NCBI GenBank assembly: GCA_040902765.1 | Contig: JBBDWO010000030.1 | Location: forward strand, 1,598 to 65,597 | Reading direction: 5' to 3' | Origin: Acidimicrobiia bacterium | GTDB lineage: Bacteria > Actinomycetota > Acidimicrobiia > Spongiisociales > UBA11373 | DNA: 64,000 bases | Part shown: positions 1-64,000 of the stretch, piece after piece | How the letters are laid out: every line of letters begins with the position of its first letter | Position numbering within the stretch: position 1 is the first letter of the stretch | Program-made: the position numbers and the translations under genes | Notes under the pieces: generated by a model | What the model was told of the DNA's origin: nothing | The model's input: the letters and a program-made list of their open reading frames with translations, nothing else | The model's database searches: none

Positions 1-519
1 GTCATCGGCATAGAACGCGAACCCGGACTCGACGGTGGCCAACGCCTCGGAGTCCCTCTCGCGAAGCCGCGCGATGAGATCCTCCACTTCCTCGGTTCGT
101 TGGCTCATGACATCGGGGTCGTCTGCCAGTCCGGAACCGGACACGAGTGCTACCGACTCGACCAGGTTCCGGTGGCGGGCAGCGATTGCAAGCGCTACCG
201 GGCCTCCGTCGGACCAGCCGATGATCGGTACCGGCCCGAGTCCGAGGGCCGCCGAGAGTTCGGCGAAGTCGTCGGCGACCTCGTTCAGGTCGTGGAAGAG
301 CGACGGGTCGGAGCGGCCCACTCCCGGGCGGTCGTAGGTGATGAGGCGGATTCCGGCGTCTGCCGTCGCCTGCTCATCCGGGCAGATCAGGCGGGACCCG
401 GGGTTTCCGTGGAGGAGGACCACCGATCGTCCAGAGGGATCGCCAAACTCCGCATGGGCGAGCCGCCGCCCATCTCGGAGGGTGATGATCCCTTCACTAT
501 GGGGTTCCGCAGTCGCCAC
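1..519 (-). CDS. alpha/beta-fold hydrolase, partial (C-terminal part runs off the window). Start GTG at 519 after GGAGACAGGAGC.
   Basis: Translating the reverse complement of 1-519 gives VATAEPHSEGIITLRDGRRLAHAEFGDPSGRSVVLLHGNPGS...IIGWSDGGPVALAIAARH. The HGxP and GxSxG (GWSDG) motifs are typical of alpha/beta hydrolases. There is an in-frame stop just upstream of the GTG. It is absent from the ORF table because there is no stop inside the window. Confidence 0.5.
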   Translation of the reverse strand, partial: MATAEPHSEGIITLRDGRRLAHAEFGDPSGRSVVLLHGNPGSRLICPDEQATADAGIRLITYDRPGVGRSDPSLFHDLNEVADDFAELSAALGLGPVPIIGWSDGGPVALAIAARHRNLVESVALVSGSGLADDPDVMSQRTEEVEDLIARLRERDSEALATVESGFAFYADD

Positions 520-639
520 GCTCCTGTCTCCTCTCGCCGTCGATCAGATTGCAGGCTAGGGAGCAGCCCCCTGGTGCGGCCAGTAGGGGCGCACCCGTCG
601 ACCGGGTCTGGCCGTGAGCGATGCCGGTATCTTTGGCAG

Positions 640-2040
640 GTGCGCCCTGTGATCACTGCTGCCGAAGTCGCGCGACTCGATGCGTCCGCCGACGCCGCCA
701 CTGATGTCCTGATGGAGCGCGCTGGTCTGGCCGTCGCCATCCAGGCGGCGCGTATGGGGGCGACCTACGGATCTCGGGTGGTGGTGCTGGCCGGAGTGGG
801 CAACAACGGTGGTGACGGCTTCGTCGCCGCCCGCCACCTGAAGGAGCGTGGGGTCGACGTGATCGTCCACTGCCTGGCCTTCCCCAAGGGTGAGCCGCTG
901 GTGCACCGGGGCATGGGGATCCGTGCGGCTCGGGCCGGGGTTCCGATCGAGCCGCTGGGGGAGCCGGTGCCCGCCGATCTCGTGATCGACGCCCTCTTCG
1001 GGGTCGGCTTCCACGGCACGCTCCCCGAGGTCGTGGAGCCATGGCTAGGGCACCCGGCCCCGGTTCTCGCCGTCGACGTGCCCAGTGGACTCGACGCCAC
1101 CACCGGTGAGGTCGAGGGTGGAGCGTTTCGTGCCGCCCACACGGTGACCTTCCATGCGTTCAAGACCGGGATGCTGGTGGGCGCAGGGCCCGACCACTGT
1201 GGGGTGGTGTCGGTGGCCGACATCGGCCTCACCGGGGAGCGGGCCGATTGGCTCTTGTGTGAGGATGGCGATGCAGCGGTTCCGGCGCGGCCCCGTGCCG
1301 CCCACAAGTGGTCGGCAGGATCGGTCGCCGTCGCCGGGGGTTCATCGGGGATCGTCGGTGCCGCCGTGCTCACCGGCTCGGCCGCCTTGTCCTTCGGGGC
1401 TGGAGCGGTGCGCGTTCTCGTGCCGGGTGCGTTGCGGTCCGAGGCGGCTTCGATGACGCCGTCACTGATGACGGAGGGTGTCGGGACGGCGACCATGCAC
1501 GACGACGCGGACGCTGTGCTCGCCGCTGCCGACCGCTTCGACGTCCTCGTCGTCGGCCCCGGGATGGGTGCGAGCGAGGTGGTGGAGGGGATCGTCACCG
1601 GTTGGGATGGCGCGCTCGTCATCGACGCCGACGCGCTCCGCGCGGTGACGCCGGATCTTCTCCGGGAACGATCAGGTCCCACCGTGATCACACCTCATGC
1701 CGGGGAGTTCGAGGCGTTGGCCGGAGAGCCGGCGAGCCCGGCAGCAGCGGCGCGACTCGCCGAACGAACCGGGGCGGTCGTGGTTCTCAAGGGGAGTCCG
1801 ACCTTCGTGATGGGTGAAGAGGCCTGGGTGGTGACCAGCGGGGGACCGGAGCTCGCCACGATCGGGACCGGAGACGTGCTGGCCGGTATGGTCGCCGCTC
1901 TCCTCGCCCGCGGGATGGACGCGGAGGCGGCGGCACGATCGGCGGCACATCGTCACGGCCGGGCCGCGGCTGCCCTGGCGGCGACCGGTACCGTCACCGC
2001 CGGCCATCTCGCCGACGAGATCAGGAGGTTCGCCTGGTGA
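640..2040 (+). CDS. nnr: bifunctional NAD(P)H-hydrate repair enzyme Nnr (YjeF_N epimerase plus YjeF_C ADP-dependent dehydratase)
   Basis: LMERAGLAVA...VVLAGVGNNGGDGF matches the YjeF N-terminal domain. The C-terminal half has carbohydrate-kinase-like motifs (GPGMG..., VLKGSPT, GTGDVLAG). I moved the start to in-frame GTG 640, because the ORF-table start at 100 would add about 180 non-homologous residues. The stop overlaps the alr start (GTGA). Confidence 0.7.
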   Translation: MRPVITAAEVARLDASADAATDVLMERAGLAVAIQAARMGATYGSRVVVLAGVGNNGGDGFVAARHLKERGVDVIVHCLAFPKGEPLVHRGMGIRAARAGVPIEPLGEPVPADLVIDALFGVGFHGTLPEVVEPWLGHPAPVLAVDVPSGLDATTGEVEGGAFRAAHTVTFHAFKTGMLVGAGPDHCGVVSVADIGLTGERADWLLCEDGDAAVPARPRAAHKWSAGSVAVAGGSSGIVGAAVLTGSAALSFGAGAVRVLVPGALRSEAASMTPSLMTEGVGTATMHDDADAVLAAADRFDVLVVGPGMGASEVVEGIVTGWDGALVIDADALRAVTPDLLRERSGPTVITPHAGEFEALAGEPASPAAAARLAERTGAVVVLKGSPTFVMGEEAWVVTSGGPELATIGTGDVLAGMVAALLARGMDAEAAARSAAHRHGRAAAALAATGTVTAGHLADEIRRFAW

Positions 2041-3125
2041 GGTTGTCGGTCATCGAGGTCGATCTCGCCGCGATCCGCCACAACGTCGTGGTGTTCGCCT
2101 CCCTCGTGGCACCGGCGCGGCTCTGCGTGGTGGTCAAGGCTGACGCCTACGGCCACGGCGACGTGCCCGTCGCCGTGGCTGCTGCCGACGCCGGAGCCGA
2201 CCGGCTCGCGGTGGCACTGGTGTCCGAGGGCATCGGGCTGCGCGAGGCCGGCGTCGAGCTACCGATACTCGTGTTGAGCGAGCCCGCTCCTACCGACGCG
2301 GTGGAGTCGGTGCGGTGGCGATTGACCCCCACCGTGTACACGGAGACCTTCATCACGGCCCTCGAGTCGGTCGCTCCGGCAGAATTGGGAGTTCATCTCA
2401 AGGTGGACACCGGCATGCACCGGGTGGGCGCGCCGTTCTCGGCTGCTCCCGACCTGGCGCGTCGGATCGCCAGCGGACCCTTGCGCCTCGAGGGACTCTG
2501 GACGCACTTCCCGGTTGCCGACGAGGACCCGGCCTTCACCTCCACCCAGGTGCGGGCCCTGCGCGAGGTCGAGGCGCGGCTCGCCGCAGACGGCATCTCA
2601 CCCGATGTCGTGCACGCCGCCAATACGGCTGCCGCCATCGGCGACCCGGAGTCCCGGCTGGGCATGGTCCGTATCGGGCTGGGGATCTACGGCCTGCTGC
2701 CGATCCCCGACGCTGCGGTCGACGTCCACCCGGCAATGCGGGTGGTCAGCGGCGTGGCGCACCTGGCGCGACTCCCCGGCGGTGCCCGTCCCTCCTACGG
2801 TCGCCGCCGTCCCCTGGCTCATGAGTCCACGGTGGCGACCGTTCCGATCGGCTATGCCGACGGGGTGCCGAGGCGCCTGTTCGACGCCGGTGGCGAGGTC
2901 CTGATCCGCGGCAACCGGTATCCGTTCGCCGGGATGATCACGATGGACCAGTGCGTGGTCGACGTCGGTGACGATCCGGTGGCGGTTGGCGACGAGGTGG
3001 TGTTGCTTGGTCGTCAGGGCGATGGCGAGATCACGGCGGAGGAGTGGGCGCAGCGCCTGGGGACCATCGTGTGGGAGGTCGTCTGCGGGTTCGGGCCCCG
3101 CCTCCCCCGGCGGTACGTCGGATGA
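2037..3125 (+). CDS. alr: alanine racemase
   Basis: VVKADAYGHGDVPVA is the PLP-lysine motif. There is an AGGAGG RBS 8 nt upstream of GTG 2037. The start is coupled to the nnr stop. Confidence 0.85.
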   Translation: MRLSVIEVDLAAIRHNVVVFASLVAPARLCVVVKADAYGHGDVPVAVAAADAGADRLAVALVSEGIGLREAGVELPILVLSEPAPTDAVESVRWRLTPTVYTETFITALESVAPAELGVHLKVDTGMHRVGAPFSAAPDLARRIASGPLRLEGLWTHFPVADEDPAFTSTQVRALREVEARLAADGISPDVVHAANTAAAIGDPESRLGMVRIGLGIYGLLPIPDAAVDVHPAMRVVSGVAHLARLPGGARPSYGRRRPLAHESTVATVPIGYADGVPRRLFDAGGEVLIRGNRYPFAGMITMDQCVVDVGDDPVAVGDEVVLLGRQGDGEITAEEWAQRLGTIVWEVVCGFGPRLPRRYVG

Positions 3126-4039
3126 CGCTCACGGCGGTTCCCGGTGTTCGCGTGGGCCACTGGACTGATGCGGTCGGGGTGACCGGGGTGACCGTGGTGG
3201 AGCTGCCGGAGCCCAACGTGACCACCGTCGAGGTGCGCGGGGCGGCTCCCGGTTCGCGGGAGACCGCATTGCTGGCACCCGGTATGCGGGTCGAGACCGT
3301 CCAGGCGATCGTTCTCGCCGGGGGTAGCGCTTTCGGTCTCGCCGCCGCCGACGGCGTTACCAGCGCTCTGGCGGCCGCAGGGAGAGGCCATCCGACGATG
3401 GCCGGTCCGGTCCCCATCGTCCCGTCGGCGATCATCTACGACCTGGCCGTGGGGGACCCGACGGCCCGGCCCGGTCCTGCCGAAGGCGCTGCCGCCTACG
3501 GGGCGTGCTCCGCCGATCCCGTTCCCATGGGCAGTGTGGGAGCGGGCACCGGCGCCTGTGTGGCCGGTTGGCGGGGTCGGGAGCACCGACGCAAAGGCGG
3601 TGTGGGATCGCACGCCGTCACCCATGAGGGGACGACGGTGGGGGCGCTCGTGGTGCTCAACGCCGTCGGCGACGCCTTCAGCCTGGAAGGCAAGTCGCTG
3701 ACCGGCGGCGACCTGCTGCCCAGGAGCACCCCGGTGATCCCATCCATCGCCGAGAACACGACGCTGGTCGTGATCACCATCGATGCCGCGGTCGACCGCG
3801 CCGCTCTCAGCAGGCTCTGTGTACAGGGTCACGACGCCCTGGCCGTCTGCCTTCGCCCGAGTCACACCCGATACGATGGCGATGCCGTCTTCGCGGTGTC
3901 CTGTGGCACCCGCGAGGCGGATCTGGATCGTCTGGGGGTGATGGCGTTCGAGGCCGTAGGGCGGTCGATCGAGGCAGCGGTCCGCCAGGCCACGACACTG
4001 GGAGGGATCCCGGCCATCGAATCGGAGGAGTCGTCGTGA
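3122..4039 (+). CDS. S58 family peptidase (DmpA / L-aminopeptidase-like, Ntn-hydrolase fold)
   Basis: [16 protein letters not shown]...GVTVVE...[13 protein letters not shown]...[12 protein letters not shown] matches the DmpA/S58 N-terminal signature. ATG 3122 overlaps the alr stop (ATGA). Confidence 0.55.
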
Positions 4040-4662
4040 ACGAAGCCGGGCTGGCCGAACTCGCCGCCCTGGCCGAACGCGCCTCGGGATGCGTCGACTG
4101 CGGGCTGTCCACCACTCGCACCACGGTCGTGTTCGGCGACGGGTCGCCGGAGGCGGACGTCATGTTCGTCGGCGAGGCGCCCGGGAAGAACGAGGACGAG
4201 CAGGGGCTTCCGTTCGTCGGCGCCGCCGGCAAGCTGCTGGACACGCTGCTCGACGAGATCGGGCTGCGGCGGCAAGACGTGTACATCGCCAACGTGATCA
4301 AGTGTCGTCCACCGAACAACCGGGATCCCCAGCAGGAGGAGATCGACGCCTGCAAGGGCTACCTGCGGTCCCAGATCGCGCTGATCGACCCGTCTGTAGT
4401 GGTGACACTCGGCAACTTCGCCACCAAGCTGCTGCTCAAGCGGGATGTCGGCATCACCCGACTGCGCGGCCAGGTCTACCCATGGTGGAACCGGCAGCTG
4501 GTACCCACCTTTCATCCGGCCGCTGCCCTGCGCGGGGGTCAGCGTGTCCTCGACGACATGCGCCACGACTTCGCCCTGGTCCGCGGGGTGCTGGATGAGG
4601 AAAGCGACGCGACGACATCGCCCGCCCCCGACACCGCCGACCAGCTGGGCCTGTTCGAATGA
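4036..4662 (+). CDS. family 4 uracil-DNA glycosylase (Fe-S type)
   Basis: GEAPG motif [11 protein letters not shown] motif B, and a CVDCGL...C..C cysteine cluster. GTG 4036 overlaps the peptidase stop. Confidence 0.75.
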
Positions 4663-4664
4663 GG

Positions 4665-4767
4665 CGCGATTCGCGATTCGCGATTCTCGGTTCGCAATTC
4701 GCGATACCGGAAGCTTGCCCGACGACGCGCTGTCGATCCCGCGAATCGCGAATCACGAATCACGAAT
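4665..4767. repeat. inverted heptamer arrays with (CGCGATT)x3, CTCGGTT, CGCAATT, CGCGATA at 4665-4706, a 33-nt spacer, then (CGCGAAT)x2 and (CACGAAT)x2 at 4740-4767. The element ends 20 nt before the tsaE ATG.
   Basis: Read from the sequence. Confidence 0.9.
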
Positions 4768-4786
4768 TGCGGAGCGAAGCGACCCC

Positions 4787-5242
4787 ATGAGCGTCTCCCT
4801 CTTGTGTCCCACCGAGGCCGACACCCGTGCGGCAGGTCGCCGCCTCGCCAGCCTGCTGCGGCCCGGTGATGTCGTACTGCTCGCCGGGGACCTGGGGGCG
4901 GGTAAGACGGTGTTCGCCGGTGGGATCGGGGAGGGCCTGGGGGTCGACGAGCCGGTCATCAGCCCCTCCTACATCCTGAGCCGGCGCTACGAGGGGTTCC
5001 TGCCGCTGGTGCACGCCGACATCTACCGCCTCGGGTCTTCTGCGGAGATCGACGATCTCGACCTCCTCGGCGACGCCGCCGACGGGGTCCTGGTGGTCGA
5101 GTGGGGCCATGCTGCCGAGCAGGTGTTTGGTGACGAGCACCTGATGATCCGTATCGAGGTGGTGGAGGACGGTGCTCGCCGGGTTGACCTCGAGCCGCAT
5201 GGTCAGTGGCGTTCTCGGCCGCTCGCGGAGATCGTCTCATGA
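4787..5242 (+). CDS. tsaE: tRNA threonylcarbamoyladenosine biosynthesis ATPase TsaE
   Basis: LLAGDLGAGKT P-loop and YjeE-like length (151 aa). ATG 4787 is preceded by GGAGCGAAG. The ORF-table entry starting at 4445 is an upstream extension through a repeat region. Confidence 0.8.
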   Translation: MSVSLLCPTEADTRAAGRRLASLLRPGDVVLLAGDLGAGKTVFAGGIGEGLGVDEPVISPSYILSRRYEGFLPLVHADIYRLGSSAEIDDLDLLGDAADGVLVVEWGHAAEQVFGDEHLMIRIEVVEDGARRVDLEPHGQWRSRPLAEIVS

Positions 5243-5943
5243 GGATCCTCGCCATCGAGACCGCCACCGCGGCATCGTCCGTCGCCCTCGGTGACGACTC
5301 CGGCGTCGTCGCCATGGCGAGCCTCCTCGACGCCCGGGGTCACGTCGAGTTCGTGATCCCTGCGGTCGAGTTCTGTTTCCATCGCGCCGGGTGGGATCCG
5401 GGGGAACTCGATGCGGTCGCGGTGGATGTCGGTCCCGGGTTGTTCAGCGGCCTCCGTACGGGCCTGGCGACGGCCCAGGCGATCGCCGGAGCCGTCGGGG
5501 TGCCACTGATCCCGGTGGGGTCCCTGGACGCCGTCGCCTTCGACGCCGCCACCGGTCGTCGACGGGTCTGGGCGGTGATCGACGTTCGGCGCGGCGAGGT
5601 GGCGGTGTGCCCGTATCGGCCGGTTCCGGGCGGCGTCGTTCGGGATGGGGCGGTCGAGCTGTGCACACCCGACGAGTTCAGAGGGATGCTCCAGGAGGAC
5701 CGTTCGGACATCCTCGTCGTCGGGGAGCACGCCGCCTTGCCCGAGGGAAGCCTGGTGGGGTTCCACTCCCTCAAGACGGGACGCCCGGAGAACCCGTCGG
5801 CCGCCGCAGTCCTGGCGATCGCTCGCACGCGCTTACTCCGCGGCGACGTTCCCCATCCTGAGGAAGTGCGACCCGCCTACCTCCGAGACCCGGACGTGAC
5901 GATCAACTGGTCCGACTTCAGGTCGGAGGGGCCATGGTCGTGA
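5239..5943 (+). CDS. tsaB: tRNA threonylcarbamoyladenosine biosynthesis protein TsaB (inactive Kae1 homologue)
   Basis: MRILAIETATAASSVAL... is a YeaZ/TsaB N-terminus. ATG 5239 overlaps the tsaE stop (ATGA). Confidence 0.8.
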   Translation: MRILAIETATAASSVALGDDSGVVAMASLLDARGHVEFVIPAVEFCFHRAGWDPGELDAVAVDVGPGLFSGLRTGLATAQAIAGAVGVPLIPVGSLDAVAFDAATGRRRVWAVIDVRRGEVAVCPYRPVPGGVVRDGAVELCTPDEFRGMLQEDRSDILVVGEHAALPEGSLVGFHSLKTGRPENPSAAAVLAIARTRLLRGDVPHPEEVRPAYLRDPDVTINWSDFRSEGPWS

Positions 5944-6431
5944 CCGTTGGCACCATCCGCCCGATGACCACCGCCGACGTGGCTGCCGTGGCCGACCTCG
6001 AGGGCGCTTCCTTCGACATGCCGTGGCCGCCCGAGGTGTTCTTCGAAGAGTTGTCCGCACCGAGCCGCTGGTACCTGGTGGCCGAGTGCGAGCACGGGGT
6101 CACCGCCTACGGCGGGATCATGCTCGTCGACGGCGACGCCCATGTGATGACCATCGCCGTAAGCCCCGATCATCGCCGCAGCGGGGCAGGGTCGCGGATG
6201 CTCATGGCACTCATCGACGCTGCGTTGGAGATGGGGGCGAACGCCATCACCCTCGAGGTGGCGGTGTCGAATCGCCCCGCCATCGCCCTGTACGAGGTTT
6301 TCGGATTCGAAGCCGTGGGTACCCGGCCGGGGTACTACGGCGGGGAGGACGCCCAGATCATGTGGGTGGTGGAGGCGGATGGTCCGAGCTATCGGGACCT
6401 CCTCGACGAGATCCGGGGCAGGTTGTCATGA
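5934..6431 (+). CDS. rimI: ribosomal-protein-alanine N-acetyltransferase RimI (GNAT)
   Basis: GNAT motifs (IAVSPDHRRSGAGSRML) and a conserved position between tsaB and tsaD. Confidence 0.8.
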   Translation: MVVTVGTIRPMTTADVAAVADLEGASFDMPWPPEVFFEELSAPSRWYLVAECEHGVTAYGGIMLVDGDAHVMTIAVSPDHRRSGAGSRMLMALIDAALEMGANAITLEVAVSNRPAIALYEVFGFEAVGTRPGYYGGEDAQIMWVVEADGPSYRDLLDEIRGRLS

Positions 6432-7438
6432 CCGACAGGCCGCTCATCCTGGGCTTCGAGACCTCGTGCGACGAGACCGGGGTCGGCGTCGTCCGGGGCC
6501 ACGAGGTGCTCGCCAACGTGATCGCCTCCCAGGTGGAGGAGCACGCCCGCTTCGGTGGGGTGGTCCCGGAGGTTGCGGCCCGGGCCCACGTCGAGGCGAT
6601 CCGATCGCTGACGCACCGGGCGTTGCGCGACGCCGGCGTGCACTCGACCGACCTCGATGCCATCGCCGCCACACGCGGTCCGGGGCTCGCCGGTGCGCTC
6701 ATGGTCGGATTCGCCTACGGGAAGGCCCTCGCCTGGGCGCTGGAGAGGCCATTCCTTGGTATCGACCACATGGAGGGGCATCTGGTGGCGCCGCGGCTGG
6801 AGGACGATCGGTTCGAGCCGCCGGCCGTGGTCCTCCTGGCCTCTGGTGGGCACAGCCAGATCGTCCATGTCGAAGCGTGGGGGCAGTACCGGACGGTCGG
6901 GTCGACCATCGACGATGCCGCCGGAGAGGCGCTCGACAAGCTGGCCCGGTTCCTCGGCCTCGGGTACCCGGGTGGACCGGCCATCGACCGCGAGGCTCGC
7001 CACGGCGACCCGTCGGCGGTGGCGTTCCCCCGGGCGCTACCGGACCGTCCTTTCGACATGTCGTTCTCGGGTCTCAAGACGGCGGTGATCACCTTCGTGC
7101 GGGAGCACCACCGGGCGGGGACCCTGCCCTCGATCGCCGATCTGGCCGCCTCCATCCAGGAGGCCGTCATCGACGTGCTCGTCGACAAGACGATGAACGC
7201 CGTCGAGGAGACCGGCGCACTGCGAGTCGCCGGCGGCGGCGGTGTCATGTCCAACAGCAGGCTCAGACAGCGGCTGGGCGAGGCGTGTGAGGAGCGGGGG
7301 ATCGACCTGCACCTGCCGTCGCCGCTGCTGTGCACCGACAACGGCGCCATGATCGCCAGCGCCGCGGTCCGTCGGTTCCTCGAGGGTGAGCGAACTCCGT
7401 GGGATTCGGCGATCGACCCGGGGTTGCGATTGGGCTGA
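6428..7438 (+). CDS. tsaD: tRNA N6-adenosine threonylcarbamoyltransferase TsaD (Kae1/Gcp)
   Basis: MTDRPLILGFETSCDETGVGVV...HMEGH is a TsaD signature. ATG 6428 overlaps the rimI stop. Confidence 0.9.
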   Translation: MTDRPLILGFETSCDETGVGVVRGHEVLANVIASQVEEHARFGGVVPEVAARAHVEAIRSLTHRALRDAGVHSTDLDAIAATRGPGLAGALMVGFAYGKALAWALERPFLGIDHMEGHLVAPRLEDDRFEPPAVVLLASGGHSQIVHVEAWGQYRTVGSTIDDAAGEALDKLARFLGLGYPGGPAIDREARHGDPSAVAFPRALPDRPFDMSFSGLKTAVITFVREHHRAGTLPSIADLAASIQEAVIDVLVDKTMNAVEETGALRVAGGGGVMSNSRLRQRLGEACEERGIDLHLPSPLLCTDNGAMIASAAVRRFLEGERTPWDSAIDPGLRLG

Positions 7439-7462
7439 GGTCAGGCTCCAGGCGCCAGCCAG

Positions 7463-7488
7463 GCGAATTGCGAATCGCGAATCGCAAC
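7463..7488. repeat. GCGAATT, (GCGAATC)x2 plus GCAAC, between tsaD and the CIRCE/groES region
   Basis: Read from the sequence. Confidence 0.85.
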
Positions 7489-7551
7489 TTGATATCCCTC
7501 CACTCACATCACCTGCTCCCGTCTGGCACTCTCCCCGGGTGATTGCTAGTG

Positions 7552-7578
7552 TTGGCACTCGGTAGCGACGAGTGCTAG
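7552..7578 (+). promoter_or_regulatory. CIRCE inverted repeat (HrcA operator) upstream of groES
   Basis: TTGGCACTC-N9-GAGTGCTAG compared with the consensus TTAGCACTC-N9-GAGTGCTAA. An extra TGGCACTC half-site lies at 7524-7531. Confidence 0.6.
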
Positions 7579-7603
7579 CGCCATGACAGGAGGAATTCGT
7601 CGT

Positions 7604-9564
<1,961 letters not shown>

Positions 9565-9570
9565 GCGCAG

Positions 9571-9618
9571 CGTTTCGAAACGAACGGTTGAGGGGCGGCC
9601 CACGGGTCGCCCCTCAAC
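9571..9618 (+). terminator. candidate intrinsic terminator after groEL: 12-nt palindrome CGTTTCGAAACG plus an 11-bp GC stem (GTTGAGGGGCG / CGCCCCTCAAC), with no U-tract
   Basis: Perfect inverted repeats immediately 3' of groEL. Confidence 0.45.
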
Positions 9619-9626
9619 GCGTCGTT

Positions 9627-9718
9627 AGTTGCCAGTTGCCAGTTGCCAGTTGCCAGTTGCCGGTCGCCGGTCCCCAGTCTCTTGGGGCGGGGCTCTGGCT
9701 GGTGGCTGATGGCTACTC
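9627..9718. repeat. heptamer arrays: (AGTTGCC)x5 plus GGTCGCC, GGTCCCC (9627-9675), a CCCCA-loop-GGGG hairpin, then GGCTCTG, GCTGGTG, GCTGATG, GCTACTC (9691-9718), which overlaps the stop of the minus-strand GNAT gene
   Basis: Read directly from the sequence. Confidence 0.85.
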
Positions 9719-10318
9719 GCCGAGCCACCCCTCTTCGACATACCGTGGCTGCTCGCGGGGGTACTCGTCGTCGAGGAGGGCCCAGAGGGAGTGGTCCACC
9801 CATTCGCCGCGGACGAGGACTTCACGGCGCAGGACGCCTTCCTGGACGAAACCGAGTTTTTCGGCGATGCGCTCACTCGCCCGGTTGCCCACCGCGATGC
9901 GCAGGGTCACCCGGTGCAGTTCGAGTTCTTCGAAGGCGGCCTGCACCACCCGCGCTCCGGCTTCGGTGGCGATGCCCTGACTGCCGACCGAGGTCCGCAC
10001 CCAGTATCCGATCTCACCCGACTGCTCGCGACGGGAGGTGTGCCACACCGAGATGTTGCCCAGGTGGCGCTCGGGATCGTCGAGGGGGCGGATCGTCATG
10101 TCGAAGGCTCGCCCATCGACCCACGCCGCCGCCGAGTCACGGATGAAACGGAGGGCATCCGCGCGGCGATAGCGGTCGGCTGCCCATGGGAGCCACGGTT
10201 CCAGTTGGGACTTGGATTCGGTGACGGCCTCGAGTAGGGAGTCGAGATCGCGCCGACGAAAGGGCCGCAGCTCCAGTCGTGGCGTGTAGCGCGATTGTGC
10301 GGCCAGCCGTGAAGGCAT
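9713..10318 (-). CDS. GNAT family N-acetyltransferase (RimJ/RimL-like)
   Basis: The PRLELRPF... N-terminal region and Acetyltransf_3-like motifs (IGYWV, RVTLRIAVGNRASERIAEKLGF). Confidence 0.7.
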   Translation of the reverse strand: MPSRLAAQSRYTPRLELRPFRRRDLDSLLEAVTESKSQLEPWLPWAADRYRRADALRFIRDSAAAWVDGRAFDMTIRPLDDPERHLGNISVWHTSRREQSGEIGYWVRTSVGSQGIATEAGARVVQAAFEELELHRVTLRIAVGNRASERIAEKLGFVQEGVLRREVLVRGEWVDHSLWALLDDEYPREQPRYVEEGWLGE

Positions 10319-10331
10319 AGCGAGAAGTTAG

Positions 10332-10395
10332 TCAACGCTCAACGCTCAACGCTCAACGCCTTCACGCTCAACGCTCAACGCTCAACGCTCAACGC
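10332..10395. repeat. (TCAACGC)x4, an 8-nt variant CTTCACGC, then (TCAACGC)x4. The array begins 13 nt upstream of the GNAT start codon.
   Basis: Read directly from the sequence. Confidence 0.9.
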
Positions 10396-10428
10396 CAGAC
10401 TCGTCGAGTACTGCGTTCAGCGTGAAGT

Positions 10429-10535
10429 GTTGAGCGTCTTCTCCTGCGTTGAGCGTTAGGCGTTGAGCGTCTTCTCTGGCGTTGAGCGTTTTCTCCTGCG
10501 TTGAGTGTCTTCTCCTGCGTTGAGCGTTCTTGTCG
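10429..10535. repeat. 19-bp tandem repeat GTTGAGCGTCTTCTCCTGC, about 6 copies (one truncated to 14 nt), in inverted orientation to the upstream TCAACGC array and ending 14 nt before the Nudix start
   Basis: Units at 10429-10447, 10462-10480, 10481-10499, 10500-10518, with variant units between and after. Confidence 0.85.
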
Positions 10536-10548
10536 TATCGTCCTCCCC

Positions 10549-11091
10549 ATGACCGACCTGTGGGCCCCCCTCGCTTCGCTGCCGTCGGTGGCGAGTCCGT
10601 CAGGGGTGCGGGCTGCCGTCCTCGTGCCGATCTATGAGGACGACGGGCGGTTGCGGGTCATCATGACGCAACGGCCTGAGGAAATGCGCAGCCATCCGGG
10701 CGATGTCGTGTTCCCCGGTGGGATGATCGAACCAGGTGACGCCGACCCGATCGCTTGCGCCATCAGGGAGGCTTCCGAGGAGGTGGGACTCCCGGCCCGC
10801 AACGTCATCGAGATCCTGGGCGGTCTCAGCCCGGTGAACACCCGGTCGGTGACGATGAAGATCGTCCCCGTGGTCGCCCGGGTGGAACGCCCCGCCGAAC
10901 TGGTGCCGCAGCCCGACGAAGTCGCCGCCATCTTCGAGCCGAGCATCGACGAGCTGCTCGACGACGATGCCTGGCGCACCACCGACTGGGGCGGTCGCAC
11001 CATGTGGTTCTACGAATTCCCCAACGCGGTGCTGTGGGGAGCCACCGCGTTCATGGTGCGAGACCTGTTGGAGTACTTCAGGAACGCGTAG
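10549..11091 (+). CDS. Nudix hydrolase (CoA pyrophosphatase-like)
   Basis: Nudix box GGMIEPGDADPIACAIREASEEVGL. The UPF0035/NudL-like context motif LVPI...DG.L.VIMTQR is present. I chose ATG 10549 because the ORF-table start at 10501 lies inside the 19-bp repeat. Confidence 0.65.
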   Translation: MTDLWAPLASLPSVASPSGVRAAVLVPIYEDDGRLRVIMTQRPEEMRSHPGDVVFPGGMIEPGDADPIACAIREASEEVGLPARNVIEILGGLSPVNTRSVTMKIVPVVARVERPAELVPQPDEVAAIFEPSIDELLDDDAWRTTDWGGRTMWFYEFPNAVLWGATAFMVRDLLEYFRNA

Positions 11092-11180
11092 TAACGCTCA
11101 ACGCAAGAGAAGACGCTCAACGCCTAACGCTCAACGCCAGATCTGGCGAGTCCTGCGTTGAGCGTTGAGCGTTGAGCGTC
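11092..11180. repeat. TCAACGC-family hairpin element with left units TAACGC, TCAACGC, ...ACGCTCAACGC, CTAACGC, TCAACGC, the loop AGATCTGGCGAGTCCT, and right units (GCGTTGA)x3
   Basis: Read from the sequence. It lies between the convergent Nudix and arsC 3' ends and starts at the Nudix TAG stop. Confidence 0.85.
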
Positions 11181-11186
11181 GGCCCC

Positions 11187-11594
11187 TTAACGGAGCGCGT
11201 CGAACTCCTTCAACAACGCTTTCACACGCTCTTTGATCTCATCCCTGAGCGGGCGGATGTCCTCGAGGGGTAGGCCCGAGGGGTCGTCCAGTTCCCAGTC
11301 GCGGTAGACGACGCCGGGGAAGTAGGGACACTCGTCTCCGCAGCCCATGGTGACCACGACGTCGGCGTCGCCGATGACGTCGTCGGTCCACTTCGCTGGC
11401 TTCGTCTCCGACATGTCGATGCCGACCTCGAGCATGGCGGCAACCGCACTGGGATTGACATGGGCGCCGGGATCGGACCCACCGGAGAACACCTCTACCC
11501 GGTCGCCGCCCAACTCCCGAGCGAACGCCGCAGCCATCTGCGATCGCCCTGCGTTGTGGACGCAAAGGAAGACGATGCGGGGCGTGGCGGTCAC
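11187..11594 (-). CDS. arsC: arsenate reductase / low-molecular-weight protein-tyrosine-phosphatase family (thioredoxin-coupled ArsC type)
   Basis: The CVHNAGRS P-loop (Cx5R), the downstream Cys pair GCGDECP and a length of 135 aa. Confidence 0.65.
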   Translation of the reverse strand: MTATPRIVFLCVHNAGRSQMAAAFARELGGDRVEVFSGGSDPGAHVNPSAVAAMLEVGIDMSETKPAKWTDDVIGDADVVVTMGCGDECPYFPGVVYRDWELDDPSGLPLEDIRPLRDEIKERVKALLKEFDALR

Positions 11595-11617
11595 AGGCGC
11601 GATTGTCCCACGCGCGA

Positions 11618-11680
11618 GAACGCTTAACGCTCAACGCTCAACGCTCAACGCAAGAGAGGGTGAGTCTGGCGTTGAGCGCT
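11618..11680. repeat. TCAACGC-family element with GAACGC, TTAACGC and (TCAACGC)x3, then AAGAGAGGGTGAGTCTGG, then GCGTTGAGCG. GGGTGAG...CTCACCC flanks the right arm.
   Basis: Read from the sequence. Confidence 0.85.
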
Positions 11681-11733
11681 CACCCCCTAAGCGTCTGCAA
11701 GGCAACGATGACCGTCTCACTAGGTTCTCCTTG

Positions 11734-12438
11734 CTACGCGCCCCACCACGCCACGAACAGCGGTGCCAGCGCGATGGCCGGCAGCATGTTCGCCACCCTG
11801 ACCTGCTTCAGGTCGAGGAGGCGCAGCGCAATGCCGAGCAGCAATATCCCGCCGGCCGTTGCCAGGGCATCGATCATCGGGTCGGTGAGGAGTCCGTCGA
11901 GCGCTCCTCCGGCGACGGCCAGGCCGCCCTGGACGACGGCGACGGTCATCGCCGCCAGTGCCACCCCCCACCCGTAGACGGCGGCAAAGGCGATCGAGGC
12001 GAATCCGTCGAGCGCCGCCTTCACCAGCAGCATCTCGTGATCTCCGAGCCCGTCGCGGATGGACCCGACGACGGTGAGCGGTCCCACGCAGAACACCAGA
12101 GAGGCGAGGACGAAGCCTTCGCTGAACCTCCGCTGGCCGCCTCCGGAGAGGTCTTCGGACGAGACTCGTGATTGGAGGAACCGGCCGAAGCGCTCCAATC
12201 CCTGTTCGATCCGCAGGCTCTCTCCCAGGAGCACACCGACGAGGACGGCGGCGATGACGAGCGGGAATTCGCCGGTGGCCATCGTCTCGCGAATCCCGAG
12301 TGCGGCGGTGATGAGGCCGAGCGTTGCCATCAGGGTGGTGCGGAACCGCTCGGGGAAGCGACTGCCGGCGACGGCTCCTATGGCACCCCCGACGAGCACG
12401 GTCACGACGTTCACCAGGGTGCCGATCGGGAGGCTCAT
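11734..12438 (-). CDS. DUF554-family integral membrane protein (YqgA-like)
   Basis: About 234 aa and polytopic hydrophobic. ATG 12438 overlaps the stop of the upstream gene (ATGA). The longer 414-aa ORF-table entry is a frame-read-through artefact. Confidence 0.45.
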   Translation of the reverse strand: MSLPIGTLVNVVTVLVGGAIGAVAGSRFPERFRTTLMATLGLITAALGIRETMATGEFPLVIAAVLVGVLLGESLRIEQGLERFGRFLQSRVSSEDLSGGGQRRFSEGFVLASLVFCVGPLTVVGSIRDGLGDHEMLLVKAALDGFASIAFAAVYGWGVALAAMTVAVVQGGLAVAGGALDGLLTDPMIDALATAGGILLLGIALRLLDLKQVRVANMLPAIALAPLFVAWWGA

Positions 12439-13517
12439 CGTCGTCCCTCCAGGGCTGCCGTCGCCTCGAAGCGCACCCGGAAGTCCTCGTCGACGGCGGC
12501 GAGGATCATGGTCTCCTCGCTCGGGCCGATGCCGAGGGCGGCGATCGCCTTTACCGCACGCCAGCGGGTCCACGCGTCGGTGTCGAAGACGGCTTCCTCG
12601 AAGAGGGGTCGGAACGCATCGTCCTCCCGGTCGGCTGCGGCATCCACGGCGGCTCGTCGCACCATCCGGGTCGGATCCCGGTAGCCGGTGACGATGGCCG
12701 CGGTGGCCACCGCCTCGTCCCCGGACAGCGCCAGGGTGACGACGGCTGCCCGGCGTCGCCTCGGCTCCGACGAGGCGAGCGCCTCGACCAGCGTCTGCTG
12801 TTGCGGCTGGTCGTCGGGGTCCATCAGGTGCAGATCCTCGGCGCGGATGGGCGTCGTGTGACGACGTCCCGCCTCCTCGAGCAGCTGTTCCCGGGTGCGA
12901 ACCGGGGGAGTGCCTGCGTCGCCGATCCAGAACAGCTCGGTGACCCGTTCGAGGACGTCGTCGAGTCGCTCCTCCCAATCGGCCGACGGGCGCAGCCCGA
13001 CGGTGACGAAGTCACCGGCCACCATCACGTCCGACACGTCCTCGTCGTCCATGAGGGCGCGGACCCGCTCGTCCTCGACGTCCTCGCCTCGGCGATGCCA
13101 GACACCCGGGGCGGGGGTCCCGCCGACGGTGAATTTGATCTTGCGGGGATGCGGCGTCTGCTCGGGTCGGACCGGCCCGGAGAACGCCCGTTGGAACAGG
13201 GTCGTCATGCTGGGTGGCTCCCCGGTCACGGCCAGGGTGTAGCGGCCGTCGCGGATCCCGTGCTCCAGCGTGAGGCCATGGCCGAGGTCGTGGACCCACC
13301 ATCCTTCGGAGAGGTGCGGAGTCACCAGGTTGCTGAGCCGCTCGGCGTCGTTCTCATCCCACGGAGCGTGTGAGAAGAACCGCTTGAGTGCTGACTTCAG
13401 CGCCACCACCCCCTCGAACGGCAGCTGGACGGCCACCGTCTCCGTGAGGTGCGCCGATGCGGCGGCGACCAATTCCAGTTCGGCGACGGCGGCGCGGGGC
13501 TCGGTTCCGGCGGACAC
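12435..13517 (-). CDS. virulence-factor/Nfu_N-like domain protein with C-terminal HEAT-like repeats (CvfC-like)
   Basis: The N-terminal ...ALKRFFSHAPWDENDAERL...KIKFTV region resembles Nfu_N / virulence-factor domains. The C-terminal AAVDAA...WRAVKAIAALG... resembles PBS-lyase HEAT repeats. This rests on my recall of these families and no search was run. Confidence 0.35.
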   Translation of the reverse strand: MSAGTEPRAAVAELELVAAASAHLTETVAVQLPFEGVVALKSALKRFFSHAPWDENDAERLSNLVTPHLSEGWWVHDLGHGLTLEHGIRDGRYTLAVTGEPPSMTTLFQRAFSGPVRPEQTPHPRKIKFTVGGTPAPGVWHRRGEDVEDERVRALMDDEDVSDVMVAGDFVTVGLRPSADWEERLDDVLERVTELFWIGDAGTPPVRTREQLLEEAGRRHTTPIRAEDLHLMDPDDQPQQQTLVEALASSEPRRRRAAVVTLALSGDEAVATAAIVTGYRDPTRMVRRAAVDAAADREDDAFRPLFEEAVFDTDAWTRWRAVKAIAALGIGPSEETMILAAVDEDFRVRFEATAALEGRR

Positions 13518-13584
13518 TCGGGCATGTTGGCACGATCACGGATGGCAGTCGGCCGCGAAGCGGCCGGTCTACCCTGCGGCCCTC

Positions 13585-14559
13585 ATGGAACGCAAGACCG
13601 CTTTTTCCGGCCTGCAGCCCACGGGCAACATCCACGTGGGCAACTACCTGGGTGCCCTGCGCAACTGGGTGCGGCTTCAGGAGGAGTACGACTGCATCTA
13701 TTGCATCGTCGATCTTCACGCCATCACACAGGACTACGACACCGGCGCATTCGCCAAGGAGCGCCAGGGGGCCGCCAAGGTCCTGATCGCCTGTGGCGTC
13801 GACCCCGAGAGGTCGCTGTTCTACTACCAGAGCCAGGTGCCCCAGCACACCGAGCTGGCGTGGATCCTCGGCACGATCACCGGAACCGGTCAGCTCGCTC
13901 GCATGACCCAGTACAAGGACAAGGCCGACGACTCGGGCTCCAATCTTGGCCTGTTTGCCTACCCGGTCCTCATGGCCGCCGACATCCTCCTCTACAGGGC
14001 GCACGCGGTGCCGGTCGGAGAGGATCAGAAGCAGCACCTGGAGTTGACCCGCGACCTCGCCGAGCGCTTCAACCATCGCTTTGGTGACGAGTTCCCGATC
14101 CCCGAGCCGATCATCCCCGAGGTCGGGGCTCGGATCATGTCGCTCCAGGATCCCACCCAGAAGATGTCGAAGTCGGACCCGGACGAGTCGAGCCGCATCC
14201 TCGTGCTCGACAGCCCGGACGAGGTCCGCGCCAAGCTGAAGCGGGCCGTCACCGACTCGGAGACCGAGGTCCGGTTGGACTGGGAGAACAAGCCCGGCGT
14301 GTCCAATCTGCTCGAGATCATGTCGCTGTTCACCGGCAGGCCGATCGCCGACCTCGAGACCGAGTTCGGGAGGGGCGGATACGGCAAGTTCAAGGAGGCG
14401 GTTGCCGAGGCGGTGATCGACGGGCTGGCGCCGATTCGCGCTCGACACCGGGAACTCGCCGACGCCGACGTCGATCGGATCATGCAGCGCGGTGCTCTTG
14501 ACGCTCGCACCCGAGCCGAAGGCTTCCAACAGCGGGTGCGCAAGCTCGTCGGCCTCTGA
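13585..14559 (+). CDS. trpS: tryptophan--tRNA ligase
   Basis: The class I signatures FSGLQPTGNIHVGNYLGA (HIGH) and KMSKS. I chose ATG 13585. The ORF-table start at 13270 adds a non-homologous leader that overlaps the divergent gene. Confidence 0.9.
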   Translation: MERKTAFSGLQPTGNIHVGNYLGALRNWVRLQEEYDCIYCIVDLHAITQDYDTGAFAKERQGAAKVLIACGVDPERSLFYYQSQVPQHTELAWILGTITGTGQLARMTQYKDKADDSGSNLGLFAYPVLMAADILLYRAHAVPVGEDQKQHLELTRDLAERFNHRFGDEFPIPEPIIPEVGARIMSLQDPTQKMSKSDPDESSRILVLDSPDEVRAKLKRAVTDSETEVRLDWENKPGVSNLLEIMSLFTGRPIADLETEFGRGGYGKFKEAVAEAVIDGLAPIRARHRELADADVDRIMQRGALDARTRAEGFQQRVRKLVGL

Positions 14560-14677
14560 CCGGTAACCAGCCTCCAGACACCGGCGGCGGTAGTGCGGGT
14601 TCTGGAGCGCCAGGGCACGGTCTGCAGGAGGCACACATCGCCGGCGTCACTACATTCCCTGGAGAAGGCGAGGTGCC

Positions 14678-16141
14678 ATGGTGGATTGGCGAGACGAGGA
14701 TCCCGGTCTCCCGATCAAGCTCGGCCCCGTCTCCAACGGCGAGTTCCTACCGGAGCCGCTCTCACCGACCGTCACCGAGGCTCTGCGCGCGGCGCGGGCG
14801 CAGTGTGATCGGGCTGCCGACAGGCTCAGCATCGACCGTCGCGAGTTTCTCAAGATGGCAGCTGCTTCCGCGATCACCCTCTACTTCCTCGACCGTTTCA
14901 CGTCCAGAGCCGAGGCGCATCCGGGCGGTCGCTTCGTCATACCCCGGGATGCCCTCTGGGAGCCTGCGGCTGCTGAGGTCCGGCTCTCCGGTGACGAATT
15001 CATCATGGACGTGCAGGGCCACCTGTTGGAGTACGACCTGAATCCGGCGACCAGGGGCCGCCGCTTTTGGGGAAGCCAGTTTCCACAGGTGAACTGTGGG
15101 GACGACGACCCCAGGGCCTGTTTCTCGATGACGCACTTCATGGAGGAGATGTTCCTGCGGTCCGACACGTCGATGGCGGTGGTGTCCGCCTTGCCCATCC
15201 ACCCGGAAGGGAGCCCGCTGCCGATCGAGGTGATGGACGAGACCCGCCGGGTCGCCCTCGGGCTCAGCCGTGACGACCGGATCCTGCTCCATGCCCAGGC
15301 ACTACCCCAGGTGGGCAACATCGACGCGACGCTCGAGGAGATGGAGGCGACGGCCGCTCGATATCCGGTCGCCGGCTGGAAGACCTTCACTCACTTTCGT
15401 GATCCGCAGACCGGCAACCGGTTCTGGCTCGACGACCACGAGTCCGGGATGCCGTTCGTCGGGCGATCCTTCATCGAGAAGTCGCTGGAGTTGGGGATCA
15501 ACATCATCTGTGTCCACAAGGGCTTGTCGGGTGGAGACCGCTACGCCTCGCCGGTGGACATCGGTGCCGTCGCTCGCGACTACCCGGACATGAACTTCGT
15601 CGTCTACCACTGCGGGTTCGAGGTGTCGGTCTCAGAGGGCCCGTATACCGAGTCGACGCGTGATGTGGGGGTCAACCGGTTCATCTCCTCGCTCGTCGAC
15701 AACGGGATCGGGCCGGGTAGCAACGTGTATGGCGAGTTGGGCTCGACCTGGTGGTACCTGATGCGGACCCCGACGCAGGCCGCGCACGTTCTCGGGAAGC
15801 TGCTCACCTACCTGGGCGAGGACCGAATCCTTTGGGGCACCGACTCGATCTTCTATGGCTCGCCCCAGGATCAGATCGAGGCGATGCGGGCTTTCGAGAT
15901 CACGCCGTCCTTCCGCGATCGGTACGAGTACCCGAAGCTGACGCCCTACGTGAAACGCAAGATCTTCGGTCTCAGTGCCGCTGATCTGTATGGGGTCGAG
16001 CCGGAGCGCCGGTGGTGGTCGTTCGACCGAGATGACATTCGCGACCTGCGGCGGACCTTCCCCGACGGGAACAAGCCATGGGGGCCAGCGACCATCGAGG
16101 AATTCCGGCGCTTTCACGAGTATCACCAGGGGTGGGCCTAA
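14678..16141 (+). CDS. amidohydrolase-2 (TIM-barrel metal-dependent hydrolase) family protein with a twin-arginine signal peptide
   Basis: DRREFLKMAAASAITLY is a Tat motif. Amidohydrolase-like H/D motifs are present (VHKG..., HCGF, WGTDS). GGAGAAGG lies upstream of ATG 14678. Confidence 0.55.
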   Translation: MVDWRDEDPGLPIKLGPVSNGEFLPEPLSPTVTEALRAARAQCDRAADRLSIDRREFLKMAAASAITLYFLDRFTSRAEAHPGGRFVIPRDALWEPAAAEVRLSGDEFIMDVQGHLLEYDLNPATRGRRFWGSQFPQVNCGDDDPRACFSMTHFMEEMFLRSDTSMAVVSALPIHPEGSPLPIEVMDETRRVALGLSRDDRILLHAQALPQVGNIDATLEEMEATAARYPVAGWKTFTHFRDPQTGNRFWLDDHESGMPFVGRSFIEKSLELGINIICVHKGLSGGDRYASPVDIGAVARDYPDMNFVVYHCGFEVSVSEGPYTESTRDVGVNRFISSLVDNGIGPGSNVYGELGSTWWYLMRTPTQAAHVLGKLLTYLGEDRILWGTDSIFYGSPQDQIEAMRAFEITPSFRDRYEYPKLTPYVKRKIFGLSAADLYGVEPERRWWSFDRDDIRDLRRTFPDGNKPWGPATIEEFRRFHEYHQGWA

Positions 16142-16213
16142 CGGCATGCCGTCGCTGGTCTCGTTCCTGGAGCCCAGGGCCTCGGGCCCGTGGCCCGGAG
16201 TAACCTCTGCGCC

Positions 16214-17371
16214 ATGGACGTCGAGATCGGGATCGGGAAGGTGGGTCGTCGGGCATGGGGCCTCGACGACATTGCCATCGTTCCCAGCCGCCGCACCCGG
16301 GACCCCGATGACGTCGACATCTCGTGGGAGGTGGACGCCTACACCTTCGACCTCCCGTTCTTGGGTTCGGCGATGGATTCGGCGATCAGCCCGGCGACCG
16401 CCGTGCAGATCGGTCGGCTCGGCGGTGTGGGGGTCCTCAACCTCGAAGGGTTGTGGACCCGGTACGCCGATCCCGAACCGCTCCTGGATGAGATCGCGGC
16501 GTTGCCCGCCGACAAGGCGACCCGCCGGATGCAGGAGATCTACCTGGAGCCGATCGATCCCGACCTGATCACCGAGCGCATCGCCGAGATGAAGAAGAGC
16601 GGCGTGGTCACCGCGGCAAGCCTCACGCCGCAGCGTGTCGCCGAGTACGCCCCGACGACGGTGAAAGCCGGGTTGGACCTGCTCGTCATCCAGGGAACCG
16701 TGGTGTCCGCGGAGCACGTGTCCACCCGCAGCGAGCCCCTCAACCTCAAGGAGTTCATCGCCGACTTCGACCTCCCTGTGATCGTGGGCGGCTGCGCCTC
16801 GTTCTCCACCGCCTTGCACCTGATGCGGACCGGGGCCGTGGGGGTTTTGGTGGGGGTGGGACCGGGGGCGGCGTGCACCACCCGTGGCGTCCTCGGCGTC
16901 GGGGTTCCACAGGCGACAGCCATCGCCGATGCCGCAGGAGCCAGGATTCGCTACCTCGATGAGACCGGTCGGTATGTCCATGTCATCGCCGACGGCGGTA
17001 TGCGCACCGGTGGGGACATCGCCAAGGCGATCGCCTGCGGAGCCGATGCGGTGATGCTGGGCTCGCCGATCGCTGCCGCCACCGAAGCCCCGGGGCGGGG
17101 TTTCCACTGGGGGATGGCGGCCTTCCATCCCACCCTGCCGAGAGGCACCCGCGTCGAGGTGGGCGACCTGGGCACCCTCGAGGAGATCCTGGTGGGGCCC
17201 GCCCACGAGAATGACGGCCGCCGGAACCTGTTCGGTGGGCTCAGGGTGTCGATGGCCACCACCGGCTATGCCGATCTCAAGGAGTTCCAGAAGGCCGAGG
17301 TGATGGTCGCCCCGGCCCTCCGGACCGAGGGGAAGAGCCTCCAGCGTGATCAGCGCGTCGGCATGGGTTGA
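16214..17371 (+). CDS. IMP dehydrogenase-family protein lacking CBS domains (GuaB3-like)
   Basis: An IMPDH/GMP-reductase barrel ([23 protein letters not shown]) with no CBS pair. It sits immediately upstream of guaA, as in the actinobacterial guaB2-guaB3-guaA order. Confidence 0.6.
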
Positions 17372-18914
17372 CCGGTTCGTGCCGACCAGCCAACGGGTCC
17401 TCGTCGTCGACTTCGGTGCCCAATACGCCCAGCTGATCGCCCGACGCGTGCGCGAGGCCCGCGTCTTCTCGGAGATCGTCCCCCGGGAGGTGACGGCAGC
17501 TGAGGTGGAGGCGGCGGCACCGATCGCCATCATCCTGTCCGGCGGCCCTGCCTCGGTCTACGCCGACGATGCCTACCGGCTCGATCCCGGGATATTCGAC
17601 CTCGGCATCCCGGTCATGGGCATCTGTTACGGCCACCAGGTGATCGCCGACACCCTCGGCGGCACGGTGGAGCGCACCGACGCGGCCGAGTTCGGTCGAA
17701 CGCCGATCACCGTCGCCGACCGGACCGGGCTGTTCTCGGGGCTACCCGCCGCCCACGAGGTGTGGATGAGCCACCGGGACGCCGTGGTGAGACCCCCCGA
17801 CGGGTTTACCGTCACCGCGGCGACGCCGGGGTCTCCGGTAGCCGCCATGGAGTCTGTGGGCCGCCGGATCGTCGGTGTGCAGTTCCACCCCGAGGTGGCG
17901 CACAGCCCTCATGGTCAGGCGGTGCTGGAGCGCTTCCTCTACGACGTGTGCGGTGCGTCGCCGTCATGGACCGCGGAGTCGATCGTGGACCAGGCGGTGG
18001 CTCGGGTCGCCGCCCAGGTCGGCGACGCCGAGGTGATCTGTGCGCTTTCGGGCGGCGTCGACTCGGCTGTGGCCGCGGCGATCGTCCATCGCGCCGTCGG
18101 CGATCGTCTCACCTGTGTCTTCGTCGATCACGGTCTGTTGCGCGAGGGTGAGCGGGCACAGGTGGAGGCGGCCTTTCGTGCGGCGCTCGACGTGCCCCTG
18201 GAGGTGGTCGACGCGTCGGACCGCTTCATCGATGCGCTCGCCGGTGTCACCGACCCCGAGGAGAAGCGCCGCATCGTCGGGGAGGCCTTCATCAGGGTGT
18301 TCGAGGAGTTCGCGCGACGGCACCGCGGCGCTCGCTTCCTGGTCCAGGGCACGCTTTATCCCGATGTCATCGAGTCGGGGAGCCGGGATGCGGCCCGGAT
18401 CAAGAGCCACCACAACGTCGGGGGGCTGCCCGAGGACATGGACTTCGAGCTCGTGGAGCCGCTGCGTGACCTGTTCAAGGACGAGGTACGGGCCGCCGGC
18501 GAGGAGCTCGGCCTACCGGAGGCCATGGTGTGGCGGCAGCCCTTCCCGGGTCCCGGTCTCGCGGTGAGGATCATCGGCGAGGTGACCCGTGAGCGTCTCT
18601 CCATCCTGCGTGCTGCCGACGCAATCGTCACCGAGGAGATCCGCAAGGCGGGGCTGGAACGCGAGGTGTGGCAGGCGTTCGGGGTCCTTCCGGCGATTCG
18701 GTCCGTGGGCGTCCAGGGGGATACCAGGACCTACGCCCATCCGCTCATCCTGCGGGCGGTGTCCTCCGAGGACGCCATGACCGCAGACTGGGTGCGGCTG
18801 CCCTACGAGGTGCTGGAAGCGATCTCGTCGAGGGTGATCAACGAGGTAGACGGGATCAACCGGGTGGCCTACGACATCTCGTCGAAGCCGCCGGCGACGA
18901 TCGAGTGGGAATAG
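17346..18914 (+). CDS. guaA: GMP synthase (glutamine-hydrolysing)
   Basis: An N-terminal GATase domain ([17 protein letters not shown]) and a C-terminal ATP-PPase domain (SGGVDSAV), with a full-length 522-aa product. The start codon is uncertain and could be GTG 17346 or a later codon. Confidence 0.9.
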
Positions 18915-18915
18915 G

Positions 18916-18946
18916 CGCGATACGCGAATCGCGAATCGCGAATTGC
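18916..18946. repeat. (CGCGAAT)x3.5 array starting 1 nt after the guaA TAG stop, followed by the GC palindrome GCCGCGGC
   Basis: Read from the sequence. Confidence 0.85.
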
Positions 18947-19021
18947 GGTGCCGCGGCGGCTTGTCTCAAGGCGCCGCGTGCCACGCCGATACCCTGACGA
19001 GTGGTAGTCCGAGGTAATCCC

Positions 19022-21037
19022 GTGTCCGCAAGCGATGAAGTAGATCTCCAATCGCTCTTCGCCGCCGAGATCGATGAGCGCAGTGCCCGTCTGGCCGAGG
19101 GTGCGACGCGTTTGCATGGCGCGCCGCTCGATGCCGAGTCCCTCGCCACGATGGTGAGGGAGGGGCACACCATCAAGGGAACGGCCCGGATGATGGGGTT
19201 CATCGCAATCTCCGACGCCGGCAAGCTCCTCGAGGACGGATGGCGATACCTGCGTGATGGGGAGCTCGAGGCCTCGAGCACCATCGCCGAGGCTCTCGCC
19301 CTGCTCACCGCGGAGGTGCGTGCCGCCGTGGACGCCGACCCGGCCACCGGCACTCCCGGTCTGGCCGCGGGGATGCGCGCCCTGCGGGTCGCTCTCCATG
19401 ACCAGGGCGCCGATGCACCCGAGCCCACGCACGATCCCGTTCCCACCGCCAGCGATCTCGACGGTCTGCTCGGCACGATCGGCACCCTCGGGTTCGGCGA
19501 CAACGTTCGGGTCGACGCCACCAACCTGTATCGCCTGATCAACGAGTTGTGCTCTCTGCGCGTCGACGTAGAAGTGCTCGCCGAGAAGGCGGGGAGCGCG
19601 GTCGCCGATGGCTCCAAGGTCGCCGAACTCGCCGCGTTGGTAGATGAGATCGACGCCTCCGTCGTCGACCTGCAAGAACGCGCCGTCGAGCTGGCCGCTA
19701 TGCCGCTCAGTGAGATCACAGCGACGTTCATCCAGCTGGTTCGCTACATCGCCCGTCGCTCCGACAAGGACGTCCGGCTCGAGATGACCGGGACGGACAC
19801 CGTCGCCGACCGCCGGGTCGTGGAGAGACTGTCGGACCCGTTGCGCCATCTCCTGGTGAATGCGGTGGAGCACGGGATCGAGACGGTCGCCGAGCGTCAG
19901 GCGCGAGGCAAACCCCGTACAGGGTCGCTGACGCTGACCGCCGAGGTCACCGGTCAGCGGCTCACCATCACGATCGAGGACGACGGGCGCGGGGTGGACT
20001 GGGCGGCGGTGCACCGCGTCGGAATTCGGCGCGGCCTGATCGACGAGAGTCAGGTGGACGATCGGGATGCGCTTCGCTCCCTGCTGTTCACCGCGGGGGT
20101 GTCGACGGTGCCGGACGGCGAGTTGGTCGGGGACGGATCCGGCCTGGCCCTGGTGGCCTCGGTGGTGGAGTCGCTCCAGGGAACGCTCACTTTCGACACC
20201 GAGCCGGGGCGGGGGACCCGGGTGGTGATCGCGGTTCCGCGAAGTAGGGCCCTTCAGGATGCGGTGATCGTCACCGCCGCCGGCCAGGACTGGGGCATTC
20301 CCGAGATCTCGATCCTCGAGTCGGTGCCCTTCGCCGATCTGGAGATCCACGAGACCGGGTCGCGCCGCGAGGTGTTCTGGCTCGATCGCTGGATCCCCGT
20401 GGTGGGATTTGCCGAGGCCGTCGGGCTGCGACCGGCTGGCGAGCCCGATCGCCTCCTGGTGGTGTCGACGACATCTGGTCCGGTGGGTCTCGCCGTCGAG
20501 TTCGAGAAGGGCCGCCGTCAGGTCGCGGCCCGCGAGCTGGGGCCGGTACTCGCAGGCATTCCCCATCTCACCGGCGCGGCGCTCCTCGGGGCAGGCGAGG
20601 TGATCGTGCTCGTCGACCCGACCCGGCTGGCCGATCGGGCCCGCGCTGCGCAGACGCCGACAGGCCCGCGGCCCAAGGTGCTCGTCGTCGATGACTCCCG
20701 AGGGGCTCGACTGGTGGTGGGCGGGGCACTCGGTTCGGCCGGGTTCGAGGTCGAGCTGGCCGGCAGCCCGACCGAGGCGCTGTCCGTTCTCGCCGAGCAG
20801 TCGTTCGATGCACTCGTCGTGGACTATCAGATGCCCACCATGGACGGTGCCACCCTGGCGGCTCGAATCAGGGAGTTGGGGATCGATTCTCCGATCATCA
20901 TGCTGTCAGGCGTGGCTACCGCCGCCGACGCCAGCCGGGCGATCGAGGCCGGCGCCAACGCCTATCTCGACAAGGACGACGTCCGTAAGGGCGCCCTCGC
21001 CGAAGCGATACGGGGATTGGTGAGGACCAGCGACTAG
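19022..21037 (+). CDS. cheA: CheA-type hybrid histidine kinase with domains Hpt(P1), dimerisation, HATPase(P4), CheW-like(P5) and C-terminal receiver (REC)
   Basis: The Hpt domain EGHTIKGTARMMGF, the HATPase region HLLVNAVEHGIE...DDGRGVD...GSGLAL, and the CheW-like region. The REC domain is KVLVVDDSR...VVDYQMPTMDG. The start is the GTG at 19022 after GAGGTAATCCC. Confidence 0.75.
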   Translation: MSASDEVDLQSLFAAEIDERSARLAEGATRLHGAPLDAESLATMVREGHTIKGTARMMGFIAISDAGKLLEDGWRYLRDGELEASSTIAEALALLTAEVRAAVDADPATGTPGLAAGMRALRVALHDQGADAPEPTHDPVPTASDLDGLLGTIGTLGFGDNVRVDATNLYRLINELCSLRVDVEVLAEKAGSAVADGSKVAELAALVDEIDASVVDLQERAVELAAMPLSEITATFIQLVRYIARRSDKDVRLEMTGTDTVADRRVVERLSDPLRHLLVNAVEHGIETVAERQARGKPRTGSLTLTAEVTGQRLTITIEDDGRGVDWAAVHRVGIRRGLIDESQVDDRDALRSLLFTAGVSTVPDGELVGDGSGLALVASVVESLQGTLTFDTEPGRGTRVVIAVPRSRALQDAVIVTAAGQDWGIPEISILESVPFADLEIHETGSRREVFWLDRWIPVVGFAEAVGLRPAGEPDRLLVVSTTSGPVGLAVEFEKGRRQVAARELGPVLAGIPHLTGAALLGAGEVIVLVDPTRLADRARAAQTPTGPRPKVLVVDDSRGARLVVGGALGSAGFEVELAGSPTEALSVLAEQSFDALVVDYQMPTMDGATLAARIRELGIDSPIIMLSGVATAADASRAIEAGANAYLDKDDVRKGALAEAIRGLVRTSD

Positions 21038-21045
21038 CGCTGGTC

Positions 21046-21141
21046 CGCGATTCGCGATTCGCGATTCGCAAGACGCACCGTGAGCCTTCCAGCGCGGCTC
21101 TGGCGTCCTGTCTGACGAATAGCGAATTGCGAATTGCGAAT
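21046..21141. repeat. inverted heptamer arrays with (CGCGATT)x3 at 21046-21066, a 44-nt spacer, and GACGAAT, AGCGAAT, (TGCGAAT)x2 at 21114-21141
   Basis: Read from the sequence. It lies between the cheA stop and the pcrA start. Confidence 0.85.
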
Positions 21142-21198
21142 AGCGCTCAAATCACAGCCCGGTGATTCGAGCCATACCCCCGCCCTAAACTCTTTCTC

Positions 21199-23382
21199 GT
21201 GGCCGAATCGACGCTCCTCGACGATCTGAACGCGTCGCAGCGCGACGCGGTGACGACCACCGAGGGACCGGTGCTCGTGGTGGCCGGCGCCGGGTCGGGC
21301 AAGACCCGCGTCCTCACCTATCGGGTCGCCCATCTGATCAGGGACCTGGGGGTGTCTCCGTACGCCATCCTCGCCATCACCTTCACCAACAAGGCCGCCG
21401 ATGAGATGAAGGAGCGAGTAGCTCGTCTCGTCGGTGGGGTGGCTCGCGGCATGTGGGTGTCGACCTTCCACTCGGCGTGCGTGCGGATCCTGCGCCGGGA
21501 GGCCCATGCCCTCGGATATCGCTCGGGATTCACCATCTACGACGACATCGACTCGCGTCGGCTCGTGGAGATGTGCGTGCGCCAGCTCGACATGGATCCG
21601 AAGCGGTTCCCTCCCAAGGCGATCCGCGGTGCCATCAGCAATGCGAAGAACGAGCTGATCGACGCCCAGTCGTTCGCCGAGAAGGGAGGCGGCCCCTATC
21701 ATGCTCGGGTCGCCGAGGTGTATCGCCTCTACCAACGGCGGCTGGTCGAGGCGTCGGCCATGGACTTCGACGACCTCCTCATGGTGACCGTCGACCTGTT
21801 CGGTGCCTTCCCCGACGTGCTCGAGCAGTACCGGCAGCGATTCCAGTACGTCCTGGTAGACGAGTACCAGGACACCAACCACGCCCAGTACCGCCTGGTG
21901 CAGATGCTCGCCGGCGCTCATCGGAACCTGTGTGTGGTGGGCGACTCAGACCAGAGCATCTACGCCTTCCGGGGCGCCGACATCCGCAACATCCTCGACT
22001 TCGAACACGACTACCCCGACGCGACGGTCGTGGTCCTCGACCGGAACTACCGATCCACTCAGACCATCCTCGACGCCGCCAATGCGGTCATCTCCAACAA
22101 CGCCAGCCGTCGCCCCAAGGAGTTGTGGACCGAGGTCGGCGTGGGGGACCCGATCACCGTGTACCGGGCCGAGGACGAGCACGACGAGGCTGCCTTCATC
22201 GCCGAGCGCCTCGCCGAGCTGCCCGAGCAGCGCCTAAACCTATCGGATGCGGCGATCTTCTATCGCACGCACGCCCAGTCGCGCGTGCTGGAGGAGGTCC
22301 TGGTGAGGTTCCGCGTGCCCTATCAGGTGATCGGCGGGCCCAAGTTCTACGACCGGCGCGAGGTCAAGGACGCCATGGCCTATCTGAAGGCCATCGTCAA
22401 CCCCGACGACCAGGTGGCTTTGAAGCGGATAGTCAACGTGCCGAAGCGGGCGATCGGTGACACGACGGTGGCTCACGTCGACCGTTTCGCCGAACGGGAA
22501 GGCATCTCATTCCACGATGCCCTCACCCGTGCCGCCGAGATCGAGGCGCTCACGTCGCGAGCGGCGAATGCTGTGGCCGAATTCGTCGCCCTGCTCAGCG
22601 TGCTCGCCGCTGCGGCGGAGGATGGCCCTCGCGCCGCGCTCGAGGCCGTTCTCCACGACACCGGCTATCTGGCTGCGTTGCAGCAAGAGGGGAGTGTGGA
22701 GGCGCTGAGCCGGGTGGAGAACCTGCAAGAACTCATCTCGGTGGCTTCCGAGTTCGAGGAGGCAGGTCCGACCGGCGACTTAGGGGACGAGCACTGGAAC
22801 GACATGACCGGTACCCGGCGTCTGGAACGCTTCCTCGAGGCAACCGCCCTCGTATCCGATGTCGACGCTCTGGAGGATTCGGGCGTGGTGACCCTGATGA
22901 CGCTCCACAACGCCAAGGGTCTCGAGTTTCCCGTGGTGTTCATCGCCGGCATGGAGGACGGGGTGTTCCCCCACATGCGCAGCCTCGGCGATCCGACCCA
23001 GTTGGAGGAGGAGCGGCGCCTCGCCTATGTCGGCATCACCAGAGCCCGCCAGAAGCTCTACCTGACCCACGCCACGACGCGGAACCTGTTCGGGGCGAAC
23101 CAGTGGAACTCGGCGAGCCGGTTCCTCACCGAGATCCCCGCCAAGTACGTCGACGAGCAGAAGCCGCGTCTCCGGGTTCGTGAGCGCGAGGAGACGGCGC
23201 CGCGTCGCACGATGCGTGGTGCCGATGTTGGTCGGGGGCACCGGGTCCGCCACGGCACATTCGGTCTCGGTACCGTAAAGGCGATACACGGTGAGGGCGA
23301 CGACGCCGAGGCGGTGGTGGTGTTCGACGAGTTCGGTGAGAAGCGGCTGGCGCTGTCGATCGCCCCTCTGGAGTCGGCGTGA
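21199..23382 (+). CDS. pcrA: ATP-dependent DNA helicase PcrA/UvrD1 (SF1)
   Basis: The Walker A motif AGAGSGKT, the UvrD motifs, and a C-terminal GHRVRHGTFGLGTV Tudor-like tail. There is no HRDC or tetracysteine region, so it is not UvrD2. Confidence 0.85.
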   Translation: MAESTLLDDLNASQRDAVTTTEGPVLVVAGAGSGKTRVLTYRVAHLIRDLGVSPYAILAITFTNKAADEMKERVARLVGGVARGMWVSTFHSACVRILRREAHALGYRSGFTIYDDIDSRRLVEMCVRQLDMDPKRFPPKAIRGAISNAKNELIDAQSFAEKGGGPYHARVAEVYRLYQRRLVEASAMDFDDLLMVTVDLFGAFPDVLEQYRQRFQYVLVDEYQDTNHAQYRLVQMLAGAHRNLCVVGDSDQSIYAFRGADIRNILDFEHDYPDATVVVLDRNYRSTQTILDAANAVISNNASRRPKELWTEVGVGDPITVYRAEDEHDEAAFIAERLAELPEQRLNLSDAAIFYRTHAQSRVLEEVLVRFRVPYQVIGGPKFYDRREVKDAMAYLKAIVNPDDQVALKRIVNVPKRAIGDTTVAHVDRFAEREGISFHDALTRAAEIEALTSRAANAVAEFVALLSVLAAAAEDGPRAALEAVLHDTGYLAALQQEGSVEALSRVENLQELISVASEFEEAGPTGDLGDEHWNDMTGTRRLERFLEATALVSDVDALEDSGVVTLMTLHNAKGLEFPVVFIAGMEDGVFPHMRSLGDPTQLEEERRLAYVGITRARQKLYLTHATTRNLFGANQWNSASRFLTEIPAKYVDEQKPRLRVREREETAPRRTMRGADVGRGHRVRHGTFGLGTVKAIHGEGDDAEAVVVFDEFGEKRLALSIAPLESA

Positions 23383-24032
23383 GCGCCGAGACGGCAGAGG
23401 TCTTGGTCCGACTCGCCGTGGCGGCAGGCCTGTCGGGCATAATCGGCTTCGAGCGTGAGGTCGCCCACAAGAACGCCGGTCTCCGCACCCACATGCTCGT
23501 CGGTCTCGGTGCCGGTGTGTTCACCCTGCTGAGCCTGGAGTTTCCCCGATCTCCGGTATCCGACCCGGCCCGTATCGCCGCGCAGATCGTCACCGGTGTC
23601 GGCTTCCTCGGAGCGGGAGCCATCTTCAGGTCTGGTCTCGCCGTTCGCGGGTTGACCACGGCCGCCGGTCTGTGGCTGGCAGCCGCCGTGGGCATGGCTG
23701 CGGGCGCCGGCGAGTACTTCATGGCCGTCGTGGCGACGATCATCGCCGTCGCCGTGCTCTACGTGGTGGGTATCGGTCAGTGGCTGGTGCGGGGCAGGCG
23801 GGAACAGGCGATCACCGTGATTCGGATCCGGGTGTCAGAACCCGCCCTCGTCGACGAGGTTCGGTCCGCCGCTCGGTCGCTCATCCCGCGCGGTGGCGAG
23901 GTGTCCATTCACGAGATCGGCGATGACCGCGCCACGATCCACACCACCGTCGAACCGAAGATGTCCGACACCCTCATGCGCCAGCTGGCGGCGATCCCCG
24001 GCGTCGATCGCGTCTTCCGCGTAGAAGGCTGA
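23379..24032 (+). CDS. mgtC: MgtC/SapB family membrane protein
   Basis: [30 protein letters not shown] is an MgtC signature. GTG 23379 overlaps the pcrA stop. Confidence 0.7.
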
Positions 24033-24047
24033 GGCTCCGCCTCAGCC
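24027..24047 (+). terminator. GC hairpin GGCTGAGG-CTCCG-CCTCAGCC overlapping the mgtC stop
   Basis: A perfect 8-bp stem. Confidence 0.45.
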
Positions 24048-24108
24048 GTTACCCGTTTCCCGTTTCCCGGCAGGCGACAGGTAACCGGCAACCGGTAACG
24101 GGTAACCT
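24048..24108. repeat. inverted heptamer arrays with GTTACCC and (GTTTCCC)x2, a 12-nt spacer, then GTAACCG, GCAACCG, GTAACGG, GTAACCT. The element ends 10 nt before the ATG of the B12-domain gene.
   Basis: Read from the sequence. Confidence 0.85.
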
Positions 24109-24118
24109 GCTGGCCGCC

Positions 24119-24514
24119 ATGCCCCGCAGGATCCTCATCGCCAAACCCGGCCTCGACGGCCATGATCGTGGCGCCAAGGTGATCGCACGAGCGCTTCGCG
24201 ACGCCGGCAATGAGGTCATCTACTCGGGTCTCCACCAGACCCCCGAGCAGATCGTCGAGACCGCCATCCAGGAGGATGTCGCCGGGGTGGGGCTCTCGGT
24301 GCTCTCAGGGGCGCACATGACCCTGTTCCCGAGGGTCGTGGAGGTACTCGCCGAGCGCGATGCCTCCGACATCATCGTGTTTGGCGGCGGCATCATCCCG
24401 CCTGCCGACATCACTGCCTTGAAGGAGCGGGGCCTCGCCGAGGTGTTCACTCCGGGCACTCCGTTGGCGACGATCGTCGACTGGGTCGAAGCGAACATCC
24501 CGGCGGAGCGCTGA
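24119..24514 (+). CDS. cobalamin (B12)-binding domain protein (methylmalonyl-CoA mutase C-terminal / IcmB-like small subunit)
   Basis: The DxHxxG motif (LDGHDRG) and the Rossmann-like B12-binding domain GGGIIP (131 aa). No mutase catalytic subunit is visible in the window. Confidence 0.6.
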
Positions 24515-24517
24515 TCG

Positions 24518-25663
24518 ATGGACCTCTTCGAGTTCCAGGGGAAGGAGCTGCTGGCGAGTGCGGGTGTGCCCACGCCGGCGGGGAGGGTGGCCACCACCGC
24601 CGCCGAAGCCCGCGCCGGGGCCGAGGCCCTCGGGGGGCCGGTGGTGGTCAAGGCACAGGTGCAGGTCGGCGGCCGGGGCAAGGCTGGTGGCATCCAGCTC
24701 GCCGCGTCTCCTGATGAGACCGAGACGGTCGCCGAGGCCATCCTCGGTATGGACATCAAGGGCCACACGGTGCGCACGGTGTGGGTCGAGGAGGCCTCGG
24801 ACCTGGCCGCCGAGTACTACGTCTCGTTCACCCTCGATCGCCGCGCCAGAAAGCACCTGGCGATGGTTTCGGCCAAGGGCGGCATGGACATCGAAGCGGT
24901 CGCCGTCGAAACACCCGAGGCGGTCGTCCGGATGCACATCGATCCTGTCGTCGGGCTCGCCAACTGGCAGGCGACCGAATTGGTGTATCGGGCGGGCTTC
25001 GACCGAACCACCGCACGCCAGGCTGCCGATGTCCTGCGCCGTCTGTATGAGGCGTTCGTGTCGCTCGACTGTGACCTGGTCGAAGTGAACCCGCTCGCCC
25101 TGACCGCCGATGGCAGGATCCTCGCCCTCGACGCCAAAGTGACCCTCGACTCGAACGCTTTCTACCGGCATCCGGACTTCGAGGCATTCCGCGAGGCATT
25201 CACCCACGATCCGCTGGAGGTGATGGCGCGTGATCGGGGGCTCAATTTCATCAAGCTGGATGGCTCGGTCGGCATCATCGGAAATGGCGCTGGCCTGGTC
25301 ATGTCGACTCTCGACCTGGTGTCGTTGGTCGGCGGGTCGGCGGCGAACTTCCTCGACGTCGGGGGCGGTGCCGGCGCCGACACGATCACCGGCGCCCTCG
25401 AGTTGCTGACCCATGACCCCCAGGTGGCATCGGTGCTCATCAACATCTTCGGTGGCATCACCCGGTGTGATCTGGTCGCAGAGGGCATTGTCGAGGCGCT
25501 AGGCCGTCTCGACGTCCCCTGGCCCATCGTGGTTCGCCTCGACGGCACCAACGCCATCGCGGGGCGCCAGATCATCGCCGATGCTGCCTCCGAGCTGGTG
25601 GTTTCGGCGGCCACGATGCGCGAGGCAGCCGAGAAGGCCGTCGAGCTGGCGCGGGGTCGCTGA
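24518..25663 (+). CDS. sucC: succinate--CoA ligase (ADP-forming) beta subunit
   Basis: An ATP-grasp N-terminus [13 protein letters not shown]...[17 protein letters not shown]. Confidence 0.9.
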
Positions 25664-26541
25664 TGGCGATCTTCGTCGACGCCAGCACGCGACTCGTCGT
25701 CCAGGGGCTCACCGGCAGCCAGGGCCGATTCCATGGCTTCCGCAACCGGGACTCGGGGACGCGCCTGGTCGCCGGGGTCACTCCTGGCAAGGGCGGGATG
25801 GATCTCGACGGCGTCCCGATCTTCGACACGGTGTCCCAGGCGGTCGAAGCGACCGGTGCCAACACGTCGATGGTGTTCGTGCCTCCCGCCTTCGCCGCCG
25901 ACGGCATCCTCGAGGCGGCCGACGCCGACGGAATCAACCTGATCGTCGCCATCACCGAGGGCATCCCCGCCCACGACGAGGCCCGGGTGTACAACTACAT
26001 TCGCCAGACCAGCCGGACACCGCTCATCGGACCCAACTGCCCGGGACTCATCTCGCCGGGGAAGGCCAATGTGGGGATCACCCCCCACGAGATCACGCTG
26101 CCGGGCTCGGTCGGCGTGGTGTCGCGCTCGGGGACCCTCACCTACCAGGCGGTCCACGAACTCACGGTGCGCGGCATCGGACAGAGCACCTGTGTTGGCA
26201 TCGGTGGCGATCCGGTTCCGGGCACGTCGTTCGTCGACGTGCTGGAGCGATTCGAGGAGGACTCCGAGACCGAGGTGATCGTGATGATCGGCGAGATCGG
26301 CGGCAGCGCCGAGGAGGAAGCAGCGCTGTTCATCCGTGACCACGTCAGCAAGCCCGTGGTCGGCTACATCGCCGGGGTCACCGCACCCGCGGGCAAGAAG
26401 ATGGGCCACGCCGGAGCGATCATCTCGGGTTCCTCCGGCACCGCCGCCGCCAAGCAAGAGGCGCTGCGCGCCGCCGGAGTCACCGTCGTCGACGACCCCA
26501 GCGCCATAGGCGAAGCAGTAGGAATAGCGATTGGCAATTAG
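25663..26541 (+). CDS. sucD: succinate--CoA ligase alpha subunit
   Basis: The CoA-binding region and the catalytic-His region (GHAGAIISG). Its ATG overlaps the sucC TGA. The last six codons (GIAIGN) and the TAG stop are encoded by heptamer units. Confidence 0.9.
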
Positions 26542-26615
26542 CAATTAGCAATTGGCAAGAGTCGGAGTGCCGGGTTCTTGGACTCTTGCTGGTAGCTGGT
26601 AGCTGGTGGCTGGCG
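26523..26615. repeat. AATAGCG, ATTGGCA, (ATTAGCA)x2, ATTGGCA overlapping the sucD 3' end; then a 9-bp hairpin GCAAGAGTC-(16 nt)-GACTCTTGC; then (GCTGGTA)x2, GCTGGTG, GCTGGCG
   Basis: Read from the sequence. Confidence 0.85.
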
Positions 26616-26634
26616 ACTGGGGCCCGGTGACTTC

Positions 26635-27303
26635 TTGTATCGTCGCCTCGTGCCCGCGCCTCCCGACTCCTGGCCCTCTTCGGGTCCTCTCGTCATCGGT
26701 ATCGCTGGGGGATCCGGGTCCGGCAAGACCACCATCGCCGAGGCCATCGTCGAGGCGATCGGTCCCGAGGACGTCTCACTCATCCAGCACGACGCCTACT
26801 ACCGCGACCTGAGTCATCTTCCGCTGGAGGAGCGGTCTCGGATCAACTACGACCACCCCGATTCGCTGGAGACCGACCTCCTCGTCGAGCATCTGACGGC
26901 CCTTCGGGCGGGCGGCGCCATCGACCGTCCTGTCTATGACTTCACGGTGCATAACCGTTCACCGGAGACGGTTCGGGTCGAGCCGTCGACCGTGGTCGTG
27001 GTCGAGGGGATCGTGGTCCTCTGGGAGCCACGACTCCGGGAACTGATGGATCTGAAGGTGTACATCGACACCGATGCCGACCTGCGGATCGTGCGCCGCC
27101 TGCAGCGTGACATCGAGGAACGGGGCCGCACCTTCGAGTCGGTCCGTACGCAATACCTGGAGACGGTCCGTCCGATGCACCTGCAGTTCGTGGAGCCGTC
27201 GAAGCGCTACGCCGACATGATCATCCCTGAGGGATACAACGTGGGGGCCGTGTCGACGGTGATCAGCATGATCCGCGACGTGATGACGCGACGCCTTGCC
27301 TGA
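26635..27303 (+). CDS. udk: uridine kinase
   Basis: VIGIAGGSGSGKTT P-loop with PRK/Udk-family layout. The start, TTG 26635 or GTG 26650, is uncertain. Confidence 0.75.
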   Translation: MYRRLVPAPPDSWPSSGPLVIGIAGGSGSGKTTIAEAIVEAIGPEDVSLIQHDAYYRDLSHLPLEERSRINYDHPDSLETDLLVEHLTALRAGGAIDRPVYDFTVHNRSPETVRVEPSTVVVVEGIVVLWEPRLRELMDLKVYIDTDADLRIVRRLQRDIEERGRTFESVRTQYLETVRPMHLQFVEPSKRYADMIIPEGYNVGAVSTVISMIRDVMTRRLA

Positions 27304-27346
27304 GGGGTCCTCGGGGCTCGACCGGCGACACCGGTAGCCTCATCTC

Positions 27347-28207
27347 GTGACCGCTCACATCCTGTCCGGAACCGACGCCGCCGCCGTGTGGCGAGCAGAA
27401 GTGGCCGGCCGCGTCGGCGCCCTCGCCGCCGAGGGGATCCGACCCCGCCTCGCCACCGTCCTGGTCGGAGACGATCCGGCGTCGGAGGTATACGTCCGCA
27501 TGAAGTTGCGGGCTGCGGCGCGTGTCGGGCTCGACGCCACTGGGATCCGGCTCGAGGCAACAGCAGCGCAGCAGGAGGTCGAGGAGGTCGTCGCCGGGCT
27601 GGCAGCCGATTCATCGATCGACGGTTTCCTGGTGCAACTCCCGTTGCCCGCTCACCTCGATTCGATCCCGATCGTGCAGGGCATCCCCCCGTCAAAGGAC
27701 GTCGACGGCCTCAATGTCGCCAGCCTCGGGCGGATGGTGCTCGGACTCCCCGGGGCGCGCCCGGCGACCCCTACCGGGATCCTGCGCCTCCTCGATCACT
27801 ACGGGATCTCCATCGCCGGGCGGCCCGTAGTCGTCGTCGGGAGGTCTCAGCTGGTTGGTCGACCGCTGTCGATCATGCTGTCGCTGGCCGGTCGTGATGC
27901 CACCGTCACCGTCGCCCATTCCAGGACCAACGACTTGCCGGACATCACCCGTCGCGGCGAGGTCCTCGTTGTGGCGGCCGGCCAGCCTGGCCTCATTGGC
28001 CGTGAGCACGTCGCACCGGGAGCGGTCGTCGTCGACGTCGGCGTCACCCGAGTCGGAGACCGCCTCGTCGGTGATGTGGCGGCGGAGGTCGCCGAGGTCG
28101 CAGGTGCACTATCACCGGTCCCGGGAGGCGTCGGCCCGATGACCATCGCCGCCCTCCTGGCGAACACGGTCCTCCTGGCGGAGGCCCGAGTAGCGAGTAG
28201 CGAGTAG
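27347..28207 (+). CDS. folD: bifunctional methylenetetrahydrofolate dehydrogenase/cyclohydrolase
   Basis: Conserved FolD motifs VYVRMK...GFLVQLPLP...VVVVGRSQLVGRPL. The C-terminal RVASSE and the TAG stop are encoded by AGTAGCG units. Confidence 0.9.
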   Translation: MTAHILSGTDAAAVWRAEVAGRVGALAAEGIRPRLATVLVGDDPASEVYVRMKLRAAARVGLDATGIRLEATAAQQEVEEVVAGLAADSSIDGFLVQLPLPAHLDSIPIVQGIPPSKDVDGLNVASLGRMVLGLPGARPATPTGILRLLDHYGISIAGRPVVVVGRSQLVGRPLSIMLSLAGRDATVTVAHSRTNDLPDITRRGEVLVVAAGQPGLIGREHVAPGAVVVDVGVTRVGDRLVGDVAAEVAEVAGALSPVPGGVGPMTIAALLANTVLLAEARVASSE

Positions 28208-28291
28208 CGAGTAGGAAGTACCAAGTACCAGGTACCAAGTACCTCTCTGGCTAATTGCCAATTGCGACTTCCCAATAGCGACTTGCGATAA
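28189..28291. repeat. 14 consecutive heptamer units: (AGTAGCG)x3, AGTAGGA, (AGTACCA)x2, GGTACCA, AGTACCT, then GCTAATT, GCCAATT, GCGACTT, CCCAATA, GCGACTT, GCGATAA. The element overlaps the folD 3' end and ends about 30 nt before icd.
   Basis: Read from the sequence. Confidence 0.85.
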
Positions 28292-28321
28292 TCCCCTTGT
28301 CCACGACTGAGGAGCCCCGCT

Positions 28322-29527
28322 TTGCCCGACACGATCACGATGAGCGCCGACGGTCTCGTCGTTCCCGATGAGCCGATCATCCCGTTCATCGAAGGCGACG
28401 GCATCGGCCCCGACATCTGGGCCGCGGCGAGTCGGGTACTCGAGGCGGCCGTGCATCGAGCGTACGACGGCAAGCGGCGCATCGCCTGGATGGAGGTCCT
28501 CGCTGGCGGTAAGGCGCACGACGAGACCGGCGAGTGGCTTCCTGAGGCCACTCTCGACGCCCTCAGGACTCACATGGTCGGGATCAAGGGTCCGCTGACC
28601 ACCCCGGTGGGTGGAGGTATCCGCAGCATCAACGTCACGCTGCGCCAGGTCATGGATCTCTACGTGTGCCTACGACCGGTGCGGTGGTACCAGGGTGTCC
28701 CGTCGCCGGTGCGTCAGCCCGAGCTGGTCGACATGGTGATCTTCAGGGAGAACACGGAGGACGTGTACGCCGGGCTCGAGGTGCCGGCTGGCTCGAAGGA
28801 GGCTGCCCGACTCATCGAGGTCTTCGCCGAGATGGGGTGGACGGTGCGTCCCGACAGCGGAGTGGGCATCAAGCCGATATCGGAGACGGGGTCGAAGCGG
28901 CTGATCCGTGCTGCCATTCGCCATGCCCTCAGCGCCGGGCGCTCGTCGGTGACCCTCGTCCACAAGGGCAACATCCAGAAGTTCACCGAGGGCGCCTTCC
29001 GCGAATGGGGCTACGAGCTCGTTCGCGAGGAGTTCGGCGACGTCGCCGTCGGCTGGGAGGACTGCGGCGGCGATCCGGGGGACCGGCTGCTGGTCAAGGA
29101 TTCGATTGCCGACGCCTTCCTCCAGCAGATCCTGCTGCGGCCCGCCGAGTACGACGTCATCGCCACCACGAACCTCAACGGGGACTACATCAGTGATGCG
29201 CTTGCCGCTCAGGTCGGTGGCATCGGTATCGCTCCCGGCGGCAACATCAACTACGACACGGGCCACGCGGTGTTCGAGGCGACCCACGGCACCGCCCCCA
29301 AGTACGCGGGTCAGGACAAGGTGAATCCGGGGTCGGTGATCCTTTCGGGGGTGATGATGCTGCGGTACCTCGGATGGGGAGAGGCTGCCGACCTGGTCGA
29401 GTCGGGTCTGGAGCGGACCATCGGCGACCGTATCGTGACCTACGACTTCGCCCGCCTCATGGATGACGCAGAAGAGGTCCGGACCAGCGAATTCGCCGAC
29501 GCGATAATCCAGCGGCTGAGTTCGTGA
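28322..29527 (+). CDS. icd: isocitrate dehydrogenase (NADP-dependent, homodimeric prokaryotic type)
   Basis: [15 protein letters not shown] and the IDH/IMDH fold motifs [23 protein letters not shown]. The start is TTG 28322 or ATG 28340. Confidence 0.85.
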
Positions 29528-29561
29528 GCGCCATCGAGGGTTGCGGGGCCCCGGGCCCGGG

Positions 29562-29636
29562 GCTGCCGGCTGCCAGCCGTCAGCCATCTGCAGCACACGG
29601 CGGGTCGAGCGAATTGCGAATTGCGAATTGCGGTCT
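29562..29636. repeat. GC palindromes (CGGGGCCCCG, CCCGGG); then (GGCTGCC)x2, AGCCGTC, AGCCATC; then (GCGAATT)x3 plus GCGGTCT, ending 6 nt before the mdh RBS
   Basis: Read from the sequence. Confidence 0.8.
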
Positions 29637-29654
29637 GCCCGGAAGGAGCGCGTC

Positions 29655-30593
29655 TTGAGCAAGGTAACCGTCGTCGGGGCAGGCAAGTACGGGTCCACGA
29701 CCGTCCAGCGGCTCGCCGAGGCCGACGTGTGCGACGAGATCGTGATGACCGACATTGTCGAGGGCCTGCCACAGGGACTCGCCCTGGACATGAACCAGGC
29801 GCGTCCCCTGGTGAGGTATCGGACCCGTGTGGTGGGGACCAACGACTACGCCGACACCGTAGGCAGCGACGTCGTGGTGATCACCGCCGGACTACCGCGC
29901 AAGCCCGGGATGAGCCGGATGGACCTGCTCGAGGTCAACGCTCGCATCGTCAAGCAGGTGGTGGACGGCGTTCTTCCCGGGTCGCCGGATGCCGTGTTCG
30001 TGGTGGTGACCAATCCGCTCGACCAGATGACGACGCTCGTGTCCGATTTCTCCGGTCTCCCGCGCCAGCGCGTCATGGGCCAGGCCGGCAATCTCGATAC
30101 CGCCCGTTTCGTCCACTTCATCGCCGAAGCGACCGGAGCCGACATCCTCGACGTCGTGGCCCTGACCCTCGGCAGTCACGGCGAAACCATGGTCCCTGTG
30201 CCGTCCCGGTGCCGGGTGGGCGGGCGTGCCCTGTCTGAGGTGCTGGATCAGGCGGCCATCGACGAGGTGGTGGAGCGCACGAGGGACGGTGGCGCCGAGA
30301 TCGTGTCGCTCCTCAAGACCGGGAGCGCCTATTACGCCCCCTCAGCGGCCGCCGCCAAGATGGTTGCCGCCGTACTGGGCGACACCGGCGAGGAGATGCC
30401 GGTGTGTGCCTGGGTGGAGGGCCAGTACGGCGTGAGCGGCGTCTACCTGGGTGTGCCCGCTCGGATCGGTGCGGGCGGGGTGACGAGTATCGTCGAGATC
30501 GACCTGACCGACTCGGAGATCACCGCACTTCGAGCCGCGGCCGAGGCAGTTCGTGAGAAGATGGGCGAACTGGAGCAGATCGCGCTGGACTGA
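29655..30593 (+). CDS. mdh: malate dehydrogenase (LDH-like, MDH type 3)
   Basis: SKVTVVGAGKYGSTT Rossmann motif and VVVTNPLD. I chose TTG 29655, with AGGAG 7 nt upstream. The ORF-table start at 29541 runs through the repeat region. Confidence 0.8.
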   Translation: MSKVTVVGAGKYGSTTVQRLAEADVCDEIVMTDIVEGLPQGLALDMNQARPLVRYRTRVVGTNDYADTVGSDVVVITAGLPRKPGMSRMDLLEVNARIVKQVVDGVLPGSPDAVFVVVTNPLDQMTTLVSDFSGLPRQRVMGQAGNLDTARFVHFIAEATGADILDVVALTLGSHGETMVPVPSRCRVGGRALSEVLDQAAIDEVVERTRDGGAEIVSLLKTGSAYYAPSAAAAKMVAAVLGDTGEEMPVCAWVEGQYGVSGVYLGVPARIGAGGVTSIVEIDLTDSEITALRAAAEAVREKMGELEQIALD

Positions 30594-30614
30594 GATCGCC
30601 TGCGCCCCGCGGAC

Positions 30615-31577
30615 TCATCCGGTAGCGGCTCCGGCGAGCTCTAGCTCCGACTGTCTGGCGGCTTCGGCCTGACGGCGGGCCCGGTTCTGAGCAGAGACCT
30701 CATCCCGTTCGCCAGCCCAGAGTCCGATGGCGGCCATGGTGGCGAGAGCGCCGCCCATCCAGGCCATGAAGACGCCCCAGGTGATCTGCACTTCCCGCAG
30801 GTCGGCCGCCGCCTCCCAGGTGGCGAACTGCATGCCGGTGAGCTGGATCCGTACGGCCGTCGCCATCGAGATTGCGACCAGCATGATCGCTGCTGCCCCG
30901 ATGATGATCATGCGGTACGGGCCGAGCTGCGGCGGGTTGCGGAACACGACCACTCCTCCGACGAGGGCGAGCCCTACGGCCAGCACCAGCCAGGTAGGGC
31001 GCTGAAGGCCGCCCACGGTCGCGCCGATGACGACGTAGATCATCAGGGGGAGTGCCACGAGCCAGACTCCCAGGCGTACCCATCGGCGGTAGCGATCCGC
31101 CACCTTGGATCCGACCGTGCGCATCGCCGTAGCCGCCACGAGGGCCGCACCGACCATCGACAGCACAACCACGCCGACGCCCCCGACCGTGGTCGGGCGG
31201 GCATCCCCGACGAAGGTGGCGGCGACGGCACCGACGATGAGGCCTCCGGTGATGGTCAGGGTCCCGACTCGGTTGGCCTTGATCTTCCCCATGACCAAGA
31301 GGATGGCGAGCACCGCGAGGATGGCGGCAGACAGCAGGATCACGAGGCCCTGCGGCGTTTCGTAGCCCCGCAGCGACCACGGAGTGATGATGAACCGGTC
31401 CCCCCGCCAGCGGGGCTGGACCCGGGCGTATTCCCAGAGGGTCGACTGGCTGAGGACGAGCAGGCCGAACAGCAGCACCGTCAGCATCCGCTTCTTCAGC
31501 ACGATCACCAGGCCGTCTCCGGGGTCGTCCAAACTGGAACGGCACTGTACACGGCCGTGGCCGGCCGCGTCCTTCAA
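30615..31577 (-). CDS. hypothetical polytopic membrane protein
   Basis: A long ORF with roughly 8 hydrophobic helices. It has codon-usage-consistent GC3 and no recognisable domain. The start is uncertain, with TTG 31577 or ATG 31487 possible. Confidence 0.4.
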   Translation of the reverse strand: MKDAAGHGRVQCRSSLDDPGDGLVIVLKKRMLTVLLFGLLVLSQSTLWEYARVQPRWRGDRFIITPWSLRGYETPQGLVILLSAAILAVLAILLVMGKIKANRVGTLTITGGLIVGAVAATFVGDARPTTVGGVGVVVLSMVGAALVAATAMRTVGSKVADRYRRWVRLGVWLVALPLMIYVVIGATVGGLQRPTWLVLAVGLALVGGVVVFRNPPQLGPYRMIIIGAAAIMLVAISMATAVRIQLTGMQFATWEAAADLREVQITWGVFMAWMGGALATMAAIGLWAGERDEVSAQNRARRQAEAARQSELELAGAATG

Positions 31578-31605
31578 GGGGGCATAAATGGCCCCATGCC
31601 CGGTA

Positions 31606-31638
31606 TTGATGGCTTTTTGTGCGCGAATCGCCTACAAT
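31606..31638 (+). promoter_or_regulatory. candidate hup promoter with TACAAT (-10-like) at 31633-31638 and TTGATG upstream at 31606-31611. The spacing is long (21 nt).
   Basis: Hexamers read from the sequence. The spacing is not ideal, so this is a weak call. Confidence 0.25.
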
Positions 31639-31672
31639 TACACGGTTGTCATTCCCTCAAGGAGGAGTGGAC

Positions 31673-31957
31673 ATGAACAAGAAGGAGCTCGGCGACGCCG
31701 TCGCCGCAGCACTCGATGGCCAGAAGACCATGGGCGGCGCCGCCGTCGATGCCGTCTTCGCTGCCGTGGCCGGTGCCCTCGCCAAGGGGGACAAGGTCTC
31801 GATCGCAGGATTCGGATCCTTCGAGGTCCGCCAGCGTGCGGCGCGTATGGGACGCAATCCGCGTACCGGACAGCCTGTGCACATCAAGGCGGCGAAGGCG
31901 CCTGCCTTCAAGGCGGCCAAGGCGCTGAAGGAAGCGGTCAACGCGTTCAACCCGTAA
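31673..31957 (+). CDS. hup: DNA-binding protein HU
   Basis: MNKKELGDAVA...GFGSFEVRQRAARMGRNPRTGQPVHIKA is an HU-family protein. AAGGAGG lies 8 nt upstream of ATG 31673. Confidence 0.85.
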   Translation: MNKKELGDAVAAALDGQKTMGGAAVDAVFAAVAGALAKGDKVSIAGFGSFEVRQRAARMGRNPRTGQPVHIKAAKAPAFKAAKALKEAVNAFNP

Positions 31958-31974
31958 CCCACGGTCGACCAAGG

Positions 31975-32016
31975 AAATGTGTGAGGGGCGCCCAACCGGG
32001 CGCCCCTCACACATTT
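31975..32016. terminator. strong bidirectional terminator candidate with a perfect 19-bp stem AAATGTGTGAGGGGCGCCC / GGGCGCCCCTCACACATTT and a 4-nt loop
   Basis: Read from the sequence. It lies between the convergent hup and SCP2 genes. Confidence 0.6.
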
Positions 32017-32017
32017 C

Positions 32018-32115
32018 AGCTATTAGCCATTAGCTATTGGCTTTTAGCCAGAACCGGGCGAAGGCCTCGCGAGCGTCTGGCCAATTGCTAATAGCCAATA
32101 GCCAATAGCCAATAG
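32018..32115. repeat. inverted heptamer arrays with AGCTATT, AGCCATT, AGCTATT, GGCTTTT, a 29-nt spacer, then CCAATTG, CTAATAG, (CCAATAG)x3
   Basis: Read from the sequence. The spacer contains CGCGAG and GCGTCTGG, which are also present in the 58814-58848 spacer. Confidence 0.85.
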
Positions 32116-32119
32116 CTCT

Positions 32120-32506
32120 CTAGTACTCCACGTCCACCGTGGATGCGGCATTGGCGAAGTCGGTCATGATCCGCTGATGCTGGAGCAGCTTGCCCATGTT
32201 CCCCGTGATCTTGATCTTGCCGGTCATGAACGCCATCTGCGTGTTGAGTTCCCCCTTGCTGATGGCGACGGCCGTCTGGTAGGTGCTACTGATGGTGGCA
32301 TCGGCGGAGTCGCTGCCACCGGAAGCGACTGCGACCGACCCATTGTCGAGGGCCAGCGTGTATGCCAACAGGCGATCTTCTGGTGGGTCGGTCACCTCGA
32401 ACGAGAGGGTGAGGTCGACGCCACCGATGGCGGAGGTGAATCCCTCATGCCCCGACAGTGCGGTCTCGAGGGCCTCGAGCCACTCATCGGTCAGAAACTT
32501 GGCCAC
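32120..32506 (-). CDS. SCP2 (sterol carrier protein-2-like) domain protein
   Basis: The SCP2 fold motif ...MTGKIKITGNMGKLLQH. The start GTG at 32506 has AAGGAG 8 nt upstream. The longer ORF-table version would overlap the dapA-like gene by 59 nt. Confidence 0.55.
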   Translation of the reverse strand: MAKFLTDEWLEALETALSGHEGFTSAIGGVDLTLSFEVTDPPEDRLLAYTLALDNGSVAVASGGSDSADATISSTYQTAVAISKGELNTQMAFMTGKIKITGNMGKLLQHQRIMTDFANAASTVDVEY

Positions 32507-32537
32507 GTGCTGAACTCCTTCGTCGCTCACCGGGAGA

Positions 32538-33425
32538 TTAGTGGGCGCTGCGAGCCGCTTCCCCCAGTGCCCGAGAAGCTTCATCGAGCGCAGCATCGAT
32601 GAGCGCCGTGGTCTTGTCGTCGGGGGACTCCAGGGGGCGACGCGGCGATCCGCATCGCAAGCCCGCCCGCGTCGCCGCGTACTTGACCGCGCCGACGCCG
32701 TGTCGTTCGACGGCTGCGGATACCGCCGTCAAGACGGCCTGTAGAGGGGTCTCCTCGCCCGTGAGAGCGAGGGCCACGACCGTCGCGGCCAGTTCGGGGG
32801 CATAGTTGGCGCTCGCCGTGATGGCGCCGTGGGCGCCGGCGGCGACGGCCGGCCATGCGATCGCCGACGATCCGACGAAGACGGTCAGTGAGGTGGCGAC
32901 GAGCGCCCGGGCCCGGTCCAGGTCGCCGCTGGAGTCCTTGATGCCGACCACGTTGGGGTGCTCCGCCAGTCGGGTCGCGGAGTCGAGGGCGAGGTCGTAG
33001 GCGGTCACGCGGGGGACCGAGTAGAGGAACACGGGGAGCGGCGATGATGTAGCGACATCCTCGTAGTACCGCTCCACCATCGCCGGTTGATGGCGGACGA
33101 GGGTGGTCGGCGTGGTGACGAGCACCGCATCGGCGTCGGTGTCCGACACTTCGGCGATGAGCTCCATCGCCGATCGGAGGGACTCGGCCACGATCCCCAC
33201 CAGCACGAAGGCGTCCGGGGCGACTTCCCGGGTCGCCCGCGCCAGGTGGGCGCGTTCACCGGGCTCCAGGTAGGGACTCTCTCCGTTCGAGCCCCCGATG
33301 ACGAACCCCTCGACGCCCCGCTCCGCGAGTAGGGACACGTTGTGCCGGTGCGCGTCGAGATCCAGTTCGCCCGCGTCGTCGAAGGGGCTGACGATGGCGG
33401 GCATGAGCCAGGGTGGCGTTCGCAT
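32538..33425 (-). CDS. DapA family lyase (4-hydroxy-tetrahydrodipicolinate synthase-like)
   Basis: IVSPFDDAGELD...GFVIGGSNGE...VGIKDSSGD is the DapA/NAL-family TIM-barrel pattern. The start, ATG 33425 or 33404, is uncertain. Confidence 0.6.
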   Translation of the reverse strand: MRTPPWLMPAIVSPFDDAGELDLDAHRHNVSLLAERGVEGFVIGGSNGESPYLEPGERAHLARATREVAPDAFVLVGIVAESLRSAMELIAEVSDTDADAVLVTTPTTLVRHQPAMVERYYEDVATSSPLPVFLYSVPRVTAYDLALDSATRLAEHPNVVGIKDSSGDLDRARALVATSLTVFVGSSAIAWPAVAAGAHGAITASANYAPELAATVVALALTGEETPLQAVLTAVSAAVERHGVGAVKYAATRAGLRCGSPRRPLESPDDKTTALIDAALDEASRALGEAARSAH

Positions 33426-33443
33426 GGGCGGAGGCTATCGCGG

Positions 33444-33470
33444 CGAGCGAAGGCTGGCGCCTTCGCTCGC
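33444..33470. promoter_or_regulatory. perfect 12-bp inverted repeat GCGAGCGAAGGC-TGG-GCCTTCGCTCGC, 19 nt upstream of the dapA-like start
   Basis: Read from the sequence. It is a candidate operator or leader hairpin. Confidence 0.35.
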
Positions 33471-33473
33471 GGA

Positions 33474-33562
33474 GGGCAGAAGGCAGAGGGCGGATGGAGT
33501 TCGCTGTCTGCTGTCTGCTATCTGCTATCTGAGGCTCTGCCCTCTGCCGTCCGCCGTCTCCT
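33474..33562. repeat. nested heptamer arrays with GGGCAGA, AGGCAGA, GGGCGGA; a central (CGCTGTC/TGCTGTC/TGCTATC)x4; and reverse-complement units CTGCCCT, CTGCCGT, CCGCCGT
   Basis: Read from the sequence. It lies in the divergent dapA-like / sdhC region. Confidence 0.8.
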
Positions 33563-33574
33563 CGGCTCCCGGTC

Positions 33575-34333
33575 TTGGCCCCACGGCCTGCAATCCGCGA
33601 TACTCCCTTTGTGACCGCCGCTGACACCAAGCCGCGATTTCAGCCGCCGTGGCTCATACGCTTCTATCGCTCGGCGGTCGTCAAGAAGTGGGCGATGGCC
33701 CTCTCAGGCATAGTGCTCATCGCCTATGTGATCGCCCACCTGTACGGCAACCTCAAGATGTACATGAGCGCCGAGCAGGTGAACCACTACGCCGAGGCGC
33801 TGCGCGACCTCGGTGGCGACCTGTTCCCGCGGACCAGCGTGCTCTGGGCGATGCGGCTGGGCCTTCTCGCCGCACTCGTCCTTCACGTCCATGCCGCCTA
33901 CTCGCTGACCTATACCAACTGGAAGGCGCGCGGCGGGCGGTATCACGAGCGTGACTACGCCGTCGCCAACTATGCCTCCCGCACCATGCGGTGGACCGGC
34001 ATCATCGTGCTCCTGTTCGTCGCCTTCCATCTCGCCGACCTCACCTGGGGCACCCAGCCCGCGGCGACTGCCGAATTCACCCGCGGCGAGGTCTACGACA
34101 ACGTCATCCGCTCGCTCCAGCGCCCCGCCGTCGCAGGCATCTACGTCGTCGCCAACCTGGCACTGGCATTCCACCTGTACCACGGGGTGTGGAGCCTCTT
34201 CCAGAGCATCGGGTGGAGCCACCCCACCTTCAACCGCTGGCGCCGGTACCTCGCCTATGCCGTCACCGGTGTGGTGACCGCGGGCAATCTTTCGTTCCCG
34301 ATAGCCGTCCAGACCGGACTGCTGAGTCTGTGA
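33575..34333 (+). CDS. sdhC: succinate dehydrogenase cytochrome b subunit (b558 / SdhC type)
   Basis: Five TM helices with conserved His (IAHLYGN, HVHAAY, HLADLTW, HLYHG). The start may be GTG 33611. Confidence 0.7.
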
Positions 34334-34340
34334 GGCCGTC

Positions 34341-36257
34341 ATGAGGCTGGATGCCAGGATCCCCGGAGGACCGATCGAGGCCAAGTGGGACGACCACCGG
34401 TTGGCCATCCCCCTGGTGTCGCCGGCGAACCGCAAGCGGTTCGACGTGATCGTGGTGGGGACTGGACTCGCCGGAGCGGCCGCGGCGGCGACGATGGGCG
34501 AGCTGGGCTATCGGGTCAAGGCGTTCACCTTCCACGACAGCCCCCGCAGGGCGCACAGCGTCGCCGCCCAGGGTGGGATCAACGCCGCCAAGAACTATCG
34601 AAACGACGGGGACAGCATCCGTCGCCTGTTCGCCGACACGATCAAGGGCGGCGACTACCGCTCCCGCGAGGCCAACGTGTTCAGGCTCGCCCAGGTGAGT
34701 ACCGAGATCATCGACCAGGCGACCGCTCAGGGCGTGCCGTTTGCCAGGGAGTACGGAGGACTCCTTGCCAACCGATCGTTCGGTGGCGTGCAGGTGTCGC
34801 GCACGTTCTACGCTCGGGGTCAGACCGGGCAGCAGCTACTTCTCGGGGCCTATCAGGCGCTCGCCAGACAGGTCACACAGGGCACGGTGACTGTGTACAC
34901 CCGGTCGGAGATGCTGGATGTCGTGGTGGCTGATGGGCGGGCTGTGGGGATCGTGGTTCGCGACCTGGTCACCGGCGAGATCACCTCTCACTCGGCGCAC
35001 GCCGTAGTCCTCGCCACCGGCGGCTACTCGAACGCCTACTTCCTGTCGACCAACGCCAAGGCAAGCAACGTGACCGCCATATGGCGCGCCCACCGCAAGG
35101 GGGCTCTGTTCGCCAACCCGTGCTTCACCCAGATCCATCCCACCTGTATCCCGGCTTGTGATGAGTTCCAGTCGAAGCTGACGCTGATGTCCGAGTCCCT
35201 GCGCAACGACGGTCGGATCTGGGTCCCCACCGACATCGGTGACGGTCGGTCCGCCGGAGACGTCCCCGCCGGCAAACGCGACTACTTCCTCGAGCGCCGC
35301 TACCCGGCTTTCGGCAACCTGGTGCCGCGCGACGTCGCGTCGCGAGCCGCCAAGGCAGTCGTCGACGAGGGGCGGGGCATCGGTGCCCTCCAGAACGGCG
35401 TGTACCTCGACTTCGCCGACGCTATCGCCACACTCGGGCGCGAGGTCATGACCGAGCGGTACGGGAACCTCTTCGAGATGTATGAGCGAATCACCGGTGA
35501 GGACCCCTACTCGGTGCCGATGCGCATCTATCCGGCGCCGCATTACACGATGGGCGGTCTCTGGGTCGACTACGACCTGATGACGACGATCCCCGGGCTC
35601 TACGCCATCGGCGAGGGGAATTTTTCGGATCACGGAGCCAACCGACTCGGCGCCTCGGCCTTGATGCAGGGGCTCGCCGACGGATACTTCATCCTGCCCA
35701 ACACGATCGCCGCCTACCTGTCGGGTCGCCTCGGGGAGGCGTCGGAGTCGCTCGACCACCCGGCGTTCGCCGAGGCCGAGACCGGGGTCCGTGAGCGGAC
35801 CGCCCGGCTATTGGCCACCAATGGTTCCCGCACCGTCGACTGGTTCCATCGTGAGCTCGGCAAGATCGTGTGGGACCACTGCGGCATGGCCCGCGACGCA
35901 GTTGGTTTGGAGAAGGCGATCGCCGAGATCCCGGCCCTCCGCGAGGAGTTCCACAGTGACGTTCGTGTGCTCGGCGACGACGCCTCGATCAATCAGTCGC
36001 TCGAGAAGGCGGGCAGGGTGGCCGACTTCTTCGAGCTGGCTGAGCTCATGTGCCGCGATGCCCTGCACCGCGAAGAGTCGTGCGGCGGGCACTTCCGGGT
36101 CGAGCACCAGTCGGACGATGGCGAAGCCAGGCGGGACGACGAGAACTTTGCCTTCGTGTCCGCCTGGGGATTCGAGGGGGTCGGTGCCGAGCCGTCGCTG
36201 GTGAAGGAGCCGCTGTCGTTTGAGAACGTCGAGTTGAAGACGAGGAGCTACACCTGA
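34341..36257 (+). CDS. sdhA: succinate dehydrogenase flavoprotein subunit
   Basis: [19 protein letters not shown]-binding motif and [14 protein letters not shown] flavinylation-site motif, with a full length of 638 aa. Confidence 0.9.
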
Positions 36258-37021
36258 TGGACCTCACGCTGCGCGTCTGGCGCCAGGAAGCTGCCGGCAA
36301 GACAGGCAGGTTCGAGGAATACCGGGCGAGCGAGATCAGCCCGGATGCCTCGTTCCTCGAGATGCTCGACGTGGTCAACGACCGTCTCACGCTGGAGGGC
36401 GAGGAACCGATCGCCTTCGAACACGACTGTCGCGAAGGGATCTGTGGCTCCTGTGGCGTCATGATCAACGGCAAACCGCATGGCTCCGAGCGAGGCACGG
36501 CGACCTGCCAGCTCCACATGCGCCACTTCAGCGACGGTGATCTCATCGTGGTCGAGCCATGGCGTGCGTCCGGCTTTCCGGTGCTGCGCGACCTGGTGGT
36601 CGATCGGAGCGCCTTCGATCGGATCGTGGAGGCGGGAGGCTTCATCAGCGTCGACACGGGTAGTGCTCCAGAAGCCAACCTGATCCAGATCCCCAAGGAG
36701 GCGGCCGAGGCCGCCATGGACGCCGCCGCCTGCATCGGCTGCGGGGCGTGTGTCGCCGCCTGCCCGAACAGTGCGGCCCAGCTGTTCACCGCGGCGAAGA
36801 TCTCCCATCTCAACCTCCTGCCCCAGGGTCAGCCGGAGCGGTGGTCCCGCGTCGAGGCCATGGTGGATACGATGGAACAGTTCTTCGGGTCCTGCACCAG
36901 CTACGGCGAGTGTGAGGTGGCGTGCCCGAAGTCGATCTCTCTCGACTTCATCGCCCTGATGAACCGGGATTACGTCCGGTCGAAGTGGAAGAACCGTCGG
37001 TTGACGGGGCAGAAGAATTAG
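36257..37021 (+). CDS. sdhB: succinate dehydrogenase iron-sulfur subunit
   Basis: Cysteine clusters for 2Fe-2S ([10 protein letters not shown]), 4Fe-4S ([12 protein letters not shown]) and 3Fe-4S (CPKSIS). The TAG stop is the first unit of an AGTAGCG array. Confidence 0.9.
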
Positions 37022-37214
37022 CGAGTAGCGAGAGAACGCTCAACGCTTAACGCTCAACGCCAGAGTTCGTCGGTCTTGCGTTGAGCGTTAAGCGTCATTC
37101 CAGCTACCAGCTACCGATTGATCAGTGGCCAGTGGCGAGTAGGACGCTCAACGCTCAACGCTCAACGCCAGAGGTTGTCGCGTCTTGCGTTGAGGCGTTA
37201 AGCGTTAAGCGTGA
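37019..37214. repeat. composite element containing (TTAGCGAG)(TAGCGAG); TCAACGC hairpin element copy 1 (37034-37096, loop AGAGTTCGTCGGTCTT); (CAGCTAC)x2 and (CAGTGGC)x2 arrays; and TCAACGC hairpin element copy 2 (37143-37214, loop AGAGGTTGTCGCGTCTT)
   Basis: Read from the sequence. Confidence 0.85.
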
Positions 37215-37244
37215 TTCCCACCTATCGAGGCCGCTTTCTCCCCA

Positions 37245-37300
37245 ATTCGCGCTTTCCGCGCGATTCCTGGTTGACTGCGCGCGCTCCGCGCGCAATACTC
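37245..37300 (+). promoter_or_regulatory. candidate whiB promoter/operator with two GC palindromes (AATTCGCGC-TTTCC-GCGCGATT and TGCGCGCG-CTC-CGCGCGCA) flanking a TTGACT -35-like hexamer (37272-37277), followed by an AT-rich stretch
   Basis: Read from the sequence. No clean -10 hexamer was found at 17-bp spacing. Confidence 0.3.
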
Positions 37301-37342
37301 ATGGGATTAATCACATCAATGTAATTCACGAGGTGAGGCCAC

Positions 37343-37624
37343 ATGCTGGATGATCTGCGGCAAGCCCTGTTGGGGACCGGGGACGATCTCGCCTGGCAGG
37401 ATCGGGCCAACTGCACCGGTGCCAACGCCGATCTGTTCTTCCCGGAGCGCGGTGCATCGACCCGCACCGCAAAAGCCATCTGTCGCGCCTGCGACGTTCG
37501 CGAGGAGTGCCTCGAGTTCGCCATTACGACCGGCGAGAAGTTCGGCATCTGGGGCGGCATGTCAGAGCGCGAACGCCGCAAGGTCCGTCGCGACCGCCAG
37601 ATAGCGGCGAGACGAGCTTCGTAG
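37343..37624 (+). CDS. whiB: WhiB-family (Wbl) Fe-S transcription regulator
   Basis: Four Cys (C-x..-CRAC..EC) and GIWGG. There is no C-terminal AT-hook, so it is not WhiB7-type. Confidence 0.85.
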   Translation: MLDDLRQALLGTGDDLAWQDRANCTGANADLFFPERGASTRTAKAICRACDVREECLEFAITTGEKFGIWGGMSERERRKVRRDRQIAARRAS

Positions 37625-37721
37625 CGGGTAGCCGGTAGCTGGGAGCTGCTCTTCACGCTCAACGCTTAACGCCCAACGCAGGACTTGACGACCTCTGGCG
37701 TTGAGCGTTGAGCGTTACACG
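37622..37721. repeat. TAGCGGG, TAGCCGG, TAGCTGG, GAGCTGC starting at the whiB TAG stop; then TCAACGC hairpin element copy 3 with TCTTCACGC, TCAACGC, TTAACGC, CCAACGC, the loop AGGACTTGACGACCTCT, and (GGCGTTGA)(GCGTTGA)GCGTTAC
   Basis: Read from the sequence. Confidence 0.85.
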
Positions 37722-37782
37722 TTCCTCAATTCCCTGACCACTGGCTCCTCCCTTAGAATCGGGTCACGTCGACCGTAGGAGC

Positions 37783-38703
37783 GTGTCTCTCGTGGAGTGG
37801 CTGGCCGTAGCCGGTGGGGTGATCGTGGTAGCCGTCGTGATTGCGTTGGTGCGCCGCGGCAGGGGATCCGAAGACTCGGGTGCCGCGGTGGCCGGTTCCG
37901 GCGATGCCGGCGACGATCGGCTTCGCCCCGCGGTGGCCGACTTTCGGGTGGCCGACGGTGCCGCCCGCGTCTACTTCGAGGTGCCGCTGTCCGATGGCGA
38001 CGACCCCGTGCTCGGCGAACTCCTGGGCCGTGAGGCCATCGAGGTGGTGCGAGAGAAGCGGCATCAGCTTCCGATCGACGACGTGACCCGGGTGGTGGCG
38101 TTCGGACGCCGCGGGACGGAGTGGGTGGAGGCGGCCCGCATCTCCCTGGACACCCCCGGGACCCTGCCGCCGCCGCTGATCCCCGAGGCTTTCGCCCACG
38201 CCCGTCGACCCGAATTGGATCTGTTCGACCGCTTCGTCGACCTGCCCGCACACGCTCCGGGCCTCGCCGACCGGGTTCGGGGTGAGGAGCTCGCCCCGCT
38301 CTCCTCCGAGTTGCGTTTCCCCGGCGTCGTCGCGGCCGGACTCCGATCCCAGGGCATCGACCCGGACAGCGCCTCGGCCGGCGACATCGTCCTCGGCGTG
38401 ATGCGGGTTGCCGGCTACCAGATCTCCGAGGCGGGAGCCGCCACCTACACGGCACTTCGCGGCGGCCAGCGCACCTTCGTGCGGGTGATCGGCCATGGGG
38501 CCGGTGAGCATCCCGAACTCGGAGAGCAGGCGATCCGCACCTTCGTCGTCGACTTCGGCTCCGCCGGTGCGGAGCGCGGCCTGCTCATCACCGAGAAGTA
38601 CGGACCCTTCGAGGTCTACGACCGCGAGCGTCGCGACAAGCGGGTGCGGTTCGTCACCAGAGAGCGTCTCCAGAGCTTTATCGATGCGCTCTCCGTGAGC
38701 TGA
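37783..38703 (+). CDS. hypothetical protein with an N-terminal TM anchor and no confidently recognisable domain
   Basis: An N-terminal hydrophobic helix LAVAGGVIVVAVVIALV and a long coding-like ORF. The C-terminal region faintly resembles restriction-endonuclease-like folds, which I did not verify. Confidence 0.35.
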   Translation: MSLVEWLAVAGGVIVVAVVIALVRRGRGSEDSGAAVAGSGDAGDDRLRPAVADFRVADGAARVYFEVPLSDGDDPVLGELLGREAIEVVREKRHQLPIDDVTRVVAFGRRGTEWVEAARISLDTPGTLPPPLIPEAFAHARRPELDLFDRFVDLPAHAPGLADRVRGEELAPLSSELRFPGVVAAGLRSQGIDPDSASAGDIVLGVMRVAGYQISEAGAATYTALRGGQRTFVRVIGHGAGEHPELGEQAIRTFVVDFGSAGAERGLLITEKYGPFEVYDRERRDKRVRFVTRERLQSFIDALSVS

Positions 38704-38719
38704 GCCACGGTCTCGTTTC

Positions 38720-38866
38720 CCTCCCCCGTAGGGGGAGGTGGCAGCGGCCGCAGGCCGATGACGGAGGGGGAGGCCAGACGCGTCGCGAGGCCTCCGTACG
38801 GTGCACCCTCCCCCCTCCCCTCCGGTCGCTCTGCTCCCTGCGGTTCTCCCCCCTTCGGGGGGAGAA
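38720..38866. terminator. cluster of C/G-homopolymer hairpins between convergent genes: CCTCCCCC-GTA-GGGGGAGG (38720-38738), long-range GGAGGGGGAGG / CCTCCCCCCTCCCCTCC arms, and TTCTCCCCCC-TTC-GGGGGGAGAA (38844-38866)
   Basis: Read from the sequence. These are plausible U-tract-less actinobacterial terminators for both strands. Confidence 0.4.
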
Positions 38867-38892
38867 AGGAATCCTGTGGGCTGTTGCCCGGC

Positions 38893-39585
38893 TCAGTCCT
38901 CATCGCGAACCGCAACCGACTCGTCCTCCGGGAATGACCCGGTGACGATGAAGGTGACGTGCTCGGCGACGTTGACGGCGTGGTCGGCGATGCGCTCCAT
39001 GTACCGGCCGACGCGGGAGAGTTCGACGGCGACGTCGAATCCGAGGTCCCCCGCCACCCGGGCGATCGCGGCGTAGAAGTCACCGACGAGTTCGTCGACG
39101 ACATCGTCCTCGCGGTCGAGCCGTGCTCCAGCGGCCGGGTCGAGGGTGTCGAAGGCGTCGAGGCCCTTGGTGAACAGATCGATCGATCCCCGACCCATCC
39201 GGGCGATCAGTCCGTGCAGCTCCTCGGGGAGGGTGTAGCCGTCCTGGTGGATCAACCCCTTGGCCATGTTGACCGCCAGGTCGCCGCTGCGTTCGATCTC
39301 GTAGAGGATCCGCGTCACCGACACCAGGAGGCGCAGGTCGCCGGCGACCGGCTGCTGTCGGGCCATGATCTCGAACACCCTGCGCTCCAGACCCGAGTAG
39401 AGCTCGTCGATCTCCCCGTCGGCCTCGACCACGCGGCGCGCCAGATCGACCTGGTTCTCGAGCATCGCCTCGGTGGCGCGTCGGGTGTTCTCGACCACCA
39501 GGGCACCCAGCTGCAGCGTCCCTCGTTTCACGGCTTCGAGGCTCTCGGCGTAGCGTGAGCGGGTCTCGTCGTGTTCCGGGGCCAT
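38893..39585 (-). CDS. phoU: phosphate signalling complex protein PhoU
   Basis: Two PhoU repeats with the conserved E/D-xxxD pattern (...ADGEIDELY..., ...REDDVVDEL...), downstream of pstB. Confidence 0.85.
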   Translation of the reverse strand: MAPEHDETRSRYAESLEAVKRGTLQLGALVVENTRRATEAMLENQVDLARRVVEADGEIDELYSGLERRVFEIMARQQPVAGDLRLLVSVTRILYEIERSGDLAVNMAKGLIHQDGYTLPEELHGLIARMGRGSIDLFTKGLDAFDTLDPAAGARLDREDDVVDELVGDFYAAIARVAGDLGFDVAVELSRVGRYMERIADHAVNVAEHVTFIVTGSFPEDESVAVRDED

Positions 39586-39599
39586 GGTCGGGTCCTCTC

Positions 39600-40487
39600 T
39601 CAGCCGAACCGGCCGGTGATGTAGTCCTCGGTCGCCTTGATCTTGGGTCTGGTGAAGAGCGTCGCGGTGTCGTCGAACTCGACGAGCCGTCCGGTTCGGC
39701 TCCCTTCGTCGGTCACATCCACCGTGAAGAAGGCGGTGCGGTCGCTGACGCGGGCTGCCTGCTGCATGTTATGGGTGACGATCAGGATCGTGTAGTCACG
39801 CTTGAGCTCGAACATGAGCTCCTCGATACGGAGCGTCGCAATCGGGTCGAGGGCCGAGCACGGCTCGTCCATGAGGACCACGTCGGGGCGGGTGGCGATG
39901 GCCCGGGCGATACAGAGGCGCTGCTGCTGACCACCCGACAGGGCCATCGCCGATTCGCCGAGCTTGTCCTTCACCTCCTCCCACAGGGCTGCCTGGCGTA
40001 GGGACTCCTCCACGAGACCGTCGAGGTCGTCGTCGCCGCCGAGCACCCGGGGGCCGAAGGCGACGTTGTCGTAGATCGACTTGGGGAACGGGTTGGGCTT
40101 CTGGAACACCATGCCGATCCGCCGGCGCACCTCGACGGGATCGACCCCGGGGCCGTAGAGGTCGACCCCGTGATACTCGACCACCCCGCTCACCCGGGCG
40201 ATCGGGATCAGGTCGTTCATCCGGTTGAGACAGCGCAGCACCGTCGACTTGCCGCAGCCGGACGGTCCGATCAGCGCGGTGATCTGGTTCTCCTGGAGGG
40301 CGAGGTCGACGTCGGCCACGGCCAGGAAGTCTCCGTAGTGGACCGACAGGCCCCGCACGTCGAGCATCACGGCGGCGTCGGGATTGGGCCTCGAGGCGCT
40401 GGTGGCCGTGGTCATGGTGGGCCGGTGGCCGGCGTCGATGCCCTCGGGGTCTGTCTGGTCCACGCTCGGGTCCTCCTCGTTGGTCAT
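39600..40487 (-). CDS. pstB: phosphate ABC transporter ATP-binding protein
   Basis: GPSGCGKST Walker [10 protein letters not shown] signature and PstB-specific length/C-terminus. The N-terminus has a roughly 35-aa extension. Confidence 0.9.
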
Positions 40488-40488
40488 G

Positions 40489-41430
40489 TCAATGCTCCCG
40501 GTACTTGGTCTCGAAGTGGTTTCGCAGCCAGACCGCGACCGAGTTCATCGCCAGCACGAGCACCAGCATGATGATGACGCCGGCGGCGGCGAGCACCCGG
40601 AACTCCTCCTGGGGTCTCGTCGAGTAGTTGTAGATGAGAACCGGCAGAGTCGTGTACCGGCTGGTGAAGGTGGGATCGAACGTGATGAAGTTCACGGCTC
40701 CCACCAGGAGCAGCGGGGCGGCCTCCCCGATGGCCCGGGCCACGGCGAGGATCACGCCGGTGAGGATCCCGGGGAGGGCGATCGGGAGCACCTGCCGCCG
40801 CGTGGTCTGCCACTGCGTCGCACCGAGGGCCATGGCTCCGTCCGAGATCGACGATGGGACCGCCTTGATGGCCTCGCGGGCCGCCAGGATCACGGTGGGG
40901 AGTACCAGCATGGCGACGGTGATGGATCCTGCGATGGCGACGAAACCGAGCCCCAGCGGTCCTCGGGCCACGAAGGCGAGGCCGAGGATGCCGAAGACGA
41001 TCGAGGGCACGCCGGCGAGGTTCTGGATGTTGAGCTCGATGAGTCGGTTCCACCAGCGGTCCTTTGAGGCGTACCGCTCCAGGTAGATGGCCGACCCGAC
41101 GCCGAGGGGCACGATCAGCATGATGACTCCGCTGATGACCCAGAGGGTGCCCAGGATCGCCGGTCGGTAGCCAGCGCCGCCGGGGTTGATCGTCGATGGT
41201 CCTTCGGTGAGGAGTGTCCAGCTGAGGCGCCCTCCGCCCTCGACGAACATGAAAACGATGAGGGAGAGCAGTCCGACCAGGGCGAACGAGAGCCCGACCA
41301 GCATGATCCCGAGGAACGCCGTGCTCGTGGCCCGACCGCGTCGGGTCCGTGCGGTCAGTGCAGCCATCGTGGCCGACCGGGCGCCCTCGGCCGCCCGGCG
41401 TACCCGGCGGGGGGTGGCGGTGGGGGGCAT
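40489..41430 (-). CDS. pstA: phosphate ABC transporter permease PstA
   Basis: PstA-type permease with the EAA-like loop and its position between pstC and pstB. Confidence 0.85.
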
Positions 41431-42386
41431 CAGTCGTACAACTCCCGGAAGCGGCGGACGAATCGGATGGCGATCGTGTTGAGGATGAGGGTGGCGGTGA
41501 AGAGAAGGGTGCCGACGGCGAATAGCGTGTCGTAGGCGAGGGTCCCCACCGGGATGTCGCCGGTCGCCCTCCCGGCGATGTAGGCGGTCATCGTCTGGAC
41601 CCCCTCGGTGAGATCGAAGGACAGCCTGGGGTTGCCGGCACCGGCGGCAATGAGCACCACCATCGTCTCGCCTACGGCCCGGGAACCGGCGAGCACGATC
41701 GCGGCGACGATGCCGGAGATCGCTGCCGGGAAGACGACCCGGAGAGACACGGCGAGCTTGCCCGAACCCAGGGCGTAGGCCCCCTCTCGCAGCGCTCGGG
41801 GTACTGCTCGCATGGCGTCGTCGGCGATCGAGGCCACGAGCGGCACGATGAGCAGCCCGACGGCGACGCCGGCCACGCCGACCGAGAAGGGGGATCGCCA
41901 GTCGCCGAGAAAGGGGAACAGGTTCTTGATCAGGGGGTGGAGGAACCAGAAGGCGAACAGGCCAATGGCCACGGTGGGGATTCCCTCGAGCACTTCGAGC
42001 GCCGGCTTGATCACGCGACGAACCTTCGGTGATGCATACTCGGACAGGTAGATCGCCGACAGCAGCCCTACCGGGATGGCCACCGTGAGGGACACGACGA
42101 GGATGATCCCGGTCCCCACCACGATGGGGAGCACGCCGAAGGAGGGCGTGGCGAACGACGGCGCCCAGGTGGTCCCGGTGAGGAACTCACCGATCGGCAC
42201 CTGGCCGAGGAACGAGATGGTCGGCCCGATCATCGAGAGCACGATGCCCATCGTGATCACGACCGACAGGGCCGCACACAGGAAGAGGAGACCCCTGATC
42301 ACGGTCTCCCCGTACCGGGACCCGGAGGGAACCAGGGGCCGGCGTGTTCCCACGCCGGCCCCTGGTTCGTCGCTGCCTCTGGTCAT
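41430..42386 (-). CDS. pstC: phosphate ABC transporter permease PstC
   Basis: PstC-type permease (GPTISFLGQV...EFLTGTTW). Confidence 0.85.
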   Translation of the reverse strand: MTRGSDEPGAGVGTRRPLVPSGSRYGETVIRGLLFLCAALSVVITMGIVLSMIGPTISFLGQVPIGEFLTGTTWAPSFATPSFGVLPIVVGTGIILVVSLTVAIPVGLLSAIYLSEYASPKVRRVIKPALEVLEGIPTVAIGLFAFWFLHPLIKNLFPFLGDWRSPFSVGVAGVAVGLLIVPLVASIADDAMRAVPRALREGAYALGSGKLAVSLRVVFPAAISGIVAAIVLAGSRAVGETMVVLIAAGAGNPRLSFDLTEGVQTMTAYIAGRATGDIPVGTLAYDTLFAVGTLLFTATLILNTIAIRFVRRFRELYD

Positions 42387-43336
42387 CCGCCGACGAGGTT
42401 AGCGACGCGCTGCCGGGCCTCTTCCTGCTGCTCGGGAGTCATCGGCACGAACTCGGCGAGTTCGGCGATGTGCAGGGCGTTCTCCACGTAGAACTCGGCG
42501 AAGGCGAGCACCTCCGGCCGGGCGAGCGCCGAATTGCTGAAGTAGACGAACAGCGGGCGTCCGAGCGGCTGATACGTCCCGTTGCGTACGTTCTCCGGGG
42601 TCGGCTCGACGCACCCGTTGCCGCCGTCTATGGCCAGACCCTTCACATCCGCCAGGACCTCCTGGTAGTAGGAGAAGGGGATATAGCCGGTGGCGCCGCG
42701 GTCGGTCTGGATGGCCCGCACTGCGGCGAGGTCGTCCTCGCCGATGTCGTTGTAGTCGGTCCGGATCTGACCGACCTCCCCCATGATCGACTCCGTGAAG
42801 AAGTCGAACGTGCCCGAGTCGGTGCCAGGCCCGTACGGGCGGAGGGGTTCGTTGGCCCACTCGTCGGGCAGGTCGAGACCGTCGACCTCTCCCCAGATGT
42901 TGACCGTGGACCCGAAGTCCCAGATCTGGCGGACCTGCTCGACGGTCAGGCACTCGATAGGCAGGTCGTTGTTGACCAGGATCGTGAGAGCGTCGTTGGC
43001 GAACTGAACGAAGTCGTACTCGATGTCGTTCGAGGTGCACAGTTCCATCTCGCTCTCGGAGATCTGCCGCGACGAGTCGTTGCCGTCCGTCTCACCGATA
43101 CAGAACTTCTGGAACCCGCCTCCGGTGCCCGAGATGGCCACCGTGACGCGAACGTCCGGGTTCTCCTCCATGAACAGCTCGGCGGCGACTTCCGTGAGCG
43201 GTCCGACGGTCGATGATCCGTCGATGAGGACGTCTCCGCTGAGTCCGTCGCCATCTCCGGAGCGCCCACCACAGGCCGCCGCGGTGAGGAGCACTGCCAG
43301 TGTGACGGCACTCAGCCGCCTCGATGATCGTGTCAT
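42383..43336 (-). CDS. pstS: phosphate-binding lipoprotein PstS
   Basis: The PBP-superfamily phosphate-binding motifs ([14 protein letters not shown]) and a lipobox LTAAAC. I chose ATG 43336, with AGGAAGGAA upstream. The ORF-table start at 43369 adds [11 protein letters not shown]. Confidence 0.8.
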
Positions 43337-43397
43337 GGGTTCCTTCCTCATTTCGTGATGCTCATGCATGTGTCGCCGGGGACGCTACGGAGCGGCG

Positions 43398-43436
43398 GTG
43401 AAGCCGACGGGACGGGTGCGTGACGCCGGCGTGAAC
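43398..43436. promoter_or_regulatory. PHO-box-like direct repeats GTGAAG / GTGAC / GTGAAC at 22- and 11-bp centre spacing, in the divergent pstS / senX3 intergenic region
   Basis: The hexamers GTGAAC/GTTCAC resemble the actinobacterial PhoP/RegX3 direct-repeat core, and the spacing is helical-periodic. This is inferred and untested. Confidence 0.35.
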
Positions 43437-43475
43437 TCTTGATCTCCTGCTGCTGTGTGGACGCGGGCTGCTCCT

Positions 43476-44708
43476 ATGCTCGGCGTCGTGGACACCGGCA
43501 CCGTGATCGCCGTGGTGGTCGCCGCGACGACGTCGATCGTGGTGGTCCTCCTCTGGATCACCCACCGCCGGAGCGCCGCGGCCGTCGATGACGCCCTGCG
43601 GCGGGTCAGCGGTTCCGTGCCGCGCAAGCGGCGTGCCAGCGCCCTGGCGTCCGCCTTGGACGCCTTGGAACGCTCCACCGCGTCGGCACAGCGCGAGCGC
43701 GGTCGGCTCGCCGGAGCGGTACATCTGGCGCCGCTAGGCATCCTCATCACCGACGACAGCGGGGGCGTCATCAGCGCCAACCCCGCGGCGGAGCGGTTCC
43801 TCGGGTCGAGGCTGGGCGAGGCCGTCGCCGAAGTTCGCGTCCGTCAGGCAGTGGAGAAGGCGGTCGTCACCCGGCGCGCCGTCGAGGTCGAGGTCGAGCT
43901 GTACACGCCGGTTCGCAGCATCATCGAGGTGACGGCCGTTCCCCTCGACTTCGGCGTGGAGAGCATCGGCGCGGTCGCCTTCATCGTCGACGTCACCGAG
44001 GAGCGACGGGTGCTCGCCATGCGGCGTGACTTCATCGCCAACGTCAGCCATGAGCTCAAGACCCCGCTGGCGGCCCTCGCCGTCCTCGCCGAGACCCTCG
44101 CCGCCGGGGTGGGGGATCCGGTCACCGCCACGGCACTGGCCGGCCGGGTCGAGGCCGAGGCGCATCGTCTTGCCGAGCTCGTCGACGACATCCTGGACCT
44201 GTCCCAGGCCGAGGCGGCCGAGGTTCGGCATCGACCGGTGCCGATCGCCGCCGTGATGGGCGAGATCGAGACCCAGTTCGCCGACCTGGCAGCCGATCGC
44301 GGGGTGTCTCTCGTCGTCGATCCCGTCCCCGAGGAGGCGCTGGTGAGCGGCGATCGGCGTCAGCTGCGAGCCATGGTCGCCAACCTGGTCGACAACGCCA
44401 TCAAGTACTCGGCGACCGGCGGGAGTCGGGAGGCGGAGGTGCGTGTTCATGTTGTCGTCGATCGTGGCCGGGTTCGGATCGCGGTGACCGACGAGGGGAT
44501 CGGAGTCTCCGAGGCCCATCTCGACCGCATCTTCGAGCGCTTCTACCGGGTGGACCGGGCGCGCAGCCGGCAGACCGGTGGCACGGGCCTCGGCCTCTCC
44601 ATCGTGCGGCACATCGCCCGGACTCACCGCGGAGATGTCACGGTGATCAGCACCGAGGGTGTCGGGTCCACGTTCACCGTGGACCTGCCGCGGTGGGAGG
44701 GCGAATGA
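43476..44708 (+). CDS. senX3: sensor histidine kinase SenX3/PhoR-like
   Basis: TM helix, PAS-like region, HisKA (NVSHELKTPL), and HATPase (DNAIKYS...GTGLGLSIV). ATG 43476. Paired with the downstream OmpR-family regulator and adjacent to the pst operon. Confidence 0.75.
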   Translation: MLGVVDTGTVIAVVVAATTSIVVVLLWITHRRSAAAVDDALRRVSGSVPRKRRASALASALDALERSTASAQRERGRLAGAVHLAPLGILITDDSGGVISANPAAERFLGSRLGEAVAEVRVRQAVEKAVVTRRAVEVEVELYTPVRSIIEVTAVPLDFGVESIGAVAFIVDVTEERRVLAMRRDFIANVSHELKTPLAALAVLAETLAAGVGDPVTATALAGRVEAEAHRLAELVDDILDLSQAEAAEVRHRPVPIAAVMGEIETQFADLAADRGVSLVVDPVPEEALVSGDRRQLRAMVANLVDNAIKYSATGGSREAEVRVHVVVDRGRVRIAVTDEGIGVSEAHLDRIFERFYRVDRARSRQTGGTGLGLSIVRHIARTHRGDVTVISTEGVGSTFTVDLPRWEGE

Positions 44709-45397
44709 CTCGCGTCCTCATCATCGAGGACGAGCCGTCCTTCGTCGACGCCCTGACCGTAGCGCTCGACCGTGAAGGGTTCGAGGTGTCGGCCGCCTCC
44801 GACGGGAAGGTCGGGCTCCAGGCGTTTCGTCGTGACCCGGTCGACATCGTGCTCCTCGACCTGATGCTTCCCGGCATGTCCGGACTCGACGTGTTGCGGG
44901 GGATCCGTAGCACTTCGGCCGTTCCGGTGATCGTCGTCAGCGCCAAGGATGCTGAGGCCGATGTCGTCACTGCCCTCGAGATCGGGGCCGACGATTACGT
45001 GACCAAGCCCTACTCGGTGCGGGAACTGATCGCCCGGATCCGAGCGGCATCGCGACGGGCGACGCCACAGGCCGACGACTCGGTCTGCACCGTCGGGACC
45101 GCCACACTCGACCTGGGAGCGATGCGTCTCACCGTCGGGGACCGAGGCGACGACCTCCCCAAGAAGGAATTTGAGGTCCTGGCGATGCTGATGCGCCAGG
45201 TGGGACGGGTGGTGTCCAGGGAGGACCTCCTCGACGAGATCTGGGGATACGCCTGGCTGTCCGAGACCCGCACCCTCGACCAGCACATCCGCCGATTGCG
45301 TCGCCGCCTGGAAGTGGATCCGGGAGCCCCCCGCATCGAGACGGTGCGCGGCGTTGGCTACCGGCTCACGGCTCCGCCGGTAACCGGTAACGGGTAA
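44705..45397 (+). CDS. regX3: OmpR-family response regulator RegX3/PhoP-like
   Basis: REC (LIIEDE...LLDLMLPGMSG) plus a winged-helix trans_reg_C domain. ATG 44705 overlaps the senX3 stop. The C-terminal PVTGNG and the TAA stop are encoded by (CGGTAAC)x3. Confidence 0.8.
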   Translation: MTRVLIIEDEPSFVDALTVALDREGFEVSAASDGKVGLQAFRRDPVDIVLLDLMLPGMSGLDVLRGIRSTSAVPVIVVSAKDAEADVVTALEIGADDYVTKPYSVRELIARIRAASRRATPQADDSVCTVGTATLDLGAMRLTVGDRGDDLPKKEFEVLAMLMRQVGRVVSREDLLDEIWGYAWLSETRTLDQHIRRLRRRLEVDPGAPRIETVRGVGYRLTAPPVTGNG

Positions 45398-45398
45398 C
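45378..45398. repeat. (CGGTAAC)x2 plus GGGTAAC. The regX3 TAA (45395-45397) and the TAG of the convergent peroxiredoxin gene (complement of 45398-45400) abut within GGGTAACTAGG.
   Basis: Read from the sequence. Confidence 0.85.
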
Positions 45399-45859
45399 TA
45401 GGAGAGGCGCCCCAGCGCCTCCACGTAGGCGTCGAACTCGCGGGCATTGGCGCGGCTGTCGGTGGCGATGATGTCACGCACGATCCCCCCCTCATCGAGC
45501 ACGAACGTGCTCCGGTTTGCGGCTCCCACCGCCTCGTCGAACGTCCCGTAGGCAGCGGTGACCGCCCCGTGGGGCCAGAAGTCCGACAGCACCGGGAAAC
45601 CGAAGCCGTTCTGGTCCGACCAGGCCTTGTTCGCTGGCAGGGTGTCGGTGGTGATGGCGACCACGTTGGCGTCGAGGTCGTCGAGCTCGGACAGGCGATC
45701 CCTGATCGCACAGAGCTCCCCCTCACAGGTCCCGGTGAACGGGAAGGGGATGAACACGACCAGCGTCTTGCGGCCCGTGAGATCGTCGAGGCTCACGAGC
45801 TCGCGGTCGACGTTTCGCAGGGAGAACGGAGGTGCCGGCTGGCCGATCTCGACGGTCAT
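45398..45859 (-). CDS. peroxiredoxin (AhpE/Bcp-like thiol peroxidase)
   Basis: Thioredoxin fold with the peroxidatic Cys context PFPFTGTCEGE and the PAPPFSL N-terminal motif (153 aa). Confidence 0.7.
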   Translation of the reverse strand: MTVEIGQPAPPFSLRNVDRELVSLDDLTGRKTLVVFIPFPFTGTCEGELCAIRDRLSELDDLDANVVAITTDTLPANKAWSDQNGFGFPVLSDFWPHGAVTAAYGTFDEAVGAANRSTFVLDEGGIVRDIIATDSRANAREFDAYVEALGRLS

Positions 45860-45972
45860 GGAGAGGTCCCTTCAGACGCTTGGAACAGCATCGTATCGGT
45901 CCGGTGGGAGTCTCCGACCTCTCAGGAGCCGATCGCCTCAAGAGCCGACCGCCCGAGTCCGATAGGAAAGTG

Positions 45973-47577
45973 ATGAGCGAAACGATCGTGCTGTCGCCGC
46001 GCCCGGTGGCGACCGACATCCCGACCCTGATCCGTCTGCGCCGCCGGACCATGGCGGCCCTGACGGTCGTGCTCGTCGTCGTCATCCTGGTGATCTGCGT
46101 CGTCGCCGCCGTGTCGGCGACACCCCGGCTCTTCGTATGGGCGGCCGTCGGGATCGCCACTGCCATTCTGCTCGTGGTTCAGATCAGGGCGGGCTCCGAC
46201 GACCTTCGCCCGGTCGCCGTGCTCCATGCGGCAGCGGCTCCTTTCATCGTCGCGCTGGCACCCTCCGGGTCGATACCGGGGGTGCTCACCGCTCTCGTCA
46301 TGTCCGCGGTCCTGGTGTTCTCCATCTCGGCTCGGACCCGCCTCACCGGCATCACCGGTGCGGCGGTACTCGCCACCTACGGCTTCGTGGCGTACACCCG
46401 GACGAGCGGCCCTGGCGGCCTCGTCGGCGCTGCCGCTCTCGTCGGTGCCGCCGCCGTGGCGTGGAGGGTGCTCGACGGCCTGGTGGGGGAGCTCCGGGAG
46501 GGGGAGGACTCGTATCGGCACCTGTTCGACCGGGTTCCGGTCGGCTTGTACCGGACGGCACTGAGCGGTGAGATTCTCGACGCCAACCATGCCCTCGGCC
46601 AGATCCTGGGCTACTCCCGCCACGAGGTGATCGGCGTCAATGCGCGAGATTTGCTCGAGGATCCCGAGGACCTCGGGCGTCTCCGATCGAAGCTCGGCGG
46701 TGATGTCGACCAGTTGACCACCGACGTGCGGTTCCGCAGAGCCGACGGAGAGCTCATCTGGATCCGGGACCGTACTCGGTTGGTCCTCGATCAGGATGGC
46801 CAGATTCTCTGTTTCGAGGGAGAGTTGCAGGACGTCACCGAGGAGCGGCGGCACCTCGAGGAGCTCGAGTCGCTGGTGAAGTCCAAGTCGGAGTTGATCG
46901 GCGCGGTGAGCCACGAGATCCGCACGCCGCTGACCGCAGTCGTCGAGTTCCTCGATCTGGTGCTCGACGGGTCGAGGCGTCTCGATCCCGAGCACGGGGA
47001 ACTGCTGGCGATGGCCTCGGAGCAGGCCTATGACGTCGCCGGGATCGTCGAGGACCTGTTGACCGCCGCTCGCATCGACAACCGCGAACTCGTCGTCCAC
47101 ATGGAGTCCGTCGACGTGCGCGCCGCCATCGACGCAGCCGTCAGGTCGCTGGGTGTAGCCGGCTCCGATGACTTCAGCGTCGACGTCGGGTCAGGGCTCG
47201 CGGTGATGGCTGACGGGGGACGCGTCCGCCAGATCGTGCGGAACCTGGCGGTGAATGCGACCCGGTACGGCGTGCCACCGATCCGGGTCTCGGCCCAGGC
47301 GACACCGGACGGCGTCGAGATCGTCGTCGCCGACCGGGGGACGGCCATTCCGACCGCCGTGGCCGATCGGATCTTCGAAGCCTTCTACTCGGGTGCGCCT
47401 GGATCGAGCCAGCCCGGCTCGATCGGTCTCGGTCTGTCGGTGTCACGACGCCTTGCCCGGCTCCTGGGGGGCGCTCTGGATCACCGTCGAGTCGACGGAG
47501 AAACCCAGTTCGTCCTCAGCCTTCAGGCGGCCTCCCAGCACGACTACGCCACGAGCACTGCAGCAGCAGCCAAATAG
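45973..47577 (+). CDS. membrane-anchored PAS-domain sensor histidine kinase (orphan)
   Basis: About 6 N-terminal TM helices, PAS (YRHLFDRVPVGLYRT...), HisKA (VSHEIRTPLTAV) and HATPase (NLAVNATRYG...GSIGLGLSV). I chose ATG 45973. The TAG stop is immediately followed by (CTACCGG)n. Confidence 0.7.
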   Translation: MSETIVLSPRPVATDIPTLIRLRRRTMAALTVVLVVVILVICVVAAVSATPRLFVWAAVGIATAILLVVQIRAGSDDLRPVAVLHAAAAPFIVALAPSGSIPGVLTALVMSAVLVFSISARTRLTGITGAAVLATYGFVAYTRTSGPGGLVGAAALVGAAAVAWRVLDGLVGELREGEDSYRHLFDRVPVGLYRTALSGEILDANHALGQILGYSRHEVIGVNARDLLEDPEDLGRLRSKLGGDVDQLTTDVRFRRADGELIWIRDRTRLVLDQDGQILCFEGELQDVTEERRHLEELESLVKSKSELIGAVSHEIRTPLTAVVEFLDLVLDGSRRLDPEHGELLAMASEQAYDVAGIVEDLLTAARIDNRELVVHMESVDVRAAIDAAVRSLGVAGSDDFSVDVGSGLAVMADGGRVRQIVRNLAVNATRYGVPPIRVSAQATPDGVEIVVADRGTAIPTAVADRIFEAFYSGAPGSSQPGSIGLGLSVSRRLARLLGGALDHRRVDGETQFVLSLQAASQHDYATSTAAAAK

Positions 47578-47661
47578 CTACCGGCTACCGGCTACCGGCT
47601 AACAGCTACCAGCTACCGGCTACCGGCTACCAGTCAGACTCCGGTTGACGGTTGACGGTTG
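47578..47661. repeat. (CTACCGG)x3, CTAACAG, CTACCAG, (CTACCGG)x2, CTACCAG, then (CGGTTGA)x3, between convergent genes
   Basis: Read from the sequence. Confidence 0.85.
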
Positions 47662-47670
47662 ACGGCCAGC

Positions 47671-48747
47671 TCAAAGAAGCACTCTCGCTGCCCAGCCGGT
47701 GGGGTCGTCGAGTTCGGTGTCGGTCGGGAGCATGTCCGGACCCTCCCAGAGGCGATCCAGGGCGTCGTCGCCCCAGCGGCGGGCGACGTCATTGCAGAAG
47801 GTGGTGCCCCTCGACGGTACACCCGGGTCGAGGCTCACGCCGAGGAAGCCGTGGGCGAGCCCCTCCTGTCCTCGAGCCTCGGACCGGCGAGCGTCGAGCG
47901 CCACCTCGATCCGGTCCAGGTCGGGCAGGTAGGCGGCTCCGACCCGCCGGACGATCGCCGCTCCACATCCTTCGATCACGGAGTAGAAGGCGGTCAGCCT
48001 TTGGTGCGACTCGCCGAACTCGGTGGGCTGATCGAAGATCTGCGGGGTGTCACCGCCATCGAGGATCCTCTGGATCGCATCGGGATCTTGGAGGAGTCGC
48101 AGCCGTTCCTGGAGCGCCTCGTCATCGATGTCCGTGCTCGCCGCGTGGGCATCGCCGAGCATCTCCAGGTGCTCGTGGGTCCAGGGGACCTCGAGGATCG
48201 CCTGGTGTGCCACTTCGCGCAGCGCCGCCCACATGGTCACCTGCTGCCGGTCGAGGTCGTGGCCGTCGGCGAGTTCGGTGAGGTTGTCGGGCACGAAAGT
48301 GGGGGCGCGCGCTGCGCTCTCGATGATCCCCCGGTCGAAGCTCGCGCAGACTCGTCGGCTCACGAGGCCGCTGAGCGCACCCACCTGCATGCCGACTAGC
48401 GACGGTGCCAGCGGCTGCAGCATCGCACCCAGCTCCCCTCCGGCGGCCCCCATGCGCTCGGCGATCGGAGCCGCCAGGTAGGTGAGGCCCTCGCTGGTCG
48501 AGCCTGCCCAGGAGCGGCGATCGAGGATGGACGGTGGTGACGGAAGTGCCGTCGCATCCAGCGGGGTACCGGCGGCAACGAGCCGCTGAGCCGTTGGCAC
48601 GAGATCCAGTAGCTGATCTGCTGCCCACGGATCGATGGGCGCGGCCGGCCCGGCGACGCTCTCGGCGATCTCCCGGGCGAGGCGCCAGTTGACCGGCCCG
48701 GGGGATCGGAACAGGTCGGCGAGCCGGTCGAAGAGGTTGTCGGTCAC
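47671..48747 (-). CDS. putative zincin-like metallo-hydrolase (DUF2342 / F420-biosynthesis-associated-type hydrolase family)
   Basis: Size, composition and the ...EVAHQAILEVPWTHEHLE... region resemble the actinobacterial Zincin_2 family from memory, but I did not identify a clean HExxH. The family call is low-confidence. The ORF itself is well supported, and its 4-nt overlap with htrA suggests co-transcription. Confidence 0.35.
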   Translation of the reverse strand: MTDNLFDRLADLFRSPGPVNWRLAREIAESVAGPAAPIDPWAADQLLDLVPTAQRLVAAGTPLDATALPSPPSILDRRSWAGSTSEGLTYLAAPIAERMGAAGGELGAMLQPLAPSLVGMQVGALSGLVSRRVCASFDRGIIESAARAPTFVPDNLTELADGHDLDRQQVTMWAALREVAHQAILEVPWTHEHLEMLGDAHAASTDIDDEALQERLRLLQDPDAIQRILDGGDTPQIFDQPTEFGESHQRLTAFYSVIEGCGAAIVRRVGAAYLPDLDRIEVALDARRSEARGQEGLAHGFLGVSLDPGVPSRGTTFCNDVARRWGDDALDRLWEGPDMLPTDTELDDPTGWAARVLL

Positions 48748-49955
48748 ACGCCCTCCGGTCGCTGGCGGAGGGTGATGTCGAAGGTGAGGCGTTCGCCGGA
48801 TCGGTCGACGACGAGCTGGACGACATCATCCACCCGGCGAAGCCGCATACGGACGACCAGGTCCTCCATCGTCGTCAGCTCGAAGCCGTCGACGGCCACG
48901 ATCACGTCGCCAGTGGCGACCCCGGCATCGGCGGCCGCGGTGTCCGCGATCACCTCCTCGACGAGCACCCCGGCAGGGCGGCTGGAACCGTCATCCGACT
49001 CCGGATAGTGGGTGCTGCCGGAGACTCCGAGGAAGGCATGGGTGACCACCCCGTCCTCGATCAGGTCGGCGACGATGCGCTCCACGATCTCGATGGGGAT
49101 GACGAACCCGACACCCTCCTGCCCGTAGTCGCTCACTCCGACGCCGGTGGTGATGCCGATGAGGAGTCCCCGTCCGTCGACGAGGGCGCCGCCGCTCGAC
49201 CCACGGGTGAATGGCGCATCGGTCTGGAGGAGGCCGAAGTGATCCCTACCGCTGATGGTGACACTGCGATTCAACGCCGAGACGACGCCGGCGGTCACCG
49301 ATGGGCCACCCCCGATGAGCTGCGGGTTCCCCACCGTGTAGGCCGAATCCCCGACGGAGATGTCCTCGGTGCTGCCTGTGGCGAGTGGCACCAGTCCGGG
49401 ACGGTCGACGGTGACGACGGCCAGATCGGTCAGGTCGTCGCTGCCGACCAGTGTCGCCGGGACGATCGTCCCGTCGCTGAAGGTGATCTGGATGGCGGCG
49501 GCATCGGCGATGACGTGGTGGTTGGTGACGATGTGGCGATCGTCGAAGATCACACCCGAGCCGCCGCCCTGTCCGACGAATCCGTCGTCGGTGGCCGTAC
49601 CGACCTGCACGACGACGATGGACGGGATGACGGCGCGAGCGACGTCGGCGAGGCTCGGGTCTGCCGGCAGTGTCGAGGTGGTAGTGGCCGGGGGCAGGGT
49701 GGTGGTGACGGTGGTGGCGACCGCTTCCACCCGGTCGGTCGCCCATCGGGTCGTCACCGCTCCGACGATCGAGCCGAAGAGCGCGGCCATGGCGACCACC
49801 AGCACGAGCGCAGCCGAGACTCGCCGCGATCGGGGCTCTCTTCGCGGGGTCGCCGCCGGTAGCGGGGGCCAAGCGATCGGCTGGGACGGCGCCGGCTCCG
49901 CGGGATCGAACGTCGGGTCGGTGCCAGCGTCGGCTGGCCCGGTAGTGTCGGCCAT
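48744..49955 (-). CDS. htrA: HtrA/DegP-family trypsin-like serine protease with C-terminal PDZ domain and N-terminal TM anchor
   Basis: The catalytic triad context (HIVTNHHV, DLAVV, GSSGGAL) and a PDZ domain. I chose ATG 49955 (MADTTGP). The ORF-table start at 50180 adds 75 Arg/Pro-rich residues. Confidence 0.8.
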   Translation of the reverse strand: MADTTGPADAGTDPTFDPAEPAPSQPIAWPPLPAATPRREPRSRRVSAALVLVVAMAALFGSIVGAVTTRWATDRVEAVATTVTTTLPPATTTSTLPADPSLADVARAVIPSIVVVQVGTATDDGFVGQGGGSGVIFDDRHIVTNHHVIADAAAIQITFSDGTIVPATLVGSDDLTDLAVVTVDRPGLVPLATGSTEDISVGDSAYTVGNPQLIGGGPSVTAGVVSALNRSVTISGRDHFGLLQTDAPFTRGSSGGALVDGRGLLIGITTGVGVSDYGQEGVGFVIPIEIVERIVADLIEDGVVTHAFLGVSGSTHYPESDDGSSRPAGVLVEEVIADTAAADAGVATGDVIVAVDGFELTTMEDLVVRMRLRRVDDVVQLVVDRSGERLTFDITLRQRPEGV

Positions 49956-49966
49956 GAGGCGATTGT

Positions 49967-50419
49967 ATGGACCCAGAATCCCTACGCCGACCCGGCGACC
50001 TGGTGGTCGTCTCGGCCGACCCCATCGACCCGACGGCCCTCGTCGCCCGGGTCGTTGTACCCGCCGCGGGCGCCGTGGTGCTGTTCCTGGGCACGGTGCG
50101 GGACCACTCTGCGGATCGCCGGGGGGTCGTCGCCCTCGAATACGAGGCGTACACGGGCGTGGTGGAGGAGTCGATCTCATCGGTCGTCGGCGAAGCCCGT
50201 GACCGCTGGCCGCTGTTGGTGGTCGCCGTGGCTCACCGCACCGGGCGACTCGCGGTGGGGGAGGCCTCGGTCGGCGTCGCCGTGTCGGCTGCTCATCGTC
50301 CCGAAGCCTTCGACGCCGCCCGCTACCTCATCGACGAGTTGAAGCAGCGCGCCCCGATCTGGAAGAAGGAGATCTGGGAAGAAGGCGAAGAGTGGGTTTC
50401 AGGAGCTGGTAGCTCATAG
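49967..50419 (+). CDS. moaE: molybdopterin synthase catalytic subunit MoaE
   Basis: MoaE-family motifs (LFLGTVRD, ALEYEAY, VAVAHRTG). The last four codons (AGSS) and the TAG stop lie within heptamer units. Confidence 0.8.
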   Translation: MDPESLRRPGDLVVVSADPIDPTALVARVVVPAAGAVVLFLGTVRDHSADRRGVVALEYEAYTGVVEESISSVVGEARDRWPLLVVAVAHRTGRLAVGEASVGVAVSAAHRPEAFDAARYLIDELKQRAPIWKKEIWEEGEEWVSGAGSS

Positions 50420-50507
50420 CTCATGGCTCATGGCCAGAGAAGCATCGGTTGACGGGTAACGGGTAACGGGTAACCGGCAACGGGTGACGCCGCTGCCCCG
50501 GCAGCGG
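50404..50507. repeat. GCTGGT, (AGCTCAT)x2, GGCTCAT, GGCCAGA overlapping the moaE 3' end; then GGTTGAC, (GGGTAAC)x3, CGGCAAC, GGGTGAC; then a small GC hairpin CCGCTGCC/GGCAGCGG
   Basis: Read from the sequence. Confidence 0.85.
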
Positions 50508-50555
50508 GGCGCCCGGCTTGGTATCGTGCTCGCCCAACGCCCCCGGGGAGTCCCG

Positions 50556-51338
50556 TTGTTGCAGCTGAAGAATCTCGAGGTCGTCTACAGCGATGTGATC
50601 CTCGTGCTTCGCGGCATCTCGCTGCAGGTTCCCGACGGCAAGATCGTCGCGCTTCTCGGCGCCAATGGCGCGGGGAAGACCACCTCGCTGCGGGCGATCA
50701 GCGGGCTGCTCGACGTACACAACGGGGATGTGACCAAGGGACAGATCCTGCTCGACGAGCGTCCGATCCATGCCCTCGCCCCACACAGGATCGTGGGGGC
50801 CGGAATCAGTCAGGTGCTCGAGGGCCGGCGGATCCTCGGCGAGATCAGCGTCGAGGAGAACCTCCGGCTGGGGGCGCACACCGCCCGCAAGCACATGGCC
50901 GAGAGTCTCGATCGCGTCTACGGGCTGTTCCCCGCCCTCAAGGAGCGACCGAAGTTCACCGCCGGCTACCTCAGCGGCGGCCAGCAGCAGATGCTGGCGA
51001 TAGGACGGGCGCTCATGTCGCGTCCGAGGTTCCTGCTCCTCGACGAGCCCAGCCTCGGGTTGGCGCCGCTGCTGGTCCAGCAGATCCGCGACATCATCGT
51101 GGAGATCAACCGGCAGGGCACCGGCGTGCTCCTCGTCGAGCAGAACGCGATGATGGCGCTGTCGATCGCCGATCACGGCTACATCCTCGAGACCGGGAAG
51201 GTGGTCATGGACAAGCCCGCCCAGACCTTGCTCCAGGACGACGACGTGCGGGAGTTCTATCTGGGCCTGCACGGTGAGGACACCGCCTCGTTCGCCCAGG
51301 TCAAGCACTACCGACGCAAGAAGAGGTGGTTGTCATGA
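50556..51338 (+). CDS. livF: branched-chain amino acid-type ABC transporter ATP-binding protein (LivF-like)
   Basis: Walker A GANGAGKTT and signature LSGGQQQML. The start is uncertain. I chose TTG 50556, with GGGAG upstream, while the ORF-table start at 50484 adds a non-conserved leader. Confidence 0.7.
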   Translation: MLQLKNLEVVYSDVILVLRGISLQVPDGKIVALLGANGAGKTTSLRAISGLLDVHNGDVTKGQILLDERPIHALAPHRIVGAGISQVLEGRRILGEISVEENLRLGAHTARKHMAESLDRVYGLFPALKERPKFTAGYLSGGQQQMLAIGRALMSRPRFLLLDEPSLGLAPLLVQQIRDIIVEINRQGTGVLLVEQNAMMALSIADHGYILETGKVVMDKPAQTLLQDDDVREFYLGLHGEDTASFAQVKHYRRKKRWLS

Positions 51339-52174
51339 GAGCTCGCTTGCTTCACGAGGTCCTCGAGCCGAGCACCGGCGACGAGGTGGTGCTCGACATC
51401 GATGATCTCCACCTCTCGTTTGCCGGCATCAAGGCGATCGACGGCGTATCACTCGCCGTCCGCAACGGTGAGATCTTCGCCATCATCGGACCCAACGGAG
51501 CCGGCAAGACGTCGATCTTCAACTGCATATCGGGTGTCTACCACCCGCAGGAGGGGTCGATCCGATTCCTGGGCGAGGACATCCTGGGTAAGAAGCCGAG
51601 CGCCATCGCCAACATGGGGGTAGCGCGCACCTTCCAGAACATCGAGCTCTTTCCGCAGATGACGGTGCTCGACAACCTCATGTTGGGCCGACATCGCCAC
51701 CTCCGCTACGGAACGGTTGCCGGAATGGTGCGGGTCGGCAGGGCGGCCCGCCAGGAGGCCGAGAACCGCGAGGTGGTCGAGGCGATCATCGACTTCCTCG
51801 ACATCCAGCCTCACCGCAAGTCCTACGTGTTGATGCTTCCCTACGGGATCCAGAAGCGGGTCGAGCTGGGTCGGGCGCTCGCCATGGCCCCCAGGGTGTT
51901 GCTCCTCGACGAGCCCGCCGCCGGGATGAACCTCGAGGAGACCGAGGACATGGCCCGGTTCATCACCGACATCCGCCGGGAGCTCGGTATCGCCGTCGTT
52001 CTCGTAGACCACGACATGCGCATGGTCATGGATCTCGCCGATCGGGTACTCGTCATCGACTTCGGCAAGCCGATAACCACCGGGACCCCGGCCGAGATTC
52101 AATCAAACCAGGACGTGATCGCCGCCTACCTGGGGCAGCCCCATGCGACCGCAGAGACAGGAGAGCACTCATGA
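51335..52174 (+). CDS. livG: branched-chain amino acid-type ABC transporter ATP-binding protein (LivG-like)
   Basis: GPNGAGKTS and the LivG-type C-terminal extension. ATG 51335 overlaps the livF stop. Confidence 0.8.
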   Translation: MRARLLHEVLEPSTGDEVVLDIDDLHLSFAGIKAIDGVSLAVRNGEIFAIIGPNGAGKTSIFNCISGVYHPQEGSIRFLGEDILGKKPSAIANMGVARTFQNIELFPQMTVLDNLMLGRHRHLRYGTVAGMVRVGRAARQEAENREVVEAIIDFLDIQPHRKSYVLMLPYGIQKRVELGRALAMAPRVLLLDEPAAGMNLEETEDMARFITDIRRELGIAVVLVDHDMRMVMDLADRVLVIDFGKPITTGTPAEIQSNQDVIAAYLGQPHATAETGEHS

Positions 52175-54021
52175 CCGCCACCCTCGATCACCAGACCACA
52201 CTGAACACGCCGGCGGCCCAGTTGCGCCGTCGTGCCGAGGAGATGCCGACCGCGGTGGCGCTGCGCGAAAAGAATCGCGGCATCTGGCGCGAGGTCACCT
52301 GGGCCGAGTATTGGGATCAGGCGGAGACGTTCGCCCACGCCCTCATCGCTCATGGCGTGGAGCGGGGCGATCGGATCGGCATCCACTCGGACAATCGACC
52401 GGAGTGGTTGTACACCGACCTCGGGTCGCTCTCCGCCGGGGCGGCCTGCATGGGCCTGTACCCCACCAACCCGGCCGCCGAAGTCCAGTACCTCCTTCAG
52501 AACTCGGGGTCGCGGATCCTGGTGGTCGAAGACGAGGAGCAGGCGGACAAGGTCCTGGCGATCCCGACGGACGTACTCCCCGCACTCGAAGTCATCGTGT
52601 ACCTGGAGCATCGGGGGGTGGACGCCTATGACGATCCCCGGCTCATCTCCTGGGATGCCTTCATGGCCGCCGGCCGCGCCCATCGCGAGGAACATCCCGA
52701 TGCCGTGGCCGAGAGGATGGCGGCGGCGACCCCGAGCGACCTCGCCTACCTGGTGTACACATCCGGCACGACCGGCCCTCCCAAGGGATCGATGCTCACC
52801 CTGGGGAATCTCCAGTTCGCCATGCAGGTGGCGAACAGTGAGGAAGGCCTCATCGGCGAGCCGCCCGGCACCGACGACCTGGTGGTGTCCTACCTGCCGC
52901 TGTGTCACATCTACGAGAAGCTGGTGTCCGTCCTCGTCGGCATAGGATCGGGCACGGTCATCCACTTCGGGGAGTCACTGGACACCCTCGTCCAGGACAT
53001 GCGTGAAGTCCAGCCCACGATCGTGCAGGGCGTCCCTCGCATCTGGGAGCGGATCCACTCCATGATGCTCGTCAAGCTGGCGTCCGGGTCCCGCCTCAAG
53101 CGGGCCAACTCGGTGATCTGGATGCGGGTGGCACGCCTCGTCGGGCGAACCCTGGTGCGTACCGAGGGTCGCCACACCCTCCTGTCCAGGGCGCTCTACA
53201 CGCTGGGCAACCTGTTCCTGTATCGGGCGCTCCGCGACCGCGTCGGGCTGCGGCGGGTGCGGTACGGGATATCCGGCGCGGCGCCGATCGCTCCCGAGAT
53301 CCTCGAGTTCTTCATGTCGATCGGTGTCCCCATCCATGAGGCCTACGGCATGACCGAGAACTCCGCCATCGCCACCCGTAACGTTCCCGGGCGTATCAAG
53401 GTGGGCACGGTCGGCGAGCCCTCACCGGAGATCGAGGTGAGACTCGATCCGGCGACCAACGAGATCCTGATGCGGCACCCGGCCGTGTTCGCCGGCTACT
53501 GGAACATGCCCGATGCTACGGCGCGCACCATCGACGCCGACGGCTGGCTCCACACGGGAGACGTGGGGGAGTGGGTCGACGGCACCCACATCCGGATAAT
53601 CGACCGCATCAAGGACATCATCATCACCAGCGGCGGCAAGAACATCTCGCCGTCGGAGATCGAGAACTCGATCAAGACGTCACCGTTCATCAAGGAGGCG
53701 ATCGTCATCGGCGATCGCCGCAAGTACCTCACCGCGCTCATCGGCATCGAGTTCGAGGTGGTCAGCGAGTGGGCTCAGCGGCGCAAGATCCCGCACACCA
53801 CCTATCGCGACCTGTCAGAGAAGCCCGAGGTGGTGGAACTGGTACGCAAGGCGGTCGATGCCACCAACGAGAAATTCGCCCGGGTCGAGCAGATCAAGAC
53901 ATTCCGCCTGCTCACCAAGGAACTCGATCATGAGGACGGCGAGCTGACGGCGACCCAGAAGGTGAAGCGCTCCATCATCGAAGAGCGGTTCGCCGACGAC
54001 ATCGAGTCGATGTATCGATGA
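52171..54021 (+). CDS. long-chain-fatty-acid--CoA ligase (AMP-dependent synthetase), embedded in the ABC transporter operon
   Basis: AMP-binding motif YTSGTTGPPKG plus the downstream adenylation-domain motifs. It shares 4-nt overlaps with both neighbours. Confidence 0.8.
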   Translation: MTATLDHQTTLNTPAAQLRRRAEEMPTAVALREKNRGIWREVTWAEYWDQAETFAHALIAHGVERGDRIGIHSDNRPEWLYTDLGSLSAGAACMGLYPTNPAAEVQYLLQNSGSRILVVEDEEQADKVLAIPTDVLPALEVIVYLEHRGVDAYDDPRLISWDAFMAAGRAHREEHPDAVAERMAAATPSDLAYLVYTSGTTGPPKGSMLTLGNLQFAMQVANSEEGLIGEPPGTDDLVVSYLPLCHIYEKLVSVLVGIGSGTVIHFGESLDTLVQDMREVQPTIVQGVPRIWERIHSMMLVKLASGSRLKRANSVIWMRVARLVGRTLVRTEGRHTLLSRALYTLGNLFLYRALRDRVGLRRVRYGISGAAPIAPEILEFFMSIGVPIHEAYGMTENSAIATRNVPGRIKVGTVGEPSPEIEVRLDPATNEILMRHPAVFAGYWNMPDATARTIDADGWLHTGDVGEWVDGTHIRIIDRIKDIIITSGGKNISPSEIENSIKTSPFIKEAIVIGDRRKYLTALIGIEFEVVSEWAQRRKIPHTTYRDLSEKPEVVELVRKAVDATNEKFARVEQIKTFRLLTKELDHEDGELTATQKVKRSIIEERFADDIESMYR

Positions 54022-54908
54022 GCCTCCTCCAGGTCCTCGTCAACGGCGTGGCCCTGGCCGCCATCTACGCGATGGTGGCGCTCGGATTCGTGATCGTCTT
54101 CAAATCGACGCAGGTGCTCAACTTCGCCCAGCCGGCCCTCCTGTTGCTCGGTGCCTACTGGGTGGTCTACTTCGCCACCGTCTGGAACTTCCCGTTCTAT
54201 ATCGCTATCGCCATCGCCGTAGTGCTGTCGGCGCTCACCGGGGTGGTGGTGGAGCGGACCGCGCTGCGCCCGATGGTGGGCAAACCGGTCTTCGCTGTGG
54301 CGATCATGACGATCGGCATCAACACGGTGCTGACCATCTTCGCCCTCGACCTCATCGGGGTGAACATCCTGGGTATGGGCGACCCCTGGGGCCTGCAGAC
54401 CCTCCAGATGGGTCCGGTGTCGATCGGGCATCGCCAGCTGGCGGCGATCGCCACCGCAGCGATCCTGGTGGTGCTCCTGCTCGCCTTCTTCCGGTACACG
54501 CGGTTCGGCCTGGCGATGCGGGCCAGCGCCTTCGATCAGGAGGTGGCGCTGACCGCGGGGGTCTCGGTGGCAGCGGTCTTCGCCGTCTCCTGGGCACTGG
54601 CGGCAGTGTTGGCGATGTTCGGCGGCCTCTTCATCGGGACCGGCTTCGGTCTCGACCGGACCGCGGGCGTGGTCGCCCTCAAGGCGTTGCCCGTGGTGGT
54701 GGTCGGCGGGCTCGACTCGATCGCGGGAGCCCTGGTCGGCGCGCTGATCGTCGCCGTCGCCGAGACGATGACGGCCTTCTACCAGCCGCAGTACGCCGAG
54801 TTCCTCGGCAGGAACTTCTCCCAGGTGGTGCCCTATCTCGTCATGTTCCTGGTGCTGTTGGTCAAGCCGCACGGCCTCTTCGGGACCGAGGAGGTCGAGC
54901 GCGTATGA
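54018..54908 (+). CDS. livH: branched-chain amino acid-type ABC transporter permease (LivH-like)
   Basis: The LivH N-terminus MSLLQVLVNGVALAAIYAMVALGF. Confidence 0.8.
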   Translation: MSLLQVLVNGVALAAIYAMVALGFVIVFKSTQVLNFAQPALLLLGAYWVVYFATVWNFPFYIAIAIAVVLSALTGVVVERTALRPMVGKPVFAVAIMTIGINTVLTIFALDLIGVNILGMGDPWGLQTLQMGPVSIGHRQLAAIATAAILVVLLLAFFRYTRFGLAMRASAFDQEVALTAGVSVAAVFAVSWALAAVLAMFGGLFIGTGFGLDRTAGVVALKALPVVVVGGLDSIAGALVGALIVAVAETMTAFYQPQYAEFLGRNFSQVVPYLVMFLVLLVKPHGLFGTEEVERV

Positions 54909-56101
54909 GGCTCCGACCCGGCCTCGTCACCGACTACGACTCGGACGGCGCCATCTTCCGCAGCAGCGTGACCCGGCTCTGGTTCGGGCTGTTGTTGGTC
55001 GGGGCCGTGATCCTGGGCCTCGGCGTGCGCATTCCGATCGTCCCGGGTGTCTTCGGGATCCAGCTCGAGGCCGACATCCGCCTTCTGGCTGTTGGCGCTT
55101 TGTTCGCCGCCATCGCCGCCATCGGCCTGAACATCGTCACCGGTCTCGCCGGGCAGGTCTCGCTCGGCCATGCCTTCTTTTTGGGCGTCGGGGCGTTCAC
55201 CGGCGCCATCCTCGGCGGGGTCGAGGTCAGCCGGCAGGTGTTCGACCTGGAGACCGGCGGTTTCGCCGAGCGGACCATCCTCTACGGCTTCGACCTCGAC
55301 CTGATCGTCTGGCTGCCGGCTGCCGGGCTGGTGGCCGCCGCCATCGGGCTCCTGGTGGCACCGGTGGCGTTTCGGCTGAAGGGGCTCTATCTGGCATTCG
55401 TCACCCTCGGCCTCGTCTTTCTCGGGGAGCACGTGTTCCGCGAGGCCGAGTCCTACACCGGCGGCGTCGGGGTCGGACGCGACACCGGCGTCCCCGAGGT
55501 CCTCGGGTTCCGTTTCGACCAGGCCGGCGAGGTGTTCGGCATCTTCCTGTCCAAGAATCAGAAGCTCTACTTCCTCGGCCTGATCCTGCTCCTCGTCATG
55601 GGTCTCGCCGCCAAGAACCTGGCGCGGTCGAAGGTGGGCCGGGCATTCGCCGCGGTGCGCGACCGGGACATCGCCGCCGAGATGATGGGCATCTCACTGA
55701 CTCGCTACAAGACGATCGCCTTCGTGGTCTCGTCGTTCTACGCCGGGGTCGCTGGCGCTCTGCTCTATGCGGCGATCGGCCGACTCGAACCTGCCGAGTT
55801 CAACCTTCTGCTCTCCATCCGCTACTTGGCGATGGTGCTCATCGGCGGCGTGGCGACCATCAGTGGGTCGATCATGGGGGCGTTCTTCATCACCTTCCTC
55901 CCCACGATGGTCAAGTGGCTGGCGGGTTTTGCGCTCTTCGGCTTCATCTCCACCACCGGCGGGGTGTTGACCACGGCCCAGTTCGAGCAGGTGATGTTCG
56001 GTCTGCTCATCGTCGGGTTTCTGATCTTCGAGCCGCTGGGGCTGTACGGTATATGGATCAGGGTCAGGAATTACTGGAAGTCCTGGCCGTTCAGCTACTG
56101 A
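54905..56101 (+). CDS. livM: branched-chain amino acid-type ABC transporter permease (LivM-like)
   Basis: BPD-transport permease of LivM type (398 aa). Confidence 0.8.
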   Translation: MRLRPGLVTDYDSDGAIFRSSVTRLWFGLLLVGAVILGLGVRIPIVPGVFGIQLEADIRLLAVGALFAAIAAIGLNIVTGLAGQVSLGHAFFLGVGAFTGAILGGVEVSRQVFDLETGGFAERTILYGFDLDLIVWLPAAGLVAAAIGLLVAPVAFRLKGLYLAFVTLGLVFLGEHVFREAESYTGGVGVGRDTGVPEVLGFRFDQAGEVFGIFLSKNQKLYFLGLILLLVMGLAAKNLARSKVGRAFAAVRDRDIAAEMMGISLTRYKTIAFVVSSFYAGVAGALLYAAIGRLEPAEFNLLLSIRYLAMVLIGGVATISGSIMGAFFITFLPTMVKWLAGFALFGFISTTGGVLTTAQFEQVMFGLLIVGFLIFEPLGLYGIWIRVRNYWKSWPFSY

Positions 56102-56177
56102 AAGTCCCGGCGACTTTGGATAGGCTTATAGTTCCGGTGTCCGACCGGCGACGTCCTAAGCGACTGAGGAGGAAGTA

Positions 56178-57566
56178 ATGAAGAGACGATGGCTCATGGC
56201 CACTGGCCTCGTGGCCGTGCTGGCCCTCGTGGCCTCGGCGTGCGGCGACGACGACACGACGACCACGACCGCCGCACCCACCACGACGGCGGCGCCCACG
56301 GCCACCACTGAGGCTCCGGATGACGAAGTCGCCTTCGATGTCGGTGTGACGCCGGCGCCGTGCGAAGATGCTGTCAACGACGGCAACGGGTGCATTTACC
56401 TCGGGATCATCTCGGACCTGAGCGACGGCCCGTTCGCCGCGGTGGCGATCCCGATCACCGACGCCCAGAAGCACTTCTGGCAACGGGTGAACGCCGACGG
56501 CGGACTCGACGGGTTCGACGTCATCATTCGTGACGAGGACACATTCGACGCCCACTACACCGGCCCCGGCACCGTGGAAGGCTTCGAGCTGATGGTCGAC
56601 CGGGTTCTGGCCTTTGCCCAGATCCTCGGCACCCCGCAGACCCAGGCGGTCATCCCCCGGATGATCGAGGAGAGCGTGGTCGCGGCACCCGCCACCTGGT
56701 GGTCGGGCTGGGCCTTCTCGGACCAGGGTGGCGATCACATCCTCGAGTCGGGTGCGCCGTACTGCCTGGAGGCCATTAACGGCATGACGGCCATGCACGG
56801 CCCGATGACAGAGAACTTCGGTGAGGACTACACCTGGGCGCTCGTCCGGTTCGGCGGCGACTACGGAGGCGACTACGGCAACGGCGCCATCATCGCCGCG
56901 GCGTTGATGGAACTCGGAGAGCCGCTGTTCGACCACCTGCAGACGTCGTTCGCAGCGGGCGGTGCTCCCGACGAGGCCGTGGGCTTGATCCTGACTCACC
57001 GTCCAGACCTCATCGTGTTCGTGACCGGGCCGCGGGAGATGGCGACGATCACCGGCGGTGCCTTCACCGCGGGCCACCAGGCCTTCCAGGTGCTCGGCGC
57101 CGCCCCGACGTGGAACGTAGGCCTCCTCCAGATCGCGGAGTTGGTTCCGCTCTTGGAGGCTGTTTACAACTCCACGATCCCGTGGGGCGGTTGGACCACC
57201 GACACGCCGGGGCACAGGGCCATGCGGGATGCCGCCGAGGCGAACGAAACCACGCCGAACGGTGGCTACGTCGCCGGTTGGGTGTGGTCGTATCCGATCA
57301 AGGCGCTGCTCGAGGCGGCCATCGCCTCCGGTGACCTGACGCGGGCCAACGTGCTCGCCGTCGCGGGCTCGCTGGCGGGCGTCGACTACGAGGGCATGCT
57401 GCCCACGCGGTCGTACGTCGGTGCCGTCAACGACCAGATCGTGCGGTCGTCGCTGCTGGCGCGGGTCCACAAGGAGGCGCCCGACGGCCTTAGGGTCGTC
57501 GCCCCCGAGTTCACCAGTCCGCTGGCGGACGGTTTCGATCTGGCCGCACCCTGCGACCTGGGGTAG
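56178..57566 (+). CDS. ABC transporter substrate-binding lipoprotein (LivJ/K-like periplasmic binding protein family)
   Basis: Signal peptide with lipobox LVASAC, a Thr/Ala-rich linker and a type I PBP fold. Confidence 0.7.
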   Translation: MKRRWLMATGLVAVLALVASACGDDDTTTTTAAPTTTAAPTATTEAPDDEVAFDVGVTPAPCEDAVNDGNGCIYLGIISDLSDGPFAAVAIPITDAQKHFWQRVNADGGLDGFDVIIRDEDTFDAHYTGPGTVEGFELMVDRVLAFAQILGTPQTQAVIPRMIEESVVAAPATWWSGWAFSDQGGDHILESGAPYCLEAINGMTAMHGPMTENFGEDYTWALVRFGGDYGGDYGNGAIIAAALMELGEPLFDHLQTSFAAGGAPDEAVGLILTHRPDLIVFVTGPREMATITGGAFTAGHQAFQVLGAAPTWNVGLLQIAELVPLLEAVYNSTIPWGGWTTDTPGHRAMRDAAEANETTPNGGYVAGWVWSYPIKALLEAAIASGDLTRANVLAVAGSLAGVDYEGMLPTRSYVGAVNDQIVRSSLLARVHKEAPDGLRVVAPEFTSPLADGFDLAAPCDLG

Positions 57567-57699
57567 CCGTCTGACATGACCGACGGGAGCGGCCCCCAAG
57601 GGCCGCTCCCGTCGCGTCCGGAGCCCTCCGGCTCTTGGCGCCGGCCGGTAGGCGGCAGCCGGTAACCGCAAGCCGCCGGTACCATCGCTTGCGGCGCTG

Positions 57700-58779
57700 A
57701 TGATCGATCCCTCCACGACCCTCACCCCACCCAGGCCAGCGCGGAGCGGCGCGCGCTGGCCGTTCTTCCTCGCCGTCACCTTTCTCGCCGTAGGTATGTC
57801 GGTTGCGTTGCTGTGGCCGGTCAAGGTCCCGTACTTCGCCATGTCTCCCGGCCCCATCGAGCCGGTGGCCGATCTGGTGACCATTAAGGATGCATCGACG
57901 TTCGAACTCGACGGGTCGGCATTCCTCCTCACCGTCGGACTCAAGGAGGTCAACGCCTTCGAGTGGTTGGAGGCGCGGTTCTTCGATCCGCAGGTCGACC
58001 TGATCCCGCGCGAGGCGGTGCGACCGTCGGGCGTGAGCCGAGAGGAGTTGACCCGCACCAATCTCCAGGCGATGGACGCCTCGATCGACACGGCCGTCTT
58101 CGTGGCGCTCGACCGAGCCGGATACGAGGTCGGTTTCACTGGCTCGGGGGTGGAGGTACTCCAGATCGTCGAGGGTTCGCCCGCGGAGGGGGTGCTCCTC
58201 CTCGGGGACCGAATCACCGAGATCGCCGGCACCGCGGTGGTCACCGAAACCGACGCCGCCGCCGTGATCCGATCGTTCGGTATCGGCGACACCATCACCC
58301 TGTCGGGCACTCGCGGCAGCGAACCGCTGAAAGTGGAAATAACCCTGGTGCCGCACACCGAGCTCCCCGACACCGCGATGGTGGGAGTCCTGCTGAGCAC
58401 CCTCGACCTGGAGATGGTCCTGCCATTCGACGTCCGGATCGACTCTCGGAACATCGGTGGACCGTCTGCCGGTCTCATTTATGCGATCACGCTGCTCGAC
58501 CTGCTCACCGAGGAGGACCTCCTCAAGGGCTACCGGGTGGCGGCCACCGGCAGCATTCACTTCGACGAGACCGTTGGTTCGATCGGCGGCGTCCGCCAGA
58601 AGATCTACGCAGCCCGTGCCCTCGGCGTCGACATCGTCTTCGTGCCCACCGCCAACTATGAGGCGGCGCTGACCGCTGAGGGGGATGGGGTCGTCATCGT
58701 CCCGGTCGACACCCTCCAGGATGCCCTCGACCACCTCGCTGCCCTGGAACCCAAGGCCCAGCGCCTGGCAGCCAATTAG
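57700..58779 (+). CDS. membrane-anchored PDZ-domain Lon-like (S16) serine peptidase (YlbL / Rv3194c-like)
   Basis: N-terminal TM helix, PDZ domain (VLQIVEGSPAEG) and Lon proteolytic-domain motif (IGGPSAGLIYAITLLD ... K). The TAG stop is the first unit of a heptamer array. Confidence 0.65.
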   Translation: MIDPSTTLTPPRPARSGARWPFFLAVTFLAVGMSVALLWPVKVPYFAMSPGPIEPVADLVTIKDASTFELDGSAFLLTVGLKEVNAFEWLEARFFDPQVDLIPREAVRPSGVSREELTRTNLQAMDASIDTAVFVALDRAGYEVGFTGSGVEVLQIVEGSPAEGVLLLGDRITEIAGTAVVTETDAAAVIRSFGIGDTITLSGTRGSEPLKVEITLVPHTELPDTAMVGVLLSTLDLEMVLPFDVRIDSRNIGGPSAGLIYAITLLDLLTEEDLLKGYRVAATGSIHFDETVGSIGGVRQKIYAARALGVDIVFVPTANYEAALTAEGDGVVIVPVDTLQDALDHLAALEPKAQRLAAN

Positions 58780-58880
58780 CTTTTGGCTATTAGTAGTTAG
58801 CGATTAGCCAGATTCGCCCTGACGCCCCGCGAGTGCTCCTGGCGTCTGGCCAATTGCCAATAGCTAATAGCCAATAGCTG
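58772..58880. repeat. inverted heptamer arrays with CCAATTA, GCTTTTG, GCTATTA, GTAGTTA, GCGATTA, GCCAGAT; a 35-nt spacer containing CGCGAG and GCGTCTGG; then GCCAATT, GCCAATA, GCTAATA, GCCAATA
   Basis: Read from the sequence. It belongs to the same sub-family as 32018-32115. Confidence 0.85.
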
Positions 58881-58902
58881 ATTCGTTGTATCGTCAGGGG
58901 CC

Positions 58903-60579
58903 ATGGCCGACGACGAACCAACGCTCAGTCGCGCGCCCGACGACCTCGGTCCGGCGACGCTGTCAACTCGTGGCGTTCCGACCGCGAGGCGCGGCTACGA
59001 GAAGAAGTCAGTGGATGCCCTGGTCGCCATCTCGGTGGAGCGGTGGGCCGAGCTGGAGCGTCGGTACCGGTTGCTCATGGACGAAGTGGACAAGGTGGGC
59101 GGTGCCGACCACCTGGTGCGTGACCTCACGGCGATCGGCGACGAAGTCGGCCGCATTCTCGAGGCGGCCAACGACGCCGCCACCGCTCTTCGCGAGCGTG
59201 CCCGCAACGATGCCGAGCGGGTTCGTACCCAGGCGCGGCAGAAGGCGGACAAGGCGACCAGCGAAGCCGACGACGCCGCGGAGCGGGCGCTCGCCGATGC
59301 CGAAGCGGCGGCTTTCGAGGTTCGACAGGCGGCCTGGGAGCAAGGGGTGGCCCTGGTCGACGGCGCCGCCACGCGGGCGACGCAGCTCGTCACCGAGGCA
59401 CGAGACGAGCTGCTGAAGTTCCGATCCGAGGGGGAGCGGGAGTCGCATCGCCGGGTCGCGGCGGCCCGGAAGGACACCGAAGACATGGTGAGGGCGGCGC
59501 GGGTGGAGGCGGAGCACCACATCGCCCGCGCTCGGATGCTCGCTGCCGAGATCCTCGAGCGAGCCGAGCTGGGTTTCGATGGGGACCTCGATGCCACCGA
59601 GCGCCGCCGGAAGGCGGTGCTCACCGACCTGGAGCTCCTCGAAGCCGAACGCTCCATCGCCGAGGTGACCGTGCTGCCCGCCGAGCCCGCCCCGGATCCA
59701 GGCTCGCTCCCGGAGCCGGTGGCCCCCGTCCACCTCGGCGACGAGTCGGGCCCCGACCCCCGCGCCGACTTCGGTGAGTCGCTGATGGCCGAGGTCGAGC
59801 AGATCCGTCGGGACGGGGAGACATCGTCCGCGCCGGGACCCGCCGACCGGGGGGCCGAGCCACGGACCCGCCGGCCCGAGCTCGGCGAGATCGGATCGTT
59901 GTTCGAAGCCCTGCGCTCGACGGCGGAGCACCAGCTGGGCTCCGGGGAGCAGTCGGGCGACGACCCGCTCGCCGTGCGGGATCGGAGACTGATGGGACTC
60001 CACAACGCGGCGTTGCGGGATGTCAAGCGCCGCATCGCCGAACTCCAGGATCGGGCGATCGAGGGGCTTGAGCAGGGCGAGTGGTCTCCGGCGGCGGAGG
60101 CCATCGGGTCAGACCTCACCGCGCTCCTGGAGCCGTTCCTGGCACGGGCTTCTTCGGCGGGCGCCGACGAGGCGCGCCAGACCACCGGTGTCGATCCGGT
60201 GATCCCCAAGGCGGGGCGGGCTCGATCGATGGTGGGCACGATGGCGGGGGAGCTCGGGAGCCAGCTGCGCGCCGCTCTCTCCCGAGGTGGCGCCGCCGCC
60301 GAGCGGATCACCGCGATCCGGTCGGTGCTGCGTACCTGGCGGGTGGACGACGCCGAGCGATGGATCGCTTCGATCCTCATCGCCGCCTTCAACGACGCGA
60401 TGATTGTCTCGCTCGAAGCCGGTGGCTTCGATCGTCTTCAGGGTCTCTCGTCGGGTGTGGGGTGCACCGATTGCCTCGGTGCCGATGGGGCGGTGTGGGA
60501 GCTGGCCGATCCACCGGCGGACAAGCGGGTGCCCCCTGCCGACGCCAACTGCCGCTGCGGCGTGGTGGTGGCCAAGTAG
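58903..60579 (+). CDS. DivIVA-domain protein with an extended coiled-coil and a Cys-containing C-terminal domain (possible Phage_Mu_F-like NCRC motif)
   Basis: The N-terminal ...RGYEKKSVDALVAISVERWAELERRY matches the DivIVA domain signature (GY-x2-x-VD-x-FL). About 250 aa are Ala/Glu/Arg-rich heptad-like sequence. The C-terminus GCTDCLGADGAVWELADPP...PPADANCRCGVVV resembles the terminal motif of SPP1 gp7 / Mu gpF domains. This C-terminal call is from recall only. Confidence 0.5.
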   Translation: MADDEPTLSRAPDDLGPATLSTRGVPTARRGYEKKSVDALVAISVERWAELERRYRLLMDEVDKVGGADHLVRDLTAIGDEVGRILEAANDAATALRERARNDAERVRTQARQKADKATSEADDAAERALADAEAAAFEVRQAAWEQGVALVDGAATRATQLVTEARDELLKFRSEGERESHRRVAAARKDTEDMVRAARVEAEHHIARARMLAAEILERAELGFDGDLDATERRRKAVLTDLELLEAERSIAEVTVLPAEPAPDPGSLPEPVAPVHLGDESGPDPRADFGESLMAEVEQIRRDGETSSAPGPADRGAEPRTRRPELGEIGSLFEALRSTAEHQLGSGEQSGDDPLAVRDRRLMGLHNAALRDVKRRIAELQDRAIEGLEQGEWSPAAEAIGSDLTALLEPFLARASSAGADEARQTTGVDPVIPKAGRARSMVGTMAGELGSQLRAALSRGGAAAERITAIRSVLRTWRVDDAERWIASILIAAFNDAMIVSLEAGGFDRLQGLSSGVGCTDCLGADGAVWELADPPADKRVPPADANCRCGVVVAK

Positions 60580-60683
60580 GTTCGCGATTCGCGAGTCGCA
60601 ATTCGCGATTCGCAGGACCGAGCCAACGCTGGCGTGGGTGGATCGAGCGCCTCTTGGCGAATAGCGAATCGCCAATCGCGAAT
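60580..60683. repeat. inverted heptamer arrays with GTTCGCG, ATTCGCG, AGTCGCA, ATTCGCG, ATTCGCA immediately after the TAG stop, a 39-nt spacer, then GGCGAAT, AGCGAAT, CGCCAAT, CGCGAAT
   Basis: Read from the sequence. Confidence 0.85.
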
Positions 60684-60737
60684 TGCGGCTTTACCCGATG
60701 CCAGCCTCATCCCAGGCTCCCCTAAAGTGCATCTCTC

Positions 60738-63638
60738 ATGATCGAACGCGACCCGATGCCTTCCCCGTTCGGGAGACCGTCACCCCGCCGGCGGTTCACC
60801 CTGACCATCCTCGGTATCGCCTTCGCGGTGCTGCTCTCCCTGCGGGGGATCGCCACGTTGTGGACCGACTACCTGTGGTTCGACTCGATGGGTTACGGGC
60901 CGGTGTGGACCACGCTGTTGTTCAACCGGGTGGTGCTCGTCATCGTGGCATCGGTCGTCGCGTTCACTCTGCTGTATCTGAACCTCGTCCTCGCCGACCG
61001 CCTCGGACCTCGCCGGCTGCTGATGGCGGGGAGCCCGGACGAGGAGATCATCGAACGCTTTCAGGAGTGGGTGTCGGCGAGGGTGCGACGGTTCCGGCTC
61101 ATGGTGTCGGGCATTCTCGGGATCCTCCTCGGCCTCGGCGCCGCTGGCTGGTGGGAGCACTGGCTCATGTACAGCAACCGGCAGTCCTTCGGCAGGACCG
61201 ACCCGCTGTTCGGCAACGACATCGGGTTCTACGTGTTTCAGGTCCCCTTTCTTCGGGACCTGTTCGGATGGGGCTTCCAGTTCGTCCTGGTGACGACCAT
61301 CGTGGTGGCGGTCCTCCACTATCTCAACGGCGGCATCCAGTTCCAGGCCCGAACACAGCAGGTGGCACCGGGGGTGAAGGTCCATCTCTCGGTTCTCCTG
61401 GCCATCGTGGCGATTCTCAAGGCGGTCGGGTATTGGCTGGGTCGCTTCGACCTGCTCTACAGCGACCGCGGCTCGGTGTTCGGCGCCACCTACACCGACG
61501 TCAATGCCCAACTGCCCGCGCTCAACCTGCTGATCGGCATCTCCCTGCTCGCCGCAGTGCTGCTGCTGGTCAACATGAGGATCCGGGGTTGGACGCTGCC
61601 CGCGGCCGCCGTCGGGCTGTGGTTGGTGACCTCTATCGCTCTCGGTGGCCTGTGGCCCGCCGCCATCCAGCGGTTCTCGGTAGAGCCCGACGAGATCAAC
61701 AAGGAGTTGCCGTTCGTAGGGCGCAACATCGAGTTCACCCGCGCCGCCTACGACCTAGAGGAGATCGCGTCGGTGAGGTATTCGGCGTCGGATCAACTCG
61801 ACGCCGATGACCTCGCGGAGAACGCGGGCACCGTGTCCAATGTCCGGCTCTGGGATCCGCAGGTGCTCCTGGTCACCTATCGCCAGCTCCAGGAGCTTCG
61901 CCCCTTCTATCAGTTCACCGATGTCGACGTGGATCGCTATCTGGTCGACGGGGAGCTGCGACAGGTGATGCTGGCGTCGCGGGAGTTGGACGACGAGCGG
62001 CTGCCGCAGACCGGATGGGTCAACCAGCATCTCGTGTTCACGCACGGCTACGGGGCGGTGGTGAGTCCGACCAACGAGGTGACCGACGAGGGCCAGCCGG
62101 ACTTCATGGTCAAGGACATCACCCCGGGACCTGACGTTCCCGAAGCCCTTCGGATCGACCAGCCGAGGATCTACTTCGGGGACTCGCAGCCGTCGGTTCC
62201 TTTCGTAATCGTCGGGACCAACGAGCGCGAAGTCGACTTCCCGGTGGAGATCGGCGAGGGTGCCGAGACCGTCGCCTTCAACACCTATGACGGGACCGGG
62301 GGCATCGAGGTCGGCGGCATTTTCCGTCGCGCCGCCTTCGCTCTGCGCTACGCCGACATCAACGTGTTGATCTCGGGCCAGCTGCGCAGCGATAGCAAGT
62401 TGCTGATGGAGCGCACGGTCCGGGGCATCGTCACCAAGGCGGCGCCGTTCCTCAGCCCGGACGCGGACCCATACCTGGTGGTGCTCGACGGGCGCCTCCT
62501 GTGGGTCCAGGACATGTACACCACGACCGACCGGTACCCGTACTCGACGCTCGCTGGCGACCCCGGTTCCTCAGCCGCCAGGGAAGCGGCAACAAGTCGA
62601 CTCAATGTCCGATCCGGACTGCCCTCCGACTTCAACTACATCCGCAACTCGGTCAAGGCGACCATCGACGCCTACGACGGCACGCTGACCTTTTACACGA
62701 TGGACGACGAGGATCCGATCCTCGGTGCGTGGCGCAGCCTGTTCCCCGACCTCTTCCAGCCCCTGTCGGAGATGCCCGATGGACTCACTGAGCACCTGCG
62801 GTATCCGGAGGACTTGTTCCGGGTTCAGTCCGACCTGTTAACCCGGTATCACATGACCGACTCCCGGGTTTTCATCAACAACGGTGACCCGTGGGAGATC
62901 GCCCGCAATCCGGCGACGACGCCACCCGAGGCCACCCGCGGCCAGTTCGAAGCCGGTAATCGGCCGATGGCCCCGTACTACCTGCTCATGCAGCTGCCTG
63001 GCGACGATGATCTCTCCTATCTGATCCTCCAGCCGTTCACCGCGGCTACGCGGCCCAACATGGTGTCGTTCCTGGTGGCCAAGTCGTCGTTGGCGGACTA
63101 TGGCGACATGATCAGCTTCGAGCTGCCCCGCGACTCGTTCGTCGACGGTCCGGGCCAGGTGGGGGCGCGCATCAATCAGAACCCGGAGATCTCGCGGGAG
63201 TTCACGCTGCTCGGCCAGCAGGGTTCGCAGGTGATCCAGGGCAACATGCTCGTGGTGCCGATCGAGGAATCGGTCGTTTACTTCCAGCCGGTGTATCTCG
63301 CCGCTCGCGGCACGGGCACCGGCAACGACATCACTGCCCTCCCGGAGTTCAAGTTCGCCATTGTCGTATTCGGCGACACGATCGTGATGCGCGAGTCCCT
63401 CGCCGAGGCACTGATGGCCGTGTTCGGTGGTTCTACCGTAGATCCGGACGATCCGGAGCTCCCGGAGGAGATCCTCGAGGCGGTCGCCGAGCTGATGTCC
63501 CGGGCCGAGCAGGCATTTGAGCGCGCCGATCTGGCGCTGCGCGATGCCGACCTGGCCGAGTTCCAGCGTCAGGTGGCCATCGCCCGCAGCCTGATCGCCC
63601 AGGCGAACCGGCTGATCGACGAGGCCGTCAGCGAGTAG
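60738..63638 (+). CDS. UPF0182-family large polytopic membrane protein (Rv3193c-like)
   Basis: Length of 966 aa, multiple N-terminal TM helices (TILGIAFAVLLSLRGIATLWTDYLWFDSMGY) and a large extracytoplasmic domain typical of UPF0182. It is adjacent to the Lon-PDZ gene, as in mycobacteria. Confidence 0.65.
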   Translation: MIERDPMPSPFGRPSPRRRFTLTILGIAFAVLLSLRGIATLWTDYLWFDSMGYGPVWTTLLFNRVVLVIVASVVAFTLLYLNLVLADRLGPRRLLMAGSPDEEIIERFQEWVSARVRRFRLMVSGILGILLGLGAAGWWEHWLMYSNRQSFGRTDPLFGNDIGFYVFQVPFLRDLFGWGFQFVLVTTIVVAVLHYLNGGIQFQARTQQVAPGVKVHLSVLLAIVAILKAVGYWLGRFDLLYSDRGSVFGATYTDVNAQLPALNLLIGISLLAAVLLLVNMRIRGWTLPAAAVGLWLVTSIALGGLWPAAIQRFSVEPDEINKELPFVGRNIEFTRAAYDLEEIASVRYSASDQLDADDLAENAGTVSNVRLWDPQVLLVTYRQLQELRPFYQFTDVDVDRYLVDGELRQVMLASRELDDERLPQTGWVNQHLVFTHGYGAVVSPTNEVTDEGQPDFMVKDITPGPDVPEALRIDQPRIYFGDSQPSVPFVIVGTNEREVDFPVEIGEGAETVAFNTYDGTGGIEVGGIFRRAAFALRYADINVLISGQLRSDSKLLMERTVRGIVTKAAPFLSPDADPYLVVLDGRLLWVQDMYTTTDRYPYSTLAGDPGSSAAREAATSRLNVRSGLPSDFNYIRNSVKATIDAYDGTLTFYTMDDEDPILGAWRSLFPDLFQPLSEMPDGLTEHLRYPEDLFRVQSDLLTRYHMTDSRVFINNGDPWEIARNPATTPPEATRGQFEAGNRPMAPYYLLMQLPGDDDLSYLILQPFTAATRPNMVSFLVAKSSLADYGDMISFELPRDSFVDGPGQVGARINQNPEISREFTLLGQQGSQVIQGNMLVVPIEESVVYFQPVYLAARGTGTGNDITALPEFKFAIVVFGDTIVMRESLAEALMAVFGGSTVDPDDPELPEEILEAVAELMSRAEQAFERADLALRDADLAEFQRQVAIARSLIAQANRLIDEAVSE

Positions 63639-63815
63639 ATCGCGACCGGTTCATTGCCAGATCGGATTCGCTTGAACCCGGGTCGTTGCCAGGTTGGGTC
63701 TCGAGTTCCGATCATCGAAGGCCAGATGCCGACAGACGCGGGGACCGCTTCGGATGGCGGTCGATTCGCCCACCGCACCGCCCGGGTGATGCGCGACGCG
63801 AGGGCCGAGGCTTCT

Positions 63816-63850
63816 CCGGTAGCCGGTAGCCGGTAGCCGGTGGCCGGTAG
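63816..63850. repeat. (CCGGTAG)x3, CCGGTGG, CCGGTAG, with a further CCCGGTAGCC at 63865-63874
   Basis: Read from the sequence. It lies upstream of a partial ORF. Confidence 0.85.
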
Positions 63851-63881
63851 CTGGGCCGCTCGTTCCCGGTAGCCTGCCGCC

Positions 63882-64000
63882 ATGGCCGACCTGACCCTGG
63901 CTGCCTCCTGGTATCGCTCTCGGGATGTGTTCGACGCCGAGCGGATTGGCGTGTGGGGCTGTGAGTGGCTGGTGTTCGCCCCGGGTGCCAGGCTCGACGC
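63882..64000 (+). CDS. 5' fragment of an unidentified protein (MADLTLAASWYRSRDVFDAERIGVWGCEWLVFAPGARLD...), possibly a Rieske-type oxygenase N-terminus
   Basis: An open frame from ATG 63882 to the window edge. The product guess is weak. Confidence 0.2.
   Translation, partial: MADLTLAASWYRSRDVFDAERIGVWGCEWLVFAPGARLD

Follow-up and report, generated by a model that had tools for sequence, protein, structure and literature searches.

Heptamer arrays in the gaps between housekeeping genes

The window, a stretch of 64,000 nucleotides analysed at full length, derives from an uncultured Acidimicrobiia MAG. Its PcrA is 100% identical to an Acidimicrobiia MAG protein, which bears out the earlier assignment to a high-GC actinobacterium. 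The codon-usage-based gene map contains 60 genes, all of them housekeeping, and is 92% coding. The gaps carry head-to-tail arrays of 7-nt units. Tandem Repeats Finder (TRF) returns 93 rows for the window, 42 of which have period 7, while 8 more with period 14, 21 or 28 overlie the same arrays. A separate stringent scan yields 22 period-7 arrays, compared with one array of period 6 and none of periods 4, 5 and 8–12; 100 block-shuffles of the window give no stringent period-7 array. The heptamer family proposed in the preliminary description is thus real, and the TRF run confirms its arrays. All 22 start coordinates listed there (4665 to 63816) coincide with a period-7 array or a degenerate heptad run, 29562 and 33474 being the weakest; the count of at least 24 loci is corrected to 23.

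Arrays make up ~14% of the intergenic but <0.1% of the coding DNA of the window (584 versus 49 bases), in agreement with the claim that coding regions are almost free of them. The 49 coding bases all belong to the last codons of genes, e.g. those of sucD (26527–26541) and a response regulator (45377–45397). Likewise, in nine related contigs, 2,531 of 18,509 intergenic and 72 of 177,621 coding bases belong to arrays, so that period-7 arrays are indeed commoner, by 337-fold in density, between genes than within them. Occupation of “essentially every” gap was an overstatement: of the 35 gaps that measure 40 nt or more, 22 contain an array, and 14 gaps lack one. Arrays typically occupy the stretch between a gene's stop codon and the promoter or operator of the gene that follows, with array starts at stop codons or a few nt away. 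Array bases amount to 3.7% in divergent, 19.6% in tandem and 12.7% in convergent gaps (Fisher p=0.017).

Tandem repeats assemble poorly, and all data are MAGs or metagenome contigs, which might point to an assembly or binning artefact of short-read metagenomics. We assign this explanation a negligible probability. Contig L001 (Logan SRR27977660), an independent assembly, is 100% identical to the window over 57738–64000, three arrays included, and the arrays are therefore not an assembly artefact. Moreover, arrays are found in JGI, ENA and NCBI contigs from different pipelines and respect both gene boundaries and the 7-nt period, unlike an artefact.

Foldback families, unpaired loci and unit classes

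Many window arrays share a common layout, in which an array is followed by a GC[CA]AGA hinge, a 10–55 nt spacer and the reverse-complement array. Inverted-repeat search and folding recover such partner arms, earlier described as the usual case, at ~12–14 loci. Paired inverted arrays predominate in the window, but about a third of the loci are unpaired (7463, 18916, 29609, 47577, 50410, and 63816). The foldbacks are intergenic, ~70–110 nt long, and can form imperfect hairpins of 20–45 bp with alternative registers 7 nt apart. At array boundaries, GCCAG occurs 12 times versus 2.9 expected (p=4e-5), an enrichment that is borderline once corrected for 1024 5-mers. The arrays below are TRF calls, combined with folding at 9627, 21046, and 33474, with B-type alignment at 11617 and with inverted-repeat search at 37144; the 58780 copy is described as a homologue of that at 32018.

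A-type foldbacks lie at 4665–4771, 21046–21145, and 60581–60687. The first, in the gap between a UDG-family gene and tsaE, begins 3 nt past the stop codon and comprises (CGCGATT) x5.9, a spacer of ~35–55 nt, and (CGCGAAT) x4.6; its arms of 23–32 nt are 75–88% complementary in 5 registers (fold z −3.6). The second is placed between a cheA-like stop codon and the conserved operator and −10 box of pcrA, with (CGCGATT) x3.4, hinge GCAAGA, a 46-nt spacer, and (CGAATWG) x4.3. In the gap between a DivIVA/Scy-like and a UPF0182 gene, the third combines (TTCGCGA) x4.7, hinge GCAGGA, a 50-nt spacer, and (GCGAATC) x4.4 into arms of 26 nt with 88% complementarity.

The B-type complex at 10332–10527, in a divergent gap between GNAT and NUDIX genes, is built from (TCAACGC) x9, hinge GCCAGA, a loop, and 5.5 copies of a 19-nt module (CTTCTCCTGC + GTTGAGCGT), and folds with a z of −9.3. 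At 11092–11186, a B-type foldback (arms 26 nt, 92% complementary, z −7.4) takes up all of the convergent gap from the NUDIX stop codon to that of the LMW-phosphatase gene, followed at 11617–11690 by (AACGCTC) x4.7, hinge GCAAGA, and a short partner arm. Downstream of sdhB, the locus 37022–37115 contains (CGAGTAG)-like units, a B-type foldback at 37035–37095, and (CCAGCTA) x2.3, with arms of 22 nt and 95% complementarity; a second B-type foldback occupies the same gap at 37144–37212, upstream of whiB. Downstream of whiB, (GTAGCCG) x2.7 precedes another B-type copy (37655–37716) within 37621–37716.

The E-type foldback at 32018–32116 immediately follows a perfect 20-bp hairpin downstream of an HU gene and consists of (AGCTATT) x4.4, hinge GCCAGA, a loop, TCTGGCC, and (GCCAATA) x5.3; its 31-nt arms are 87% complementary (z −10.8). 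Its homologue at 58780–58878 has 44-nt arms with 77% complementarity, and its first unit forms the last codons of a Lon-like/PDZ gene.

Further paired or compound loci differ in their units. In the convergent gap at 9627–9714, after a canonical hairpin downstream of groEL, (AGTTGCC) x5 and degenerate units face a G.U-pairing partner, (TGGCTGA) x2.7. The foldback at 24046–24107 pairs (CCGTTTC) x3.4 with (GGTAACC) x4 (z −4.9), and its right arm extends into the conserved −10 box GGTAACCT of a B12-binding-domain gene. On the plus strand, 26525–26613 carries (TAGCAAT) x4.9, whose first units encode the sucD C-terminus and stop codon, then hinge GCAAGA, a loop, and (GCTGGTA) x3.7. At 28187–28284 (plus strand), (CGAGTAG) x4, (AAGTACC) x4, and (CCAATAGCGACTTC) x1.9 succeed one another, with the folD stop codon in the first array and the conserved GCGATAAT box upstream of icd at the end. 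A triple array of (GGCAGAR) x3, (GCTRTCT) x4.1, and (CTCTGCC)-like units lies in a divergent gap at 33474–33565. At 50410–50489 (plus strand), (GCTCATG) x3.3 overlaps the moaE stop codon and is followed by hinge GCCAGA and (ACGGGTA) x5.4, upstream of an ABC ATPase gene.

The simpler plus-strand arrays are the unpaired (GCGAATC) x3.3 at 7463–7485, upstream of the CIRCE boxes and groES (z 0.1); the unpaired (CGCGAAT) x3.6 at 18915–18950, immediately after the guaA stop codon; a degenerate (GCTGCCR) run with (GCGAATT) x3.4 at 29562–29632, ~28 nt ahead of the true mdh start (TTG, about 29661); (CCGGTAA) x3.1 at 45377–45398, which encodes the last residues and stop codon of the response regulator and adjoins the stop codon of a convergent AhpC-family gene; and the unpaired (CCGGTAG) x5.1 at 63816–63851, upstream of the next gene and copied exactly in L001. 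Finally, the locus 47577–47665 in a convergent gap begins with (GCTACCG) x7.9 at a histidine-kinase stop codon, continues with (CGGTTGA) x3.4, and shows weak self-complementarity (z −0.4).

The consensus RRTNGCS, derived from the same data on which its fit is scored, matches 13–14 of 26 window arrays versus 4–6% expected for random heptamers. It thus describes about half of this genome's arrays, but misses the rest, including the largest unit family, AACGCTC (6 arrays), and fits only 0–2 arrays in relatives, where period-7 arrays of quite other units reach the same density. Within the window genome, 13% of unit pairs lie within 1 mismatch, versus 2.9% for random heptamers. Between genomes, 11 unit classes are shared versus 2.4 expected (P about 5e-4), some of them at non-orthologous sites.

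At least 15 unit classes occur in the 64-kb window, and the repertoires of the relatives are largely different; the role of an array bound by a single sequence-specific protein is disfavoured because of this diversity within one genome. The omega repressor of Inc18 plasmids, a ribbon-helix-helix protein, has one consensus heptad (WATCACW) at a few plasmid promoters; its operators resemble the arrays in their contiguous 7-bp units, direct and inverted, but differ from the dozens of unit types found here across a chromosome. Sites for a protein reading 7-nt or 7-bp steps, be it omega-type or a cold-shock-domain protein on ssRNA, would account for the strict periodicity of 7, and CspB binds one protein per heptamer (MacGregor, PMC4679880). 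We nevertheless consider such sites very unlikely: near-identical strains show no constraint on copy number, arrays are missing from sister lineages that have the same genes and promoters, and no candidate binding-protein gene linked to arrays is found in the window.

Folding, mobility, and the gaps of relatives

Window array gaps fold far better than shuffles (median z −3.6). Together with array starts at or near stop codons and the enrichment of tandem and convergent over divergent gaps, this would be consistent with selected RNA stem-loops at gene 3′ ends, i.e., terminators without a U-tract, barriers to 3′-exonucleases, or RNase III sites. REP/BIME hairpins act as such 3′-end RNA elements in E. 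coli mRNAs. Further, the arms at 26525–26613 pair only via G.U on the plus (sense) strand (E+ −46.9 versus E− −23.9 kcal/mol). Across array gaps, however, no consistent sense-strand G.U bias is found, and variant units are not mirrored between the two arms, which indicates no strong selection at the RNA level. In 8 gaps the sense strand gives the more stable fold, in 5 the antisense strand does, and just 25% of the relatives' array gaps reach a z below −3. Arrays are also present in the divergent gaps 10319–10548 and 33405–33610, and in relatives they lie inside the normally overlapping sucC-sucD and B12-sucC junctions. No array hairpin in the window is followed by a T-run, a terminator scan of 20–40 kb finds 5 sites (5.9 expected) with no array hairpin among them, and perfect conventional hairpins already stand 5′ of the arrays at 9597–9630 and 31974–32017. 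The terminator role suggested in the preliminary description is consequently disfavoured, as is a classical terminator in general, and selected 3′-end stem-loops as a whole appear distinctly improbable.

The foldbacks might alternatively be REP/REPIN- or MITE-like non-autonomous mobile hairpins, mobilised in trans by a transposase elsewhere, with the heptad substructure and the changes in copy number being secondary. An alignment of six B-type foldbacks across arms and hinge has 36 invariant columns, and the loops vary. GCCAGA...CGCGAG...GTCTGGCCAATTGC is common to the E-type copies at 32018 and 58780, and L172, a 72% relative, has the same E-type architecture in a gap that is not orthologous. 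Unit classes common to several genomes beyond chance and the enriched hinge motif point the same way. Like proteobacterial REP/BIME/REPIN elements, the foldbacks are dispersed intergenic hairpins of ~100 nt downstream of genes, in genome-specific families. REPs, however, have a fixed consensus with 5′ GTAG and a co-occurring RAYT transposase, and they lack the 7-nt substructure and unit-number variation of the arrays. Among the 60 window genes there is no transposase, RAYT, integrase, or reverse transcriptase, and inspection by eye reveals neither target-site duplications nor sharp common ends. Unpaired arrays and strings of unrelated units account for about a third of the arrays in the window and for most of those in relatives. 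The B-type copies are confined to two neighbourhoods (10.3–11.7 and 37.0–37.7 kb), which suggests local duplication rather than transposition, and near-identical contigs differ in unit number, not by whole-element insertions. Mobile hairpins are therefore an unlikely full explanation; the proposed REP/BIME-like role may hold in part, as a dispersal component behind the recurrent families.

The arrays are restricted to a clade. In relatives whose PcrA is 72–81% identical, the same gaps contain period-7 arrays, mostly with different units. Stringent arrays number 22 per 64 kb in the window, 12 per 19 kb in L082, 8 per 12.7 kb in L085, and 7 per 9.7 kb in L087, and are sparser in L172 (6 per 22 kb) and L170 (1 per 22 kb). 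No stringent array is present in L002 (a 70% relative) or L088 (a 63% relative), and 2.4 Mb of other Actinomycetota contain 5, with no period-7 excess. L002 has the same gene order, but its orthologous gaps measure 47–60 nt, free of repeats and hairpins, versus 86–114 nt in the window. The flanking −10-like boxes are conserved. In the cheA-pcrA gap, each lineage has a different heptamer and L170 none, the downstream operator and −10 box remaining fixed. In four lineages (GGTAACS)n grows from the conserved −10 box GGTAACCT of the B12 gene, which in five other lineages is single-copy (GGTAACCT, GCTAACCT, or GCTAATCT).

Arrays gain, lose, and homogenise whole units. Contigs of 99.6–99.9% identity differ at arrays by indels of 7-nt multiples, as seen in lineages of relatives. 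L082, L083, and L084 encode the same PcrA protein and are 99.8–99.9% identical over 5–6 kb, with no gaps besides the array gap, which measures 222, 285, or 292 nt; every indel is a multiple of 7, and one substitution is common to 3–4 neighbouring units. In a second lineage, L173–L176 show 4–6 mismatches in 9 kb and no indels other than one heptad and one 18-nt hexamer-repeat block. Copy-number differences among short-read metagenome contigs could partly be assembly error.

Known heptamer systems and the origin of the arrays

The STRR (short tandemly repeated repetitive) heptanucleotide sequences of heterocystous cyanobacteria, reportedly described by Mazel et al. in 1990 (cited in PMC4692102), had been named as the nearest comparison, and rightly so: both are 7-nt units arranged head-to-tail, essentially intergenic, lineage-restricted, and present as several unit families per genome. 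In contrast to STRR, the arrays belong to another phylum and GC content, their units are unrelated, most window arrays are foldback pairs with a recurrent hinge, and 14–35% of intergenic DNA is involved.

According to the available summaries of Mrazek, Guo & Shah 2007 (PMC4679880, PMC4692102), heptanucleotide “long SSRs” are over-represented in some prokaryotic genomes, with three Actinobacteria in the top ten, and polymerase slippage is proposed as their origin. As there, period 7 is over-represented here and genes are avoided, 7 not being a multiple of 3; foldback pairing and within-genome unit families are not described in these summaries, and the survey is older than the Acidimicrobiia genomes. 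The GGGAATC repeats of Xanthomonas and GGGGAYT repeats of Nostoc (Rehm et al, 2015; PMC4692102) are likewise intergenic heptamers that vary in length and sequence at the same locus between close relatives, and some form inverted pairs capable of stem-loops or cruciforms. Yet each of these genomes has one G-rich, quadruplex-forming unit type, compared with many non-G4 units here, and it is in the window that inverted pairing is dominant. The TAACTGA direct repeats of marine Beggiatoaceae and some cyanobacteria (MacGregor, 2015; PMC4679880) are also intergenic, and relatives with the same neighbourhood have shorter, repeat-free spacers. Only one unit is involved there, usually just before start codons and hardly ever inverted, whereas the arrays have many units, starts at stop codons, and many inverted pairs.

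With moderate confidence, we interpret the arrays as lineage-specific, hypermutable heptanucleotide microsatellites driven by slippage, similar to STRR and long SSRs; that they are of the same kind as the cyanobacterial STRR and the heptamer long SSRs of Xanthomonas and Burkholderia seems somewhat probable. Among the roles first proposed, a selfish or mutational micro-element fits best. Tandem 7-nt units build up in unconstrained intergenic spacer within this clade of uncultured Acidimicrobiia, presumably changing in number through slipped-strand mispairing during replication or repair. Coding DNA would be kept array-free because gaining or losing 7 nt disrupts the reading frame. Foldback pairs may arise through inverted duplication or intrastrand template switching and spread to other gaps in small families of elements (types A, B, and E), after which their arms would drift independently. 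The local seeding of (GGTAACS)n at the −10 box favours slippage. On the other hand, pure local slippage leaves the recurrence of units across gaps and genomes unaccounted for, as slippage does the 7-nt step size, and the GC[CA]AGA hinge enrichment counts against it. The depletion in divergent gaps, which a 3′-end role would equally predict, counts against slippage free of function.

Rfam contains no family that matches the arrays, and a full-text literature search found no paper combining Acidimicrobiia with heptamer. The evidence requires no function; as RNA, the foldbacks would add stable stem-loops to 3′UTRs and intercistronic regions, with possible incidental effects on stability or processing. 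The arrays represent a new case, and a very dense one, of the heptamer repeats already known in cyanobacteria and Xanthomonas.

Period-7 arrays in the gaps between genes

Tandem Repeats Finder returned 93 rows for the window, 42 of them with a period of 7, and a further eight with periods of 14, 21, or 28 redescribe the same arrays. A stringent offset scan (self-match at offset p, match +1, mismatch −3, score ≥14) returned 22 arrays for an offset of 7, a single one for 6, and nothing for 4, 5, or 8–12, and 100 block-shuffled windows contained no period-7 array at all. The arrays are thus real and strictly 7-nt periodic, and the specific over-representation of this period, in at least three head-to-tail copies, is as expected of STRR-type repeats. 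An assembly artefact is excluded, since the independent Logan assembly of SRR27977660 is 100% identical to window positions 57738–64000, including three arrays.

All coordinates listed in the preliminary description fall on heptad repeats, either as an array or as a degenerate run. The number of loci, estimated there at 24 or more, came to 23 in our count, and the statement that arrays fill essentially every gap proved too broad, since 35 gaps measure 40 nt or more and 22 of these hold an array. Arrays usually start at the upstream stop codon or a few nucleotides past it and end tens of nucleotides ahead of the next start codon.

The gene map, based on codon-usage log-odds, comprises 60 genes and 92% coding sequence, and Pfam identifies the mapped genes as ordinary ones. 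All 60 serve core functions, including tsaBDE, groES/EL, guaB/A, pcrA, sucCD, folD, icd, mdh, sdhCAB, whiB, pstSCAB-phoU, an ABC branched-chain amino-acid transporter, and UPF0182. As first noticed from the sequence alone, coding DNA is nearly free of arrays, with 49 coding versus 584 intergenic array bases in the window. All 49 fall in the terminal codons, stop codons included, of genes that end within an array, as in sucD (…IAIGN*, 26527–26541), folD (28187–28207), a response regulator (…PPVTGNG*, 45377–45397), and a Lon-like/PDZ protein (58768–58779). Since arrays supply C-terminal codons, their turnover remodels protein C-termini. Across nine contigs, arrays make up 2–35% of intergenic bases and cover 2,531 intergenic but only 72 of the 177,621 coding bases, which makes them 337-fold denser between genes. 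They are found only in otherwise unconstrained sequence, and such confinement to non-coding DNA, seen in the window and in the nine contigs, again characterizes STRR-type repeats.

The mdh start taken from the longest open reading frame (TTG at 29541, or at 29628 in the first gene map) is probably wrong; by comparison with the relative's contig L002, translation probably starts at the TTG near 29661, after the ribosome binding site GGAAGGAG, which would leave the (GCGAATT)3 array fully intergenic. Directly downstream of the array at 7463, two CIRCE-like inverted repeats lie upstream of groES at ~7520–7575 (CTGGCACTC-N9-...TGCTAG and TTGGCACTC-N9-GAGTGCTAG) and represent the HrcA operator expected there.

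Foldback families and their boundaries

About 12–14 loci of the window are foldbacks, in which an array is followed by a spacer of 10–55 nt and a reverse-complement array. The inverted partner arms of the preliminary description therefore hold for these loci, while the remaining loci carry either an unpaired array or a succession of unrelated units (7463, 18916, 28187, 29609, 47577, 50410, and 63816). Pairing of adjacent arrays by strict unit consensus was abandoned for lack of sensitivity, given that many partner arms are degenerate, and was judged instead by folding z-scores without G·U pairs and by an inverted-repeat search. The latter yields arms of 22–44 nt that are 75–95% complementary, with alternative registers 7 nt apart. 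Without G·U pairs, 56% of the array-bearing gaps in the window fold at z < −3 (median −3.6), compared to 19% of array-free gaps across the clade (median −0.7).

The window contains 15 unit classes, and three foldback families stand out. The A-type (CGCGATT/GCGAATN) forms foldbacks at 4665, 21046, and 60581, and its unit recurs in unpaired arrays at 7463, 18916, and 29609. The B-type (AACGCTC/GAGCGTT) has six copies in the neighbourhoods of 10.3–11.7 kb and 37.0–37.7 kb, which align with 36 invariant columns and variable loops. The E-type (GCTATTR/GCCAATA) is located at 32018 and 58780. The unit pattern RRTNGCS proposed at first fits 13–14 of the 26 window arrays, versus 4–6% of random heptamers, but misses AACGCTC, the largest family. 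As a clade-wide motif it was rejected, with only 0–2 matching arrays per relative.

On the loop side, the array boundary, or hinge, often reads GC[CA]AGA…TCT[GT]GC. In a de novo test of 5-mers at 126 array flanks from nine contigs, GCCAG was the top word (12 versus 2.9 expected, p = 4e-5), a borderline enrichment after correction for 1,024 words, and CAAGA came next. At 10429–10527, a higher-order 19-nt repeat of 5.5 copies consists of a hinge-like decamer CTTCTCCTGC followed by GTTGAGCGT; a B-type foldback has here undergone tandem amplification of its own right half. Between two B-type foldbacks and upstream of whiB lies the sole sigma-70-like promoter match in the part of the window from 20 to 40 kb (TTGACT-17-AATACT, 37271–37299).

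Foldbacks of similar make-up raise the question of a REP/REPIN- or MITE-like element that disperses through the genome. The six B-type copies and the E-type copies (two in the window and one in the relative's contig L172) align well; their arms are simple heptad arrays, however, so that this identity is weak evidence of copying. Neither a RAYT nor any other transposase, integrase, or reverse transcriptase is encoded among the 60 window genes, and a GTAG at constant distance is absent, the tetramer occurring only inside some units (GGTAGCC, AGTAGCG). By eye, the B-type foldbacks show neither target-site duplications nor common outer ends, apart from a loosely kept GCGAG(A/T)AG at the left side of four of the six. 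We consider dispersal rather unlikely as the primary explanation, but a component of this kind may well operate alongside slippage.

Small hairpins of another class, unrelated to the arrays (CTCCCCC-N3-6-GGGGGAG), are intergenic in the window (38721–38737 and 38846–38864) and in relatives (L086 19227–19245, L169 8863–8877), including the array-free L002 (7211–7230), and are rare elsewhere, with four matches in 2.4 Mb. They may serve the clade as a REP-like or terminator element.

Patchy occurrence and rapid turnover in one clade

Our comparison covers 64 kb of this genome and roughly 10-kb flanks of its relatives, all from metagenomic sequences. Syntenic contigs were fetched via PcrA homologues, graded by PcrA identity, and scanned with the same detector. 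Among genome contigs, the scan gave L002 as the sole relative above 55% identity, and the GTDB representatives it found do not include the species of the window; the matches listed for metagenome contigs include at least two close relatives (L087 and L088), and other loci served as negative controls. Stringent period-7 arrays number 12 in 19 kb in L082 and eight in 12.7 kb in L085 (both 81% PcrA identity), seven in 20 kb in L086 and seven in 9.7 kb in L087 (both 78%), six in 16.7 kb in L168 and two in L167 (both 76%), two in L169 (75%), three in 14.7 kb in L171 (74%), one in 22 kb in L170 (73%), and six in 22 kb in L172 (72%). None occur in 13.8 kb of L002 (70%) or in 22 kb of L088 (63%), and ~156 loci of other Actinomycetota (2.4 Mb) contain five. 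In the 1.5 Mb of genome loci among the latter, period 7 is not in excess over periods 6 or 9, and no other period is enriched in the array-bearing relatives (L082–L087, L167–L172). Given this density in relatives and the near-absence from L002, L088, and other Actinomycetota, the trait belongs to one Acidimicrobiia clade, in which its intensity is patchy, and is absent from syntenic sister lineages. Several unit families per genome combined with lineage restriction likewise agree with STRR-type repeats.

In L002, orthologous spacers are repeat-free and 47–60 nt long, compared to 86–114 nt in the window, and the −10-like boxes GCGATAATCC and GGGTAACCTGCT are kept at the right-hand spacer edge in both. 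How fast units are replaced at a fixed position can be seen between the cheA-like gene and pcrA. In this gap, the operator-like palindrome AATCACA-N4-TGNGATT and the −10 box are kept in all lineages, whereas the stretch from the stop codon to these elements differs in each: it measures 0 nt in L170, and consists of a (CGCGATT)/(GCGAATW) foldback in the window, a (CAGTCAY)/(GGACTGG) foldback in L087, (AAGARCC)(TCTTGAC)(CCTCGCY) in L082–84, (GCCTCCR)11 (CTGCACG)~20 in L085, and (CATGAGT)/(CCACTCA TTRATCA) in L169. The palindrome itself, followed by a −10-like TAnACT just upstream of pcrA (window 21150–21167; L082 9953, L085 2262, L086 9955, L087 7680, L170 9953, L171 2496), has no match in 2.4 Mb of other Actinomycetota loci and differs from what we take to be the actinobacterial LexA box. 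It is probably the operator for a repressor of pcrA.

Near-identical contigs reveal the step size of this turnover. L082, L083, and L084, from different samples, encode the same PcrA protein and are 99.8–99.9% identical over 5–6 kb without other gaps, but their cheA-pcrA spacers measure 222, 285, and 292 nt in these short-read assemblies, every indel being a multiple of 7. Moreover, one G-to-A change is common to three to four adjacent units, a concerted change by which variants are homogenized within the array. In L173–L176 (four to six mismatches in 9 kb), the sole indels of the short-read assemblies are one GCGGATG unit, by which L173 and L174 differ, and an 18-nt hexamer-repeat block. The comparison of orthologous gaps called for at the outset thus uncovered gain and loss of whole units over very short evolutionary time, a trait of STRR-type repeats, in two related lineages; the window's sole second assembly is identical to it. 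The hexamer block, (GCCGGA)n at ~1440–1470 beside heptamer arrays, indicates that changes by whole units also occur outside period 7 in this clade.

In the mgtC–B12-domain gap, (GGTAACS)n abuts the −10 box GGTAACCT in the window, L085, L167, and L169, and a single copy is present in L002, L082, L086, L168, and L170; an array seeded from local sequence is a plausible reading of this pattern. The idea that units are tandem −10 boxes holds only as this seeding example at 24080–24107. As a general account it was discarded, as RRTANNN units are always followed by R rather than T, and A- and B-type units lack TA. In all lineages, the −10 box (G/C)TAACCT (24100–24121 and orthologous gaps) is separated by only ~10–12 nt from the start codon (ATG) of the B12-binding-domain gene downstream, which suggests a leaderless transcript.

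Recognition by a single sequence-specific binding protein is unlikely, as the 64 kb harbour at least 15 unit classes and the repertoires of the relatives differ.

Probable slippage, its remainder, and known heptamer systems

The arrays behave as microsatellites, and slipped-strand mispairing would be their simplest cause, with selection purging frame-shifting arrays from genes. Foldbacks would need an additional step, such as inverted duplication or intrastrand template switching. Once formed, the arms would drift independently rather than being tied by RNA-level selection, because variant units are not mirrored between arms and a strand-asymmetry test (G·U versus C·A) revealed no consistent sense-strand bias: in eight gaps the sense strand folds more stably, in five the antisense strand. 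Strand asymmetry was consequently dropped as evidence for a functional RNA. Rfam 15 gave no match above the gathering threshold on either strand of the whole window.

A selected role at mRNA 3′ ends would account for the distribution among gap types, as arrays are scarcer in divergent gaps (3.7% of bases) than in tandem (19.6%) or convergent ones (12.7%); 39 of 78 non-divergent gaps hold an array versus three of 17 divergent ones (Fisher p = 0.017). Yet the transcription terminator envisaged in the preliminary description finds no counterpart of the intrinsic type, since no array hairpin has a trailing T-tract, and a scan for hairpins with T-runs over the part of the window from 20 to 40 kb yielded five sites versus 5.9 expected from shuffles, none of them an array hairpin. 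Perfect conventional hairpins precede arrays at 9597–9630 and 31974–32017, and arrays do occur in the divergent gaps 10319–10548 and 33405–33610. Further, arrays of ~110–130 nt sit at within-operon junctions of relatives, namely sucC-sucD in L167 (7141–7272) and L168 (14429–14541) and B12-domain gene-sucC in L169 (13335–13467), gene pairs that in the window overlap or are all but contiguous; in the relatives, the downstream gene must be expressed in spite of the array. L002, moreover, does without arrays altogether. Such a role appears quite unlikely.

Slippage alone leaves several observations unexplained: besides the hinge enrichment and the gap-type bias, these are the recurrence of units and their sharing between genomes. 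In the window, a single genome, 13% of unit pairs from different gaps lie within one mismatch, versus 2.9% for random heptamers, and different genomes have 11 class pairs in common versus 2.4 expected (P ~5e-4). This sharing is partly orthologous inheritance, as for ACGGGCG, which L167 and L168 both carry between sucC and sucD, and partly non-orthologous: L172 carries an E-type foldback in its cheA-pcrA gap (9685–9915; (GCTATTG)n-GGCCAGA-loop-TCTGGCCAA-(GCCAATR)n, with a spacer of ~170 nt containing (GCCTATT) units), and the E-type copies of the window lie elsewhere. Taken together, these four observations keep REP-like dispersal and the mRNA 3′-end role alive alongside slippage. Instead of being by-products of slippage, the arrays could also stem from a clade-specific activity with an intrinsic 7-nt step, for example a replication or repair enzyme variant or a hinge-recognizing system that builds and disperses foldbacks with heptad arms; we regard this as quite unlikely, but it would, if true, represent a new kind of bacterial foldback mobile element.

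STRR1–3, with the units CCCCAGT, TTGGTCA, and CAACAGT, are known from heterocystous cyanobacteria. None of these units equals a window unit class, and the host here is an actinobacterium, but all defining features of the STRR/heptamer-SSR kind that we tested were found. Heptamer over-representation in some bacteria has been on record since 1990 and 2007 and, to our knowledge, lacks an explanation that would cover the period of 7, the restriction to some lineages, and the neutral or functional nature of the repeats. Closest among the known systems are the STRRs of cyanobacteria, a different phylum, and the heptamer long SSRs of Mrazek et al (2007), for which slippage and the purging of frame-shifting arrays from genes are proposed, as summarized in PMC4679880 and PMC4692102. 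GGGAATC arrays of Xanthomonas likewise vary among closely related genomes, and some are arranged as inverted pairs (PMC4692102), and for the TAACTGA repeats of Beggiatoaceae, too, relatives have shorter, repeat-free spacers (PMC4679880). A full-text literature search retrieved no account of such arrays in Acidimicrobiia. The finding is genuine and the density striking; the arrays belong to a known, still unexplained phenomenon, in which the lineage and the unusually prevalent foldback pairing are new.

For the clade itself, the arrays can lengthen or shorten protein C-termini (sucD, response regulator), will fragment short-read assemblies of its MAGs, and could be used as strain-typing markers. 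With arrays making up 14–35% of intergenic DNA, conserved core-gene neighbourhoods, whole-unit change between 99.9% identical strains, and syntenic sister lineages without arrays, the clade constitutes an unusually clean natural experiment. Since array-rich and array-free lineages have the same gene order, a causal gene could be sought by phylogenetic profiling, and metatranscriptomes together with population data could measure the cost or benefit of the arrays and settle neutrality versus function. The finding is mainly of value because it opens the question "why 7?" to comparative work in a tractable system.

Follow-up and report, generated by a model that had tools for sequence, protein, structure and literature searches.

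A (GCGAATN)n repeat as a probable member of many hypervariable heptanucleotide hairpin families in an uncultured Acidimicrobiia genome

More than half of the intergenic gaps in the genome of an uncultured member of the Acidimicrobiia, of which we analyzed a 64,000 nt stretch (hereafter the window), contain heptanucleotide (heptad) arrays. The (GCGAATN)n tracts singled out by the first-pass annotation of this DNA are probably (we put the chance at about 70%) one of many families of hypervariable heptanucleotide repeat hairpins that resemble repeats of Xanthomonas and cyanobacteria and act, if at all, as generic hairpins. Under this reading, the arrays do not regulate downstream genes in a sequence-specific manner, and most of their apparent polarity follows from palindrome symmetry. 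Any function would probably be generic, that of a REP-like intercistronic or 3′-end hairpin acting on mRNA stability or read-through.

GCGAAT arrays at six loci

The GCGAAT arrays themselves are real. With ≤1 mismatch allowed, GCGAATNGCGAAT has 23 matches in the 64 kb window versus 0.25 expected, and none of 100 shuffles reached 23. At all six loci the + strand reads GCGAAT toward a downstream + strand gene, as first described. Pfam searches confirmed TsaE, TsaD, a CheA-like kinase, PcrA, Mdh and UPF0182 as window genes, and by Pfam annotation the genes downstream of the six arrays are functionally unrelated.

At three of the six loci the array belongs to an inverted pair, (CGCGATT)n-spacer-(GCGAATN)n, and forms its 3′ arm. 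In hairpin A, a 5′ arm of ~6 (CGCGATT) units (4665-4705) begins 2-3 nt past the UDG stop codon (4662), and the 3′ arm (4740-4771), which is the tract originally reported and comprises four to five copies of (C)GCGAAT, ends ~19 nt short of the tsaE ATG (4787). Hairpin D has its (CGCGATT)n arm (21044-21072) 6 nt past the stop of the CheA-like gene and its (GCGAATN)n arm (21115-21146) 53 nt short of the pcrA start (21199). The 5′ arm of hairpin F (60579-60613), again (CGCGATT)n, begins on the final base of the upstream stop codon, and the (GCGAATN)n arm (60657-60687) lies 51 nt short of the UPF0182 ATG; an orthologous hairpin occurs in the related contig L201.

Solo GCGAAT arrays occur only at 7463 (groES), 18916 (cheA) and 29607 (mdh), all on the + strand in tandem + strand gaps. 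The first, (GCGAATY)3 at 7463-7485, lies past the tsaD stop (7438) and ahead of the groES regulatory module. The second is a near-solo (GCGAATN)3 at 18916-18948 that follows one CGCGATA unit, 1 nt past the guaA stop (18914), with a G+C-rich hairpin 3′ of it. The third, (GCGAATT)3 at 29607-29634, is in the icd-mdh gap, where it is followed by the RBS GGAAGGAG (29641-29648) and a TTG start at 29655.

The description of these arrays as sitting directly upstream of gene starts applies to tsaE (~19 nt) and mdh (~22 nt), but not to the other four, which end 51-164 nt away. At GCGAAT elements the upstream stop codon is as near as, or nearer than, the downstream start, with distances to the stop of 2 nt for tsaE, 24 for groES, 1 for cheA, 6 for pcrA, 79 for mdh and 0 for UPF0182.

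Many heptad families in the window

GCGAAT is one among many heptad families. We identified 33 period-7 arrays, 31 of which are intergenic though the window is 90% coding, and they occupy 19 of the 34 gaps of ≥50 nt. TRF output also includes many arrays with this period. Arrays at periods 5 and 8-12 number 0-1, and none of the 12 period-4 or four period-6 arrays is intergenic. The array density of 24 per 64 kb compares with ~0 across 80 other actinobacterial pcrA loci. Units besides GCGAATN include ACGCTCA, GCCAATA, GCTGGTA and others, and G3 tracts are absent from all of these heptad units. The same family recurs with fixed arm order at unlinked gaps, GCGAAT at six loci and ACGCTCA in six hairpins, and adjacent gaps tend to share a family.

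In the ACGCTCA family, (ACGCTCA)n pairs with (TGAGCGT)n. It forms a hairpin complex in the divergent gap between GNAT and NUDIX (10330-10527), which includes a composite repeat of 19 nt, a hairpin in the convergent gap between NUDIX and LMWPc (11095-11182) and, as (ACGCTCA)n/(TGAGCGT), one more in a tandem gap between minus-strand genes (11618-11680). Three more (ACGCTCA)n/(TGAGCGT)n hairpins (37034-37100, 37142-37215 and 37655-37718) share the 770-nt gap 3′ of sdhB (37034-37718) with CCAGCTA and GTAGCNG arrays.

Hairpins of other families are (CCGTTWC)n/(GGTAACS)n 3′ of mgtC (24044-24106), (AGCAATT)n/(AGCTGGT)n at 26527-26615, whose 5′ arm provides the last five sucD codons including the stop, (AGCTATT)n/(GCCAATA)n in the convergent HU/SCP2 gap (32018-32118), an imperfect (GGCAGAR)n/(YTCTGCY)n in the divergent DHDPS/sdhC gap (33470-33558) and (AGCNATT)n/(GCCAATA)n at 58769-58888, with the stop codon of the upstream gene within its 5′ arm. 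In a convergent gap at 47575-47667, (GCTACCG)n is followed by (CGGTTGA)n, and the diverged arms pair poorly.

Direct arrays, all on the + strand, include a composite of (CGAGTAG)4, (AAGTACC)4 and GCCAATT-like units (28185-28290) with the folD stop inside the first array, and (GCTSRTA/GCTCATG)n followed by (ACGGGTA)n (50404-50481) with the moaE stop inside the first. A (CCGGTAA/CGGGTAA) array makes up the final residues and stop of a PhoP-like regulator (45376-45399). There is a solo, degenerating (AGTTGCC)5 in a convergent gap past the terminator-like G+C hairpin of groEL (9624-9679), and a solo (CCGGTAG)5 3′ of UPF0182 (63813-63851). The array at 26585-26615 contains GCTGGTGG, which suggested a Chi site; we dismissed this as coincidence given that it occurs once and the other units are unlike Chi.

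Element architecture and predicted folding

Inverted pairs predominate, and some arrays are solo. The typical element comprises a pyrimidine-richer arm of 3-10 heptads, the motif C(C/A)(A/G)GA, a 10-45 nt spacer, TCT(T/G)G and a complementary purine-richer arm, and it can form an imperfect 25-50 bp hairpin on either strand. The pyrimidine-richer arm comes first in all pairs of the window. The inner unit C[CA][AG]GA...TCT[TG]G is common to different families and ~9-fold enriched in gaps (13 in 6.5 kb of gaps versus 13 in 57.5 kb of coding sequence), where the reverse order occurs only twice. Arms and loops vary between families, and loop sequences differ widely even within one family.

Predicted folding energies on the + and - strands are -52.8 and -60.0 kcal/mol for hairpin A, -53.0 and -48.4 for D and -57.8 and -52.4 for F (z -2.0 to -4.9); the paired loci thus fold about equally on both strands. 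Predicted folding of the solo arrays is not significant (z -0.8 to -1.8), and Rfam 15 at the gathering score gave no match in the whole window. The hairpin at 26527-26615 pairs on the + strand through 12 G.U pairs and its - strand fold is much weaker, the pattern expected of RNA-level selection at that locus. We considered G.U versus A.C pairs as a general sign of strand-specific RNA-level selection, and rejected it: neither whole-gap folds nor arm alignments gave a consistent + strand advantage in gaps between + strand genes, and only 26527-26615 is clearly + specific.

Turnover among close relatives

Five contigs from five samples encode identical TsaD, and the 5′ arms of their tsaD-groES hairpins have ~5, 8, 9, 9 and 11 units. 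Every indel is a multiple of 7 and the 3′ arm is constant. One arm reaches 11 units while its partner stays at 4, so full-length pairing is not maintained. Arrays 3′ of groEL likewise differ between strains, at 15 versus 11 units. Such changes by entire heptads are the hallmark of slipped-strand mispairing.

At larger distances the families themselves are exchanged. In the tsaD-groES gap of relatives with 95% TsaD identity, an (ACGCTTC)/(GCGTGAA) hairpin replaces the solo GCGAAT array and the CIRCE/RBS module is conserved. In the UDG-tsaE gap, relatives at 95% TsaD identity have a GCGAAT hairpin whose 3′ arm directly adjoins the tsaE ATG, and at 90% a solo (AGCGTGC)5 is present instead. In a relative at 87%, UDG and tsaE overlap, leaving no gap for a hairpin. 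Thus, the tsaE hairpin is missing at 87-90% TsaD identity. Hairpin F is kept in L201 (gene at 91% nucleotide identity) with altered units and loop, and in L202 (75% identity) the same gaps hold different heptads. The closest GTDB relative by PcrA, L001 (70% identity), was uninformative, as its upstream region is not syntenic and has no arrays. Like the window, L201, L202 and L209 are rich in arrays, and the relatives L203, L204, L208 and L217 are poor in them.

Replacement of one family by another in the same gap at 95% identity, and the presence of a hairpin at the UDG-tsaE junction, which is a gene overlap in the 87% relative, could also be produced by small non-autonomous mobile elements of REP/BIME or MITE type, the core palindrome inserting into gaps and its flanks later growing as heptads. 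The gap-enriched inner palindrome common to the families, the recurrence of a family with fixed arm order at unlinked gaps and the tendency of neighboring gaps toward the same family fit such elements. However, no transposase, RAYT or reverse transcriptase was found in the 64 kb window, whose genes are all housekeeping, or on the contigs of the compared relatives, and we recognized neither target-site duplications nor terminal inverted repeats separate from the heptads. Loops are very different within a family, and the changes seen between strains add or remove units, with no insertion or excision among them. We therefore regard insertion of mobile elements as possible but not probable; it is compatible with the hypervariable-repeat reading, and the two are not exclusive.

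Gap types and gene ends

Arrays occur in 13 of 21 tandem gaps, 4 of 5 convergent gaps and 2 of 8 divergent gaps. At most loci the elements begin ≤~25 nt past the upstream stop, and some overlap the stop codon. This placement, together with the long stable stems predicted, raises the question of whether the elements are terminators (factor-independent or factor-assisted), insulators or 3′-end mRNA stabilizers for the upstream gene. Gaps holding a gene 3′ end carry arrays in 17 of 26 cases versus 2 of 8 for divergent gaps, but the difference is not significant (Fisher p = 0.10). A terminator scan of 4000-23000 found no terminator-like site at any array, and reading of the sequence revealed no T-run 3′ of the 3′ arms. 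Moreover, two large hairpins (10330-10527 and 33470-33558) lie in divergent promoter gaps, hairpin A is inside the formerly translationally coupled UDG-tsaE junction, the 11-unit arm faces one of 4 units, and the solo arrays have no significant fold. We consider dedicated termination, insulation or stabilization unlikely. A generic hairpin role after the upstream gene, the third option in the first-pass annotation, would be compatible with the data.

At groES the neighboring regulatory sequences can be placed. Two inverted repeats (TGGCACTC-N9-GAGTGCTA and a weaker copy; 7523-7578, + strand), which are CIRCE-like by the established CIRCE consensus, are 5′ of groES and 3′ of the array, and are shared with relatives. 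The array is 37 nt upstream of the first of these repeats and so probably upstream of the promoter. A consensus promoter scan of 4000-23000 returned no matches, and the groES promoter is the only one placeable, via CIRCE.

Orientation relative to downstream genes

The uniform polarity of GCGAAT had been taken as unexpected for a palindrome, and hence as evidence of a strand-specific role. This argument fails at the paired loci. A palindrome is the same on both strands, so the GCGAAT 3′ arm necessarily faces the downstream gene, whatever that gene is, and at three of the six loci orientation is uninformative. In addition, (GCGAATC)n is identical to its own reverse complement at six of seven positions (GAATCGC versus GATTCGC), and orientation thus rests on one base per unit. 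All six loci are in tandem gaps between + strand genes, in a window with 43 genes on the + strand and 16 on the - strand (73% +).

Solo arrays do show some polarity. A generalized consensus, GCNRRTA, was tried for orienting all arrays and was rejected, being post hoc from the same data and applied to many units that are near-symmetric; solo arrays were oriented by purine content instead. In tandem gaps the sense strand of solo arrays is purine-rich, as in a 3′ arm, for all six cases in the window and for 9 versus 3 across lineages, counts that are small and not phylogenetically independent. One of the nine is a minus-strand solo (CGCGATT)n in L214 that reads GCGAAT in the sense of the flanking genes. 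The prediction that minus-strand genes should carry the complement agrees with this one case, and the window, where the GCGAAT loci all lie between + strand genes, offers no minus-strand case. Exceptions to arm order and solo polarity occur in close relatives (L209 at 10811/10948, and L202). The solo purine polarity hints at a real strand-linked constraint, one that is modest and unaccounted for by slippage.

The 20 paired (GCGAATR)n loci from metagenomes are all reversed in arm order. Metagenomic (GCGAATR)n arrays without a strict partner arm read GCGAAT in the sense direction in 3 cases and ATTCGC in 12. We rejected this count as a measure of solo polarity: at least 6 of 10 such "solo" arrays carry a degenerate partner arm, so the count shows which arm is better preserved and not a true solo orientation, and the organisms are unrelated. 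It does show that having GCGAAT proximal to the downstream gene is not inherent to the motif.

The first-pass annotation proposed strand-specific cis-regulation of the downstream gene, by a 5′-UTR RNA motif or a promoter-proximal protein-binding array. The 6/6 polarity at GCGAAT loci, the sense purine bias of solo arrays including the L214 case and the 3′ arm that abuts the tsaE ATG in the 95% relatives are what such regulation might produce, and forward TAACTGA heptamers just 5′ of start codons in Beggiatoaceae provide a precedent (PMC4679880). Against it, half of the loci are palindrome arms, the downstream genes have no function in common, and arrays are present in four of five convergent gaps, where no gene begins, and in only two of eight divergent gaps. 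The groES array is not conserved and lies 5′ of a conserved CIRCE, the tsaE element is gone at 87-90% identity, copy number varies by strain, and the metagenomic pairs and most partnerless arrays have the other sense. We consider this explanation extremely improbable. The orientation observation is partly confirmed, and its interpretation partly supported.

Another candidate is a protein or process specific to this lineage that would read or write single-stranded nucleic acid seven nucleotides at a time and be polar with respect to replication or transcription. The period-7 preference is exclusive and limited to this lineage, pyrimidine-first arm order is constant in the window and the solo arrays are polar. 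The + strand is probably the leading strand, as GC skew is positive in most sub-windows and 43 of 59 genes are on the + strand. CspB-type proteins bind one heptamer per protein, according to work cited in PMC4679880. However, we identified no candidate protein, the unit sequences are very diverse, L209 and L202 offer exceptions, and the counts are few. Such a reader or writer of heptads seems highly doubtful. Also quite unlikely is a dedicated heptad-register process, either a protein or coupled to replication or transcription, that would read or copy single strands 7 nt at a time, seeding from the palindrome GC(C/A)(A/G)GA...TCT(T/G)GC, with the pyrimidine-richer arm placed first and solo arrays purine-rich in the sense or leading strand. 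Were it true, the polarity would be the trace of a new repeat-generating or repeat-reading system, not of passive slippage.

A model for array change and its implications

We return to the reading of the tracts as hypervariable repeat hairpins. The arrays are seen to change through gain and loss of whole heptads, which slipped-strand mispairing would produce, and at a given gap they are replaced, created or lost within a few percent of protein divergence, as in the tsaD-groES and UDG-tsaE gaps. Copying from arm to arm or from locus to locus could maintain complementarity and spread families to nearby gaps. Units bearing stop codons may be tolerated at gene ends. The GCGAAT arm would then face the + strand gene through geometry at the three paired loci, where an ATTCGC arm always precedes a GCGAAT arm, and through the placement of the three solo arrays in gaps between + strand genes. 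Slippage alone leaves unexplained the strong 7-nt preference restricted to this lineage, the complementarity of the arms, the pyrimidine-first order and the shared inner unit.

For annotation, the heptad tracts should not be taken for regulatory motifs of tsaE, mdh, pcrA, groES or the other genes. Heptad hairpins would fragment short-read assemblies, displace gene ends and, inside one genome, pass for "conserved" motifs. As unit numbers differ between co-existing strains, the arrays are possible strain-typing markers for this uncultured lineage. The clade is also a clean natural system for asking why 7-nt units are favored among long simple repeats in bacteria.

Comparison with known repeat systems

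REP/BIME elements of Enterobacteria and Pseudomonas are built on a conserved sequence of 20-40 nt, are associated with a RAYT transposase and lack a 7-nt internal period. The elements described here resemble them as imperfect gap palindromes that occur in many copies, often within operons, right after stop codons and in pairs, and REPs can stabilize upstream mRNA. They differ in their 7-nt period and in the lack of a RAYT in the window or the compared relatives. A check for a REP-type conserved palindrome found the short inner palindrome to be shared and gap-enriched, with arms and loops that differ between families. MIRU units of mycobacteria are direct repeats of 46-101 bp with small ORFs that preserve translational coupling. 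Like MIRU-VNTR loci, the arrays are tandem repeats with strain-variable copy number in intercistronic operon gaps of an actinobacterium, but here the repeats are heptads in hairpins. Intrinsic terminators consist of a G+C-rich stem, a 3-8 nt loop and a T-run. The elements share with them stable stem-loops just past stop codons; however, the stems are imperfect and 25-50 bp long, loops are long, T-runs are lacking and divergent gaps are occupied too.

The TAACTGA direct repeats of marine Beggiatoaceae comprise one unit that is hardly ever inverted, and they stop ~1 nt short of start codons (MacGregor, 2015; PMC4679880). In common are intergenic heptamers, an orientation bias to the downstream start and units with stops in all frames. 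In contrast, the arrays here are mostly inverted pairs that abut stop codons at variable distance from starts.

Among long heptanucleotide repeats in prokaryotes, as surveyed by Mrazek et al. (2007) and summarized in PMC4679880 and PMC4692102, a unit of 7 is favored, most repeats are non-coding and lineage-specific, and slippage was proposed. As far as these summaries and accounts of the cyanobacterial STRR heptamers go, our arrays are alike in unit length, non-coding location, lineage-specific abundance and unstable copy number, and differ from the direct arrays of such surveys in their paired hairpin layout and multi-family diversity. No relevant case emerged from literature searches on heptamers in the Acidimicrobiia or on the exact repeat sequences.

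Close parallels exist with the GGGAATC heptamer arrays of Xanthomonas, which number ~180 per genome, are intergenic and include 70-75 convergent (inverted) pairs per genome capable of forming stem-loops (Rehm et al., 2015; PMC4692102). They lie beside housekeeping genes including groES, show no strand preference in transcripts, and keep their position while length and sequence vary among close species (PMC4692102). Both systems thus consist of intergenic tandem heptamers with inverted stem-loop pairs and housekeeping neighbors. Xanthomonas has a single G-rich unit of GGGNATC type with G-quadruplex potential, whereas this member of the Acidimicrobiia, in the phylum Actinomycetota, has many unrelated units without G-tracts, arrays in more than half of its gaps, a shared inner palindromic unit and turnover of families at 95% protein identity.

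GCGAAT Arrays at Six Loci

The GCGAAT arrays are a real repeat family: GCGAATNGCGAAT, allowing at most one mismatch, has 23 matches in the window against 0.25 expected from shuffles, and none of 100 shuffles reached 23. The gene names in the first-pass annotation were borne out by Pfam, with TsaE (4787-5242), TsaD (6428-7438), a CheA-like Hpt-HATPase-CheW-REC protein (~19112-21037), PcrA (21199-23382), Mdh (29655-30593) and UPF0182 (60738-63638) all on the + strand. Its description was also accurate as far as given, as + strand GCGAAT faces the downstream + strand gene at all six loci (4740-4771 reads CGCGAAT CGCGAAT CACGAAT CACGAAT TGCG). Inverted pairs account for three of the six arrays, which are their 3′ arms; the (CGCGATT)n 5′ arms lie 35-45 nt upstream at 4665-4705 (locus A, before tsaE), 21044-21072 (locus D, before pcrA) and 60579-60613 (locus F, before UPF0182). 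Only those at 7463, 18916 and 29607 are solo. All six lie in ++ tandem gaps, and the window has 43 + and 16 - strand genes. The arrays had been described as directly upstream of gene starts; they are at least equally near the upstream stop codon (0-24 nt at five of six loci) as the downstream start (19-164 nt).

Computed folds of loci A, D and F are long imperfect hairpins on both strands (+/- strand, -52.8/-60.0, -53.0/-48.4 and -57.8/-52.4 kcal/mol, respectively), and folding of the three solo arrays was without significance (z -0.8 to -1.8). Counts of G.U versus A.C pairs in the window hairpins gave no steady + strand advantage, the hairpin at 26527-26615 being the single clear exception. 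The arrays have no T-run, a terminator scan (4000-23000) found no canonical terminator at them, and an Rfam search found no match in the window.

Heptad Repeats Across the Window

GCGAAT is one heptad among many. A period scan of the window detected 33 period-7 arrays, 31 of which are intergenic though coding sequence makes up 90% of the window, and the majority are arranged as inverted pairs. With periods of 5 and 8-12 the same scan yielded 0-1 arrays; periods 4 and 6 yielded 12 and 4, none of these intergenic. Other units include ACGCTCA/TGAGCGT, AGCAATT/AGCTGGT, AGCTATT/GCCAATA, CCGTTWC/GGTAACS, CGAGTAG, GCTACCG, ACGGGTA and CCGGTAG. Of the window gaps of at least 50 nt, 13 of 21 tandem, 4 of 5 convergent and 2 of 8 divergent ones hold arrays. 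Convergent gaps lack a gene start yet bear arrays, so a role in promoters or leaders cannot hold for the arrays in general. The window genes are ordinary housekeeping genes, and no transposase was found among them.

The stop codon and last 3-7 codons of SucD, FolD, a PhoP-like regulator, MoaE and a PDZ/Lon_C protein lie inside heptad arrays (26527-26541, 28185-28207, 45376-45397, 50404-50419 and 58769-58779). When a 7-nt unit includes TAG or TAA, all frames meet a stop within three units, and such frame-independent stops may explain why arrays are tolerated at gene ends. The divergent GNAT/NUDIX gap holds ~5.5 copies of a 19-nt unit, GTTGAGCGTCTTCTCCTGC (10429-10527), in which the TGAGCGT heptad is embedded; the result is a higher-order repeat that builds on the 3′ arm. 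After sdhB, 770 nt without a confident gene (37022-37791) are crowded with three ACGCTCA hairpins plus two further heptad arrays; the - strand ORF at 37222-37662 had no Pfam match. The (GCTGGTA)n arm at 26585-26615 includes an exact match to the Chi octamer of E. coli, GCTGGTGG, probably by coincidence. The 331-aa ORF between alr and UDG (3044-4039), shortened by the gene caller used here, is probably the Peptidase_S58 gene found in two relatives (L214 and L217); in a 95% relative (L209), alr adjoins UDG without a gene at this position.

Orthologous Gaps in Relatives

Comparison of orthologous gaps was decisive for the interpretation. Five contigs from five samples encode TsaD proteins identical to each other and 95% identical to that of the window. 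In these contigs, an (ACGCTTC)n/(GCGTGAA)n hairpin lies between tsaD and groES, where the window has a solo GCGAAT array. The 5′ arm has ~5, 8, 9, 9 and 11 units in the five samples, the 3′ arm is constant, and indels are multiples of 7 throughout. Two CIRCE-like inverted repeats and the RBS, 3′ of the array, are conserved between the window and this group. In the window, the repeats upstream of groES (7523-7578) are an imperfect TGGCACTC-N9-GATTGCTA and a perfect TGGCACTC-N9-GAGTGCTA, and their conservation implies HrcA control. Given that this module is conserved and the array family swapped, the array is replaceable and not part of the conserved control region of groES.

The UDG-tsaE gap is 110-124 nt with a GCGAAT hairpin in the window (4655-4792) and the 95% relatives, in which the hairpin occupies the entire gap to the ATG. 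In the 90% relative (L217:6581-6670) it measures 76 nt and holds a solo (AGCGTGC)5, and in the 87% relative (L214:8340-8380) the genes overlap, with no gap. The gap arose entirely from repeat DNA inside a former operon junction. The hairpin at locus F is kept in L201 (gene 91% identical in nucleotide sequence), with units and loop altered. Other heptads occupy corresponding gaps in a 75% relative, one or two arrays are present in further relatives of 68-70% identity, and L203 and L204 (both 76%) and the more distant L208 have none.

The L201 contig, from a 95% relative, begins within the 5′ arm of hairpin F (L201:1-27); heptad arrays may fragment short-read assemblies. In L202, two composite arrays of three different heptad blocks each, in mirror-image order (246-413 and 2057-2147), flank a 1.6-kb Scy/DivIVA-like gene, forming a giant inverted repeat with the whole gene as "loop." The 90% relative encodes a 213-aa collagen-like (GXY) ORF with 9/18-nt periodicity between tsaD and groES (L217:9343-9984); the window lacks this ORF, as do the 95% and 87% relatives.

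The window TsaD is identical to the NCBI MAG protein MEX2323934.1, and the closest UPF0182 homologs carry names from Acidimicrobiia. Essentially no period-7 arrays occur at 80 actinobacterial pcrA loci, including that of the nearest GTDB relative (70% identity). The heptad phenomenon is specific to this lineage.

Polarity of the Arrays

The consistent polarity had been read as a sign of a strand-specific role. An inverted repeat has the same 5′-to-3′ reading on both strands. Where the arms of a family are ordered ATTCGC then GCGAAT, it is always the GCGAAT arm that comes closest to the downstream feature. The polarity at loci A, D and F is therefore uninformative on transcription. Between (GCGAATC)n and its reverse complement, only one base in seven is different. 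Arrays of (GCGAATR)n are widespread in environmental contigs (L081-L160; 39-70% GC), and all 20 paired loci there have GCGAAT then ATTCGC, the reverse of the window order, thus GCGAAT proximity is not a property of the motif. The seeming orientation bias of metagenome arrays without a strict partner arm (3 sense versus 12 antisense) mostly reflects the better-preserved arm of degenerate pairs. The metagenome (GCGAATA/G)n arrays are often mixed with related heptads, e.g., GTGAGTA and GCGAGTA, and heptad hairpins seem far commoner in nature than the literature implies. Arrays also occupy convergent gaps, and the one before groES is replaceable; the data do not support reading the GCGAAT arrays as strand-specific elements that serve the genes downstream.

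Some regularities stay. For solo arrays in tandem gaps, the sense strand is the purine-richer one in six of six window cases, and in 9 versus 3 across all lineages. The 9 include an L214 (CGCGATT)n solo in -- context, with GCGAAT in sense; this one case fits the expectation that minus-strand genes carry the complement, for which the window offers six ++ loci only. The pyrimidine-richer arm comes first in all window pairs, and exceptions occur in relatives (L209 10811/10948; L202 5127/5174). Hairpins of different heptad families have in common an inner unit, C[CA][AG]GA...TCT[TG]G (e.g., 11651-11669, 21069-21103, 26556-26580, 32048-32080, 37060-37078, 37168-37187, 58808-58849 and 60613-60656). 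The gaps (6.5 kb) hold 13 copies of it and the coding sequence (57.5 kb) also 13, a ~9-fold enrichment in gaps, and the reverse order is present only twice in gaps; this points to a common core or origin of the families. Transcription and replication direction are confounded here, as most windows have a positive GC skew and + strand genes predominate. Simple slippage is insufficient for the solo polarity, fixed arm order and common inner unit; these points keep alive a mobile-core model and a heptad-register model, both at low probability.

Relation to Known Repeat Systems

Any function of the heptad repeats is probably a generic hairpin effect, in which hairpins would act on intercistronic or 3′-end mRNA. 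Among described systems, the closest are the Xanthomonas arrays of inverted GGGAATC heptamers (PMC4692102) and, more broadly, heptanucleotide simple sequence repeats (PMC4679880). The arrays reported here, whose host is a member of the Acidimicrobiia, belong with those heptamer repeats, and are set apart within that kind by being unusually dense, spanning many unit families and turning over fast.

Follow-up and report, generated by a model that had tools for sequence, protein, structure and literature searches.

The STRR sequences of cyanobacteria are arrays of 7-bp units that lie between genes, for instance between hupS and hupL, and form hairpins; roles in transcript stability or translational coupling have been proposed for them (PMC2670836). 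Heptanucleotide repeats are in excess in prokaryotes, Actinobacteria included, and polymerase slippage has been held responsible (Mrazek, Guo and Shah 2007, as reported in PMC4679880). The TAACTGA repeats of Beggiatoaceae, cyanobacteria and Bacteroidetes, in which one unit dominates the genome, are located just upstream of start codons and comprise 169 direct sets and one indirect set (PMC4679880).

Here we analyzed 64 kb of the genome of an uncultured member of the Acidimicrobiia (the window, i.e., the whole stretch of DNA under study) together with about 37 kb from close relatives. The six elements that we started from probably make up a single family of units, TCAACGC and TTCACGC with their variants, within a genome-wide set of hypermutable, STRR-like palindromes built of heptanucleotide repeats. 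The hairpins are best read as fast-evolving repeat DNA, and neither as a discrete jumping element nor as a conserved RNA gene.

Six TCAACGC hairpins within a larger class of heptamer arrays

The original prediction described six hairpins with (TCAACGC)n and (GCGTTGA)n arms, and all six were recovered in place (Table 1). Allowing at most one mismatch, TCAACGCTCAACGC has 18 matches, all within the six loci, where shuffled sequences lead one to expect 0.04. Long stem-loops are predicted at these loci, with RNA minimum free energies of -27 to -48 kcal/mol (z -3.6 to -9.2 against dinucleotide shuffles). The six loop strings reported earlier are all present, but their order did not match the coordinates. 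Mean normalized similarity of the loops in the best orientation is 0.365, against 0.155 for shuffled loops and 0.234 +/- 0.027 for shuffles in which the 4-nt ends were kept; the observed value was reached in none of 500 shuffles. This kinship beyond chance bears out the view that the copies are not independent products of slippage. The likeness was noted for copies 1, 4, 5 and 6, and copy 3 is the outlier. The AGA...TCT border of the loops is present as well, but it is not specific to this family, as it also tips hairpins with unrelated arm units. The flanking genes were confirmed by Pfam as GNAT, NUDIX, LMWPc, SdhB and WhiB. The elements occur in gaps of every orientation, be it convergent, divergent or co-directional.

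Table 1. Heptamer-repeat hairpins and arrays, in positions of the window.
Feature	Position	Strand	Left arm	Tip	Right arm	Context
Copy 1	10332-10527		10332-10395	10396-10412, CAGACTCGTCGAGTACT	10413-10437	Between divergent starts of GNAT (10318, -) and Nudix (10549, +)
Copy 2	11092-11180		11092-11137	11138-11154, CAGATCTGGCGAGTCCT	11155-11180	Convergent gap, Nudix stop (11091) / LMWPc stop (11187)
Copy 3	11618-11680		11618-11651	11652-11668, AAGAGAGGGTGAGTCTG	11669-11679 (short)	Between LMWPc (-) and DUF554 (-)
Copy 4	37034-37096		37035-37060	37061-37077, CAGAGTTCGTCGGTCTT	37078-37095	13 nt past sdhB stop, immediately after a CGAGTAG remnant
Copy 5	37143-37214		37143-37168	37169-37186, CAGAGGTTGTCGCGTCTT	37187-37212	Upstream of conserved whiB promoter
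Copy 6	37650-37721		37651-37679	37680-37697, AGGACTTGACGACCTCTG	37698-37718	Downstream of whiB; preceded by direct GTAGCNG array (37621-37648)
CGCGATT / CGCGAAT hairpin	4661-4776					Fills UDG-TsaE gap; same-family hairpin in L205 (4146-4256)
CGCGATT / GCGAATW hairpin	21042-21146			GCAAGA...TCTGGC		CheA-UvrD gap
GCAATTA / TGGTAGC hairpin	26527-26615	+		GCAAGAGTC...GACTCTTGC
AGCTATT / GCCAATA hairpin	32018-32118			AGCCAGA...TCTGGCC		Adjoins canonical GC-rich hairpin (31974-32017)
AGCTATT-type / GCCAATA hairpin	58769-58888			AGCCAGA...TCTGGCC, as at 32018-32118
TTCGCGA / GCGAATC hairpin	60579-60687			End GCAGGAC...CCTCTTGGC, similar to copy 6 tip
GGCAGAG / CTCTGCC hairpin	33480-33565			Loop itself (GCTGTCT)4		Divergent DHDPS-sdhC gap
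(GCTACCG)8 then (CGGTTGA)3, imperfectly complementary	47575-47667					Convergent gap; (CTCGCTA)14 at the L207 site
(CGCGAAT)3, no inverted partner	18916-18948					Immediately past guaA stop
Single array, no inverted partner	7462-7487
Single array, no inverted partner	29607-29634
Single array, no inverted partner	63813-63851

Arm length and unit make-up vary freely among the copies, at variance with the discrete MITE or structured RNA of 60-90 nt that had been proposed. Copy 1, previously ended at 10450, in fact continues to 10527 through five 19-nt units GCGTTGAGCGTCTTCTCCT (10429-10527), a source of more GCGTTGA units; the region 10320-10530 has a folding energy of -107.6 kcal/mol. Its left arm consists of four TCAACGC units, C+TTCACGC and four further TCAACGC units. 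The odd variant CTTCACGC, rightly noted in copies 1 and 6, is the 7-mer TTCACGC, which dominates this family in the relatives; in copy 1 it has one additional C and is mirrored by GCGTGAAG in the opposite arm. In copy 2 (-48.3 kcal/mol, z -9.2), the left arm includes AAGAGAAGACGC, in which the 19-mer tail of copy 1 reappears inverted, and 11093-11137 is complementary at 98% to 10446-10490. This common block of 45 nt, which includes the non-heptamer GCGTCTTCTCT, is inverted around the Nudix gene. Copy 3 is the weakest hairpin (z -3.6) and has the most divergent loop. Copy 4 (z -6.6) has a variant unit TTAACGC that is mirrored by GCGTTAA, and together with copy 5 it constitutes a local tandem duplication of ~108 nt that includes the flanks (GCGAGTAG on the left, ATTCC on the right). 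In copy 6, with its tip in the orientation opposite to that of copies 1-5, the left arm reads C+TTCACGC, TCAACGC, TTAACGC, CCAACGC.

The same architecture, made of other 7-nt units, occupies most of the remaining intergenic gaps, a feature absent from the original prediction. The window has 32 arrays with a period of 7 nt; periods of 8-12 are not represented. At least 10 units that are unrelated to one another make up these arrays. Of the array bases, 1054/1142 (92%) are intergenic, in a window of which intergenic DNA makes up 7%, and arrays are present in 21 of the 31 gaps of at least 40 nt, mostly as inverted pairs. Many unrelated units share one arrangement, in which an array leads into a short palindrome at the tip, in many cases GC[CA]AGA...TCT[GT]GC, followed by the inverted array. 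The strict form of this motif occurs nine times (0.66 expected), eight of them at hairpin tips spanning four unit families, and it also caps hairpins in the relatives.

Turnover between close relatives

The window was compared with the syntenic relatives L205 and L207, which are 87-96% identical (~90%) in the nucleotide sequence of their genes. Twelve orthologous gaps hold an array of the same family in four cases, an array of a different family in seven and no array in one, and a third relative, L206, has other units again at the same gaps. At orthologous sites of relatives that are about 10% diverged, the arrays differ in how many units they have, in the unit variant and even in the family. 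Among the six copies, 1 and 2 are replaced, 3 and 4 absent, and 5 and 6 kept with re-unitised arms. In L205, the copy 1 gap contains (GCGAGTA)6 and GCGAATT units between identical borders (GAAGTTAG on the left, TATCGTCC on the right), the copy 2 gap contains CGAGTAG units and unrelated sequence, and the copy 3 gap measures 27 nt and has no array. At the sites of copies 1 and 2 the relatives have heptamer arrays with unrelated units and spacers, a result that by the terms of the original prediction speaks against it for these two copies. Copy 4 is missing from L207 (single hairpin only) and L122 ((CGAGTAG)4 only). In L207, the ortholog of copy 5 (52-160) combines (TTCACGC)10 as its left arm with the tip CAGAGAGTGATCGGTCTTG and an identical right flank GATTCCCAC; in that of copy 6 (598-681), the left side is (TTCACGC)3 and the middle of the tip is different. 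Outside the six loci, the hairpin at 21042-21146 is kept in L205 (19106-19210) with an identical left arm and a loop that is ~70% identical, and at the guaA stop, where the window has an unpaired array, L205 has a TTAACGC / GCGTGGA hairpin. The TCAACGC family also occurs in L205 at two non-orthologous sites (6907 and 16946), one with a tip like that of copies 4 and 5, GCGTCTTGCGT.

Several arrays contain runs of identical variants (TTCACGC x3, CTCACGC x3 and TTCACGC x2; CTCGCTA x14; TTCACGC x10). Opposite arms have drifted apart in L207, where (TTCACGC)10 faces GCGTTGA/GCGTTAA, and in L205, where (TTAACGC)4 faces (GCGTGGA)2, and the two arms of the element at 8172-8331 in L207 belong to two different families. 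Relatives whose arrays differ retain the groEL terminator hairpin, the CIRCE operators and the whiB promoter.

The fast change between close relatives argues for fast-evolving repeat DNA. Slipped-strand mispairing, which in many bacteria favors units of 7 nt, would lengthen and shorten the arrays. Judging from the anatomy of the hairpins, fold-back (snap-back) or template-switch copying could make a hairpin of a direct array that lies beside a small palindrome, and irregular units would thereby be mirrored into the opposite arm. We count TTAACGC/GCGTTAA in copy 4 and the 8-nt CTTCACGC/GCGTGAAG in copy 1 as evidence for such mirroring. Later slippage would homogenize each arm separately, leading to decay of the complementarity, and blocks may occasionally be copied into neighboring gaps by duplication or gene conversion. 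Slippage alone leaves unexplained that a handful of unit families, together with one and the same CAGA/TCTG tip, keep recurring from locus to locus and across several relatives; with the non-orthologous sites in L205, these recurring tips and families require some copy-and-paste process.

Possible mobility, RNA roles and recombination sites

One rival reading is a non-autonomous element of the REPIN or MITE type, in which an enzyme from another part of the genome (RAYT, an IS200/IS605-type HUH transposase or similar) carries the tip and first arm units from one intergenic site to the next and heptamer expansion is secondary. The relatedness of the loops beyond chance, the similar tip at a non-orthologous L205 site, the presence/absence differences between close relatives and the tip motif common to several arm families are consistent with mobility, as is the occurrence of TCAACGC-armed hairpins in Verrucomicrobiota. 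A target preference could lie behind the frequent position of hairpins directly beside a TAG stop or a CGAGTAG remnant. Nevertheless, we consider a mobile element unlikely: no target-site duplication was found at the element borders, length and ends are not fixed, orthologous replacement keeps the outer borders identical with no recognizable empty site, and local duplication or inversion accounts for copies 4/5 and 1/2. No transposase or integrase is present among the about 58 housekeeping genes of the 64-kb window, a result of little weight for the remaining genome. Similarity of the loop did not extend across genomes, as 78 TCAACGC-armed hairpins from metagenomes have the arms in common and not the tip, a second result that by the original prediction's own terms speaks against it.

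Alternatively, the hairpins might be selected as RNA stem-loops, acting as U-tract-independent terminators, 3'-end stabilizers or intercistronic processing or insulation signals, in line with proposals made for REP elements and, in PMC2670836, for the STRR hairpins of cyanobacteria. If the stem alone matters, the sequence would be free to turn over. Predicted stability is very high, and many hairpins start 0-15 nt past a stop codon. Some array is kept in almost every orthologous gap of three relatives whatever its sequence, which could reflect selection for a hairpin or spacer property and not neutrality. At 26527-26615, 13 G-U pairs render the sense (+) strand far stabler in prediction (-45.3 vs. 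-21.4 kcal/mol), a hint, for this hairpin at least, of selection on the RNA. Overall, however, the sense strand is not favored (14 co-directional cases: sense 7, antisense 4, ties 3), the TCAACGC family by itself displays no sense/antisense trend, and there is no U-tract after the stems, where a terminator scan finds nothing. Separate canonical GC-rich hairpins are conserved alongside, copy 1 and the 33480 element lie between divergent starts, where a terminator would be pointless, the complementarity of arms is lost in relatives, and arrays without a partner are common. A selected stem-loop thus seems a rather improbable explanation for the class.

The idea of the original prediction, a structured non-coding RNA family or cis-regulatory motif with a functional conserved loop, is very doubtful. 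All six copies are recovered by a covariance model, with a strand asymmetry of 14-24 bits, the predicted folds are strong and the loops of copies 1, 4, 5 and 6 are similar, but none of the 23 stem pairs covaries and Rfam gives no match. Tip orientation is independent of transcription (copies 4 and 5 antisense, 3 and 6 sense), the identity of orthologous tips, about 68%, does not exceed that of the adjacent spacer, copies 1-3 are lacking in a 94% relative, and the loop border is common to unrelated arm families. Integron attC-like sites, or other sites for tyrosine recombinases, have the inverse-core/core consensus RYYYAAC / GTTRRRY to recommend them: read in the register GCTCAAC / GTTGAGC, the unit in the hairpin equals it, with RYYYAAC fitted by GCTCAAC, GCTTAAC, GCCTAAC and GCCCAAC and GTTRRRY by GTTGAGC, GTTAAGC and GTTAGGC. 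A chance fit by one of about 12 families is roughly 15% by a rough estimate, and other unit families with the same architecture miss the consensus. The flanks are syntenic housekeeping genes (sdhB, whiB, groEL, Nudix) and not cassettes, the window has no integrase, and the tandem 7-nt spacing does not resemble that of R-box and L-box, making a recombination site hardly credible.

We therefore favor fast-evolving repeat DNA. Transcription of the elements would give rise to long stem-loops, located in leaders, in spacers between cistrons and in 3' UTRs, which may impede exonucleases or ribosomes. Their particular sequence appears to be under no selection, any effect as RNA stem-loops would be incidental, and the elements seem to be repeat DNA that is tolerated and renews itself, unlike a transposon or a dedicated RNA.

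Comparison with known repeat systems

MITEs such as Correia and Nezha are likewise short, non-coding, intergenic and multi-copy, with terminal inverted repeats; in contrast, the elements described here have simple-sequence arms, no target-site duplication, no fixed length and internal conservation limited to a short tip. As with REP, BIME and REPIN sequences, we find abundant imperfect intergenic palindromes in all gap orientations, with several strain-variable families per genome and predicted stem-loops in mRNA. REPs, however, are non-tandem sequences of 20-40 nt that have a conserved end of the GTAG type and a RAYT gene as their partner, whereas the arms here are variable numbers of tandem 7-mers. 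BOX elements of Streptococcus pneumoniae are intergenic and modular, with variable tandem internal modules of 45-59 nt, conserved in sequence genome-wide, and strong predicted secondary structure. Our elements are modular tandem intergenic repeats too, with modules of 7 nt and many unrelated families.

The long simple-sequence repeats with heptanucleotide units are similar in the over-representation of 7 nt, the mostly non-coding location and the inclusion of Actinobacteria among the rich genomes; as portrayed in PMC4679880, that survey concerns direct arrays, and inverted pairs, a common tip and dense occupancy of gaps fall outside its description. TAACTGA repeats share with TCAACGC a specific intergenic heptamer that recurs in unrelated phyla, and gaps of close relatives that are shorter and without repeats are a further likeness (PMC4679880); here, the units are many and the arrangement is mostly inverted. 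The STRR of heterocystous cyanobacteria also consist of tandem 7-bp units in intergenic regions, with several families per genome and hairpin formation. They differ in phylum (here Acidimicrobiia, Actinomycetota) and in units, and the arrays described here are set apart by mostly inverted pairs around a small common palindromic tip, in two thirds of gaps, and by documented replacement of one family by another at orthologous sites.

The six TCAACGC hairpins and the window-wide arrays

The six TCAACGC-armed hairpins of the window are probably not a discrete mobile element or a conserved RNA, but one family within a genome-wide, fast-turnover class of palindromes made of heptanucleotide repeats. 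The original prediction was of a six-copy element, either like a miniature inverted-repeat element (MITE) or a structured RNA motif; its observation stands, and so does the relatedness of the copies as a repeat family, but not the discrete mobile element or the conserved RNA.

All six loci are present, as read from the sequence. The tandem unit pair TCAACGCTCAACGC, with at most one mismatch, occurs 18 times, always inside the six loci (0.04 in dinucleotide shuffles), and a long stem-loop is found at each (core RNA MFE -27 to -48 kcal/mol, z -3.6 to -9.2), with a folding energy of -107.6 kcal/mol for the whole copy 1 region (10320-10530). The six loop strings first listed are real, but the coordinates assigned to them were wrong. 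Similarly, copy 1 is a hairpin but was ended too early, as it extends to 10527 via five 19-nt units GCGTTGAGCGTCTTCTCCT, and the variant CTTCACGC exists but corresponds to the 7-mer TTCACGC and not to an 8-nt unit; in copy 1 it is found with one extra base and mirrored in the opposite arm as GCGTGAAG. Oriented by their tips (the central loop region), the copies align as ...ACGC-A(A/G)GAC-N7-9-(C)TCTGG-CGTT..., with copies 1-5 pointing one way and copy 6 the opposite way. The proposed kinship of the loops was borne out, with a similarity of 0.365 against 0.234 +/- 0.027 in shuffles with the 4-nt ends fixed (reached in 0 of 500 shuffles), copy 3 being the outlier. The paired parts range from 58 to about 190 nt with arms of 2-9 units, and the likeness is limited to the short tip.

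Within the window, TRF and our own periodicity scan identified 32 arrays with a period of 7 and none with a period of 8-12. Unrelated units are used (among them CGCGATT, AGCTATT/GCCAATA, GCAATTA/TGGTAGC, CGAGTAG, GCTACCG, GGTAACG, AGTTGCC, GCTGTCT, GGCAGAG, CCGGTAG), and the majority of the arrays are inverted pairs that fold into hairpins of 70-130 nt. Intergenic DNA makes up 7% of the window but holds 92% of the array bases, and at least one array is present in 21 of the 31 gaps of at least 40 nt. The tip motif GC[CA]AGA-N4-45-TCT[GT]GC was observed nine times against 0.66 expected; eight of these are at hairpin tips, spanning four unit families. The AGA...TCT loop border ascribed to the six copies is therefore real, but a property of the whole hairpin class. 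The motif is also present at hairpin tips of relatives, where CAAGAG/CTCTTG can itself make short heptamer runs.

Genes followed by an array end in TAG unusually often (stops at 11089, 18912, 21035, 37019, 37622, 47575, 60577 and 63636), and the stop is at times part of the array itself, e.g., CGAGTAG or ATAGCTACC. Arrays also overlap the final 2-24 nt of several genes, which suggests that they are able to encroach on gene ends and donate a stop codon. Another type of hairpin, without heptamers, is built from C5-6 / G5-6 runs, e.g., CCCTCCCCCGTAGGGGGAGG and TTCTCCCCCCTTCGGGGGGAGAA.

Arrays, hairpins and neighboring signals (window positions unless a contig of a relative is named)
Feature	Position	Remarks
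Copy 1, GNAT-Nudix gap	10332-10527	L205: same outer borders, after GAAGTTAG and before TATCGTCC, interior (GCGAGTA)6 and GCGAATT units; L206: units GCAGCGT, CCGGTAG, CCCCTCG
Copy 2	11092-11180	L205: CGAGTAG units and unrelated sequence
Copy 3	11618-11680	L205: 27 nt, without array, flank divergence too high for an empty site to be made out
Copies 4 and 5	37034-37096, 37143-37214	L207: single orthologous hairpin (TTCACGC)10 - CAGAGAGTGATCGGTCTTG - GCGTTGA GCGTTAA, right flank identical; L122: (CGAGTAG)4 alone, flank divergence too high for an empty site to be made out; L124: nothing
Copy 6	37650-37721	L207: hairpin kept, left (TTCACGC)3, tip middle differs
TCAACGC-family hairpins of L205	L205 6907-7042, 16946-17018	CGCGAAT-type arrays there in the window; tip of 16946-17018, GCGTCTTGCGT, resembles tips of copies 4/5
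Inverted-pair hairpins (folding)	4661-4776, 21042-21146, 24044-24106, 26527-26615, 32018-32118, 33480-33565, 58769-58888, 60579-60687	
Arrays without inverted partner	7462, 18916, 29607, 63813	
C5-6 / G5-6 hairpins, intergenic	38717-38737, 38846-38868; L205 10655-10850	Recurrent
CIRCE-like operator	within 7524-7578	TGGCACTC-N9-GATTGCTAG
CIRCE-like operator	7552-7578	TTGGCACTC-N9-GAGTGCTAG
whiB promoter-like site	37271-37299	TTGACT-17-AATACT; kept in L122, L124, L207
Canonical GC-rich hairpins without heptamers	9590-9625, 31974-32017, 18949-18990	Adjoin arrays

Orthologous gaps and conserved signals in relatives

The genes of the window are an ordinary core set (yjeF, alr, tsaEBD, groES/EL, guaA, uvrD, sucCD, folD, icd, mdh, sdhCAB, whiB, pst), together with genes of a branched-chain amino-acid ABC transporter, and the window belongs, by its SdhB and Nudix homologs, to an uncultured lineage of Acidimicrobiia. 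Two syntenic contigs come from a relative, L205 (21 kb, window 618-21318, genes at 87-96% nucleotide identity) and L207 (13.5 kb, window 37144-48695, 88-91% nucleotide identity). More distant relatives are represented by L206 (Nudix 86%), L122 (SdhB 94%, 1.7 kb) and L124 (SdhB 87%). ORF segments at 3118-4012 (about 300 aa) and 14552-16205 (487 aa) are missing from the otherwise collinear L205. Most close relatives sit on contigs of 1-2 kb, and an identical SdhB is found on one public contig only (L001, Logan SRR27977660, 984 nt). As this contig terminates inside copy 4, short-read assemblies of the clade evidently break at the repeats, and such genomes are therefore under-assembled.

In 12 orthologous gaps, the unit family is kept in four, replaced by a different family in seven and without an array in one. 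Unit number and variant runs of orthologous arrays differ in L205, L207 and L122.

Several signals beside the arrays are conserved. Three genomes keep the groEL terminator hairpin, in gaps whose arrays change; this canonical GC-rich hairpin 3' of groEL is found in L205 and L206. The canonical hairpins beside arrays look like real terminators. Two CIRCE-like HrcA operators are located 5' of groES (7524-7578) and both are kept in L205, where the heptamer region immediately upstream is wholly different. The conserved whiB promoter was the sole promoter-like site in the promoter scan. In the region 37240-37300, a GC palindrome (GCGCGCGCTCCGCGCGC) forms the promoter spacer and another palindrome, AATTCGCGC...GCGCGATT, comes before it; the site may be a candidate for regulator binding.

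Array dynamics and alternative readings

Runs of one variant unit are found within arrays (TTCACGC x3 / CTCACGC x3 / TTCACGC x2; CTCGCTA x14; TTCACGC x10), and such runs are the signature of within-arm slippage. Irregular units are mirrored across the arms (TTAACGC/GCGTTAA in copy 4, CTTCACGC/GCGTGAAG in copy 1), indicating that one arm is a copy of its partner. In relatives the arms drift apart, with (TTCACGC)10 vs GCGTTGA in L207 and (TTAACGC)4 vs (GCGTGGA)2 in L205, and the two arms of one L207 hairpin are from different families; strict pairing is thus not kept up. Local copying is seen in copies 4 and 5, a tandem duplication of about 108 nt, flanks included. A 45-nt inverted repeat (98%; 10446-10490 / 11093-11137) that contains non-heptamer sequence is likewise local, lying on both sides of the Nudix gene, which homologous recombination could thereby invert; the L205 counterpart of this gene has directly oriented CGAGTAG arrays on its two sides.

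We propose that arrays would be made and resized by slippage, that a small palindrome and fold-back or template-switch synthesis might convert a direct array into a hairpin, that the arms would afterwards be homogenised separately, and that blocks may occasionally be copied into nearby gaps. The comparisons with relatives support slippage and separate homogenisation, and the structure of the elements points to fold-back synthesis and block copying.

Though all six copies fold, the structured-RNA claim found no support. In the six oriented copies RNAalifold identified no pair, out of 23, that had changed on both sides, and an Rfam 15 scan of the whole window at gathering thresholds gave no matches. 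Tip orientation (sense in copies 3 and 6, antisense in copies 4 and 5) does not follow the direction of transcription. Folding energy favored the sense strand in seven of 14 co-directional cases and the antisense strand in four, with three ties and no trend in the TCAACGC family, so that the sense-strand G-U asymmetry is mixed and gives overall no support for RNA-level selection. Hairpin 26527-26615 contains 13 G-U pairs (-45.3 kcal/mol in sense vs -21.4 kcal/mol) and is therefore stable as sense-strand RNA only; it hints at such selection, as the sole case in the window. The proposed search with a covariance model, built on the six copies, likewise did not bear out the claim, yielding no further copies in the window and, in L205, two members of the family at sites that are not orthologous. 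Against metagenomes the model matched 78 TCAACGC-armed hairpins by their arms alone (at most 61.6 bits, both strands equally), arguing against a conserved RNA family beyond the clade. For an intrinsic terminator, no T-run or U-tract follows any copy, the terminator scan was blank at the hairpins, copy 1 has a gene start on either side, and canonical hairpins coexist with the arrays.

The MITE claim found no support either, as size is not fixed, the interior is not conserved and no target-site duplication was found: none of the six borders has a common direct word of at least 5 nt (18% of random 16-mer pairs do). REP/REPIN elements are non-tandem imperfect palindromes of 20-40 nt with a conserved terminal tetranucleotide, in contrast to the tandem 7-mer arms of variable number found here. 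Integron attC sites have the core consensus RYYYAAC / GTTRRRY, which GCTCAAC, GTTGAGC and variants fit letter by letter, in inverted orientation. The neighbors are syntenic housekeeping genes and not cassettes, and there is no integrase in the window; we regard the fit as a probable coincidence, with a context that would rule membership out. No specific support was found for pairs of DNA-uptake sequences or for proteins that bind heptads, e.g., cold-shock proteins (ideas raised in PMC4679880).

It is also conceivable, though improbable, that the hairpins belong to a self-propagating system. A dedicated enzyme of DNA processing would recognise the small conserved tip GC-CAGA...TCTG-GC, seed new intergenic hairpins and replace resident arrays, the arms would grow by 7-nt steps, and the system, or at least its TCAACGC arms, would have been horizontally transferred between unrelated phyla of soil, Acidimicrobiia and Udaeobacter-like Verrucomicrobiota. 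Several contigs of the 78 metagenomic hairpins are Udaeobacter- or Chthoniobacterales-like Verrucomicrobiota, and AATTCAGA is recurrent in the tips of TCAACGC hairpins in Udaeobacter-like soil contigs. Among the genes of the 64-kb window there is no transposase or integrase, nor a RAYT (Y1 HUH transposase) gene. A scan of genome contigs for three tandem TCAACGC units, which covered this unit alone, gave at least 120 loci in many phyla, showing that the unit is not lineage-specific; among the matches listed, 5 of 133 arrays have an inverted partner. The arrays on these contigs and on metagenome contigs (L002-L121 and L127-L204) are mostly direct and occur in very diverse phyla, among them Verrucomicrobiota, Bacteroidota, Burkholderiales, Acidobacteriota, Planctomycetota, Synergistota and Campylobacterota.

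Comparison with known heptanucleotide repeats

If slippage and fold-back do account for the arrays, the lineage would illustrate the reach of such simple 7-nt processes: long palindromes would occupy two thirds of the intergenic gaps and be built anew over about 10% of sequence divergence, while the promoters, operators and terminators only a few bases from them do not change. The clade would then offer a natural system for studying the preference for a 7-nt repeat length and the tolerance of dense hairpin-forming DNA. With a mobile origin, these extragenic palindromes would instead form a system of a new type.

Our literature search, of limited coverage, found no description of heptamer-armed hairpins in Actinomycetota, and a search for the exact repeat strings gave nothing relevant. 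According to PMC4679880, heptanucleotide repeats are in excess in prokaryotes, with Actinobacteria among the richest, and polymerase slippage is held responsible. The 7-bp STRR arrays of filamentous cyanobacteria make intergenic hairpins, e.g., between hupS and hupL, for which a role in translational coupling or the stability of transcripts has been suggested (PMC2670836). STRR and heptanucleotide SSR share a head-to-tail 7-nt unit, a mainly non-coding location and slippage behavior, all three of which are encountered here. STRR in the strict sense are the named units of heterocystous cyanobacteria; since both the phylum (here Acidimicrobiia) and the units differ, the window elements work like STRR yet are not STRR in that sense. 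For this known kind of repeat, the apparently new details are the dominance of inverted pairs, the shared tip motif, and the near-saturation of gaps, in which one family replaces another at orthologous sites.
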